Below are positions 1-64,000 of a DNA stretch of 64,000 nt, piece after piece. The position numbers and the translations under genes are program-made. How positions within the stretch are numbered: the first letter of the stretch is position 1; every line of letters begins with the position of its first letter. The stretch covers positions 6,768,729 to 6,832,728 of the forward strand of contig OZ037770.1 of NCBI GenBank assembly GCA_964035545.1, written 5' to 3'. The notes under the pieces are model-generated. The model ran no database searches, was not told the origin of the DNA, and saw only the letters and a program-made list of their open reading frames with translations. This stretch comes from Bugula neritina (Eukaryota; Animalia; Bryozoa).

Positions 1-790
1 ACTAATACTAATAGCAATTTATAATACTAATTATAATAACAATGACTATTACTATTAGTTTAGTATTACATTTAGTTTTACTATGAATAACAAAGAGTGT
101 TTAATTTCAGTTAAGTAATTAGATTTAGTATTACTAGTAGACTTACCCTTAGTATTATCAACTATTACTGTTACTTTTACTGTTAGTATTACTATTACTA
201 TTAGTATTAGTATATTGATGTTCATATTGCCATGCCTATAGTGATAACTGATAGTGATAGGGCTAGGAGTAGGAATACTGATATTCATTATTGATAATAA
301 TATTCTAATTTATATTCATATGCAATTTCATACTCATACTCATACTTTGTCTTTGACTTTCACTCGGTCACGGTACCAAGAGGAAGAGTAAGCTTAGAAG
401 TTAGAGCTAAAGCTATAACTAATACTGTAATACTAATAGTAATACTAATAGTAATACTAATAGTAATAGTTATACTTACACTTACAGCATTGCATTAGGC
501 TTAGCTTTGGGCTCACTCTATAACTTAACTCATAACTAAAAGTAAAACTATAACTATAAGTTTAAGTATTACTATTACATTTACTGCATAAGTTACCTAA
601 TAAGTGTATTAGTAGGAGAGTATCAGTATTACTATTACTTATTACTTATTAGTATGAGTATCACTATGACTATCAGTATTACTATCAGTATCATAATCAT
701 TAGACTATCACAGTGACAGTATGACTAGTCACCATGAGTATCACTATCAGTATGAGTATCACTCACACTGTGACTGTATCTGTATAACAT
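1..790. repeat. Degenerate 6-bp-periodic low-complexity tract (ACTAAT/AGTATT-type)
   Basis: Recurrent ACT/AGT triplets with hexamer spacing and switches of orientation. Confidence 0.65.
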
Positions 791-3187
791 CAACAGCACC
801 AACTTATTCCTATTAATTCTAGCTAAAATTTCAATGTTTACAATAACAACCATGAATAAATACTAACAGATACGACGTGCCAAGTCATACAGCTGCAATT
901 ACAATTTCCACAATAACATTGCTATAACTATAAGAATAAGCACTTATAATTATTTCCCTACGGAGGTCAGTAATGCGTGGTAGATGCTATATTATACATA
1001 GTACTGCAAATCTTTTAGCCTAAGAGCTGTACATTAAAATGCAACTATTGGAAGCTTTGAACAACTCGATTCTAATTTAATATAATTCTGGCGCAGATTT
1101 TTAGGTTACTGTAGTAAAAGTTTTGATTGGCTAATAATCGTCTAATCAGGTCGTCGTTTATCGCTTTGCAGACCACAAAAAATTTCGTAGCCAATAAAAG
1201 TTGAGCAATTCACAATAATAATTAGTAGTAACTAATTGAATGGCAACTAAACCCATAACAAATAGCAGGAAATTGGTAAATGAATCAATAGTTTCAAACA
1301 CAGGATATTAACTATTATATTTTCAATTACATCATGGATAGCTGCAAGTTGTAACACATACAGTGATTACACAAGTACAGTTCTGCATATTATATTATTA
1401 AGTTAATTTATATCCCTGTTGAATATACTTTATGATGTCACTGTTATATTAAAAATTTTTTATGCAAATGATTGTGAGCTCATCATGAACATAAGGAAAC
1501 AGAGCTCATAAACGTCTAAACTAAAATTACTTATCATACAATTTCTATATCTGCTAAAACAAGACTAATCAGTTATGAGCTAAAACACAGTGCATGCAGC
1601 TGATTGCAAAGCCCAGCAGCTTTTATTCAGCATCTACCTTTGGCTCAGCCAATGACTTATTCTTCAGAAATGAGAATTTTAAATCCAAAAATCATTAATT
1701 TAGAATCTGGGCCTGACTCCATGAGCAAATCCAGGAAGTATTTTATGAATTGATATTTCTGCTATAGCTACTATTGCAATGCACATGTTTTATCTAGAGT
1801 TATTGCTGTAAGGTTACACTTGCTACTGCAATGCACATTTTTAGCTAGAGTTGTTACGGTGAGGTTACAAATGTTTGGACTTATGGATAATTAGCCGCAT
1901 GCGACATGGAAACCGTATAGACATGCGTACAGTTGTGAGAGCACAACCCCAATAAATGTTCACCTGGCCAAATATTAACAATAATATAATATAAATCCTG
2001 AAACAGCTGCTGTACACAGATTGAGATGTAACGCTTTATCTTTTTATGCTCGGCAATGACAATCAGTTATATGATTCAGCATACTAACCATGGCCACAAA
2101 CTCAAGCTGTTAGCCTTATGCTAGACTCCTGACTTCTAGAGTCACTTGAGCTCTCTGGCTTAGGTTTACACACCTTTTAAAGATGCTTTAGAGTTTAGTA
2201 GAAGCATAAGTCTCTTCTTCATATTATTCTGATCCATCAGAGAGAGACAGAGATTATACACAATTACATGGTGTCAAGCTGATTACACTAATTCCTTGAG
2301 GAACCAATGAAGTGAAAGCACAACCTGGCTGTATGACTAAAGTGTATGACAACCTGCCAGGAGGATATACTCACGCTTGTGTCGCCACATGCAATTACTT
2401 TGCATTTCGGTATAGTATGTGTAAGCTACCTTACTGTTATGTTCTTCCTTATTTTATAGCTCATCCATCATGGCCAAATAGAAAACAATTGATCAAAATT
2501 TGGCCAATGGCTAAAAAATTTGTTTACCATGTGATATCTAACACATTTTCTTACACTAAATGAACCATTTCCGGTCTTCTTATATATAAGGTTTTACTTG
2601 CAGTATGTTGAGTAGGTGAAGCTTTAACTGTCTGACTCACCCAGCAGACTATATGAGTTGAGTTACTGTATGCCTTATTCTTTTACCTGCTAAATATATT
2701 TTATTGTTATAGTGCAAGACGTTGATAGACTTAGCTCATTGACTATATGTAACCCGTAACCAATAATATGTATTTAGATCCATATGCAGCAACTATAGAA
2801 TTGCTAATATTTTCACAACTATATTAAGGAAAGAGGAAAGACAACTTGAAAATGTGAATATTTATTCCGAGAAGACAACTCTGACACATAGTGTATTCAA
2901 AGTAGATAAATAGCTTAATAATGAAGAATATGTTTCTTAGACTTGATAATACTTGTTTGCTGTATCATCTCGTAAAACATTTAGTCTTTGCTACAATTTG
3001 AAAGATATGTATTGTACTCAACACGTAATTGCATTTACACTCTAAGAATGAAAGCATAAAAAAATACTATCGCATGTTATTTGGTAGGAATTGTTTGTAC
3101 ATGAGTAGAGACTAGAGAGTAGAGCTCTCAGAGTCCTCATAGAAAAAACAAATTTGAATTATTTTAACAAACATCTTATTTATATGT

Positions 3188-6100
3188 TTAGGATGATGCC
3201 TTATTTCTCCTTGTGAAAACAATGCGGTGGGGGTAAGGCTTACTGTTGATACCCCCCATGTTGATGAGTGGGGGCTTTGTGTCACCTTCATAAGTCACAG
3301 AGAACTGCTGCATTATTCTCAACAGGATGAGAAAAACCTCCATCTTACCGAGTGGAATGGCAATACACTTTCTTCTGCCTACAAACCAAAATCTATCAAT
3401 ATTTGGGTGTTAACTAGAAGAGTTACTAAACAGGGACTGCATGGTGTGTAAGGGTTAACTAGTAGAGTTACTAAACAGGGACTGCATGGTGTGTAAGGGT
3501 TAACTAGAATAGTTACTAAACAGGGACTGCATGGTGTGTAAGGGTTAACTAGTAGAATTACTAAACAAGGACTGCATGGTGTGTAAGGGTTAACTAGAAT
3601 AGTTACTAAACAGGGACTGCATGGTGTGTAAGGGTTAACTAGTAGAGTTACTAAACAAGAACTGCATGGTGTGTAAGGGTTAACTAGAATAGTTACTAAA
3701 CAAGGACTGCATGGTGTGTAAGGGTTAACTAGAAGAGTTACTAAACAGGGACTGCATGGTGTGTAAGGGTTAACTAGTAGAGTTACTAAACAGGGACTGC
3801 ATGGTGTGTAAGGGTTAACTAGAAGAGTTGCTAAACAGGGACTGCATGGTGTGTAAGGGTTAACTAGAATAGTTACTAAACAGGGACTGCATGGTGTGTA
3901 AGGGTCAACTAGAAGAGTTACTAAACAGGGACTGCATGGTGTGTAAGTGTTAACTAGAATAGGTACTAAACAAGGACTGCATGGTGTGTAAGAGTTAACT
4001 AGAATAGTTACTAAACAGGGACTGCATGGTGTGTAAGGGTTAACTAGTAGAGTTACTAAACAAGAACTGCATGGTGTGTAAGGGTTAACTAGAATAGTTA
4101 CTAAACAAGGACTGCATGGTGTGTAAGGGTTAACTAGAAGAGTTACTAAACAGGGACTGCATGGTGTGTAAGGGTTAACTAGTAGAGTTACTAAACAGGG
4201 ACTGCATGGTGTGTAAGGGTTAACTAGAAGAGTTACTAAACAAGGACTGCATGGTGTGCAAGAAATATTCTACATTTCTTAAAATAAAAGCACATGTAAG
4301 GCTGCATCACTAAATTATAAATGATGAAATATAACCAAATGAAGCTGTCTATCAGTGTATATAATGTTTTTATAAAGAAACATAGCACTAAAGCTACATA
4401 TGCCTTAGAGTATGAAATGACTGTTCTGCACTGACTATACCATACACATGATTACTATGAAAAACTCGGGTGGTGGTAAGTCAAACACACTGAAGAGCCA
4501 GGTGAGTCAGACATACTGAAGAGCCAGGTGAGTTAGACATACTGAAGAGCCAGGTGAGTCAAACACACTGAAGAGCCAGGTGAGTCAGACATACTGAAGA
4601 GCCAGGTAAGTCAGACACACTGAAGAGCCAGGTAAGTTAGACATACTGAAGAGCCAGGTGAGTCAGACATACTGAAGAGCCAGGTAAGCCAGACACACTG
4701 AAGAGCCAGGTAAGTCAAACATACTGAAGAGCCAGGTAAGTCAGACATACTGAAGAGCCAGGTGAGTCAAACATACTGAAGAGCCAGGTGAGTCAGACAC
4801 ATTGAAGAGGTTAAACTTGACTGACCTAGGCCAAACGCTGCTTCCATACATGCCTTCTTCTTTGTAACATCTCCTGTGAGAAATCTTTCTGGATTAAACT
4901 CGTGCACATTGTCGAAGATGTCAGGGTCGTTATACACCGAGTCAAGGTTAAACATGAGCTCTACTCCAGCTGGAAGTACCTGCGTATAAGGATAGCAACG
5001 CACATCAGCGCTAATATAGGTCACTTAATCTAAAAAACATGGGTTTTCTACTAGCTTGCGTGAATCTATACCCAACCACAATAGAGCATGATTTGACGCC
5101 ACAAACCTGTTTGATTAGGGCTTTCAAACACAGGTAAAGTGAATCATTTGTATAAGTGAAATTCTATTAGATAAAATTACATTCATTTATAATAAACTGC
5201 TTTACAGGTGATAGGTGAAGATATTAATTGAGCAAAGAGAAGCAAGGAATAGAGAATTGCACTTGTTGCCTCGTATAATTCAGAGCTGCACATTGTAATT
5301 GTCTCTCTCCAATAATTCTATGGCAGAACTTTAGTTACGCATTTTTATAATTTTTATTCAATTGCCCACTTTCATGTGCAACTTATGTCTAAGCCTAGGG
5401 CCACACTGTGCGTATTTTCGCATGCGAAAATTGAAATCACGAGTAGCAAAGGTGTCCACTGTGCGCGTTGAGAAAACATTCGCACTTGTCGCTCTGCATT
5501 TTCAACGCAAGTGCGAATCGTCTCTGTCGCCGTCACCTAATTGGTTGGTAGTTATTCAGCGAGCCCAATTTCTTTATTTAGTGCTACATTCCAGTAAAAT
5601 GCGTTTTATTGAAAGCGAGTGCGATTTAAAAATGAATGCTTTATTTATCACGCATCACTGACGCTACAGTGGACACCTTTGCTACTTGTGATTTTAATTT
5701 TCGCATGCGAAAATACGCACCGTGTGGCCCTAGGCTTACTCACTATCTGTCCAGTCCTTTACCATATATACAGCACACACACACCTGTTCATCAATGACA
5801 AGCTCACTCTCTGTGGTGCGAGGAGAAAGAACATGTATGCATTCAGAATGTCTGAATGTCTCCAGTACAAACGCATCTGCGTACGGTAACTTCTCTCTCA
5901 GACTATACTCTGGCACTGAGTCTTCACCTACAACATTATAATAGAGTAACTAGTCTGTTCTTGTACAGTCAATGTGTGTAACTGAACTATAGGAAACTAC
6001 TAATGTAAACCATGTTTACAGACTTGTAGCTTTACATCTGTGACCACATCTTTTTAGAGAAGGTAAACTTACAGCAGTTGTCAATCATTTGTGTTTTAGC

Positions 6101-8917
6101 ACAAGAATACGTTATGTCGTAAACTCAGTTTGATTGTTGGCTACCTTTTTGTTATTGAAAAATAATATTATATAGTGTGTTTGCGAGCTTGATTTGAGTG
6201 TTTAAAGGATTTCACGCTTTTTCCACCATGCAAACAGTTACTTTATTTTCGACCCTCAACATATGTAAAATAGTATAAATTTCACTGTCCAAGTTTGTAT
6301 CTATATAGTGCTAATACGCATACATGCCTAGATGTATATATAAGTAGGCTGTGTATTAATACGCCTGTCTATAGTATACATCTAACATTATATTACCAAT
6401 GACTTCATCAATCTCATTATGGAGACGCTCCTGCATATGGGGATAGACTGAGAGATAGAGCAGAGCCCAGCATAGATAGGAACCTGAGGCTGTACTTCCT
6501 GCGTACATTTGCTGAATCATACTTCCAACATTAGCATCTGTAATATGCAACCAGACTTTGCATATCATAGGTTCGCATGTATTACGATCCCTGTGTAAAT
6601 ATTACAGCCCAAACTAGACAGACAGACAGACGGATGAAAGACAGACAAACAAAAAGATAGAAAGGCCATTAAATAAAAAGAAATAAGAAAGAAGGAGAAA
6701 GAGGGAGAAAGAAGGAGAGAGGAAGAGAGAGAAAAATGTTGGCATATTTCACTAATTATGTAATTTGAAACTGACATATTATATTATTATAGCTCTTCTT
6801 TGCAATTGAAAACGATGAGGGAACTTATCTATGCATATGCAATACTTACCAAATCCTTCTTGGTCACCAAGTTCTGGCCGATATTGTAACAGCATGTGGT
6901 CAAGCATGAGGTTAGGAGAACAACCATCTTGCAGCTCTCTTCGTCTCTTAGCCACAATATTATCAAAATTGCTAAGAATCTGTTTAAATGTTTCAGAGTA
7001 GTTCCTCTCGGCTTCAGCTGAGTGGAAAGGATCACCAGGAATCCACTTGGTGAAGGGGATGGAGGCAGCAAAAGTGACATTGTGTTTATGCTCCTCGTGA
7101 ATCAGGTTTAGGTGATCATGAGCCTTGGGGTCAGCATAGTCGTAGCTATTTCCAGTTAATGTATTTACCAAGATGTTGGTAGCTGCCAACGACAGTGGTG
7201 TTATGGTATCGAGGCCTTCTCTAGACTCAAGTCTTGGCTCTATGAAAAACTGGATAAACTTATCAGCTTCATTGAGTACATGTGGCTCCATGACAGTTCT
7301 ACCCATTCCCTCATTGTTCAGGAAAGTTGCTGTCTGCTGCCTTGCTTTCTTGGCATCCTTCCATAGAATGTGTCTTGCAATACCTAAATAGTTATATAGT
7401 CAATATATAGTGGCTTATAGGTTACAGACAGTAGTGCTCTGTGTTGCAATCATAACACAGGCTGAGATATAGACATATAATTACAGTTTTTATGGCATTA
7501 CTTTTAGCAGATTTTTCCCAATGCCGGAAGTTTTTTAGCTATTAAGTTAGGCATTTGGGTTCAAAAATTAAACTGCAAACTACAAGCTATAAACCAACTC
7601 AGAGTAAAGAGTAGGCACAAGCAGAGTAGAGACACACAGAACTCAAACCTACCTGGTCTTACGGCAAATATCTCCCTCCTCCATCCAGGTAGCCCAACAT
7701 CACTTCTCTTACTGGTGATTTTGTTATTTTCTATGAGAGCTTTGTGAAAGTTAGCATAACTTGAAATCACTACCCGGTACGCTCCTCCCAGCCACACGGT
7801 GAATACCTACCAAATGTACAGATCTTTTAACTTTAAATCTACTAGTCAGATGTTACACTCCACTGCAGTGATGTTAATATTAGTATAATTTAAATATTAT
7901 GGAGCATCATGTTGTTGATATATTTATTATATTATCTATATTTTCATTAAACTTCTTACACTATTTGCATATTATATTAGTTTTATTACAGTACCAATAA
8001 CATACCAATTATTTCATATTACTTATATTAGGCTACATGCATTAGCATTGGCTTAACATAACTATACAAAAAATATATTTATATTCCCATAGATGTATTA
8101 CAGAAAGGTACATACATCACCATGGATATACTACAGAAAGGTACATACATCACCATGGATATATTACAGAAATGTACATACATCACCATGGATATACTAC
8201 AGAAAGGTACATACATCACCATGGATATATTACAGAAATGTACATACATCACCATGGATATACTACAGAAAGGTACATACATCACCATGGATATATTACA
8301 GAAATGTACATACATCACCATGGATATACTACAGAAAGATACATACATCACCATGGATATACTACAGAAATGTACATACATCACCATGGATATATTACAG
8401 AAATGTACATACATCACCATGGATATACTACAGAAAGGTACATACATCACCATGGATATATTACATGAGATAGATATACATACATTACCATGGATATACT
8501 ACATGAGATAGATATACCTACATTACCATGGATATACTACATGAGATAGATATACCTACATTACTATGGATATATTACATGAGATAGATATACATACATT
8601 ACCATGGATATACTACATGAGATAGATATACATACAAATTACTATGGATATACTACATGAGATAGATATACCTACATTACCATGGATATACTACATGAGA
8701 TAGATATACATACATTACCATAAATCTTTTGGTTTTTTCTAAAGAAGTTGATAAGTCCTCCAGCTCTTTGAATGTCCTTAGAATGGCCGTAGAACAGGTG
8801 CACAGGGGGTCCAGGGGGTAGCTTACTTCTCCATCGTTGTGTCTGAATGTAGTAAACAAATCCAACAGCCACAGTGACTGCTGCCAGCAGCAGCGTGGAG
8901 CTGCTTAGATAGTCCAT
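3188..8917 (-). CDS. Cytochrome P450, CYP2-clan-like, 7 exons, 506 aa
   Basis: Exons 8714-8917, 7653-7806, 6850-7383, 6397-6537, 5785-5927, 4826-4979 and 3188-3378 join in phase with GT-AG introns (1521 nt). N-terminal membrane anchor followed by LPPGP; YGN|VFTVWLG; GMG; ExxR (ETFR); PERF; heme motif FGLG|RRKCIA; TAA at 3188-3190. Confidence 0.95.
3408..4260. repeat. Minisatellite, 45-nt unit x ~19, ~30 nt from the last CYP acceptor
   Basis: Unit GGGTTAACTAGTAGAGTTACTAAACAGGGACTGCATGGTGTGTAA. Confidence 0.95.
4478..4808. repeat. Minisatellite, 26-nt unit x ~12, beside the CYP exon 6 donor
   Basis: Unit TGAAGAGCCAGGTRAGTCAGACATAC. Confidence 0.95.
5392..5736. mobile_element. MITE with ~75-bp terminal inverted repeats (PIF/Harbinger-like) in a CYP intron
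   Basis: AGCCTAGGGCCACACTGTGCGTATTTTCGCATGCGAAAATT...GGTGTCCACTGT mirrored by ACAGTGGACACC...TTTTCGCATGCGAAAATACGCACCGTGTGGCCCTAGGCT, with TA(A)/(T)TA flanks. Confidence 0.85.
8088..8721. repeat. Two-phase minisatellite (33-nt and ~38-nt units) that includes the CYP exon 1 donor
   Basis: Minus-strand units contain ATGGT(A/G)AT|GTATGT, copying the real junction TATGGTAAT|GTATGT. Confidence 0.93.
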
Positions 8918-10349
8918 GCTGGTATAGTGACTATTACAGTTTGCTAGTAGATAGTATACCTCAGCTAGTGTTTCACTAGAGTGTCAACACTGATAACAGT
9001 TTATAGACTTTGGTCCAACAACTTACTAACACAGGATAACAATCCTGACTATATATGGATACAGTCAAGTTTGTTTTTAGAATAATCATAATAATGTAGG
9101 CTATCATATCTTCTGATCAGTTGCACAAAGTATCATAATACATATAGCTGCAGGTTCATCACATTATCACAATACGGGACGGCACACCAGTGCACCACAA
9201 CCTAGATCTTACTTGTACTCTTGGCATCAATAAACTCAATAATATTAACGCTCAGTGCTTGGCATGGTATCAGTTTTATCTAAGATAGAAGAGATTAAGG
9301 GAAAATATAATGATCATAGCACACCTACATTATCTGCGAGTACAAAGGTATTGATTGACATGTGCCCAGCGACTGACTTACTCCATACAGATAACTTCTC
9401 GTACTTCAAAGTTTAGCTGATTGAAAAGTTCAAACTTAATTAAATTAAGCCATGCGACTCAGTGATTAGGCTGTGTTGCAGTATCAAAGATTAGCATACA
9501 ATGGCATTTAGCAATAATTACTAATAATTAGTTTTATAACACCACAGACTTCAGAGCTAACTGAAAATGTCACTAGCGTTATGAGTGAAAAATTTATTAA
9601 AGGACAACATTCTTTGGGTACACAACTCTGAAACAGTTTGTAGATGACAACTGAAATGTATCAAGCATTCTTTTAATAAAGTTGAACAAATTTAGTTAAA
9701 TTAATTAAATTATTCAAAAAGTTGTAATTAATCTAATCTAATAAGAACAAATACATAGTTATGGGTATGCAAGACATAATTTATAGTGATGTAAGCCATA
9801 TATAACGCACAAATATGGATATAGCAGTACATGGGTACAAGTGTATGCCAGCTGCTAAGCCATATATCGTTTGTAGATGTTTAGGGCTACGCTGTGATGT
9901 AACTCTGCCATTAGTAATAAAACTCACAAAAACCTTTAAGAAATGGTTCCAGAGCATTTATCACAGAAATAGTAGCAGGGGATGCAACACTAGTGGTAAG
10001 AATAATAAATCCAGAGTATTTAATACTTAGTTGTGTGTTTATTTAGTAAATTCTATGAAATAAAAGTTATATGAACAGTATTTATTGCCTGCTATGTCGA
10101 TCAGGCTTATTTTGATTGGCTGAAAAGTTCATCACGTGACCAACTACACTCAAGTAAAACAAGTAGATTATTTAAAATATATCAGAAGTGTAATAAAAAT
10201 AAAATAGATACATATTTTAGCGAATAATTTAAAATACAGTAACTTCAAAGGTAATGAGTAATAAATACATACAAGAAGTGCAACATGAGTATACTGGTAG
10301 GTACATAACAGTTGGTGATACAATAACATAATAGAATAAAAAAGAAAAC

Positions 10350-13300
10350 TCACACATATACAAAGAATAAAATGACAGATACACATATATATAGAATGTT
10401 GGATATAAACACAGTGTTAGCAGGGCTTCCTGTGATCTTATTTTTAGCCTTGCTACCAAGTATGAGTTTAGGGGAGTGTGTACTTCGACCCGCAGTGCTG
10501 GAAGGAGTAGTGTTTGTATCTTGAGCACACTTCTCCTGCAGAGTCTGCAAGTAGAACATAGAACTGATGCTAAAGGCAAAGCCGAGTTTACAAAGTGGAG
10601 CACAGGCTAATAGAGTTAACACATAATCTCTGAAGAATAAAGAGTCATAAGCTGTGCTCTCATCTATATCATTATATGTTTATGTAAATCGCTACTGGCA
10701 TTTATATTTCTAAGGAAAATCGTACAACTAATCAACAGAAATTAAAAAGATTACTCAGTGAGAATAGTAATAGATAATTGTAAGTAAGTGTAAGTAACTA
10801 GTTACGTACTAGTTAGTAAATAGATGTGAGTTGGGCATCTTTTATTGCAATTGTACACAAAAGTTCGTTTAGTTAAGAAGTAAGATAAAGATAAATTCAA
10901 AATGTCACCAATAGAAAAAATGTTTAGATGAGTAGCAAATGAAAAGCTGTATTATAAGGGTACCTGCTCTTGGTTGCCAGCGCAGATGTCATCATGGAAG
11001 TTCCGTTTCCATTTATCTGCCAACTTTCTGACAGATGATTCGTCAGATGTGCAGACGTTGGTGAAGTCTGTGTTGAGAAGACAATTCACTGGGACAGTGA
11101 GGTAGCTGAAAGCAGACGAGATAAATGCTACATCGCATGTATATGTTCACGTTTCCTACCCAAACTATTAATGAAAGTATCACTAGCAACATCATGCAGT
11201 AAACTTTACCTGCAGATGTCTTTCAGTTGATTACTTGGACTAAGTACTGGACCCCACACAAGCTTGCTTAGAGAATCTAAACCATCTTCCCTCAGTGAAC
11301 CAAAGCATGCCTAAAATAGACAGTTCCCGGTGCAACATCAAGTAGAGAACTCATGTGGAGTTGATTCAGTAGCAGAATAACTGTATACTTACAGAGATAT
11401 GAGAGGAGCAATCAATGTCTCGTGTTGGGAAGCACTCAATCACTCTTTGTATCTTCTGTGCAAGAGAGTACCTCTGATGAGGTGTACACACGCCCCCGCA
11501 GTGAGGCTTAGAGTCCTCCAATAAACAACCGACAAATGTATTGGAATCTAAATTCGAACACCTCCTCTCCGATGCATAGCATGACGCGACGTTAGCGAAG
11601 GCACAATCTACAACATAACCAGACATGCGAGAATTGAAGTTCAGCATAGTACAGGTGTTTGCGCCCATTTATTTGCTGTATGCTCTACACCCTATCACAC
11701 CCTACCCTACCCTGTCCAACCCTACCTTACCCTGTCCAATCCTACCCTACCCTGTCCAACCCTACCCTACTAAGTTTATTTGATCAAATATCTAAAACTA
11801 AGTGCTTTTCATCATTGTACTTGTAAATGATCTGTTTATTTCTCTTTCAAAGAATGGTTTGAAAAAGTCACCAGTGTGACAGATCTTTGCATAAGTATTT
11901 GGTGCAAAAATGCAATTCATAGAAATTAGTTTACTACCCTTCCCCAGACAAGGTGAGTAAAAGTGATATAAACCAAGCAGTAGAATTACAGAAACTGCAA
12001 TAATATAATGAGACAAGTAAAGTAGACAATATAAAGGAAAACGCGTACCAGTCTCACACCAGATGGGGAAAAGCTGTCTAGCTCTCACGAGACTTGCATC
12101 TGCAGGAGATATGCGAGAGTTATCTCTTTCTACACACTCATCAAAACAGGAAATAGCTGTGGAAAACTTCCTGAAAAAATATAATGTAGAATAGCAGTCA
12201 GCATTCGATACCATATTACAGGTTACGTGCAAACATTAGCCGTAGATATAAAGAAGCAGTTTGCGGCAAAAAGTAAGTGAAACTGTATGCAGAATATTTT
12301 TAATACCTGCAGATTTCAGTCTTGTACTCTTCTTTCCGCAGATTACCAGCCAGAATATCAAACTCAGTAATTTGAGAGAGTTGCTGTCTGCATACGCTGC
12401 AATCTGCAACAAAAATGTTGTCTAAGAATTAACCAAAAGATTTCAGAGTAAAATGATTAAAGCACAATTAAAAATATATCCATTCAATGCTTTAGAGAAC
12501 TTCAGCAAGCACATTTTGCAGCATTGCAAACTGCTTCACACCGTATGCGATCAGTCACTTAGTGATAACTGCCGGTTGAATTAGTCTGTAGCCTTGACAG
12601 CTGAAACATTCTAGAACAATGCAGGAGACATTCGACTAATGGAAACTAGCCAGCAGTACTTTGTATAAAAGTGCATGGTGCTATAGAGTAACTTATTCTC
12701 ACATGTGGGAGGCGTGAAAGTGCTGCTGCTATCATTGCTATTAGACACAATCTCCACGGTAGCTGGCTGCGCGACGTAACTGACTCCATTGATCTCTACG
12801 GGAGGCAAACCTCGGCGCAATGTGTTGGCAGCAGATGTCGCTACAGACGGGTCATCAGTGATGAGGTCAAACTCTACCTTGATGCTTCCTGTGAACAGGA
12901 TACAGAAGGGTTTTAGAGCTTACGGTAATAAATAGCCTTAGAGTATATATATGAATATAAGAAAGCAGCCGTGGTTTAGGGGTTAGAGCGTTTGCCTAGT
13001 AAGCACAAGTCATGGGTTTGAGCCCTGACAAAGGTCATTGGTGGTGTTAGGAAAAGCATCCAGTCATAATTGCTATTAGATGTTGCAGAGAAATGAGGTT
13101 GGGATAAGAAATTCACCTGGAGATATCTTGAGATTAGTCACAGCACTCTTTGGCACTGCAAGGCTTTGCGCTACTTCCTGTTTTATTTGATTTTTAACCT
13201 CATTGGTCCGGCCTCCGACCACAGCCTCGTAGTCTGCTTCCAGTAACATGCTTACGGCCAGCGTGTATCCTGGGCCTACAGTTTATATATAGAGTTGACC

Positions 13301-16300
13301 ATCTGAATAGCTATAGTGCCTGCTCATGTACACCAGGTAACTTGTGTGTAGTGCACTAGCGTAACATTCAGAAAGACTTCCGCTTGTATTTGATATACTT
13401 GTATAAATTTAACATATATTTTACCTAGATACTTTTATTTAATATATTTGCAGGCAAATTGATAATTAGATAAATTTTAGCAAATAAAAAAAAACATTTC
13501 ATATAATAGCCATAGCAACTATATTAGTATCCCTTAGCAACTATTACAATGTTTAACAACTACATCAACTAGTAGCCTAGCAACTGTATTAACTAGTAGC
13601 CTAGCAACTACAATAACTAGTAGCCTAGCAACTGTACTAACTAGTAGCTTAGCAACTGTATTAACTAGTAGCCTAGCAACTGTAGTAACTAGTAGCTTAG
13701 CAACTGTATTAACTAGTAGCCTAGCAACTGTAATAACTAGTAGCCTGGCAGCTGTATTAACTAGTAGCCTAGCAACTGTACTAACTAGCAGCCTAGCAAC
13801 TACAATAACTAGTAGCCTAGCAACTGTATTAACTAGTAGCCTAGCAACTAACCAGGAGAAGTAGAAACTGAAGGTAGAGCCGTAGAACTTTCTGTGGATG
13901 ACTGAATGAAGGTAGTGGTAGACTGCGTGGTAAACTGTGTGGTAGATGTAGATGTTGTAGTTGAGGATGTACTAGAAGTGAAGGCCTCCACCACAATGTT
14001 CTGGCAAACATTGGACCAAATGGAGTTGGATCTGACACACTTCCTTCTATCTAGAGAGCCAAGGAATTGCTGCTCTACAGCCTGGGTTTCTCTTATTTGA
14101 TCAGCACATGGGGTGGTGAGAGTCTGCCCACTTTCTGGTAGGGTCAATGTAGACAGCATGCTATTAGAGATGCAGGTACTGAAATCATTGGCCAGTCTGA
14201 AAACAATCACGCAGATTAATGTTAACTGAAGTAGTGGTTGACTTACAGCAGTTGCATAGTATTAGTAACAGGAGATGCCATTGATATATAAAATATAGCA
14301 AACAAGCTACAAACCTAAATGTTAAATCAGAAATTAGAAATAATAGCTAACTTCCATCTTTTTACTGAACACCACAACTAAAGACTGCAAAATCTGTGTA
14401 ACATGTTTGCATTGTGAAGAAAAATTCAGAACTAAGGTTACATGTGGTCATGCTTCAGAAAGATATTGACAGATATGAGATATCAAATGATGAAACAATG
14501 CAGACGGCAAACTCACCCACAGAATATTGGAGTAGTAGTGAACTGACTCATGCCAAGCCAGCGGTCTCTGGTAGCCATGTTGAAACAGACATTGTCAACT
14601 GCAGTTCTACATATCCCAGATAGCTCACACCTGTGGTCAGGTCAGGTTTATTATACAAGAAATGATGTGTAATATTGAAGACGAACTAAAAACCCCCAGC
14701 AACCCTTTAAATCTGTATTTGAAATTAGTCTAAAATAATGAATAAAATTTAAAGGAAGACTTTAAAAATAAGGTTACGGGAAAATCATCCCTGAACAGAA
14801 AATAGTTGGAGTTATCTTCTACACCAGGGAATTACTCTGTGTGTAGGCTAATTCTTTGATACTGAAAAGGCTATCAACCAAATATTTATATCAATTCATC
14901 TAAGAAATGTGACTAAAACGCATGTATTTCCTGTGAGTGCTATGCAGTGGCTGCAATGTGAAGCTTTCAATAGATTTAGGAGAAAATTAATAAACAGTTA
15001 ACTGAATTTAGTGTGTTGTTTTCTCATTTTTAAATTAGTCAAAGAAATCACCCATAATGCAATGTATAATTGTGAATATATTTTAATATAAAAAAGAGAA
15101 TAACTCTCTTACTTATTATAGTATAATATTGCACATAAATCCTGTCATTTTCATTTTAATTCTTTATTAAATTCAACATATTTCTAAGTATCTTATTCTT
15201 TGCATTTTATCTTAACTATTTTATCTAATATAAAATAAACCCACCTAATAGCATGAGATATTGTAGTCTCCTGGTAGTAAAAAGATTGGGCCGGTGTGCA
15301 CATGCCCGTACAGTCGTATGAGCTCATAGCCCTAACAACACACTCCCTGTAGTCTTCTACTGAGTCGCATGGTATCTGGCCCTCAACATCAATATACTGG
15401 TCTATGCACCCCTTGGCTAACATCATAGGACATTGGGGATTACAGGCTAATTCTTGCACAGTTTTAACCCTGATTTTCTGCCTGTAAAAATAGACATCAT
15501 GTGATATAGTTGGTCAGCCTGTGCACTGTTATATTATAATTTAAAATCTATTCAATTTGAATTTAAAGTCTAAAAGTTGAGCCTTATTTTAAACTTAGTC
15601 ATTTTCAAAGCAAAAAACTCTGTTCTTCTATAAGTATCATAAATATTATGACTGTGAGTGAGTGTGAAAGTCACTGTGACTAATTACTTTAACTAATTAC
15701 TTTAACTGAGAACTCACATGAATCTGTAGGTTTCTGAGCCATCAGTGCACCCATTCAGACAAAACATCAAAGCCTCCAACTCATCACAGTTGATCTTATC
15801 AATATCTTCATAGGTTGATTGGCAGGAAGTACATACGTCTGCAACTCCTCTGATGTCTACAACACAACTTAGTATTAGTACATTATTGGCGTAGCTCATA
15901 ATGAGTTTAGAAAAGCAATCTCCATTACATGCCAATATTAGAATGCATACATTAACAAAGATGTTGTGGCAAGCTTGTTTTCTTGCGTTCCAAATAAAAA
16001 ACAAATAATAAAAACTTAAACTATTAAGTTTAATGGTTACTGCACTTAAATAAAAGCAGAGTACTAGTGTTTCAAAATGTCAACATTATGATTTGCAAAA
16101 AAGACGAGAAAAATTCAAATGAGAAAACATTAGAAATATAAAACACATGCTACTTCCAAAGATCAGACGCCCTACATATAGATTGTAACATTAAAAAAAG
16201 TGCATATAGTATTTCACGGTGACACGACATTTCACAAATGTCAATTCAAAAACACCCATTTCGAAAAAGACAATTCCCAAATTGACAATTCCCAAATTGA

Positions 16301-19300
16301 CAATTAATAAATTGACTTTTAGAAAAAAGACATTTCTAAAAATGACATTTCACAAATGATACGGCCCAGTCGGGTGTGAGCTCGACCGGGTCGAGAATAA
16401 GTTCATATAAACGTGGGCAATCGCAGATTAGGACTGTTTGGTAGCTAACACTACTTCCGTGATAGCCTAACTCATACGGGTTTATGTTTGTTGCTGAAAG
16501 CTTTAAATCTTGTCAAGTTCAAGTTGAAATAATTACTACTTATTTACTTTTACTTTTATACTTGTATTATTGCGTGATGTTACTATGTACATTATATGTT
16601 ATTTAATTTCATTAACCGTATTTCATTTTCTTCTTACTTTTCAGTTTTAACTTATGAAATACGGTTAATAAAATTAAATAACATATAATGTACATAGTAA
16701 CATCACGCAATAATACAAGTATAAAGGTAAAAGTAAATAAGTAGTAATTATTTCAACTTGAACTTGACAAGATTTAAAGCTTTCAGCAACAAATGTAAAC
16801 GCTGTATGAGTTAGGCTACCACGGAAGTAGTGTTAGCTACCAAACAGTCCTAATCTGCAATTGCCCACATTTATATTACTTTATTCTCGACCCGGTAGAG
16901 CTCACACCCCACTGGGCCGTATCAATTGTGAAATGTCATTTTTAGAAATGTCTTTTTTCTAAAAGTCAATTTATTAATTGTCAATTTGGGAATTGTCTTT
17001 TTCGAAATAGGTGTTTTTGAATTGTCATTTGTGAAATGTCGCGGATTCGTATTTCACCGTATGTGTGATTGGCAGGTTGCTCATAAAGATCTCTTGCAGG
17101 AGTCACTTCCACAGAATGTTCAGAAGTAGACGACTCCATTAGTTTATGTCCAGTGGAACATGCTGTATTCCACTCAGCTGACGGATCTGAACATCTTAGT
17201 TTTACAATTTCCTGTTTCAGTTGTTGAACTGCACCATTTACACTCCTGCAAACGGTGCAAGAAATAATTCAATATCATCTAGCTAATTCTTAAGAAACTC
17301 TTAGTACTGCATGGTAATGCTTGATAGATGATGAACCTTTTCAATCAACTTTTTATGAAATATTTTATTCACTTTCAAATAGGTAGTGAACAAGATATAA
17401 TACTCCTTGGCCACAGTACTCAGTATATGTGCCATCTGAAGCACCCAGACCGACACACAGACAGACACACAGACAGGCGGAAAAACAGACACACAGACAG
17501 GCGAACAGACACCCAGACAGACAGACACACAGACACAGATGAAAAAAGAGACAGACAGACACACTTACTGTAGAGAAGTGTCACATGGACTGAGTATAGA
17601 ATCCTGTGATCCAGGAAGAGCTACTGATCCATACACAGTGTTGTTCAAACAGCTGACCACCTCTTCCAGAGTACTGCAAACGATACAGAAAAAAGGCTGA
17701 ACACAAGTCCAATATATCATTAGCAGAGGGCAACGGCTGGACTTGCTAACAGTTCTTAAGTGAAAATGGAATAAATGAGTGAGAATGAAGAGTGTCGACC
17801 AGCAACAACAATTACTAAATTATCTTGGGTTAACTCACCAATAAAAAGACTATTAATAGACAAGAGATTGATAGTAGACGAATGATAGACTGCTCTTATA
17901 CTGATAATAGACTGTTATTAGAATGACTATAGAATGCTAGTAGAATGATTGTAGATTGTATATTCATAGTAGATCGATAGTACACTTATTATAGATTGAT
18001 AGTAGACTGAATATAGACCGTTAGTAGACTGAATATAGACTGTTAGCAGATAGACGTATACCTGCACACATCCTGAACTGAAGTAGCAGGTTGCAGAAGA
18101 ACGAAACCTGTTGATGGTGTCAAATCCTTGCTGACACCTGCAAAGCACTTCTTTACTGAAGTATGACACATGCCAGTAGATGGAAGACTGCAAAGCACTT
18201 GTTTCTGTCAAGTAGAATGAAATGCATGTTATAATACAGATAACTAAAAAATACTTCACAAACCTATAGTGATGTTAGAAGCTTGAGGTTTACGCAGCTG
18301 TATTTATGTTCAGACATGTCCGCAGTTAATTCTAAGATATAGCAGAATCCGTAACTAATGTCAGAAATATTTATACAAATATTCAGCAAACTAATAGCAC
18401 CTGAGAATTAAAGCTTTGCTTTTTTGCAGACTCAAACCTTACAGGGCACATAAGGAAGGTTGCCTAGCCCCCCCCCCCCAACTTCAAAAGCAAATGAAAG
18501 TTGCTAGAGGCCAGTCTATTCAGAACCAAGTAGATTAGGATAAGTATTATTCAGCTCAAACACAAGATAAGCTCCGGGATAAAGCAAGTCACCTACTTCC
18601 AAAGTGTTGATGAATTTGCTTCTTAATGCAGGTGTACACAATCCACCGCAGCCTTCTGAAGCCTCCTCCACACATGTCTTCCAGCTGAAACAACATACAC
18701 AGAGGTTAGGAAGGATCTAGAATATCTGGTATATGACACTCTAGAAGCATCACTTAGTCACTGGGTCTAAGAACTTGTAAAGTTATAGACACACAACAGC
18801 CCAATGCAAGGCTGAAATCTCTTACCTCGGGAATCCAATAGAGCAGTCCTCTGCATTGTTTCTGCTGTCACAGTCTTCAATGTCAGCCATCTTGAAATCA
18901 GTGACACATTCTATAAACAGACAGAAACTCAATTAACTGGATATATTTACAAACTTGATGCAATAAAACAGCCATGTAAAAAAGAACACAAAAATATTTG
19001 ATTTTATTAAACTTCCTAATTCTCTGTGAAGAATTCAGAATCACCATAGTATACACAAGGAAGTGCCCTATTACTAACAATATACAAGTGCTGCGATGTA
19101 GAAAAGGATGAATAAAAAGCAGAGTAAAGGATTTTACCTTCGATAGGTGATGATGGGATAAGGGAAGGCAACTCTGGGACCACAACAGGGGGCGTGTCTC
19201 CAGCTAACAAACTGTCACAAGCATCAGAAAATTCAGCACTTGGATTCGAGCAGACAACTCCTTCTGTCATGGACCAGTTGGATACAAGCTGCAGGGTGGC

Positions 19301-21546
19301 ATCTATCACACTGTAATGTATGTGTTTACCTTGTACTTACTCTACTGTATACTGTACTTACTCTACTGTACACTGTACTTACTCTACTGTATACTGTACT
19401 TACTCTACTGTATACTGTACTTACTCTACTGTATACTGTACTTACTCTACTGTATACTGTACTTACTCTACTGTATACTGTACTTACTCTACTGTATACT
19501 GTACTTACTCTACTGTATACTATCTACTTTACCGACACACTTACTGTGACTGCCGAGCACACGGAGATCTAATCTGTAAGTCAACAGCAGTGAAAGTCAC
19601 ATTCTCAGATTTGCCGTCTTCTAGACACTTTCGGAAATTATTCATCATCCTGCAGAATAAGATACATGCAGTGAGATATACTTTTATTATTATTATATTT
19701 TATTATTTCATCATGCTACTTATTATGATATAATACATACAGGAGTTATAGTAAATCAACATAAAATAACTCTAATGTATTGGCATAGCATTGCATAATG
19801 TATTTAATGTAGTAGAAAACAAAGTAAATATATAGAAATGATATATTGTAAGATGATATGGAGGTGTGGGAATCTACAGAGTAATGCATGAAGCTAATAT
19901 ACCTGCAGGGAGAACAACAATATACAGCAGTGCAGCTATATTGCTCGGAATAAAACATTTATTGCTTATCACAGAACATATCTCTGATACAGAAAACCCA
20001 AATCAGCACAAGTATTGTTTCATACAGAGAAGCAAGTGGCAATGAGCGGATGCGGAACAAGAATAATATTTTAAACTCGGGTTCAGGCAGAATTGTAAGA
20101 AAACTCACTGGCACATCTCTGTAACTGTTCCTTCTGTGTCTATGTTTATAATCTTAGTAAAGGTTCTGTCCCCAAACAGACCTACAGAGTGCAGAGAACT
20201 CAGGTTATATACATCACAGAAACACGCGCAATAATATAATAATGTAGAATATCATAATACAGTAACGTATAACTTAGCATACAGTATTATACTGCAGTAT
20301 TACATTACAGTAACGTATAACACAGTATAAAGTATCATAATACAGTATTACACTATAGTAATACAGTATTATAATACAGTAACGTATAACACAGTATACA
20401 GTATTATACTACAGTATTATATTACAGTAACGTATAACTTAGTATACAGTATTATACTACAGTATTACATTACAGTAACGTATAACATGGTATACAGTAT
20501 TATACTACAGTATTACATTACAGTAACGTATAACACAGTATAAAGTATCATAATACAGTATTACACTATAGTAATACAGTATTATAATACAGTAACGTAT
20601 AACACAGTATACAGTATTATACTACAGTATTACATCACAGTAACGTATAACTTAGTATACAGTATTATACTACAGTATTACACTATAGTAATACAGTATT
20701 ATAATACAGTAACGTATAACACAGTATACAGTATTATACTACAGTATTACATTACAGTAACATATAACACAGTATAGAGTATTACACCATAGTAATACTC
20801 ACCCAGCAAACACTCATTAGCCACATACTCCCAGCAGAAGTCTCCAGAAGTTCTGTCCAGGTGACACACTATGAAACCCTCCACGTATGTAGCAAAGGCT
20901 CTACGCCTATTGGCTGAACACAGAGAGGGGCATTGAGAAAACACCCCTTCCTCTGCCAGACAGTCGGTCCATCTAAAAGTAATCATATACACAATTGATA
21001 TTAATCTGACTCAACTGTACATAGCTATCTTTACCAGAACCGCGCTCTAATTTGAAACATAGTTATTGTATTTTTAACCAATAGAATTCGCTTCAGAATT
21101 TATTCTATCATAGCTTTTAATAGAACACAATATATGCAGTTTAAGATAAAATCCCATACAACATATAAAAATAAAATAATATTTTGTGCATTACCTGTCG
21201 AAGTTATCCCCACATAGATGTGGCTGTAGGACAGAGCAGTTTCCAATACTAACAATGTCATTTGGACAAGCTAAAACATCGTATATATTCTATATATATA
21301 TATATATATGTGCTATGACTATGTTATATGCCATATATATGCTGTATAAATATGCTGTATAAATATGCTATAAATATGTTATATTGCTCTCATTTAATGC
21401 TCAGCAATGACATTAAATGATTGAGCTCTCTCACCATGGTCACAAACTCAAGCTGCTAGCATTTTGCAAGGCTCGTGACTCCTAGGTGACCCCTAGAGTC
21501 ACTTGAGCTCACTTGAGCTCCGAAACAGCTGCTGTCCACAGATTGA

Positions 21547-21645
<99 letters not shown>

Positions 21646-23710
21646 CCTTAGTCTCAAATATTTAATCACTAAATACGAATCAATTCTTGATAAAAACTGG
21701 AAACTTAAAAATGTTAAAAGCAGCTAAAAAGTTTTAATATGGCTTTTTGACAAATTAATTTACAAAATCTCATCAAGTTTCACCAAAAATTAAAAAGAAA
21801 GTTATATTTGTCTTGTGAACCAACTATTTGTATTTACTACATGGTCAGATAAACGAAATGACTAAAATATAATTTATATTAACATCCTTTAACAAATCAT
21901 TCATTCAAACTTGATGTAGCCCTAGAGATACTTGATGTAGCCCTAGAGTGCAGCTTATTATTTGAACTAATAGTTGCTTACCATCGGCTTCAGAAATCTT
22001 TGGAGTGTCTACAACCAATCACAACAAAGATTACAAAAATTATTCAAAAAAACTAACCAATTGAGTTCAAAATTATAGACAGTGACACTAATAAAGAAAA
22101 GTTAGGTTTAAATAAGTGTAATGTTGGCATTTGGGTACTGCTGAATCCGCTATACCTAATAGTAAACATCTACATTATGATCAGATGAGCAGAGAACAGA
22201 GAAATTTAGTCGATCCCTCAATCAGACTGTGACTATAACACTTACCTATGACAATGTCGGAGCCTGGACATGTCTGTTGCCATGTAGAAGCAGGTGATTG
22301 ACAGGTGGATGTAGTGAGGTTAGAAGTGAGTTGAATGAGAGAACGCATGTAGTCCACATAGCTGGCACAGGGCCGGGTGAGTTCTCTACTGAAGTAGGGC
22401 ACCTGATGGTATGTGGCGTTATAGAAACAGTCCTTCATCTGCTCCACCTTCCTACAGACACATACACAGATGTAGTGCAGGCATGACATGCAAACATGCA
22501 TATTTAATAACAACATTGTAGATCACTTCTCATAGAATAGGAGTGATAATGACAGGGAGCAGCCGTGGTCTGGGGGTTAGAGAGTTTGCCTAGTAAACAC
22601 GAGGTCGAGGTCGGACAAAGGTCATTGGTGATGTTAAGAAGAGCATTCAGTTATATTTGCTCCTGTGCCTCATCTGAATAAGCTCTTAGCCTGACTCAAA
22701 AAAGCTTTTTATATGAGGTTTTCCTACAGGAATAGCGACTATAAACTGGTGTGAGTTAAGAGGTGAGATGGCGTGTAAGTATAATATATATAGTAAAGGC
22801 AAGGTACACCACATGAGGCAGTGACCTTGGAGAGGTGCTGACAGAACTGGCCTGTACTACTTTGATGTCTAGAGAAATGCACATTACCTACCCACACCAT
22901 GACTGTAAAGATTCCTTTGGCTGAGTGAAGAGGTCAAACACAAAGTCCTGAGAAGAAACTACAAGCGAACATTAATATATTTACATAGTTACATGCATAT
23001 ATATATTTGTGTGAGTACATCCATACATGCAGTCGTATGAGTACATGCATACATACGGTACAGTACATTACATACATGTTTACTTACGGTACATACGTGA
23101 CTACATACATGCTTACTTACGGTACATACATAAGTCTAGGAATAACAAATCTAGAACTAAATCTCTTCAAGAAGCCATTTATGATACAGGGTAGTAGAAG
23201 TTTATGATACAGGGTAGTAGAAGTTTATGATACAGGGTAGTAGAAGTTTATGATCAACTTCTTAATGATCAGGTGTTAATTTCAAATATTAAGAAATGCA
23301 GGGCAGGTGAACAATTGTGAGTGTAACATTACACAATGACGTCTACTCACCCCACAACTCACTCATACAGCTCCACTGTATCGTCTCCATGCAGAAGTCA
23401 GGCTGCTGTCCAGGTACATTGCAGTGAATGCTGGATGTCAAGGTTGTTATAGCATTAGCTCTCTCAGTTTCGCTACACAGTCCATTACAGCTAGTATCTG
23501 CTGCATGCATAGAGGTACACTCTCCCCATCTAGAACACAGAACTTAGGCTATGCACACAAGATTAGGCTATGTTAATATTCACACCATTGAAACATGCTA
23601 ATACAGCACACACACACACACATATATATAAAATACACTATTGAACTGAGCTAACAGCAGAAAATGCAAATGGATGCACACTCAGCAGCTATACACTACA
23701 TGATACTATA

Positions 23711-23788
<78 letters not shown>

Positions 23789-26700
23789 TATAATTTTTTT
23801 ATCCTAGTGTCTAATTTGCTGGAACAGCTGTGGCCTAGTGCCATTTAGAGGTTCTCACAGAGATAGAGTGTATAAAGAGATATGAGATGAGAACTACAAT
23901 ATAACTTAAGAGTGTAAATAACAAATAAAATATTTTCTACTCACTCTTCTCTCTGAGCACAGTTGAATGGGTTGAGATTTCTACATGGGTTAGCACAAGA
24001 TTTGTCAGCAGAATACAGCACGCATTCTATAAATACATATTAGATAGTCTATAAATACATATTAGATAGTCTATAAATACACATTATATAAATCTACATA
24101 CACATTATACAAATCTACATACACATTATACAAATCTACATACACATTATACAAATCTACATACAAATTATATAAATATAAAGCTTAGATAATTTATAAA
24201 TGTACACACCTTCTCCAGGCTCTAAAACATTCAACATATCACAGGTAGCATCTGCAGTGCCGTTGAAATTGCTCGCTTCACATATACTTTGATAAGTCGC
24301 ACCAGAATCTTGACCTCTTCGCTTACCATCTATTTGGTTTACACAGTCGTCATGGTGATACATTGACCTCCAATTTTCACCTATCTTTCTGATGGCCTCT
24401 GTAAGTAAAAACTACACTCAATAATGGACTGTATGATATGGTGTTTTCACAATAGAGAAATGTGTGTCATATGAAGAGTAGAGGAAAGTTGGAGTAGCCC
24501 TCTTACCCCGTTCTCTTTGAGTAGTGCATAGATCACTAATAGTTTTGTTATCTTCAAACTCATTGGTTAATCCATCGAGACAATCTGAGCCAGCAACAAA
24601 ATACCTGAAATATTTCACAGAAAAATCAGTTGTCTGCTTACAGGGCAGCTTGCGTTATGAATAAAATATAATACACTCATCAGAGGTGTCAGTCACTGAG
24701 TTGGCACTCATCAGAGGTGTCAGTCACTGAGTTGGCAGTCAACAGAGGTGTCAGTCACTGAGTTGACAGTCAACAGAGGTGTCAGTCACTGAGTTGACAG
24801 TCAACAGAGGTGTCAGTCACTGAGTTGGCACTCATCAGAGGTGTCAGTCACTGAGTTGATGATCAGCAAAGGTGTCAGTCATCAGAGGTGTCTGAGTTAT
24901 TCTGAGACTTAGTCAGTTAAACTATCCAAGATACCAAATTATTTTGCGGAAAGTGTTTCCTATTATAATTTCATCAAATTTGTTGAGAAAATACTTGCTT
25001 GCATATACTGAGGACTGAATATAGAACAATGGAGCTTTATATTACAAAGGTATAAAATGTGACATGTGAAACATTCACTTCTGTTTTGCAATAAAAATAG
25101 TATTTGGCAGAGGAGAGCCAATGAAAGTCATTCAATGAATGCTTACAGTTCATACATTGTTCAAGCCTTTACATTTACAGTAATAACTATAAGTTAACAT
25201 GAACACAAGTAAGCATTGTTACAAGTAAGTATTGTTACAAGTAAGTAGTGCTAAAAGTAAGTACTGTGCAGCTATTGACTTACTCGCATGAGTTTTCCGA
25301 AGAAATGTCAGTTGTGAGGAACTTTTCAAAGTTCATATCCGTTTTGGAGTATTTGATGTTCAGACATTGATTCACTGCGGAGATGCATTCTCTGCTCTCC
25401 ACTGAAAATGGAAACATAATCATCTGTTGAAATAAATACAAGGAGTAGAACTAAAGTTTACAAGAGAACACAATTACTAGTAGCAGTGTAGATACATAAG
25501 AAAAAGAGCACAACTCCTAGCTGGAAATTTACATATGTAGTAGACAACTTACAATCATATAAGAATGGCGCTTACCTTCACGACTCACAGTACAGACGAC
25601 CTCTCTGGCCAGTTTGTAAGTGTTGACTCGCCTCTGAGCTAAGTTGCAGGCGCCATTACACTGGTAGTCAGCAGTTCCTTCTTCATAACATGTCAGCCAT
25701 CTTGGAAATTCAACATGATGCAGTTAACAATACCAAAACTCTGAGGACAAAGCACTAGTTTGTTGACATTCTTGACCAATGTTATTCAAAGAACATATTA
25801 ATGCTGGTTTACTATTGACTGGACAGACCCAAAACAAGTTACTAGTATACTTCACGTTTTTGATGCCGGACAACTCACCTCTCATATTCACCTTCCTTGC
25901 ACCAGTCGGATGTGGTGAGATAACTCTCACATAGCCACAGGTCCAGGTGTCTGCAAGCTGTAAGTAAAAACAGATTAGATTGTAGTCTATCAATTCATGA
26001 ATGAGTTGGACGTAAGACACTGCAGCCTTGATAAGTCAAACATAGCCTAAAGTCAAACCTACTTGAGTCACAGGTGAGCACAAGCTGAGACTGGAGAGCC
26101 CGGTATATCGGACTGGAGTAGTTACCACTCGGCTGTCCGGCAACAGAGCAGTTCTTGTAGCAGTTGGCGGCAGCAGTGTAGTTCCTATAAAAGTGTCAGC
26201 AACTTGGACCACTCAGGTACACCATCTGAACACATGTTAATGTCAACTCATAGCGACATTATTCTATGATGTGATAAATAGCTTCAGGACCTACCTGCAT
26301 CCTATGTCTCCAAACTCTTTTAGGTTGAAGTTAGGATGTTCGTGTAGAGAGGCTATTTGCATGTGATATGTTGCTGATTCATCACAATATTCGCAAGCTA
26401 TAACACAATATTAATACAATATATCATACAGTAATACGATATATAATACAGTAATACGATATATAATACAGTAATACGATATATCATACAGTAATGTGGT
26501 ACATCATACAGTAATACAATATATCACACAGTAATACGACTTATCATACAGTAATACGATATATCATACAGTAATATGATAAAGGATAGACGACTCACTT
26601 CCTCTTGCTGCGGTGACCTCTACCAGAGTAGCAACTTGACCTTGACCTGAAGTTGTTGTAGTCATATCAGCAAAAGTGGAAGTAGTTGAAGGAGTTGTAG

Positions 26701-28531
26701 TAGTTGTGGTTGTGGATGTGCTAGACGTGGTGCTAGTTGTGGTGGTTGAACTGGTGAAATCTGTAGAAAGACAGAATATATGATGTAGCATACAGGTATA
26801 AGGTGTAACATACAGATATATGATGTAACATACAGGTATAAGGTGTAACATACAGGTATAAGGTGCGACATACAGGTATAAGATGTGACATACAGGTATA
26901 AGGTGTAACATACAGGTATAAGGTGCGACATACAGGTATAAGATGTGACATACAGATATATGATGTAACATACAGGTATAAGGTGCAACATACAGGTATA
27001 AGGTGTAACATACAGGTATAAGGTGTGACATACAGGCATAAGGTGTGACATACAGGTATAAGGTGAGACATACAGGTATAAGGTGAGACATGAAACAGTG
27101 TAACCAACCTTGACCAAAGCAGATGTCCTCGATGTCTACAGTACTGTTGCAGTAGCCATTGTAAGCTGTATTCATCATTAGCCTCAATCTCTCAAGGTCA
27201 CTTTCTCTGTGGCAGGAAGAGCCGGCGTCCTTATAGACTGTGAAACAGTCTTCAGCCTCGGAATACAACCTAAAAGATGATATATTTTTCTAGAATTTAT
27301 GAAAATTAAATCAGCAGGCGAATCTCTAATATTTACTAATTTCACAGTGAACAGCTCAAAAACAAGTCCAGGCATGTAAATTGTAACAGATAAGCTGGAA
27401 TCATGGGTATCCTTTTGTCAACAGCCTCTGGATAAAGCAGAGGCAGTTGAAGTAGCCTTGGAAAAATTTGATGAAATAGAATACTTGTCTCTCCAGAATG
27501 AAATATCAGTCTAATTTAAACTACGTAAGTTACTTACTGGCACCGGAATTCCTTAGAGAGACCTGCGCCATTGTAGAAGAACTCCCAGGCCATGACGTAT
27601 GAGATACTGCTGCCAATTGAGCTTCGGTGAGACAGCACGTCTTTCAGACAAGTTTTCACTTCCTCTAGACAAGCCGAGCTGGCGTCTGCGCAGTCAATCT
27701 ACAAACAGGAAATCAGGTCAACACGGCAGCCAGCACTAGGTAGCGATTTACGAGTTACTCTTCCCCTCTCACTAAGTGACGTTATAGGGGCACTCTCTGA
27801 TACCATCACAACTTGGCAATACTATATAGATTCTAGAACCACCACTTTTTGTATCTGTCAATCAGTATATCACAATTCTTCAACCAATTAATATGTTATA
27901 ATGAGTATAATATAGCATAGAGCTGTGGGTTCTACAGAGGCTATGTGTAGAAAGAGGATTATCCTGATTACGATATCAACAACCAAGTCAAATTCACTAA
28001 TCTACAGCTAATCCTCACATAAATCAACATGTGTTGCGAGAGTTGTTGGTACGAATAGGTTATTGTAGGCCATCACCAGTACACCGACTTGCATAAATCA
28101 CCAGGATACGTGCTTGTATTAGGCAGAGAATTAATTGATGGTGACAGAGATGTACCGATTATACAAATAATATAAGCTAGAAGTGCAACAGTTTGTCTAG
28201 ATCTATATTCATTTTCTGAGTTTAAGATAAGATTTCCAGGAAGTTTCATAGTAGTAGTGCGACAGCTTTCACAACCCAGTAAACATAAGAGATGATCTCA
28301 CTAACATCTAGGGAAGATTATATTTAATATTCTATGTTGAGATAAAAACATAAATAGTTGTTATTAAACATATTGAGCCAATGAATTATGATCTTACAGT
28401 TTGAAGTTTGTAACATCAAACTTCATTGGCTAAAATAATTTAGAGCTGCTACTGGTTACAGCAACTAAATTGAATTTGGCAAACAACAACTTTTGCTAAT
28501 ACTCCTCAAAAGCTCTACATTAATAAAATTC

Positions 28532-28586
<55 letters not shown>

Positions 28587-31500
28587 GAAACGAGCAGACT
28601 GAAAAGTATAGAGTGAAAAGTAAACACACCTCATGGTGAAGACGATATGCTTTATTCCATCGATCAGATACCTGACAGAATCCATCACAAGTGTAGCCAG
28701 TAAGAGCTTCATCCACACACGATCTCCATCTGCATATGTATGTAGTGTATACAGTGTGTGTAGTGTGTGTACTGTGTGTAGTGTGCGCACTGTGTGTAGT
28801 GTGTAGTATATGTAGTGCGTGTAGTATATGTAGTGCGTGTAGTATATGTAGTATGTGTAGTATATGTAGTGTGTGTAGTATATGTAGTGCATGTAGTATG
28901 TGTAGTATATGTAGTATGTGTAGTGCATGTAGCGCGTGTAATTTGTAGTTCATATACAGCTTGTGTAATGAATGTAGTGCATTATACAATGTGACAATGA
29001 AAGGCATGCTGGAAATATGCAAGTAAAAAAGAATATTTCAATTTATAACTAAAATACAGTAAGTCTAACACATTGACTTTAGTATTTATGGAGCCATCTA
29101 GCTGTTAGAATGTGTGCAACTCACTGAGCTATGTTGGAGCAGTCAGACGACGTGTTGTAGGTGAGATGTTCACAGGATAGAGTGTCGGCCATTCTACATC
29201 CTGTCAATGAGTAGCATCTTACTATACTATATTAGCAGAGTACATAGTTATACTATACTGTAATACTACTGTAGCATTAATGTAGCTATACTGTAGTAAT
29301 TATAAGACTAGAATACTGTAAACATATTTTTAGTTGCAATGATAAAATTATTCTTAATGATACAATCATTGAAATAAGAGAAGTTTACAATGACTGGCAG
29401 ATACATAGAATTTCTTAAAGAATGACGAGATGCAATGCTGCCCCCTTATTCATGCTGACTTAGATTGGTTCAAATACCATCTAGACTGCAGATCAAGCTG
29501 TAGGATATCTGTACAAAGGTTCCACGTCAAGTATAAATGTATACATAATTGTGTGCTTTAATCTCCGGTGAGCATAAATCCCACTCCAGTTTTAATAAAC
29601 TATTGATTTATGTACAGATTAGAGACTTGCATGGCCGGAAGAATATGGCTTCCAATATATATCTCACCTATGTGACATTGGAGCACTAGCTATGTTACTG
29701 CAAGTGGTGGATACAGCGAGCTGCACTATGTTACTGCAAGTGGTGGATACAGAATACTGCATTATGTTATTACAAGTGGTGGATACAGAATACCTACTGC
29801 ATTATATGTTATTGCAAGTGGTGGATATAAATTGTACACTAACCATCCTCACAGTTGACCCTCCACCACTCATTGATAGTGTTGGCCTCAGTGGATACGG
29901 CAGGGGAGTATAAGTAACTGACTTTCTCAAACACAGAGCCATCAGCCAGTTCACAATCGAAGTAGCAGCCCAGCACTCTCCTGGCAGCCCTGTGTGTACA
30001 AGGTAAGTGTAGGTAGTGTCTGTGTGTGTACAAGGTAAGTGTAGGTAGTGTCTGTGTGTGTACAAGGTAAGTGTAGGTATTGTCTGTGTGTGTACAAGGT
30101 AAGTGTAGATAGTGTCTGTGTGGGTACAAGGTAAGTGTAGGTAGTGTCTGTGTGTGTACAAGGTAAGTGTAGGTAGTGTCTGTGTGTGTACAAGGTAAGT
30201 GTAGGTATTGTCTGTGTGTGTACAAGGTAAGTGTAGATAGTGTCTGTGTGGGTACAAGGTAAGTGTAGGTAGTGTCTGTGTGTGTACAAGGTAAGTGTAG
30301 GTATTGTCTGTGTGTGTACAAGGTAAGTGTAGGTAGTGTCTGTGTGTGTACAAGGTAAGTGTAGATAGTGTCTGTGTGGGTACAAGGTAAGTGTAGGTAG
30401 TGTCTGTGTGTGTACAAGGTAAGTGTAGGTAGTGTGTGTGTGTACAAGGTAAATGTAGGTAGTGTCTGTGTGTGTACAAGGTAAGTGTAGGTGGTGTCTG
30501 TGTGTGTACAAGGTAAGTGTAGGTAGTGTCTGTGTGTGTACAAGGTAAGTGTAGGTAGAGTCTGTGTGTGTACAAGGTAAGTGTAGGTAGTGTCTGTGTG
30601 TGTACAAGGTAAGTGTAGGTAGTGTCTGTGTGTGTACAAGGTAAGTGTAGGTAGTGTCTGTGTGTGTACAAGGTAAGTGTAGATAGTGTCTGTGTGTGTA
30701 CAAGGTAAGTGTAGGTAGTGTATGTGTGTGTACAAGGTAAGTGTAGGGAGTGTCTGTGTGTGTACAAGGTAAGTGTAGGTAGTGCATGTACAACAGGTAG
30801 GTATATATTACAAGGTTTATACAGAAGGCAAGTACATGTATATATGGATAGCATTGTAAGTACATGATAGGTATGATACATACTACAAGTTATTCCAATC
30901 TAATTATTCTAGCATACTCTGTCACATCATCCAACGCTTATGCTGAATAAAACATAAAGGCTTGAGAGCTAGAGCCTAGAGCTAATAACTTATACATATT
31001 GTGTGGTAAGGAGCCATAGTGGTTACTGGTTTTGGCAGTTGGGGTTCCTATCAACTATCCAGTTGAGCAGTTGGTGATATCAGGAGGGGCACATCAAAGC
31101 CCTCCCACCATGCCGCCAAAATTGTGTGAGACAATTCTTAGCCTACGAAACTTTACCCTTTGGTATCCCATAGAAATTGCGACAATAAACAAAAACCCAA
31201 TAAGTTGCATGTAAGCAATCTTGCAGATTCGTTACGCTTACACTCTATTAGATAGTTTTACTGTTATATGAAAGACTACATACGTGCAGGTCCTTTCCCC
31301 AACCTGTAAGGAGCTCTCATCAGGTAGAAGAGGTGAGGCTAGGGACGTGAAGAAGGGAGTTACTTGCTGGTCACATTCCGAACAAACTAAATCAGGAAAA
31401 TTTTCAATCAAGTACAATACAGTGTGCTATATATGTCCATGGAGCTATATAACAATCTATTTGCAAGAGTGCTACACTTTCGACTGCAAAGTCTACAAAG

Positions 31501-34056
31501 CTTTAAAGAGGTTACAAAGTAGGTAAACTGCAGTTGGGAACAAAATAGCGAGTTATTAGTTGGATTAACAAGATTAATCTGAGTCATCAACTTCCTCTCA
31601 ACATCCTCCACCTCCAAAAGTCAAACAACATTTAAATCTATAAAGAAAGTTGTTCAGAAACAGCAAAGCTGTAACTCAAATTAAAATTTGTTGCAAAAGA
31701 AATGATTAGAATTGAGGAACATATAAAATGTTGAATACGAGCACTATCATATGACAACATCTTTGGAATATTCTTATATTATGTAATGACGTTATGTTGC
31801 TGTTTCCCAAGCTACTAGGATGACTGAGAAATTTCAGTCCAAAATTTAGCATAATTGAGTAAATTTATTATTCCAAGATGAGATATAAGGTAGGATATAA
31901 GGTAGGATATAAGGTAGGGTATAAGATAGGGTATAGGGTAGGGTATAGGGTAGGGTATATGGTAGGGTATAAGATGGGATATAAGGTAGGATATAAGGTA
32001 GGATATAAGGTAGGATATAAGGTAGGGTATAGGGTAGGGTATATGATAGGGTATAAGATAGGATATAAGATAGGATATAAGATAGGATATAAGATAGGAT
32101 ATAAAGTAAGATATAAGCTAGAATATAAACTAGGATGCAGGGAGACTAAATAGTTTCTCTGCAAAGTAGAAGATAAACATGCACTTCAAATTTAAATCGG
32201 AATGTGAATAATTTCTAAATTAACTTGGGGCACATTAAAACATTTGGATATCATAACTAGCAAGTGTGTCAAAGCAAAGAGCAGTAATTACTAAGTTTAT
32301 TTCCACATCCAGCAACACTAATGAATTAATTAGCCGCTATTGGAAGTAGCATACCCTGTTTCATCACATACTAGAAGGTTGATGATATCAGCAGATAACT
32401 CGTTCTACCACCACAGAGATTATGTAATGGTGAGATTCACCAGAACTTAACACTGGAGATTAAAGATCTCTAGCTGAACATGAGTTAATTAGGATTAGAT
32501 GGTGACATGCTAATACCTCAGTACCTGGCACTTACTATAATATCTTTACACAACAAATACAATCCTAGCTAATCACACATATAACACTATATATACAAAT
32601 AAACCATCATATGACTTAAATATAATAATCAGGTATTGCAACACTTTCACATGATGTGTTATATTATACCATAGAATATATTCCCCAACTTATTAATGAA
32701 GTTAAAGATGAAAGGCCAAGAGGAAACTGACTGAGAAATAAAAAGGTCTGTGTTCTAAATGAGAAATATAGCAAGTTTGAGCTTTAAAAGAATTTCGACC
32801 AGCACCCCAAGACAAAGGTCATAAATGCAATTAGAGAACACAGGCTATTGGAATGTAACATTATTTGAAGCTAAGCTTATTGCAGCCTATTAAGGTTGAG
32901 TCATGTCTCATTACGTATACATTGTGACATTACATAATCTACTGAGAGGGTATAATATTATACTCACGGTTTCCAGCTTGAGTCAAGCTAAAATAAAGGA
33001 CATAAATATTAATAAACAAGCCTCCAGCACTGATTACTTCAGAGTAACCACATGAAATGTAGGAAGAGATAACTTCCTTTTTAGGCTACCACATAATTAA
33101 CATGTAATGAGATGAATTGTGTACAAAGCATAAGATAGATAGCTTCCCCATAGCTTCCACTGCGTTATATGTGTTATATGTGTACATGTGCAGTGCATGC
33201 AGCATTGCGATGTTATGGTGCTTATTGTATACTCAAGATATAACATACTCATGATATGTACCCATGATATATACTCATGGTCAAGGTTGGGGTAATTGTA
33301 ATTAATTACATTCATACATAATTGACCCCAATCCTGTTCATAGTATAAACTCATGGTATTTACTCATAGTATAAACTCATGATACAGCCTACTATTTAGT
33401 ATATATATATTAAACATATATATCTGCTAATAGACACACTGATATATTACCTTATAAGTGACAAGAGTAGAAGCCCACCTAAAACAAACAAAACTGTTTG
33501 TATCAAAAACAGCATTGAAGCATTTATACAAAATACCTGCAAATTTAAATTTATAAAAAAAGCAACAATTTGCATCAACATTTTACAAAAATTATACTGA
33601 TGAGTTATAAATTTTCAAAAGAACTTTAAATTGCAAAGAATAACTATTTTAGAGTAAGTATTTAGTATAAATGTTTAGAGTAAGTATTTAGTATAAATGT
33701 TTAGAGTAAGTATTTAGTATAAATGTTTAGAGTAAGTATTTAGTATAAATGTTTAGAGTAAGTATTTAGTATAAATGTTTAGAGTAAGTATTTAGTATAA
33801 ATGTTTAGAGTAAGTATTTAGTATAAATGTTTAGAGTAAGTATTTAGTATAAATGTTTAGAGTAAGTATTTAGTATAAATGTTTAGAGTAAGTATTTAGT
33901 ATAAATGTTTAGAGTAAGTATTTAGTATAAATGTTTAGAGTAAGTATTTAGTATAAATGTTTAGAGTAAGTATTTAGTATAAATGTTTAGAGCAAGTATT
34001 AGAAGCAAGCCCAGGCAGGACATACCCAAAGAAACGAGGTGAGAGGATAGAATCAT
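10350..34056 (-). CDS. Large (~1,900 aa, ~44 exons) secreted, probably GPI-anchored Cys-rich repeat protein with Thr/Ser stalks and a SEA-like domain; no recognised orthologue
   Basis: Phase-compatible GT-AG exons traced from ATG 34056 (signal peptide [31 protein letters not shown] over exons 34026-34056, 33451-33478 and 32968-32987), through e.g. 31284-31386, 29844-29989, ~28630-28729, ~27538-27698, ~25576-25701, ~23351-23530, ~20802-20972, 17058-17245, ~15245-15482, ~13852-14196, ~13117-13276, ~12692-12889 and ~11392-11609, to the last exon ~10350-10544, which ends in a hydrophobic tail ([20 protein letters not shown]). Confidence 0.88.
12692..13276 (-). other. SEA-like domain exons within the large Cys-rich gene
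   Basis: [50 protein letters not shown]|GSIKVEFDL resembles the SEA beta-alpha-beta pattern with a G-S-[IV]-x-V motif. It follows a Thr/Ser-rich stalk. Confidence 0.7.
12965..13075 (+). mobile_element. tRNA-derived SINE, copy 1
   Basis: GCAGCCGTGGTTTAGGGGTTAGAGCG (A-box), a B-box-like GGTTTGAGCCC, then a shared body AAAGGTCATTGGTG...AGCATCCAGTCATAATTGCT. Confidence 0.75.
13565..13850. repeat. Minisatellite, 24-nt unit x ~12, abutting a donor
   Basis: Unit AACTAGTAGCCTAGCAACTGTATT. Confidence 0.93.
16218..17048. mobile_element. Foldback / Mutator-like non-autonomous element with ~400-bp inverted arms
   Basis: 16223-16626 is the near-perfect reverse complement of ~16653-17042, with a spacer of about 26 nt. 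G...C termini, a 9-bp direct repeat GTATTTCAC at 16209-16217 and 17049-17057, and reiterated GACATTTC/GACAATT subterminal motifs. Confidence 0.88.
19330..19522. repeat. Minisatellite, 21-nt unit x ~9, filling a short intron
   Basis: Unit CTGTACTTACTCTACTGTATA. Confidence 0.93.
20250..20795. repeat. Composite minisatellite abutting a donor
   Basis: Reiterated ACAGTATTA / ACAGTAACGTATAAC blocks. Confidence 0.9.
21550..21645. repeat. (TA)n microsatellite
   Basis: Long TA run; similar runs at ~23714-23785 and ~41356-41457. Confidence 0.95.
22559..22745 (+). mobile_element. tRNA-derived SINE, copy 2
   Basis: Same head and body as the copies at 12965 and 50261, extending to CAGGAATAGCGACTATAAA. 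Confidence 0.75.
24675..24895. repeat. Minisatellite, 31-nt unit x ~6
   Basis: Unit CAGAGGTGTCAGTCACTGAGTTGRCASTCAW. Confidence 0.9.
26775..27092. repeat. Minisatellite, 20-nt unit, making up nearly the whole intron
   Basis: Unit CATACAGGTATAAGGTGTAA. A second 20-nt array (CATACAGTAATACGATATAT) fills the neighbouring intron at 26405-26580. Confidence 0.92.
29990..30790. repeat. Minisatellite, 32-nt unit x ~25, each unit a copy of the adjacent 3' splice site
   Basis: Minus-strand unit ACACTACCTACACTTACCTTGTACACACACAG. The last copy is the acceptor of exon 29844-29989. Confidence 0.95.
31880..32130. repeat. 12-nt minisatellite (ATAAGGTAGGAT-type)
   Basis: Direct tandem repeats in mid-intron. 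Confidence 0.9.
33650..33992. repeat. Near-perfect 26-nt minisatellite x ~13 beside the donor of the first coding exon
   Basis: Unit GAGTAAGTATTTAGTATAAATGTTTA. Confidence 0.95.
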
Positions 34057-37000
34057 ATCTGAACTCTTCCAGTGTATTATCTTATATGACATGAAACTCA
34101 GCAAAACCAAGTCTTATAAAAACTCACTAATCCAAATTACTCGCCAGAACAAATTAATTTCCTGTCACCATGACAACCACACAGTTATGTTGGACTCTTT
34201 GAAGTCACATTTTAGCTGATGGCACTCAAACAGAAGCCACCCTAAAAGAGTTTGGATCACAGACTAAATGGAGGGATTATGCTGTCAACAGAGATTATGG
34301 TGATGAATATGCAGCCAAATGGGAGCTAGCGTTTTACTCAGCTTAGAGATACCTGCAAGAACCTGTTTTCTTAGTCACTAAATCTCTATAGTTGATATTC
34401 TATTTGGCTTTGAGGTGTGCAGATCATTGTGACATGAATTATATAGTGAAGGGTTAAGTAGTGCCACAGTAGACAATGTGTACTACATGTGTCACTACAT
34501 GCTCTACTTGTACCACCACATACCCTACTTGTACCACAATGTATACAATTGTTACATCACACACACTACATGTATGCCATGACCACACACCACATGTGTC
34601 ACTGCACACACTGAACACAGCACTATGGGCCTCTAATATGATATAATCACCATGTACCATTGTAACACAATACCTATATAATACATACATATAACAAGAC
34701 TGTATAGAATAATACTGTATAGAATAATACTGTATATAATATAGAGTAATACTGTATAGAATAATACTGTATAGAGCAACACTGTATAGAATATGTGATG
34801 GCTGCTGTCATTTTTGGTCTCTTGGGGGTCATTCAAGATTTTTACTTTTTAATGTGGATGAATAGAGTAGGACTTTGTGATCACATTGCACTTTAAATTT
34901 TTAAAATCAGTCAAATAGAACCAGAAATATTCCAGGTTATACACACAGCCGTCCACAACAAACGACTTTTATTATTGCGAGTAATCAACAGTCAAAGTTC
35001 GGTGACTCAAAATTGTACTAAATTCGTTGTTTATCTACCTAGCAACAGTGTCTTCAATTAGCTCCATCAGCCCAAAAGTTAGTTACCAGGGGTGGTTTTT
35101 TATGCTGATCATGAAAATGTCAATTTAAAATTCATATCTGCAATATCTTAATCAATATTTCAGAGTTGAGTTCAGTATAATGAGAACATTTTGATAATTA
35201 TTCTGAGAGATTATACTATAATGCCACGTGGTTTCATAATAAAATCTAACTCTTTTGTATCACTGTTGTCACCAAGTTCATCATTACTATTATCACCACT
35301 ACTCTTCAGTCCTTGTCTTTAAATTTCAATGTAGAAACATTTTTTTAAATTGTCAATATCTGTTATCTATTAACTTGCAGCGCGATTCAGTCGCCATGTT
35401 TATTATTAGTAACAATTCTCAGTCAGATTATACTTAACTACGTTGCGCTCTACACTGCGCCGCTATTTTAGCTATTGTTAGAGGCTGTGCCATTATGCTG
35501 TAATCACGTGACCAGCTTGCCAACCATGGAATGGCTCATTAAAACACCAATCATTCATAAACCATAGCATATATCATAAAACTGATTGGACAGCTGGAAA
35601 GAGCACATGTTAATTGACTATTACACACTAAAAGCTAAAATTGACCTGTTTATGACAACTATAGATAAAACCCTTTATAACTAACAATAGCGAATAATGC
35701 CAAGAGACCAAAACTGACGGGAGCCATCACATATTACTGTATAGAATAAGACTAAAAATATAACAACACGTTGCATAATACATGTCATTATTTGAATCCA
35801 CATTCCCAGCTAGAGTTGCAAGCTTCAGGTTGGAAGCTGCTGCTGTACATAAATAACTGGCAAAAAATCTACAGGAGTTGTCTTGCCTACATACTACTGC
35901 TTCATAGTGTTGAACCACCAGTTTACTACATGCAGATCTTACAAATATGTTATTGGCTTATCAGATCTGCTACTGTTTCCTGAATATCGGGAAATAATTG
36001 GAGTTTAGGAAAAATATTATGAAAGATCTGCTTTATTGGCTGTTAAAACTATAAAAAATGGTAGACCTAACAGCATGGGTCCCATCTTGTACCTTATTAC
36101 CAGCAGCACTGGATTATATGTAATGCAAGTTGATTGAACAGCAACACTGGGATGTGAGTTTTAAAACCAAATGTCTATTTAAATGCGCTGTGTTCCATTC
36201 TATACTCAATCCTGTGTTTCAGATGCCATGTGTCGTTGGGAAACACTAATTATTTGATGCAATTCATAAGGAGGTTGTGTTACCAGGCTAGGAGCATCTG
36301 CGCTGGTACTGAATGTTAATCTAATCCCCCTCAGCCTTTCACATGACTAGTTACAAGGCATTAGTCATAGTCTCAGTGCAGATAGCAGCTTACAACATCC
36401 TCTTAATACTACCAGATTATAGATTTCAAGAAATTAAAGGTATTCATTGAAGATTGTAAGGATATAATTTTCTTTCTGCTATATTATTATCTTTTAGTTG
36501 ATGATATTGGCTGAGAAAACACAATTATGTTATGATAATGGCCAGCATATTAACATGACTTGCAATTATAATAATGTAATATGTAGCTATACACACTATT
36601 TTGAATTAATTTATTGAAATAGATTGTGAATTCTGTAGTTATGATTGGAATCTTTAAGCAACAAAGAGACAATTAATTATCAAGACAGCCATATAAATGG
36701 GTGACTAATAAGAAGTCATGCAACTACTAATCAGTTTCAATCACATTATAACAAGTAGAGCCAAGTATTAGGATGAATTCAGTGGAGAACCCAACTATTT
36801 GTCAACTCAATGAAGGTACAAGAATTTAATTCAGTGACAAGTGCAAATGAGACTACTAAGTGTTACCTACTGCAATAATTCATCGATGAATGAATTGAAA
36901 ACAGTTCTATATCGCTCTAGAATTAACTGTTAAGAGTTCTTATCTAGCAAAAAGTTTTATGTATTTGAGTCTTCTAACCTTTCAATTTTGTTTCTATTAT

Positions 37001-37754
37001 TGAGTAGACCTGGATGTTAATACTTTGTTCTGAGGAGGGAACAACCCTCTAAATAGTTACTGTAATAACTAAACCAAATTGAATTGGGCCATATTTACTT
37101 AATTTATTATTTACTATTACTCTCAATGTATGCACAGAAATAGGCACCCTAATAGGAAGAATTCTACCCATGACTATAACTTTGAGTTACTTTGAATTCA
37201 TGCACCATTCCAGCTTAAAACACATGTGGAGGGACATATAATTATGGAGTATATATAAGAACGTATAATATCTTTCAAATAATGCATGTGAGTTACAACA
37301 GAAATTAACATATCAACTTTTGCAATGAAAATTGATTAATATAATTATATATAAAGCTATTGAACTGTTTCAGCCACAACAGCTGCATGTACCAACTTAA
37401 AACATGTTGATGAAGATCAGTTGCGAACTATATAAAGTAGCACTAAGATCTCCTCTCTATTGCCTTACATATATACACACTGCTAGTAAATAGCAATACC
37501 CATTAGATTCCAAAACCTAATGTAGGGTATATTGTTATTAGCTTCGGTGCTCTTATATTTTACAAGATTTAAATACATGTATAAACATACAAATAAATAT
37601 AAACTAAACAAAATAAATTTCCAAACTGCTTTTCATGCGAAAGATCTAGATTTCAGACCAGTTCTCTTGCCCATCCATCACCAAAAAGAGGCTACATACG
37701 CTTGACCCTTTTAGCGTATGTAGCCTCTTATATATATGTATACACACACACACA

Positions 37755-37786
<32 letters not shown>

Positions 37787-37999
37787 CACACACATATAAA
37801 GTCTTCTATGGTATTATACATTACCAAATTAGGGAGTTGTCTTTCCAAAAACTAATGTAAAGTTTTGTGTTCCGTTGCAAAACAATTTATTGCAGTGATT
37901 ATAAAATCATTGCAGTTGCTACAATTGTGCCAGGGCTTGAAGTAGAACTTTTATAAAATTCTGGCCGGCATCTCCATTAAAAAACTATATTTAAATTGC

Positions 38000-38371
38000 T
38001 GCGAGCTTATATTATATACTATATCTGCTCTCTATGAGCTTATATATACTATGTGTGCCCTATATAATCTCAGATATATACTATATGTGCCCCCTACAAG
38101 CTTGTATTTACTTGTTGTGCCCCTTCAAGCTTATAAATACTATATACATGCCATCTATTAGCTCATATACTATTTATGTGCCCCCTATGAGCTTGTATAT
38201 ACTATATGTGCCCCCTATGAGCTAATATACATTATATGTGCCCCCTATGAGCTTGTATATATTATATGTGCCCCCTATGAGCTTATATATACTATGCGTG
38301 CTTTATATGAGTTGATACATATTATATGTGCCCCCTATGAGCTTGTATATATTATATGTGCCCCCCATGAG
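38000..38371. repeat. 30-nt minisatellite ending at a MITE
   Basis: Unit GCTTGTATATATTATATGTGCCCCCTATGA. Confidence 0.85.
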
Positions 38372-38657
38372 CACAGTAAAAACCTAACCGAATAGCAGTT
38401 TTCTCAACTGAAAAGCAAAAACAGGAGTGATGCTGTGATCAGAGCCAGGGCCAGAAACCTAAAAAGGAAATTATCTGAAGAAAGTCGACACTAGCTTAAA
38501 TATCAACTTGATTTGCCTAGTCACCTAAATATTATGTAACATTTGTCATAAGTTTCAGCTGACTTATCCTTGTAGATTATGAGTTTAAATAAAACCTCCT
38601 GTTTTTGAATATGCTTTTCAGTTGGGAAAATTGTTCCTTGGTTAGGTTTTTACTGTG
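38372..38657. mobile_element. MITE with CACAGTAAAAACCTAACC termini (CMC/EnSpm-like)
   Basis: Inverted repeat of ~55 bp: CACAGTAAAAACCTAACC...CAACTGAAAAGC...AAAAACAGGAG versus CTCCTGTTTTT...GCTTTTCAGTTG...GGTTAGGTTTTTACTGTG. No clear target-site duplication. Confidence 0.75.
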
Positions 38658-39406
38658 GTCTGTGTAAACGCTTTCAAATAACCTCTTTTCCATTTCACTC
38701 CAGTATCGTTTCACTGAACCGTTTATCAACATGTTATCAATGAAACACTATTGTATCTATTGTTTTACTAGTAAAAGTTTTCAAAACCACTGTTAGCGAT
38801 TTAGGCATTATACAACCACAACTACATATTATGTATGCAGCTTGTTAAATTTATGGGCTTTGAAACTCTTGTCATTTAAAAATTGTTTCAGCAGCAAAAG
38901 ACTTTAAACAATATTTACCTCTTTTAGACTTTGCAATTGCTTCAGTATCTGGTAGTGATGTATCTAAAAAAGTTTTAAAATTATAAGTAAAAAACTACAT
39001 CTACAATTAGGCAGCCTATGTCTGAAGTCATATGTATACTTTTGCACATAATTGCAGTCATGTCTCGCGAGTCTAGTTTATCAAAATCTTTTTAACTTAC
39101 AACATTAACCTGCACAAGCTTACCTTCTGCAATGACAGCCTGTTTCGCCAAGTCTCACATCTGCAGATGGCTGCTCTTCTACCAATTCTATAATATTTAA
39201 AACACTCTTGACAGTTTATGGGGACTATTATATAAAATTAGCAGCTCGAAATAATTCTACAATCTACATTTTTTAGATAAATAATGCATGCAGAGCAATA
39301 AAGTACTAAAGTAATGCTTGCAAATACACTTGAGTTTTTCATTTAGCAAAATCTAAGAGCATAAATATATGCATCGTAGCTGAAATGTTGAGGATATATT
39401 AATTTA

Positions 39407-41190
39407 CCATTGACAGGAACCTTTACTTCGTCTAGCTGCCTTGCTTCTGCACTCGTCATAACTCCTCCATTTTCAATGGCCATTAAAACTTTTGCTACCT
39501 TCGTTCTTTCAATCAAATTAGATTGGAGCTTATATATACCGAAGTGTGTATATTCATTGAGTGGCCCAGATGATCAGCCATTATCTCTCGTTGATTCTTG
39601 TCAAGATTTTTGGTCTAAAATTAAAATATTTTGGTATTAAGCTGCAATACAACAAAGGTCCATTTCGCAAAATTTATTAGAGAATTAGATGCATAAGAAT
39701 TAGCGGCAAGCTCATAAAAAGTTACTTTACAATATATTGATTTGGCTGTATTATATAATCTGTTACTTTAATGTACTAATCTGTTTGTGGTTTTTGCTAA
39801 TGTGAAAGATATAAATGAAAACGAAACTAGATAACCAACCTGACACATTGTTGCCAGGAAATTTCTAAACTTTTACGCATGCAAAAGTTCCGGGCGCTCA
39901 AGTCCTGGACAGCCGCCCACAACTTCCTTTACTACTGCTGCACCAGAAGGGAGCCGGGCTGAGTATTGGCTACAGCTAAAAGAGAAGTTTTTTTATAAAA
40001 GTTAGGAAATGAGGACAACAATTTTTAAGAAATAGCATGTTAGAATATGTACATCATGTAAGGTGTAGACACTATGTATTTGAGGATTTATAACTTACTA
40101 ACAAGCTTAAAAACTATATAGTGCTTTAGAAGCAATAAACTTACATTCCTCCTGTTGCATTTATAGAAATGCAAAATAAATTCGAAACAAAAATGTTCAT
40201 TTAGGTCTATACATTTAAAATTATTTTTATCTCAATATAAAAGTGGTGATAATTCTTAATTGTGTTACCTTTTAAACAGAAATTGACGGTTTAAGCTAGA
40301 TAGTTGCTTAAGTGGGCTAATCAAGAACTCAGGGATCAAAATGAATACTTTCTGTAGAGGCCCTGTCGACTTCCCTCTAACATCTATTACTTTCATGCTA
40401 GAACAATTGCAATTTCAAAATTAAAGTTTTACAGTTTGCAGACGTTATTGCTAACAATAATTTAAAATCAGTCAACAAATTTGTAAATAGATACTAACCT
40501 TGTAGCATTGGTTTTGCTGATTTGCTGATGATCTTCTTGGGTCTTTTCTAGCTCTTCAGTGAAGTTTGCTGTTGTCAGCCCTGAAACTTCCATAGGCCTT
40601 CTTTTGTTGAACAAAATTAGATACGTGAGACAGAGCTTTGCTATTTCGGATGGTGCAAGGCTCAGAAAACCCAGTAACTTCTTTTTTTAAGAAGTTTGTT
40701 ATGTAATACAAGTCTCTGTCTAAAGGAAGTTCTTGAGGCTTATTCAATGTTTTCAATTTTTGCCTCTTTGACGAAATTGCTGCCACATAATTGATCCACT
40801 TTTGCTTCATGTGCCACATAAAGTCATCACAGTCTTCTTTCATTTGTGAATCCTTTGCTTTCATAGCAAATGATCGTTTTATGATGTTGAGCTGCTTCAA
40901 GTACCCACCCATTGATAACCCAATTTGCGTATTGTTTTTAGACATTTCCCTTGCAGCACAAAGTAGATGATCAAAGTGTTTACAATCTAAACATTTATGA
41001 TATATAGTATTAACCCTGGAGCGATTTTGAACATTGGTAAACAACCTCCCACGAATCTAAGCTTCCCTCTGACAAGGTTGATTTCTGCTGTACTCGGCCG
41101 TCTCAATGTCTTGTTGCCCATCCTTATTAGCAAGCCCTTTCCTAGCTCTGGCATGAGAGGATCAGTTGTTATGATTTTGTACAGCCCTAC
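39407..41190 (-). pseudogene. Decayed intron-containing tyrosine recombinase (Crypton-like DNA element)
   Basis: Spliced fragments TDPLMPELGKGLL...VRGKLRFVG, KQKWINYVAAISSKRQKLKTLNKPQELPLDRDL, LILFNKRRPMEV, DVRGKS, LHA*KFRNFLATMCQ, MADHLGHSMNIHTSVY, KLQSNLIERTKVAKVLMAIENG give the R...K...R...H...Y order of tyrosine recombinases. There is an in-frame stop (~39873) and several frameshifts. Confidence 0.75.
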
Positions 41191-41353
41191 ATTAAATGAA
41201 AAAATTGTATTACAATGTGAGCAGCAATTGCTTAAATTAATAAATAAAGTTTAAGCACCCGTTTGATTGAACGCCATATAATACAATTATTGCCATTTTT
41301 TGCACAATAAATAAACTCTAGCAGTATTAGGGGGCCATAGTACAAACATTTTA

Positions 41354-41459
<106 letters not shown>

Positions 41460-43285
41460 TGAGTGTTCACTGTACTTAGTATTCACTGTACTTAGTACTC
41501 ACTCTACTTAGTATTCACTGTACTTAGTCGACTCACTTTGATTCAGGTTTATCTCCCCTACTCTGCACCAAGCTACCAGTAGCTGATATTGTAAAACAGC
41601 TGAATCATGGGGAGGATGTCACTAAAACAAGAAATAATATTTCACAAACGACATTAACTAAAGCAAGTAAGTTGATGCATGTTATTATGTAATTAGTTGT
41701 GTGCACATCAAACAGCTTTGTCTACTTACAGTGGACCAAATTAACAGCCAACCCCTCTCCACCCCTGTACCCCTCTCCACCCCTCACCACCCCTCTCTAC
41801 CCCTCTCCACCCCTCTCCACCCCTCACCACATAATAGTAAGGTGTTGGCTTGTAGCCCTAATCAAATCATTCTACTGAATTGTCACAGGTACAACAAAGT
41901 TATTAGAGAATAAAAGCAAACTCAGTTTTCCTGACTACAGAAGAAAGAAAGCATATAGAGCCCAAGCATTAGCAGATGGCAGACAACATTTGCCACCACC
42001 TGTAGTTGGTGTCAGTCACTGTGACACCAGATCACAGCGGTCATGTGACCTGCTGGCACTATCAACAATTGGTGTGAAAAGAGAAACAGAAGGCAAGCAA
42101 CTGTCTTTAGCAGGCAAGATAATTTTGGAGAAAGATGACAACTCTAGAAGCTCAAATCGTGATAAATGGTCATGTAAGACATCTGGTGTATTATTTATAT
42201 TTCAATGTTATAAAAATTGGAATAAACCCAATGCTAACCATGCAGGTGACCAGGCAACATATGATTCATTGTTAGCTCAAATTGACAAACAATTAGAAAA
42301 TTTAGACTGTAGAAGGCAAAATTACAAGTTAAGTGATTTGTACTAGCTAGGTGTATTCACTAACTCTAACAATGTGTTACACATCTTATATTATATGGGA
42401 ACATAACTCTGTGCTTTGGTGTAACTAGGTAATGTGTTTCCTAGGTTACAAGAGAAATATCAACACTAAGAACATTCCAGCTCACGTGTGCACCAACTAC
42501 AACCCAGTTGTGATCTGTACAGAAGAGCACATCATAGATGTGACAACTCCGAGATTAGATACCCCGGTGTGCACTACAACAAAAACAGGCTCAGTTGAAT
42601 GGCAGCAGGTAGACATTCAACAACAGATTGGTCTGTAAAATTCTAGAGGTTCTAGTATGCTACAATGCAGCTGAATTAAAAAGCTGCGACTCCCTACTTC
42701 ATTGAAACATGTATGACTGTCTTGGGGCAACTGCAAACAGCAGACACTATTGAATAAATTGCAAATAGCTGCTACTATTGTCATTGCAGAGATAGTGAAG
42801 GGTGAAGGTACATTGTATTTTATAATAGTGCCTCAACTCACATGTATATCGCTTAATAAAGTTAATATTGTTAGAAATAATTTGGTGAGATGTCACCATT
42901 CAATACTTCAAAAACACTTACTGCTAAGGTTAGAAGCAAAAAAGCTATTCCTAGCAAAATCCGAGTGATCATGAATGGGATTGTGACCGAGGAGGTTAGC
43001 TGCCCACCAAGTTAAACAGTTTATCCTAAGTGGATGTTAGAAATGGGCTAATAAAACTCCAGCTGAAAAATTAGCAGATTTTTATTCTCGCTTTTAGGTA
43101 AAAATGGCAAATGCTAAATTTTCCCAATTACCTCAAATCCAAACCCCCATCCCAAACCCCAATATTGAAAATGTGCCATTTTTACCTACTTTGCCATTTG
43201 TGCCATTATTACCTGTGCTATTTTTACTGGTGCCATTTTTACCGGACACCGCTTATTCACAAATGCTCTCTTTGCATTGATTCTA

Positions 43286-44010
43286 TTCACTCTCACTACT
43301 TCTGACTCACTATCACTACATCTGACTCACTCTCACTACATCTGACTCACTATCACCACATCTGACTCACTTTCACTAGATCTGACTCACTCTCACCATA
43401 TCTGACTCACTCTCACTACATCTGACTCACTTTCACTACATCCGACTCACTCTCACTACATCTAACTCACTATCACTACATCTGACTCATTTTCACTAGA
43501 TCTGACTCACTCTCACTACATCTGACTCACTTTCACTAGATCTGACTCACTCTCACTACATCTAACTCACTCTCACTACATCTAACTCACTCTCACTACA
43601 TCTGACTCACTCTCACTACATCTGACTCACTATCACTACATCTAACTCACTCTCACATCTGACTCACTCTCACTACATCTGACTCACTATCACTACATCT
43701 GACTCACTCTCACTACATCTGACTCACTCTCACTACATCTAACTCACTCTCACTACATCTGACTCACTCTCACTACATCTGACTCACTCTCACTACATCT
43801 GACTCACTTTCACTACATCTAACTCACTCTCACTACATCTAACTCACTCTCACTACATCTGACTCACTCTCACTACATCTGACTCACTTTCACTACATCT
43901 AACTCACTCTCACTACATCTAACTCACTCTCACTACATCTGACTCACTATCACTACATCTGACTCACTCTCACTACATCTGACTCACTCTCACTACATCT
44001 GGCTCACTCT
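43286..44010. repeat. 20-nt minisatellite x ~35, intergenic
   Basis: Unit TCTGACTCACTCTCACTACA. Confidence 0.95.
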
Positions 44011-47000
44011 AGCCACTTCCACCACATTTGAGTCAGACTCTAACAACGTTTGAGACACTTTCACTATATCAGGGATACTCTCTAACCATATTTATTTAAG
44101 TTGCTTTACTTTTATCTCGTGCAGCAGGTTTTAACATCCCTTAAAGGCACCAAGCTCAAGTGTGACTATCTCAAGAGGTCAGAACACTGCAAGCAACTAG
44201 TTGGGTTAGACTACAGCCAATACCCACAGAGGAACAGAAGAAGTGCCACCAGAAGACCAAGGCCACCAGGGGTGAAGGACAAACACCAGACATGGATGCT
44301 AGGACATGACGCAGTACATGCCATGCACGGCTTCTTCAAGTGAGCTGATAAAACCTCTAAATACAAACATAATGATTTGTCATAGTAGCCATTTCTGTAT
44401 GTACACATTTTAAAATATGATAACTCACGTAGGTTTTGATAACGGCTTTCATCCTATAATGTGGTATACCCTCAATACAGTGTAATATTCCACAGCGTAG
44501 GGTATAGTAACACATGGTATAGGCCATAGGGTATAGTAACACATGGTATAGGCCATAGGGTATAGCAACACATAACATACGGCATAGTAATATACAGCAT
44601 AAGGCATAGTAACACATAGTATAGTGTATAGTAATATATAACATAGCACACGATATAGTAACTTTTAGCACAGGGTATAGCAATATATAGCATAGGGTAT
44701 AGTAACTTTTAGCACAGGGTATAGCAATATATAGCATAGGGTATAGTAACATTTAGCATAGGGTATAGTAACATAAACCAATGCTGTAGATTAGTAAATG
44801 AGGCTCAGTTCTTTCCGGAAAGTCACTACAAAGCGGGGCTTTTATGTCCCATTGTGATGTCATCCAACACCAACAGTGTGCAGAGACTGATACGGATTAG
44901 AAACCACAACATAGCTAAATCAGAGCGAGCAAGAGCTCTAAGCTTGGCAACTGAGACTGTGATAGACATCAATGTGAGGAGATGGAAAGAAGCAGCAGCC
45001 TGTGCATCCAGCTACTACAGGGTATGTGAACAGCCGGGATCAAACCAGTGAACTAGCATACACTAGTTTGAATCCCGGCATGATTATTGGTAAAGAGCAT
45101 CTAATCATAATTGCCCTTGTATCACAGCATACACAGTCTTTACTCTACTTAAATAAACTCTTAGGCTAGGGCCACATATACTGCTAGCGACTACTTAGCA
45201 CAATTCCTGAACGAGGTAGTTTTGGGTGAATTTTATAAGAGAAAATTAATGAGCAAATTATACTCAATCTAGCCTTATCTTCATCATGAAGGGTTCTCCC
45301 AAGGATGAAGGTTTTTAGCAGCATATATTGCTGCCAATTTTCTACTCTCATTGCGTTTCCATTGCTTCACATTATACAAATAAATATTTTATTTGATGTT
45401 TAAGAACAGTTGCATAAAATGAATCCAAATCCAAACCCGTACTTATACTAACAACCATATGGGTCTATTTGAAGCAATGGAAATACAGAGTATGAGGGTT
45501 AAGTTTGTTACCAGTCAATATTAAAAAGAGTATTACCCGTATTATCTGTGAACACTACACACCCATATTAACTGTGTGTTTATTATAAAAACTATAAAAC
45601 CGAAGTTAAATTACCAAAAATTTAAAATAAATGGAGGTAGAAATATTTTCAAAGAAATATTTAAGAGTTATCTCTCTTGATATATAAACATGCAACTAAT
45701 GGCACAGTGTGAGGCTAGACAGAATCAGAGATGCTGGATAATTTAGTCTAAATAGTCAGTTCACATTTTGTGGTGAGAAATCCATAGTAAACCATCTATT
45801 CCAGAAATTATAAACTGAAAAAACTGAGTAAAATTCAGAGAAAAAAGAAAGCCAATGCAATTTAATTTTTCAGGAAAAATTTTGGGGTCATCCAGCTCTG
45901 GCAGAAGTTGCTGAAAGAGTAGTCATAAACCTAAAGAGGCAACGAAGACGAAGTTCTATGGCTGCAGTAGCTACGCTGATACTACAGCTACTGAGATGGA
46001 AGAAAAGAAGCTCGCTGAATTCCGGGGAGAAGACATCTAACAGGTATGTAGTATGTACTGGGTGTAAGGAGAAGAAACTTGCATTCAGTTGTTAGTATTT
46101 ATATCCATGAGTAATAAGCACATTGGTTGTGTATTCTTATAACTGCACCACTTTTTAGCCACAGCTGTGAATTAGTTATAAAGTTGTGTAATAATATGGC
46201 TGTTTATTATTAGTAGTAGTATTGTATGCATTACATGTACCTATGCACTGAAGTACATAGTTTTATAGGCTTGCATTACAGATAATGAGTGAAACTTCTA
46301 ATTGTTCTTGCAGTCGGTGATAGTTGTAATAGATACACAATAGTTGTAGGTGGACGGAGCTTTTAATTTTGATATACTTTTTTTCAAAACAAATTTAATA
46401 AAATAATTCCAAACCAGTTGCTTACCAAGTTGTATGCTACTCAACATGGCTACTTAGCAACAAGATTACTAGACAACACAGTTGCTAGGTAACAGTCACT
46501 AAGTAACATGGTAACATGGTTGTGGAGCAATCATCAATTCAAGCTCAAACTGACGCCTGTGGCTTAAGGGCACCTGGAAGTTGTGATCCCTTCTTCACCT
46601 GATTTTTGATTCACTTAGCAACAGTATAGCTACTTGGGCCATGAACAGCTCTACTAATCAATGCACGGTAGTAACCAAACACTGCAGCAATATTATCTTA
46701 TTATAGTAGCAGGCACAAGTCAAGGCTAATGAGACGACCTCAAGTGTCAACTGCTTCAGTTTTGCAGAAGGAAACAAGACAGACAGCCGAGAAAGACATA
46801 ACGCAGATGCAGAGTATTAGAAACATCTAATTGAACTAGTATAAAGGCCAGACAGTGCTAACTAGCTCAGGGAGAGCTTATCTGTTCAATGAGCAACACT
46901 TGAATCAGTTAGACTTCAAAAATATGTTTTTATATCATACTTTGAGATTATAATGGTGTGGCATCTGTAAAGAAAGACCAGAGGGTTACCAAATTCTATT

Positions 47001-47649
47001 GTATTATTACTTCATTAGCAGGTACTTGGAATGAGTGAACATAGTGAGAACCGAGTTTCAATTCACTAAGTATTGCAGCATGCAAGGGGTGTGGTGTGTA
47101 GACTGCAGTGTATTGAGAACACTTGTGCAATATGGTTGGAAGTACAAGCAGGGTCATAACAGAGAGGATAGAGAAAAGGGGAGGCAGCAGGGGTATGACT
47201 AAGGAGTAAGGGGTAGACAACTACGGAGCAAATACGCTGTTGATTTGAAATAATTTTATTGTTATAAAATTAATAATTTGAAAACCTGCATGTCTGATGC
47301 ACATGATAATTATTATACTGTACAGCCATAGTCATACGAGAATATAAATACATGTAAATAAATGATCTAGGATACAGCTGCCAGAGATGAGTTAGGACAA
47401 CTCCAACAACAAAGACTACCAAGTAATACCATCATTATAGTAACACAAATATCAGATCATTATATTATAGAGTAGAATTTGGGAGAGAAGGCAAATAACA
47501 GAGGAACTAATAATATACATGTACATCAGACTAAGCAGTAGGCTATATTCCACTTATTATGTTATAGTCCATTGTGTGGCCCCAGACAACCTCTCATCAA
47601 CCAGATATATCAGCTGGGGTCAAGGTCACAGGGGCTGGTAGACTGCCCT

Positions 47650-50600
47650 TTACCGAGCAATGCCAAACTCTTTAGCATCATCTTGAGTGATGTCACCGTA
47701 CTCCCACAAGTTCAACTGCAAATATCACGAATCTAGAAATTACCTCAAAAATCATCACAAAGTTCTCAACACATTACAGTTGGTCTGGTGGGAGAAGGCG
47801 ACAAAAAGCAAACAGCAAGAGATAAAAAGGCAGGCAGGACAGATAGACAGCAATTGTCTTACCCTGGACTTTTTGGCAGAGTTTTGTGCTGCTCTGTATT
47901 CAGACATCAGTTTTTGTAATCGTCTTTCCCTGCGGCTCTCCACCAGTAAAAATCCTTTCTCCAGTAGTGAGAGGGCCACATCCCCTGTACCGTCCTCGTT
48001 GAGATAGAGAGAGACGGCGTCTGTGACTGAAACACCAGCAGAGAGATGCACATACCACTGACTCATGCCAACTACTGTGAGCAACACCCATGTTTACTGG
48101 ATCCAATACAATGGAGCCACATGCAGCTGAGTTGCTTGCGAAAAAACTTTTCATAAACAGCAGACGAGAGCTGTGTAGTGCAAACTTCATGCGATCAACA
48201 CGCTGAAAAAAAACTGAAATATTGTGATAGCATTTACAGGTATCAAATTAGCATGTTAGTTATTCCAATCAATTGCCTATTCTTGAGAGTGGTAGGAGTG
48301 ATTTAAGAATGAAAGAAGAGTAAAGCCTGCTACTACTGACAACATAGAAGGTGTGGCATGTAACTGCAGCAACAGGCTTTTATTTCATATAGTTCCACAT
48401 GTGGCTAAACAATCCTGAACAGTGTAACCACTGAGATCTAGAACATGAGATCTAGAGTAGAAACTCACCTCCTGCAGTACCTCTACTTTCCACATTCATG
48501 TAGAGAGTTTTGTTGCTGACACTGTGATAGAATTCATTGAGTGCATCTACGATATAATCTTCCTGCAAAAGACAACTACAGTATATACTACACATAACTA
48601 CAGTATATAATACACACAACTACAGTATATAATACACACAACTACAGTATATAATACACATAACTACAGTATATACTACACATAACTACAGTATATAATA
48701 CACGTAACTACAGTATATATTATAAGTAAGTCATCTCAACAACACACTATTATAGAGATATTGGCAGCTACTCCATAAAAACTACGATATGAGTTACTGC
48801 ACACTGAGCACCGGTAGTGACTAATAGTAACTGTGTACTGCTAGTGACTAGTAGTAACTGTGTATTGCTAGTGACTAGTAGTAACTGTGCACTAGTAGTC
48901 ACTAATAGTAACTGTGTACTGGCAGTCACTAGCAGTAAATGTGTACTAGTAGTCACTAGTGGTATGAGATAGTGAACAAATAAATGCTTACATCTGACGC
49001 CAGCTGCACAAATGCCAGTCGATACTCCTTAGCCTGAGCTGGCAGACTGACAAATGAGCCGGGTAAGGGGGCGGTCTTCAGAACGGGCACAGTGTCTCTG
49101 TTCCCAAAGTCTACATATAGGACCGTTACTTTGCCATCTTTGTCAACCTGTTAATAGAAAAGTTAGTGAATGCTTGCCTAATAGAGAGCGTGCTGTTGGG
49201 ACACAGTATGTCAATACATACCAGCACTACTTGTAAATACAACATGTCAATACATACCAGCACTACTTGTCAATACTAGATGTCAATATATACCAGCACT
49301 ACTTGTCAATACAACATGTCAATACATACCAGCACTACTTGTCAATACTAGATGTCAATATATACCAGCACTACTTGTCAATACAACATGTCAATACATA
49401 CCAGCACTACTTGTCAATACTAGATGTCAATATATGGCAGCACTACTTGTCAATACTAGATGTCAATACATACCAGCACTACTTGTCAATACTAGATGTC
49501 AATATATACCAGCACTACTTGTCAATACTAGATGTCAATATATACCAGCACTACATGTCAATACAGATCGAGTAGCTGTTCTAAGACTACTGTGGCTTGT
49601 AACTTTCAGTGTTATTTTTACCAATTAAAGCCAAGTAAATTATAACAGCTGGACAATTGCCACAGAATGAGAAACTGATGGGAGTGAGATAAGCAGACTT
49701 GTAATAGAAGACAAAGAGGAAGTGGGGAAGAGAGGATGGAGGAAGGCAGAGGAAGTGGGGAGGAGAGGATGGAGGAAGGCAGAGGATGGGGGCAGAGAAG
49801 ATGGAAGAAGGCAGAGGATGGGGGCAGAGTGGATGGAGAAAGGCAGAGGATGGGGGCAGAGTGGATGGAGGAAGGCAGAGGATGGGGGCAGAGTGGATGG
49901 AGGAAGGCAGAGGATGGGGGCAAAGTGGATGGAGAAAGGCAGAAGATGGGGGCAGAAAGGATGGAGGAAGGCAGAAGATGGGGGCAGAGAGGATGGAGGT
50001 CTCACCTTCTCCACACGAGCTCTGTACCACAGCTCATCCACAAACTTGGCAGCACACAGATCACCCTTCTTAGGAGTGTAAGCACCAGGCAGCGGTGGGT
50101 TCGTGTGCATCTCTGCCCTCATTTCTGCCATAAAAGCTTCCAACTTTTTACCTAAAATATTGGTACGTAATCGGCACATTAGAGAGATAGCAGGAAATAG
50201 CTCTGTTGTAGTACTCCAATACTTGAGCCCATTATATCCACATCTAATCAACCAAGAAATCAGCCGTGGTCTACGGGTTAGAGCGTTTGCCTAGAAAGCA
50301 CGAAGTCATAGGTTCGAGGCCCAAAAAAGGTCATTGGTGATGTTAGGAAGAGCATCCAGTCATAATTGCTCCTGTGCCCTATCTAAATAAGTCCTTAGCC
50401 CGATTTAACAAAATAACCTTTACACTAGGGGTTCTCACAGGGATGGCAACTATAAATTCTTGTGAGTTTTTTTTTAACAAACCAAGAACATGTGATGGTA
50501 GATGTGTAGTACACAGGCAAATCATTTACCATTTTCTACTTTTTGAGCAGCAAATGTGAGGTCGGTTTCACTAATATCAGTGACAACTATGTGCTCCAGC

Positions 50601-53600
50601 TTCCTGTGCCTCTCTGTCTGTGTGTCTTCTATCTCCTGGACAGCATCCTACAAGCAGATAACCTCATGCCAATATAACAACGTACTTTATATAGAAACAG
50701 AATAAAGTACAACATAATAATGCGTGTAGACTAAACACAGTCCAATATAATAATGAGTGTAGACTGAACACAGTCCAATATAATAATGAGTGTAGACTGA
50801 ACACAGTCCAACATAATAATGAGTGTAGACTGAACACAGTCCAACATAAACAGGATGTAGAACTGACCTTGATTTCCTCCACATAGGACTTCCATAGACC
50901 AAGCTTGGACTGTTTGGCAGCTGCCTCTGCAGTTTCAAGTTGTCTCTGGTATGGTGAGCCCTCGGCTGTGTAGAACAGCTTGGCCAGTCCATTCTCCACC
51001 AGAGAGACGGACATGTTTACTCCATCAATAAACAGCCAGCCAATGAAGTTACCCGCCTTGTCCATGGAGTCCACCTGGTGGGAAACAGCAGAGGGTATTA
51101 AGCACAGACAGACTTGGCCAACAGTACAGCTGGGAGGGACTGTCAGTTTATACTGAAAGGTGTAACTAACACAATTCACAGAATATCCCTCAACACCATA
51201 GTAACAACACAGCTGGCTGTAGACTGAGTTTCCTCATCAAAGACTCACACAACCACCTGTAGAGTCCGCAATACGTACCTTAATCTCAACTTCCCGCTGC
51301 ATGCACATGTCCCTGGTGTGAGCCGTAGCCTCCTCTCCAAACGGCTCGGCGGGCAACATAGCACCACCCGGCCCGGGAGCCGGCCGTGCACCTCTGGGAC
51401 ACTGGATGCCATTAAGGAGGAGAGTGAGCAGACACGTCTCCTTAGGAATGTACACTCTGACTCTAGATCCTGAGGCTACAAACTCTACAAGGGCATCTAC
51501 GAGGTTCTGGCGGGTGAGGAACGGCAGAAACTGTTTGGCTTTGGCAGACTCGCCTGATGTCATATCCTGTATCCTGTGTATCGGTGCTTCCTGTGTGAGA
51601 TGAATAAATGCATTACAATCAACTGTTCAACTCTACATGACACAGACAGCTACACAGACAGATACAGAGATGGTAACTGAAGAGAGATACGGAATAAGAG
51701 CATAACCTACTTTGTTACTGTGTAATCCAACCAGCTTCTTCTGGGCCCTAGCCTCAGCACTAAGTAAACTATCGTAGCATGAGGACCTCTGATCATCATC
51801 CTGTCTGTATCGGATGACCGTAGCCAATCCCTTACTAACCAAGGCTTCTGCCACATTACTACAACAAACATTGCCTTGTCAGAGTTATGCCCCCTCCCCA
51901 CTACAGCTGAAGTGAACCTTCATTGCTGCTATTAAGCAATACGTCTATCAACCTAATATGTCATATCCGTGTTCTAGCCGTCCACACCACAAGTGGTCAA
52001 CATAGAACTATGTTACTATGCTACACAGCAGTTGCTTAGGATTCAATCTTTCTAATTAATAAAGATGCAATTTCAAATTTTTTGCCCTACACATAATAAA
52101 AAGCCAAATTTACTAAAATAATTCAACAAGATTGATGACTGTGACATAACATGCTATTTGGGGTTAGTACAGTTCAACTGAATCAAATCAAAACCTTCAG
52201 CCAATCAGCACTCAACAACTGATGGAATTGTTTTTCATATACAAAACAGAATGCTGCCGTATAAAATAAGATAGCTGTGAGGCCAAACTTTCAGCTGTGT
52301 GATCACAGAAACACTTTTCAACCACTACCTCACCTGTTACTATCAACTCACCTGTTACTATCAACTCACCTGTTACTATCAACTCACCTGTTACTATCAA
52401 CTCACCTGTTACTATCAACTCACCTGTTACTACCAACTCACCTGTTACTGATGTTGACTGTACAGCACACTTTCTCTGGGAAGTTATTGGCGGCAGGCTG
52501 CACGTAATCAACTTTGACGCTGACTCGTTTACCAATCAACTTTTTCCGTAGGAATTCTCTTGCCTCAAACATGTAGGGTACATCGTAGAGTGGACGAGGC
52601 CTGTAGATCAGCAAGTGGGCGTGTCATAACAGAAGAGGGTGTTAGTATACCATGTAGTAGTCTACACTGCCCTTCACACTCACCTCTCTCGGATATTCCT
52701 CCTGGGGTCAGCGGCAGCTTCCCCGTTAGCTTGCTGCGTGGCACGAGGAGGCCGAATGCTGGATAAAAAGATCTTTCTGGTTTCTCCACCTACTTTGATG
52801 ACCAAACCGTCTGCTCCAGTAACTTCCACCACCTGCAGTAAGCAATCTTGGAGTGTTAATACAGTCACAGTGAGTCATATAAAGCATGTAAGTGTTGGTT
52901 TACCAGTTACTAATTGGACTGTAGAGATGAGAACTGATTATACCTTGCCAGTGTACTCTTTCTCTGTGATGGAACCCATGGAAAGGGTGGAGGCTGAGGG
53001 TGTCCAATCTTTCCAGATTCTCAGTCTTTTTTCTTTGGCCAATTTCTCGGCGACTCTCAGTTTTTCTACTCCTTGAGTCACGACTCCAATGGACCAATCC
53101 ACACATCGAGCAAAGCCTTCTTTGAGTAGCATCTCCGTGATATTGCCATTCTATGTATAATATCGTGATATTACTATTGTGTATATAATATCGTGATATT
53201 ACTATTGTGTATATAATATCACAATGGTTAATTTTTTACACATAAGTAAAGTTTCTTCCGCACTGTGTATGCATGAGTATACCATGATTTTCTACAAATT
53301 ACTCAATCAGTGATAGGTAAATAATGATAGAATTATTGTCAGAAGAATGATATTTAAAAGAAATAATAACTACATGTTGATATGGAAACCAATAAACTAC
53401 TCTGAATTGTTACCGGATTGCAATGGACACGAGAACATAACTTCCCAGTTTTAGACACAGCATTGATTATAACAGAGAGAATATAACAGAGAGAGAGTAT
53501 ATAACAGAGAGAGAGTATATAACAGAGAGTATATAACAGAGAGAGTATATAACAGAGAGTATATAACAGAGAGTATATAACAGAGAGAGTATATAACAGA

Positions 53601-56600
53601 GAGTATATAACAGAGAGTATATAACAGAGAGTATATAACAGAGAGTATATAACAGAGAGTATATAACAGAGAGAGTATATAACAAAGAGAGTATATAACA
53701 GAGAGTATATAACAGAGAGAGTATATAACAAAGAGAGTATATAACAGAGAGTATATAACAGAGAGTATATAACAGAGAGAATAGAACAGAGAGAGTATAT
53801 AACAGAGAGAATAGAACAGAGAGAGTATATAACAGAGAGTATATAACAGAGAGAGTATATAATAGAGAGAATAGAACAGAGAGAGTATATAACAGAGAGT
53901 ATATAACAGAGAGTATATAACAGAGAGAGTATATAACAGAGAGAGTATATAACAGAGAGAGTATATAACAGAGAGAGTATATAACAGAGAGTATATAACA
54001 GAGAGCATATAACAGAGAGTATATAACAGAGAGTATATAACAGAGAGTATATAACAGAGAGTATATAACAGAGAGAATAGAACAGAGAGTATATATCAGA
54101 GAGTATAACTCACTGGATGAAGGACTGTACCAAGCAGGTTGGCATTAGAGACGCCCTCCAAAATGATTTCCACATCCCTTTGGAGTAGCCTGGATTCCAC
54201 AAAATACTTGGCTTCTGCTGAGAAGGGTTCGACTGTACCATCCATCTTGGTCATAGGAGCTTTGATACCGGAGAGCATGACAGTGACGTACTGAAAGTCA
54301 GGGAGAAGGAACGCCCTCACTGTGCACCCATCTCTCACGTGTTCAATCACAGCTAGAGCACAGAATACAGCACAGCATTAGTAATACTTAGTGGTCTATC
54401 ATATTGTATTGCTTTACACTGCCTTGTCAACTGTGCAGCTAGCAAGATTAGCACAAGTTCTTCTGCTTTGAACAAAAAGTGGAGGGCGGGCAACCAACAA
54501 TGGAACTGAAAAGCCTTAGATCCGAGCGTAAAAATATTCATAGCAGCAATAAACCAACAACTTCCACAAATTTAGCTGAAAACTCAGAGCCCTTCCACTA
54601 GTACCCTGAACAAGAGTAATAACACAAGATGACGATATCACTGTACGTGTATATTACAGCTAAATATTTGCCCACACACACTACCTTTAATAGGCTTATA
54701 GTGCTTTGAGTCTACCAGTTTCCTGGGATCTTCCACACTCCACTTGATATCTCTAATATGCTGGGCGACGCCCTCTGTCCCCCATTTGCCCAGACCTGAT
54801 GACTTGGCGCTGTCTTCCAGTTGCACCAGCCTCTGCTGTGACTCACTGCAAACCAACCCAACACCAAATGAAATGACAAGTAACTGAAGTTTGCAAAAGA
54901 GGTTTGAGACTCCGGTATAAATTGAATGCACAGCAAGGCTTGCTCTTAGTGCATTTTCACACAGGTTTCAATTTTAAAGAGTGGAATTTTTATTCAGATC
55001 TTATGGTAGTTTCGCTGCTTACTACAGCTGTGAAGGCTAAAGTACTGCTGATAGACTAAGCAGTAGCCTAGTATTAGCCTCTAACACTAAACTAATCAAA
55101 ATGCAACTGTAGTGTATCAACAAACAGATGAAATAGACACAAACGAGTCAGTTTACAGTCATGACATGAACAAGAGCACAGCAAAAGAATATATCATAAC
55201 AAGAAAGGTCAACAGACAACAACTGTAAACTTACTAACTCCCCAAGTCAGGAAAACCATAACTATAAAATACCAGATACAATGATGACCACAGTAAGCGC
55301 ATTGTCAACTACAGATACACATTCACTGCAGGATACCAGGTAAGCTGATGACTCACTCGCTAGACTTGATACCGCTGCGGCGCACCTCCACTAGGCCGTT
55401 AGCTATGAGACTTTCGGTCAGATTCTCGCCAGAAGTGTCTGAGCCGAGGTGGATACAGCCATACTCTCTGCCCGACGGAGCCTGGTAACACACACAGGAT
55501 ACACATTTCACGACCGACTTACAGGTAAAGAGTTCAGGCCAGTGCGGGCAACAGAGTTCAGCTGTCTTACAGACTAGGTGATGATGATGGGTCCATTAGA
55601 GGAAAACATGACACGAAGAATAGTTTTAATATTAAACAGTCTAAAAAGTGGCTGTGGTAAAACAGGCCTTCATTCAGCCTCTCCCTTTATATCCGAAAAT
55701 GAAGCACCATATTCCACACACTTACAGTGTACTCGACTGTAAAAACAATTTCTTTTCCAATACATTTCTTTCTTAGAAACTCTCTGGCTTCCCAGGCCCA
55801 CGGCTGCAAACAGTAAAGGAACTGGACTATAACTGCATGTGAAAAGTGAGCTGAACAGTTTCATAGTTAGAGAAAAATAGTGTATGAACTGCTACTTTAT
55901 TACAAAAGTGATATTCAAATCAGTAGATCATTGTAACAGAGAAGGCGGCACCTCATCCTTAGTCTCAGGCATGTTAGCTGTGGCTCTGCGAGCTACCCGG
56001 GGAGCTGTGATGTTGCTCAAACATAGCTGCTTCTCTGGGGGAGGACCTCCTTTCGGCTGGCCTCGAATTATCAACGCATCTCCTGAGAGAACCTGAAAGA
56101 AAGGTAGCCCAATATAATTGAATAACAAAAAAAGTCTAAAAAGTGCTGGGCACATGAGTAGCTAGGTACATTCGTAGGTGCAATGTCAATATCTTAAATA
56201 AGTTGACTCAAATTTGAAGAAGTTTCACATTGAAAATAAGCCCAACAGCAGCCCTGCAATTGAAACGCTGACAACAAAAGTTCTCATGCAAAAATACTTT
56301 TAGACTTCTAGTTTATTGAAAGTAGCTATAACATATAAATGTACAGCATCTAACTACTCTCCCAACATGTCTTTTATGCCATGAATATACACCTAAGTGA
56401 TATTCGATTTATTCTCTTAGGTTGAAATTCAACAAAGTTTCCATCAAAATCACATAAAAACTCAGACAGTATAACAGAAATGTTTTTGCTCTCAAAAAAG
56501 TCTTACATTGAGTGTTATTTCAACCTAACATGCCCAAAAAAATAGCTTACTGGCAGTATCAGTCATACTGATGGTAAAGCTTTGAGTCAGCTAGGCATAG

Positions 56601-57869
56601 TTATTGTATATGTAAAGGAGATGTAAATTGGCGGTCTTTCTCTGGTATAGCAAGTTTAAAAGGTGTGTGCAACGTTTTACACCAATTGAAGCAAGACAAA
56701 CTTGAAATGCTATTTACTGCTAGAGCTAGGATTTAGGCAGTAAACAACTCTGACTCATTAGCTATATAACAGCTGAATCTATGCTTAGCTCATGGACATT
56801 GTACATTGTCATAAGTGCAAAAAACTAACTCAGGCTGTCATCACTATGCATCAAATAAGATACTTATACTCTTACAGTCTTAAATATTAAATTCAATAAT
56901 AAATTAATGTTATTATCACTACTGATATCATAATCATTATAAGTATCACTAACTCACCACAGTAATTATGACTATGAGTTTGACTTTAAGCTCCGCTTAC
57001 AAACTGTTACAAACTGACCAACTTAAACTGAACACTAACACTAAAAGCTACTGTTAGCGTAGGGCCACACAATGTGGACAAGTGAGAATATTTTCTCAAC
57101 GCGTACAGTGGACACCTTTTCTACTTGTGGTTCAAATTTTCGCCTGCGAAAATACACACAGTGTGGCCCAAGGTTTAGTGTTACTCAAAGTCATTTTGAT
57201 AATGATAGGGAGTCTGATAGTATTATTCAATTTCATACTTAATTGAAAATGTTGAATACATTTACCATTACTAAAAGTAAAACTGTTAGTTTAAGTTTCA
57301 TTGATTACTCATTAGTATTACTATTAGTTCAGTGTTACTGTTGTCTGGTACTTGTTAGATTTACTCTTAGCGATGCCGATAGTGTTACACTTACAGTTAG
57401 TGTTACTGTGTCCCTCTCACTGTTACATTACTCGTAGTCGTTAGTGTTGCAGTTAAACTAACACTATAACTATGGCATTGAATTTCAGATTGAGTTTGAC
57501 TATGAGTATGACTATGAATATCACGCTATAATTATAACTATTAACTACGAGTATGAGTGTCACTGACACTATTAGTATCACTATCTCTATGAGCATGACA
57601 ATTGACATTGAGTTTGACTATCACATTTATGATTCATTTACTCATTCTTATTCTATCATAATCATTCACGATGACCATCGGCATCACTCACACTGACACT
57701 CACACTGACAGTGACACTGTGAGTGTGACTATATGAATATCCGCTAACTAGGACCTTTATTTCAATTTTCTCTAAATTAGGACCTATTTTTAACCCTTTA
57801 AAACATCAGTTTACTTACGTGTTTGACAACACCTCGCCTGAGTGTTGGTGCTTGTGGTGGAGTGCTCAT
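47650..57869 (-). CDS. SND1: Staphylococcal nuclease domain-containing protein 1 (Tudor-SN)
   Basis: Exon 1 (57819-57869) [17 protein letters not shown], then [104 protein letters not shown], Tudor [23 protein letters not shown], ending [21 protein letters not shown] (TAA 47650-47652). Confidence 0.97.
49205..49562. repeat. 36-nt minisatellite x ~10 in an SND1 intron
   Basis: Unit ATGTCAATAYATACCAGCACTACTTGTCAATACTAG. Further SND1 arrays at 48572-48720 (22 nt), 48810-48960 (30 nt) and 50705-50850 (33 nt). Confidence 0.92.
49715..50000. repeat. Purine-rich (+ strand) 32-nt minisatellite abutting the SND1 Tudor exon donor
   Basis: Unit GAGTGGATGGAGGAAGGCAGAGGATGGGGGCA. Confidence 0.92.
50261..50460 (+). 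mobile_element. tRNA-derived SINE, copy 3 (SND1 intron)
   Basis: CAGCCGTGGTCTACGGGTTAGAGCG...GGTTCGAGGCCC...GGTCATTGGTGATGTTAGGAAGAGCATCCAGTCATAATTGCTCCTGTGCC...CAGGGATGGCAACTATAAA. Confidence 0.78.
52328..52449. repeat. Seven tandem 18-nt copies of an SND1 5' splice site
   Basis: Minus strand (AGTAACAG|GTGAGTTGAT) x7. Confidence 0.95.
53468..54108. repeat. 14/16-nt minisatellite abutting an SND1 donor
   Basis: Unit TATAACAGAGAG(AG)TA, starting directly after GTGAGT. Confidence 0.95.
56900..57740. repeat. Degenerate 6-bp-periodic tract in SND1 intron 1
   Basis: Same ACT/AGT hexamer texture as 1-790 (e.g. actatgagtatgactatgaatatcac). Confidence 0.6.
57056..57176. mobile_element. Internally deleted copy of the 5392-5736 MITE family in SND1 intron 1
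   Basis: AGCGTAGGGCCACAC...ACAGTGGACACCTTTTCTACTTGTG...TTTTCGCCTGCGAAAATACACACAGTGTGGCCC matches that element's termini. Confidence 0.8.
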
Positions 57870-57943
57870 TTTTAGGACTTACGATCTAGAATGCATGAAT
57901 GAAAAATGTGCAAAAACGAAAGGAAGTTAGCTCGTTGGCGTAC

Positions 57944-57951
57944 CACGTGAC
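57944..57951. promoter_or_regulatory. E-box CACGTGAC ~75 nt upstream of the SND1 ATG
   Basis: Motif match and position only. Confidence 0.35.
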
Positions 57952-58375
57952 TTTTTAAACCGGATAAAGTTGGCAACGATGTAAACAGTGTTTCCATACA
58001 ACAGCAATTTCATTCTCATTCTACAGCAGATTCAATAAATCAATTTTTAATTTATAAAAAAAATTTTAAACTTTTTTTTTTAAGTTATAAAACATATTTG
58101 CTGCAATTTTTAATCTGTATATACACTCCGACTTGTTTCATTTTTTATAGGCCCGTGCGGTAATGGAGCAATCGAGAAAAGCCTGTGTTCTAGAGCAAAA
58201 CTGTTTCAGTTTAGCGGTTGTTCCCGCCAATGAACTCAAAATAATAATGAATGGTCTTCCAGTTCAGTGGTTCCGGGAACAGATTTTCACGCATGTAGAC
58301 TCCCGCAGACTGAAAATCCGCATCGTGTGGCCCTAATCCGTACGGATGCCCGTACGGATTCATTAGATTGCATGC

Positions 58376-59226
58376 AAATGCATGTGTATTTGACTGAGTC
58401 AAAATAATTTATGCTGTCTCGGTCAACAATTTTATTTGACTCGGTCAAACTGTTAACACTCGCGATTTGGCTGCAATTTAGCTTACGTGGCAACAGGTTT
58501 TCAGCTAACCAAATTTGAACCCTTTTTAACTTGCAAAAAGTTTTTCCATCAGCTCTTAAAAACTTTCTGGAAGTTAAAGAGGATTAGTGAAAACGTTGAG
58601 CTAAATCAGAGTAACTTTGTAATGTCCCAGTCAACAAAATTATATGATTCAGTCCATTTGTTTGTCAAGCAAGTCAGCTAGCTTTCTGAACAAAAGCTTC
58701 TAGCCAACCAAATTGGACAAATAAAACTAGTCTTGGTTGGCAAGGTTGACTAGAACAACATAATCCTTAAATGTCTAAGTAAAAAAAAAATGCATGGAAA
58801 TGCATGGAAATGCATGTATATTTGACTGAGTCAAAATAATTTATATTGTCTCGGTCAACAATTTTAATTGACTCGGTCAAACTGTTGACACTCGCGATTT
58901 GACTGTAATTTGGTTTACGTGGCAACAGGTTTTCAGCTAACAAAATTTGAATCCTTTTTAACTTGTAAAAAGTTTTTCCATCAGCTCTTAAAAACTTTCT
59001 GGAAGTTAAAGAGGATTAGTGAAAATGTTGAGCTAAATCAGAGTAACTTTGTAATGTCTCAGTCAACAAAATTATATGATTCAGTCCATTTGTTTGTGAA
59101 GCAAGTCAGCTAGCTTTCTGAACAAAAGCTTCTAGCCAACCAAATTGGACAAATAAAACTAGTCTTGGTTGGCAATGTTGACTAACTAGAACAACATAAT
59201 CCATAAGTGTCTAAGTAAAAAAATGC
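58376..59226. repeat. Tandem duplication of ~430 bp upstream of SND1
   Basis: 58376-~58795 and 58808-~59226 are highly similar. ORFs 58487-58681 and 58910-59113 translate almost identically. Confidence 0.92.
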
Positions 59227-61230
59227 TTTTGACTTACTTATTCCTAAATGTTTATGCTACCAAGTCAGACTAGCAACTTGGAAACCTTTTTGGCAGATAT
59301 GCTAGATATGTATGCAGTACTAGTTTAGGCAGCTGCAAACATAGTTATTCTGGTGAACAAGACTTAAAATGAATAATAATTTACACAGCTGCAGGATTAT
59401 TCCAAGCAGCACCAACAAACCCAGCTGAGTTTTATTGGCTAAGTCAAATAAATAGCTGCTTAAAACACAAAAAATTAAGTAATGACTCTACTACAAAATT
59501 TTTTTGACTCAGTCACATCTTAATATTATTATCCTATAGGCAAAACAATAAGTTTTAACCAATATAAATTAAAACTTGCTGCACTAGTTATTCTAAAGCT
59601 GGAGGTTAGTTACATACAAGTTGCAGTATCATTGAGAAGATAACTCTAAGATTAGAACCAGTAAAAGTGGCAGTAATACAATAATAATATTTTATCATAC
59701 TGACAAAATTAACCACTCCTGAACTTATAAGCATGGATTCATTTCTGTAACAAAAGACTGATTTTGAAGGATGATGCACCTTTAATCATTAATTATGCTT
59801 TGTTTTTGGGTGTTAATTTACAGATTCTATAGTCTATATACTATAGAATATTATAAATATATTATAACAATGCCATTTTGCTGTCCTTATTATATGTATA
59901 GTGATGGCCTAGCCTGAACTCACCTATAACAAACTAGTGCTGTAAAGCAGCAGGTTTTATGGTGTTTTGCTTATAATAGAAACTCTGGACTAACTGTTTA
60001 TAGTCATATAAACTGCATGGGTTATATAATTATAAAATATATATAATTAGCTCACAGTTGAAAGAGGAATGTGATATAATATTCGTCATATGAAATAGAG
60101 CAAATTTTTTCTCTGCTTAGTTAGCTATATTAAAATGCAACATTTTTGGTAATAATCTTTCTGAAATACCTGCAAGTTATGTGAAAATAAATTAAAGGCA
60201 ACAACTTTAATGTTTAAAGCCTTTGTCAATGGAAAGTTGCCTTATTGCTTTATACATTAATTACATTGTTGAGTTGCAGTAAACCTGAAAATTACTATTC
60301 AGTTTTGGCTCAAGCCTCACCAGACTTGGAAATACCATGCTATTGGAAGTATTACAAGGCTCTAGTCTTTCAAAGAAATAGTAGGAATAAAGAGCTGGTA
60401 TATATGCTAGTGGGTTAACTTAAAAAATGCTATAGCCTCTTCACCAGTACGTTAATATATAGAAACTGATTGCTATATTTGTGCAACTCTCAGCTTCAAA
60501 ATTTATATAGGAAAATATTGTATTTGTGTTGCGATCTTTGGTTGTCAGCAAAATATTTTGTTTGATTGGGTCCTGCAGTTTTAGAACAGCTCAATATTTT
60601 GGAAAACAATATGTAAATAATACGTGGTTATATAATTATGTTTTGTTTAAATAGGAAAATTTGCATGCACAATTATGCAAAGCTTTATCCAACTACACCT
60701 TGTAATTGTTGTTGGAAAACTAGTGATTCTTGTTTAAATGGCATGCATAAGAGATTTTTATATTTTATCATTTATTTTATTATACTAATAACTATATAAT
60801 ACATACAAGTAATTATTATTATAAATAACTTTGAAAATAACTAAAAAATAAATGAAGCTTATAAAGTACCATTTCTGTATAATATAAAATAATAAATATA
60901 TCATTTTCCAAATGCTGTGTGTTTCACTAATGTGGTGTATTAAATAAAGTGATAGTTCACACACAACAAAAGTTTCTCTCAAACAGAGATTGAATTTATG
61001 GGCTCCTTTCAAAGCAACAGATAAAACAAGTAAAAGGAAGAACATGAAAAATACTGATTCAAATTGCTCAAATTATAGTTTTCATTGAAATAGTATCATT
61101 TAAGATAAACTAAGTGTATATACATTAATATTGCTCTACTTTGACAACAATTTTGCTAAAATTTAATGTCAAATTGTGGAGACAGTGTAAACACATGCAC
61201 AATGCATTCATCTACATTTCATGAGTTCAA

Positions 61231-63452
61231 TCAGTTTAGAAATATTTGGCCTGGCTTAGCACCAGTGAAACCAGTCTGTCCATCAAATACCACCACACCA
61301 CCCACAATTGTTTTCTCCACCTGCCCATATAAGGTCATGCCCATATATGGAGTGAGCTTGTTCTTATGGAATATCATATCCTCTGTTACCTACAAACACA
61401 CCAATTTTGAAACTAGTAAATGAATACAGATGTCATTGGAAGTGAATATGTTAGATGATAATTTACTATGTTACTCGCCCCTAGTAATTGTGCTACTATG
61501 TGTAACTATATATTACTAAGTGTAAGTATATACCATTATGTGTAAGTATATACTAATAAGTGTAAGTATATACTACTATGTGTAAGTATATACTATGTGT
61601 AAGTATATACTACTGTGTGTAAGTATATACTGTGTGTAAGTACATGAAGTTATGTAGCATGTAACTTACAGTAAACTGTTTCTCTGGGTCCCATATGACA
61701 AGATCCCCTCTGAGATCAGGAGTTGTATTCCCCACTCTCATTTGTAGCCCTGCGTGTATGGCGGTATTGGCAGACATATAATTTGACAGGTCCGATACTG
61801 AAAGGCCACGCTCCTTGCAATTTGTCCAAAACAGTGAGAGACCTAAACAGAAGCAAACACAGCCCATCAAATCTACAACAATTACTAAGTTAAGAACCAA
61901 AATTCACACATGAATTAATATCCTGTTAAACACTAGCATTGAGCATTTGGCACTGCTATGCAATTGGATGCACAATAAATCTCTAGCCATATACGGAGCA
62001 CATTTTGTTTGTGATACTGTATTTAGAAATTATCTGCCACACATGACTGCCAAAAATCATACTTTATAAACTATTACATAAATTATAATATATATCATAC
62101 TCTTTTGCTATTCACCCTACACGTATAACACTTATTAGTATGGCATGCAAGCCTATAGCAACCTATTATTGGGCCATACTTGTTTATATACTTATTCATT
62201 GGCTATTTTAATAGCGTTAGTTCCACATGATTCATGCACAGAGTGGAACACAATGAAGTTTTCTAAATTACGTGTCAACTTAATATAAAAGCAGAATCTT
62301 TATTTGTAAATTGGAGTTCAATGAGAAAAGAATTCTTATAAACCACACAACTCAACAAATGCCATTATATTACGGCAGGACATCTTCTCTCTAGTTATGG
62401 TAGAGAAACTCATCTTAATATTTCTGCACACCAACTTCGTGACAATGATACATTGCCAGGGGATCAAACATCTAGTGATTAATTGTACTTTACAGTCCTA
62501 CTTGTGTCCATGCAGAGTGTTCACTAGCAGTCCATAAGGATGTTCACTAGCAGTCCATGCAGAGTGTTCACTAGCAGTCCATGCAGAGTGTTCACTAGCA
62601 GTCCATGCAGAGTGTTCACTAGCAGTCCATGCAGAGTGTTCACTAGCAGTCCATGCAGAGTGTTCACTAGCAGTCCATGCAGAGTGTTCACTAGCAGTCC
62701 ATAAGGATGTTTACTCCATAACAAAATAATTGTCTTATATAGCCCAAAATAATGGTATTTCTTGAATATAACTTACCTGCAGCTAGTGCACCACCTAGCT
62801 ATATAAAACTCACTTAGCTTAAGTGAACAGACTATATAAAACTCACCTAGTTGTAGCCCAGCAATACCTCCCCAAGCTTTCATAAAGTCTCCAGTGTCAG
62901 GACACTTGAGTCCAGCTGTGCACGGGGAATGGTCTGATACAACCATTGAGATGCTCAGATCTTTAACAGCTGCCCATAATTCCTCCTAGAGTAACCATAG
63001 CAACATAGACAAGCATGGCACTGTGATATAAGCTACTCGAAGCTATTATAGTACATGACTTATACCAGCTAGAAACAAGTTGCGGCTAATAGATATAAAA
63101 TACCATTTTATAATAGTTACTAGTCATTAAAGGGGAGTAAATTAGCCTAAAAGTCAATCAATTTTTACTGTTTCACAGCTCACTTCCAATATGTAAAGAG
63201 TTGTATTTCCAGTCCCATGTATGGTTGCAATATTTATAATGTATTTACAGGCCAACACTTTCTACCTGGTTTTGCTTAGTTCTGATTGGTGGACAGCACT
63301 TATATTCCGTTGCACCGTCAGGTACATTTTCAGAGTTCAAGGTCAGGTAATGATGACACGTCTCCACAGTTAGCGGAGCACCAGCCTTCTGAGCTTCTCT
63401 AATGAGAGGGAGGGCAGTCGCTGCTGACAGATGGACAATGTGGGATCTTACC
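61231..63452 (-). CDS. Allantoinase (DAL1/AllB-type amidohydrolase), last four exons; 5' part lies beyond the window
   Basis: HIVHLS...TVETCHHYL...[11 protein letters not shown] (~63266-63452), VVSDHSPCT...[15 protein letters not shown] (~62847-62986), GLSLFWT...DLVIWDPE (~61669-61842), [11 protein letters not shown]...TIVGG...IFLN* (61231-~61389). Confidence 0.92.
62505..62712. repeat. 24-nt minisatellite in an allantoinase intron
   Basis: Unit GTCCATGCAGAGTGTTCACTAGCA. Another array (TGTGTAAGTATATACTA-type) lies at 61495-61640, next to a donor. Confidence 0.92.
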
Positions 63453-63718
63453 CTAAATAATATCAAACATAATTATTGAAGTACACTTTTAGCCTATAAA
63501 CTTAAACTTAGTAATGGATATAGGGTTCATACTCACACTGGTGGATATAGAGTGGATATAGTGGTGGATATAGAGTGCTTATATTAGCAGTGGTGGATTT
63601 AGTGTTCACATTCAAGGTGTGCATATAGTGCTTACATTCAGAGATGTGATATTCAAGTTAATTTCTATCCTTACAAGACAAAAAATTTAGCTCTTGAAGT
63701 CAGCACTTATTGTAGGCA

Positions 63719-63830
63719 GCAGTCGTGGTGTAGTGGTTAGAGTGTTGGTGGTTCGAGTCCAAACACGAGGGTGAGGTCAGGGAAAGCATCCTGTGCCGCA
63801 CATGAACAAGTCCTTAACCTGCTTGGCACA
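63719..63830 (+). mobile_element. Diverged tRNA-derived SINE copy
   Basis: GCAGTCGTGGTGTAGTGGTTAGAG...GGTTCGAGTCC...AGCATCCTGTGCC...AAGTCCTTAACC. Confidence 0.6.
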
Positions 63831-64000
63831 AATTATACGTTATAGATTATTATATTATACTCTTATGGTATCAGCCTACACTTGTAACTATGGCATGGTA
63901 TGTTTGTATATTTAGTCTTTGTCTATTGAACAATATGACAGCAAAGTAATTTTCTAGATTATGTGTCAATTTAATATAAAAGCAGAATCTTTACTTGTAA

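What the first reader, a model, noticed from the sequence alone, without database searches (positions are those of the whole stretch)
10350..34056. Unrecognised ~1,900-aa cell-surface protein built from seven Cys-rich super-repeats, mucin stalks, a SEA-like domain and a GPI tail
Seen: the ORF track misses this gene, but ~44 exons splice in phase. One module recurs seven times: [123 protein letters not shown] (module B). Each is followed by a helical Cys module C (e.g. [39 protein letters not shown]). Four units are preceded by a CxxC module A (CSEC, CEYC, CTSC, CSVC). The architecture is SP-ABC-T/S-ABC-BC-BC-BC-ABC-T/S-SEA-ABC-GPI. Inference: the Cys spacing recalls neuritin/DUF19/RGM-N-type disulfide-bonded helical bundles. 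A long, possibly SEA-cleaved, GPI-tethered array could be a lineage-specific adhesion, recognition or mucus-surface receptor. I do not recognise this architecture.
Basis: partly seen in the sequence, partly recalled or inferred. Interest (0 to 1): 0.85.

Follow-up and report, generated by a model that had tools for sequence, protein, structure and literature searches.

The report
Bryozoan Cys-rich repeat surface glycoprotein gene
This is a real, expressed gene of about 40 exons, probably from the bryozoan Bugula neritina, that encodes a ~1,850-residue, probably GPI-anchored surface glycoprotein made of seven copies of a cysteine-rich helical domain seen so far only in bryozoan-like sequences; its function is unknown.

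Summary
All seven "module B" motifs lie on the minus strand. Spliced RNA contigs from four studies join 12 exons (15856→10353) through GT–AG introns into one frame that stops at 10350–10352, and one 5,205-nt contig continues ~2.4 kb further upstream.

A profile of module B against 1.84 billion proteins finds one long relative: XP_067950508.1, an "uncharacterized protein" of the bryozoan Watersipora subatra, colinear with this gene but with five units instead of seven. It has no Pfam domain even at E ≤ 10. The gene is single-copy in its 216-Mb genome, probably Bugula neritina.

The proposed SEA region folds (pLDDT 77) as a β-α-β-β-α-β sandwich with a conserved G-S-I-K motif in the β2/β3 hairpin. 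SEA domains and dystroglycan appear among its structural matches but tie with unrelated ferredoxin-like folds. The Cys-rich unit is predicted helical at low confidence, so its fold is unresolved. Links to neuritin, DUF19, RGM or GFRα are unsupported. It is a lineage-restricted variant of the SEA/mucin-type GPI surface glycoproteins.

The parts
34026..34056 (-).
   Evidence: Phase-compatible with exon A1 but leaves only ~11 residues before the first CxxC. No RNA or orthologue support. Rival candidates at 35776-35731, 35727-35682 and 33515-33479.
31284..31386 (-). Exon A1: CxxC start of unit 1
   Evidence: Colinear with Watersipora P0001 residues 30-62; AG/GT and in phase.
29844..29989 (-). Exon A1b (unit 1)
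   Evidence: P0001 residues 64-112, E = 3e-10; in phase. An alternative acceptor at 30019 has the same phase.
29125..29200 (-). Exon A1c (pre-B part of unit 1)
   Evidence: P0001 residues 112-135; in phase.
28630..28729 (-). Exon B1
   Evidence: Module-B profile 51.5 bits; 73% identity to P0001 residues 138-171; acceptor 1 nt before the W codon.
27538..27698 (-). Exon C1a
   Evidence: P0001 residues 171-223, E = 1e-12; in phase.
27109..27269 (-). Exon C1b
   Evidence: Predicted by the chainer. It fills the P0001 224-268 gap, but no separate HSP was found.
26599..26760 (-). Exon TS1: first Ser/Thr-rich stalk (62% S+T)
   Evidence: aligns to the S/T stretch of P0001, residues 269-309.
26295..26397 (-). 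Exon A2: CxxC start of unit 2
   Evidence: P0001 residues 315-348; in phase.
26063..26184 (-). Exon A2b
   Evidence: P0001 residues 350-418 HSP.
25879..25957 (-). Exon A2c (pre-B part of unit 2)
   Evidence: Same HSP; frame-anchored chain.
25576..25700 (-). Exon B2
   Evidence: Module-B profile 61.4 bits; P0001 residues 415-462.
25284..25401 (-). Exon C2a
   Evidence: P0001 residues 464-503.
24507..24604 (-). Exon C2b
   Evidence: P0001 residues 500-574 HSP.
24210..24398 (-). Exon C2c
   Evidence: Same HSP.
23945..24026 (-). Exon pre3 (pre-B part of unit 3)
   Evidence: P0001 residues 592-618. The scorer preferred a shorter alternative, 24026-23985; this version is also in phase.
23351..23529 (-). 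Exon B3
   Evidence: Module-B profile 71 bits; P0001 residues 619-679, E = 4e-18.
22892..22958 (-). Exon C3a
   Evidence: P0001 residues 678-700.
22246..22451 (-). Exon C3b
   Evidence: P0001 residues 699-762, E = 2e-16.
21195..21270 (-). Exon pre4
   Evidence: Weak HSP to P0001 residues 781-843; chain.
20803..20972 (-). Exon B4
   Evidence: Module-B profile 65.6 bits; 61% identity to P0001 residues 806-861.
20109..20181 (-). Exon C4a
   Evidence: P0001 residues 863-886.
19545..19649 (-). Exon C4b
   Evidence: P0001 residues 885-919.
19138..19310 (-). Exon C4c
   Evidence: Chain; by eye it resembles P0001 residues 920-955.
18826..18910 (-). Exon pre5 (unit 5, absent from Watersipora)
   Evidence: Prediction and paralogy only.
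18593..18684 (-). Exon B5
   Evidence: Module-B profile 40.2 bits, E = 9e-8; boundaries predicted.
18062..18155 (-). Exon C5a
Evidence: Prediction only.
17569..17673 (-). Exon C5b
   Evidence: Prediction only.
17058..17245 (-). Exon C5c plus linker
   Evidence: The 3' boundary is fixed by the RNA contigs' loose end in 4 runs; the 5' boundary is predicted.
15718..15856 (-). Exon A6: CxxC start of unit 6
   Evidence: RNA joints.
15245..15481 (-). Exon B6 (includes the pre-B part)
   Evidence: RNA joints. The donor is canonical after a 3-nt shift, with a C/T difference between RNA and window.
14517..14630 (-). Exon C6a
   Evidence: RNA joints.
13853..14196 (-). Exon C6b plus second Ser/Thr-rich stalk (40% S+T overall)
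   Evidence: RNA joints. The RNA lacks six single bases in total (in frame) between 13935 and 13950.
13117..13275 (-). SEA-like domain, first half (beta1-alpha1-beta2)
   Evidence: RNA joints; aligns to P0001 residues 1017-1068; AlphaFold model of the orthologue.
12703..12888 (-). SEA-like domain, second half. It starts with S-I-K-V, and the Gly codon is split by the intron.
   Evidence: RNA joints; split codon is Gly.
12307..12403 (-). Exon A7: CxxC start of unit 7
   Evidence: RNA joints.
12049..12170 (-). Exon A7b
   Evidence: RNA joints.
11393..11607 (-). Exon B7 (8 Cys)
   Evidence: RNA joints; module-B profile 78.2 bits; P0001 residues 1204-1282.
11210..11310 (-). Exon C7a
   Evidence: RNA joints.
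10964..11105 (-). Exon C7b
   Evidence: RNA joints.
10350..10544 (-). Last coding exon: S/T/P-rich linker, small-residue stretch, ~20-residue hydrophobic C-terminus (GPI-signal-like) and the stop at 10350-10352. The transcript continues at least 760 nt further 3'.
   Evidence: RNA joint at 10544/10964 in 4 runs; translation; stop position.

Best explanation
The region holds one expressed, single-copy, minus-strand gene of a cheilostome bryozoan, most likely Bugula neritina. It has at least 41 exons and encodes a secreted protein of about 1,850 residues. The protein is a string of seven copies of a ~150-190-aa disulfide-rich, predicted all-helical domain; four copies carry an extra N-terminal CxxC extension. 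Two short O-glycosylation-type Ser/Thr stalks and one SEA-like alpha/beta module interrupt the string, and it ends in a GPI-attachment-type hydrophobic tail. Inferred mechanism, by analogy with SEA-containing membrane mucins and dystroglycan: the protein is anchored by lipid in the outer leaflet and presents a long, rigid, glycosylated ectodomain. The SEA-like module may cut itself at the conserved Gly-Ser in the beta2/beta3 hairpin, so the large N-terminal part (six units) would be held non-covalently on a small GPI-anchored stub (unit 7) and could be shed under force. What is shown: the gene, its splicing over the 3' third, the frame, the repeat architecture, the orthologue, single copy, and purifying selection. 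What is inferred: secretion, GPI anchoring, O-glycosylation, SEA-type cleavage, and any role at the cell surface such as coat, adhesion or recognition.
Against: No signal-peptide exon is identified in the window. Pfam SEA does not match the orthologue by sequence, and the structural matches to SEA are tied with unrelated RRM and Cas6 folds and are topped by Trop2. The Cys-rich unit model is unreliable (pLDDT 48.5), so 'helical bundle' is only a secondary-structure statement. No GPI or signal-peptide predictor was available. The S/T stretches are short (~30-45 residues), so 'mucin stalk' may overstate them. Unit 5 exons have no direct RNA or orthologue support. The runs are labelled 'RNA?' as a guess, although intron-skipping contigs can only come from RNA. 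There are no data on tissue, localisation or function.
Confidence: 0.62

Rival explanations
1. The Cys-rich unit is a very diverged member of a known disulfide-rich helical family (GDNF-receptor/GAS1 domain, neuritin, DUF19, RGM N-terminal, saposin-like), so the protein is an expanded bryozoan version of a known GPI-anchored receptor family.
For: GFRalpha, GAS1, neuritin and RGM are GPI-anchored, and GFRalpha/GAS1 domains are helical and disulfide-rich (my knowledge, not tested here). The unit is predicted all-helical.
Against: hmmscan of the full orthologue against all Pfam-A at E <= 10 gave zero families, and the single exons gave none either. The unit profile against PDB sequences gave only a chance-level hit. 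The language-model search gave no usable hit. Profile searches of 1.84 and 5.8 billion proteins returned only bryozoan-like sequences. The Cys spacing of the unit lacks the C-x-C motif that I recall in GFRalpha domains.
Confidence: 0.15
2. The locus is not one gene: the 5' units (1-2) and the 3' units belong to separate transcripts, or part of it is a decaying pseudogene.
For: RNA was laid only on 10351-16350. Nothing upstream of 17245 was checked directly, and no first exon was found.
Against: One contig carries 2,400 nt upstream of 15857. On my model that reaches exon A2b, so it would cover units 2-7. A stop-free, GT-AG, in-phase chain runs through all 40 exons. The Watersipora protein is colinear across units 1-4, the SEA-like region and unit 7 in a single annotated polypeptide. 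pN/pS is ~0.24 with all Cys kept.
Confidence: 0.06
3. The alpha/beta module is not a SEA domain and does not cleave. It is a generic ferredoxin-like spacer or a Trop2/EpCAM-type juxtamembrane domain, and the protein is a single uncleaved chain.
Against: The seven residues I-S-P-G-S-I-K are conserved between two species that are only ~40% identical across this module, and they sit exactly in the beta2/beta3 hairpin. SEA domains of TMPRSS6, MUC16 and a mouse protease, and the dystroglycan region 601-735 that I recall contains its Gly-Ser cleavage site, are all among the hits. The module directly follows a Ser/Thr stalk, as in mucin-type SEA proteins.
Confidence: 0.4
4. The protein is a type I membrane or purely secreted protein, not GPI-anchored.
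For: No GPI predictor could be run. The omega site is only guessed from small residues.
Against: Both orthologues end in a hydrophobic stretch that runs to the last residue with no basic stop-transfer or cytoplasmic residues. The Watersipora tail contains Lys, Gln and His, making it weaker than a typical transmembrane helix, as GPI signals are.
Confidence: 0.2

Closest known systems
XP_067950508.1, uncharacterized protein of Watersipora subatra (P0001)
   Same: It has the same domain order (signal sequence, ABC, S/T, ABC, BC, BC, S/T, SEA-like, ABC, hydrophobic tail). It is colinear exon by exon with the window at 30-73% identity, and it is the only long hit in 1.84 billion representatives.
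   Different: It has five units and 1,429 aa, against seven units and ~1,850 aa here. Units 5 and 6 of the window (about 18910-14517) have no counterpart. It is itself uncharacterised and has no Pfam domain.
SEA-domain membrane mucins (MUC1, MUC16) and SEA-bearing type II proteases (TMPRSS6)
   Different: There is no sequence match to Pfam SEA. The stalks are ~30-45 residues, not hundreds. The anchor is GPI-like rather than a transmembrane helix. A whole Cys-rich unit lies between the SEA-like module and the anchor. Most of the mass is a Cys-rich helical array that mucins lack.
Dystroglycan
   Same: A mucin-like region is followed by a SEA-like module, which I recall is autoproteolytic. That region recurs as a structural match in three independent searches.
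   Different: Dystroglycan is a transmembrane protein with Ig/cadherin-like domains. There is no sequence similarity and no Cys-rich helical repeats.
GFRalpha / GAS1 (GDNF/GAS1 domain proteins)
   Same: They are GPI-anchored and built of tandem disulfide-rich all-helical domains (from my knowledge), so they may work in a similar way as rigid lipid-anchored ectodomains.
   Different: There is no Pfam GDNF match in the orthologue or exons. The Cys spacing differs. This protein has 5-7 larger units plus stalks and a SEA-like module.
Trop2 / EpCAM C-terminal ectodomain
   Different: The rmsd is 5.5-6.2 A and identity 8%. Trop2/EpCAM have thyroglobulin-type and Cys-rich N-domains of a different kind and a transmembrane anchor.

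Membership tests
SEA domain (Pfam PF01390) | Sequence match to the family profile | tested here: not met
   hmmscan of P0001 and of both window exons against Pfam-A at E <= 10 found no SEA hit.
SEA domain (Pfam PF01390) | Alpha/beta sandwich fold, beta-alpha-beta-beta-alpha-beta | tested here: met
SEA domain (Pfam PF01390) | G-S-[VI]-V-V-type motif in the beta2/beta3 hairpin | tested here: inconclusive
   G-S-I-K-V (window) and G-S-I-K-I (Watersipora) lie at model residues 64-68, in the hairpin. The motif is conserved but not canonical.
SEA domain (Pfam PF01390) | Autoproteolysis at Gly-Ser | not testable with these tools
   This needs protein biochemistry.
GPI-anchored proteins | C-terminal hydrophobic stretch running to the last residue, preceded by a short spacer and small residues | tested here: met
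   Translation of 10350-10544; the same layout is in P0001. This was by inspection only, with no NetGPI or PredGPI run.
GPI-anchored proteins | N-terminal signal peptide | tested here: inconclusive
   P0001 starts with a signal-like hydrophobic segment just before the first CxxC. No such exon could be assigned in the window.
   Zero Pfam families at E <= 10 for P0001 and for the single exons. PDB sequence search with the unit profile gave nothing.
   The unit model has pLDDT 48.5 and pTM 0.30. Foldseek's best hit is E = 0.45 with TM ~0.2. The model is too poor to decide.
Mucin-type stalk | Ser/Thr(/Pro)-rich low-complexity segment | tested here: met
   Exon 26599-26760 is 62% S+T. Exon 13853-14196 is 40% S+T overall, with a dense C-terminal run and an in-frame length difference in the RNA. 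The segments are short, and O-glycosylation is not testable here.
Orthologue group of XP_067950508.1 | Colinear domain order and unique best match in the genome | tested here: met
   tblastn colinearity. All genome matches of P0001 fall in this gene.

The most novel reading that the evidence does not exclude
The ~170-aa, 10-Cys helical unit is a truly new extracellular domain fold invented in bryozoans. The gene, which varies in copy number (5 units in Watersipora, 7 here) and differs by 2-6% between the assembled haplotype and the transcripts of three studies, is a polymorphic self/non-self or symbiont-recognition receptor of a colonial animal, shed through SEA-type cleavage.
Probability: 0.06. 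Interest if true: 0.85.

Novelty: new variant of a known kind. Interest (0 to 1): 0.45.

Why it matters
Bryozoa is one of the least characterised animal phyla at the molecular level. This gene defines a Cys-rich extracellular domain that neither Pfam nor two searches of billions of proteins connect to anything outside a handful of bryozoan-like sequences. That domain is embedded in a familiar chassis of stalk, SEA-like module and GPI tail. This gives a concrete, expressed, single-copy candidate for a lineage-specific surface-coat, adhesion or recognition molecule in Bugula neritina, an animal studied for larval settlement, fouling and its bryostatin-producing symbiont. It also offers a natural test of whether SEA-type self-cleavage operates in a GPI-anchored, non-mucin context. 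On the other hand, orphan Cys-rich surface proteins are common in invertebrate genomes, the orthologue is already predicted in RefSeq, and no function is in sight, so the immediate impact is modest.

Tried and rejected
1. Pfam on ten single exon pieces and on the full orthologue found nothing relevant. One weak FAZ1_cons hit (24.5 bits, below its cut-off) on a SEA-like exon was dismissed.
2. A combined alignment of the SEA-like region plus the last unit with exon rows (A2) was discarded because MAFFT scattered the short rows. It was replaced by A3 and A4.
3. AlphaFold of one ABC unit from a 6-row alignment was too uncertain (pLDDT 48.5). The Foldseek search with it was uninformative, as expected.
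4. A PDB sequence search with the unit profile gave only a Plasmodium RBP2b hit at E = 0.02, taken as chance.
5. The ESM Atlas feature search gave no usable hit.
6. The search for homologous proteins with P0001 (786-2,500 aa range) returned only itself, and the five-unit profile (about 120-375 aa) returned nothing.
7. Three weak hits of the B profile (P0005, P0007, P0008) look like low-complexity or unrelated repeats and were ignored.
8. My unconstrained exon chainer over-predicted small exons and used microsatellite translations near B1 and at 17567-17445. It was replaced by a frame-anchored chain.
9. Source species of the fragments P0004 and P0009 could not be determined from the sample accessions.
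Whole-protein analyses used the Watersipora orthologue as a proxy, and the window's exons were used one by one by reference.
12. The search of earlier findings returned nothing for this place.
Full report
**Observation**

The gene lies on the minus strand. Stop-free segments there contain all seven quoted "module B" strings. A generic pattern (aromatic-x2-C-x6-12-C-x1-2-[GSL]-x-C) finds exactly these seven on that strand of the 64-kb window, at 28728, 25699, 23528, 20971, 18683, 15351 and 11536, plus two microsatellite translations. Aligned, the seven cores share three invariant Cys and 19-38% identity to the first copy. They are true but old repeats.

**Transcription and splicing**

Thirteen public runs from four studies hold 7-9% of the sampled words of 10351-20350, as expected for exon-only content; one DNA run holds 94%. 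I laid contigs of four runs, one per study, on 10351-16350, staying within the operators' 6,000-letter limit.
- They gave 11 joints, all CT..AC on the plus strand (GT..AG on the minus strand) once the shifts flagged by the tool are applied.
- The single odd joint (14633/15248) becomes canonical with a 3-nt shift, where the RNA carries C and the window carries T.
- In all four runs the contigs continue beyond 15857 with 30 letters that match 17059-17088 at 29 of 30. This fixes a further junction, 17058/15856.
- One contig is 5,205 nt long. It has 760 nt 3' of 10351 and 2,400 nt 5' of 15857.
- The runs are only guessed to be RNA, but intron-skipping contigs can only come from RNA.

**Gene model**

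Frames were checked by arithmetic and split codons one at a time. A small exon chainer trained on the verified exons recovered 12 of 12 of them plus one false exon, but it was unreliable near microsatellites. A chain restricted to frame-anchored blocks gave an in-phase GT-AG path through all blocks; the blocks came from the Watersipora alignment or from paralogy.

The final model has 40 exons from 31386 to 10353: 5,486 nt, 1,828 aa, 123 Cys and 16 N-x-S/T sites, with no stop in any exon or split codon. Support by segment:
- RNA evidence covers 15856-10353.
- The orthologue supports 31386-19138.
- Exons 18910-17569 are predicted only. On this model the 2,400-nt extension of the long contig would reach exon A2b and so cover units 2-7, but that is an inference.
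- All five upstream B exons start 1 nt before the aromatic codon, and RNA-verified B6 starts in the same intron phase.

The order SP?-ABC-S/T-ABC-BC-BC-BC-ABC-S/T-SEA-like-ABC-tail is reproduced.

The 5' end is open. After the ATG at 34056 the only usable donor is at 34026, which leaves ~11 residues before the first CxxC. Other hydrophobic, phase-compatible ATG..GT exons lie at 35776-35731, 35727-35682 and 33515-33479. An SND1-like gene (SNase plus Tudor) at ~49.6-51.2 kb on the same strand bounds the search space.

**Relatives**

A profile of the seven B cores was searched exhaustively against 1.84 billion representatives. Nine proteins passed E <= 0.001 and only one is long: P0001 (1,429 aa, five matched stretches).
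- P0001 is XP_067950508.1, "uncharacterized protein" of the cheilostome bryozoan Watersipora subatra.
- Five of the other eight hits are single-exon ORF fragments: two are almost identical to the window and three come from unidentified Logan samples. The remaining three look like chance or low complexity.
- P0001 has a signal-like N-terminus directly before its first CxxC and the same module order, but with five units. It also has two S/T stretches, the SEA-like region and a hydrophobic C-terminus.
- It maps colinearly on the window at 30-73% identity. Units 5 and 6 of the window have no counterpart.
- Searching 5.8 billion clustered proteins with P0001 returned only itself.
- A profile of its five whole units returned nothing in the 120-375-aa range.

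That alignment shows that the real repeating domain is ~150-190 aa with 10 invariant Cys and an invariant Arg. "Module B" is its core.

In the window's own genome (216,009,554 bases, 321 contigs) all matches fall in this gene. The exception is two weak, nearly identical B-like exons 2.5 Mb away, which the whole-unit profile supports better. Together with the "symbiont metagenome" RNA runs and the Watersipora best hit, this makes B. neritina the likely source, but that is an inference.

**Constraint**

Of the 40 listed differences between the RNA contigs and the window, 22 are synonymous and 18 are not (pN/pS ~0.24; 21 further differences were not listed). No Cys is changed. The exons differ by 2-6% from transcripts of three studies that share the same variants. 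Without a baseline from neighbouring genes, this cannot be told apart from haplotype or cryptic-species divergence.

**Domains**

*Sequence searches.* No Pfam family is detected at E <= 10 in P0001 or in the single exons. This fails the sequence test for SEA, GDNF/GAS1, neuritin, DUF19 and RGM_N.

*SEA-like region.* I used P0001 residues 1004-1130 with the two window exons as separate alignment rows.
- It folds with mean pLDDT 77 and pTM 0.62 as beta-alpha-beta-beta-alpha-beta.
- The conserved I-S-P-G-S-I-K stretch puts Gly-Ser in the beta2/beta3 hairpin. In the window the Gly codon is split by an RNA-verified intron.
- Foldseek finds only weak ferredoxin-like matches, best E = 0.016.
- Dystroglycan appears again in the Atlas search.
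- The fold class and the motif position therefore fit SEA, but membership is not established and cleavage is untested.

*Cys-rich unit.* One ABC unit was folded from a 6-row alignment. It is predicted as 11 helices, but with pLDDT 48.5 and pTM 0.30. Foldseek (best E = 0.45), the PDB sequence search and the Atlas feature search all gave nothing. Its fold is unresolved.

*Stalks and tail.* The stalk exons are 62% and 40% S+T, and the second differs in length, in frame, between RNA and window. The last exon ends in ~20 hydrophobic residues up to the stop, preceded by a small-residue stretch. That is the layout of a GPI signal, and the orthologue shares it.

**Interpretation**

This is an expressed, constrained, single-copy bryozoan gene for a long, secreted, probably GPI-anchored glycoprotein. 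Its mass is an array of a lineage-restricted disulfide-rich helical domain on a stalk/SEA-like chassis. By analogy with SEA mucins and dystroglycan, I propose a rigid lipid-anchored ectodomain whose large N-terminal part may be held non-covalently after Gly-Ser self-cleavage and be shed under force. This is inference.

**Novelty**

This is a new variant of a known kind. The chassis is familiar and the orthologue is already predicted in RefSeq, but the repeat domain has no detectable relatives and the architecture is undescribed. A literature search found nothing relevant.

Noticed in passing
window 12951-13150 (intron between the two SEA-like exons): The metagenomic RNA run X1 piles up to a summed depth of ~56,000 here. 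Loose ends in several runs look to me like a tRNA T-arm, suggesting a highly expressed or abundant tRNA-derived SINE-like repeat in the intron. ARAGORN finds no intact tRNA in 10000-35000.
   Followed up: partly
window 16151-16350: A second high-depth repeat occurs in run X1 (~4,000) inside the 15857-17057 intron.
   Followed up: no
window 29991-30784, 33648-34000, 13567-13849, 26789-27091, 19332-19521, 20250-20798: The introns are full of minisatellites (for example 32 bp x 24.9 copies and 26 bp x 13.6 copies). Several translate as long open frames of up to 359 aa in three frames. These dominate a prokaryote-style ORF list and could be mistaken for genes or for Thr-rich stalks.
   Followed up: partly
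window 13935-13950: In the second Ser/Thr stalk the RNA contigs of three runs lack six single bases in total, in frame, so the stalk length differs between the RNA and the window.
   Followed up: no
window 10351-15857 (exons): Transcripts from three independent studies share the same variants and differ from the assembled sequence by 2-6% per exon. This may reflect haplotype or cryptic-species divergence in the B. neritina complex, or elevated polymorphism of this gene; no baseline gene was examined.
   Followed up: partly
G000:C6:9349155-9349415 and 9363016-9363237 (loci L009/L015 and L008/L016): Two nearly identical exons 14 kb apart on the same strand, 2.5 Mb from the window, match the whole-unit profile at 28.8 and 25.7 bits, with weak colinear pieces before and after. 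They are probably a tandemly duplicated, diverged paralogue carrying a single unit.
   Followed up: partly
window 49640-51179, minus strand: ORF pieces carry a Tudor domain (E = 1.4e-6) and a staphylococcal-nuclease domain (E = 6.8e-11). This is an ordinary SND1-like (Tudor-SN) gene upstream of the finding.
   Followed up: partly
window 18910-14517 compared with P0001: Units 5 and 6 of the window have no counterpart in the Watersipora orthologue (7 versus 5 units), so the number of repeats has changed between cheilostome lineages.
   Followed up: partly
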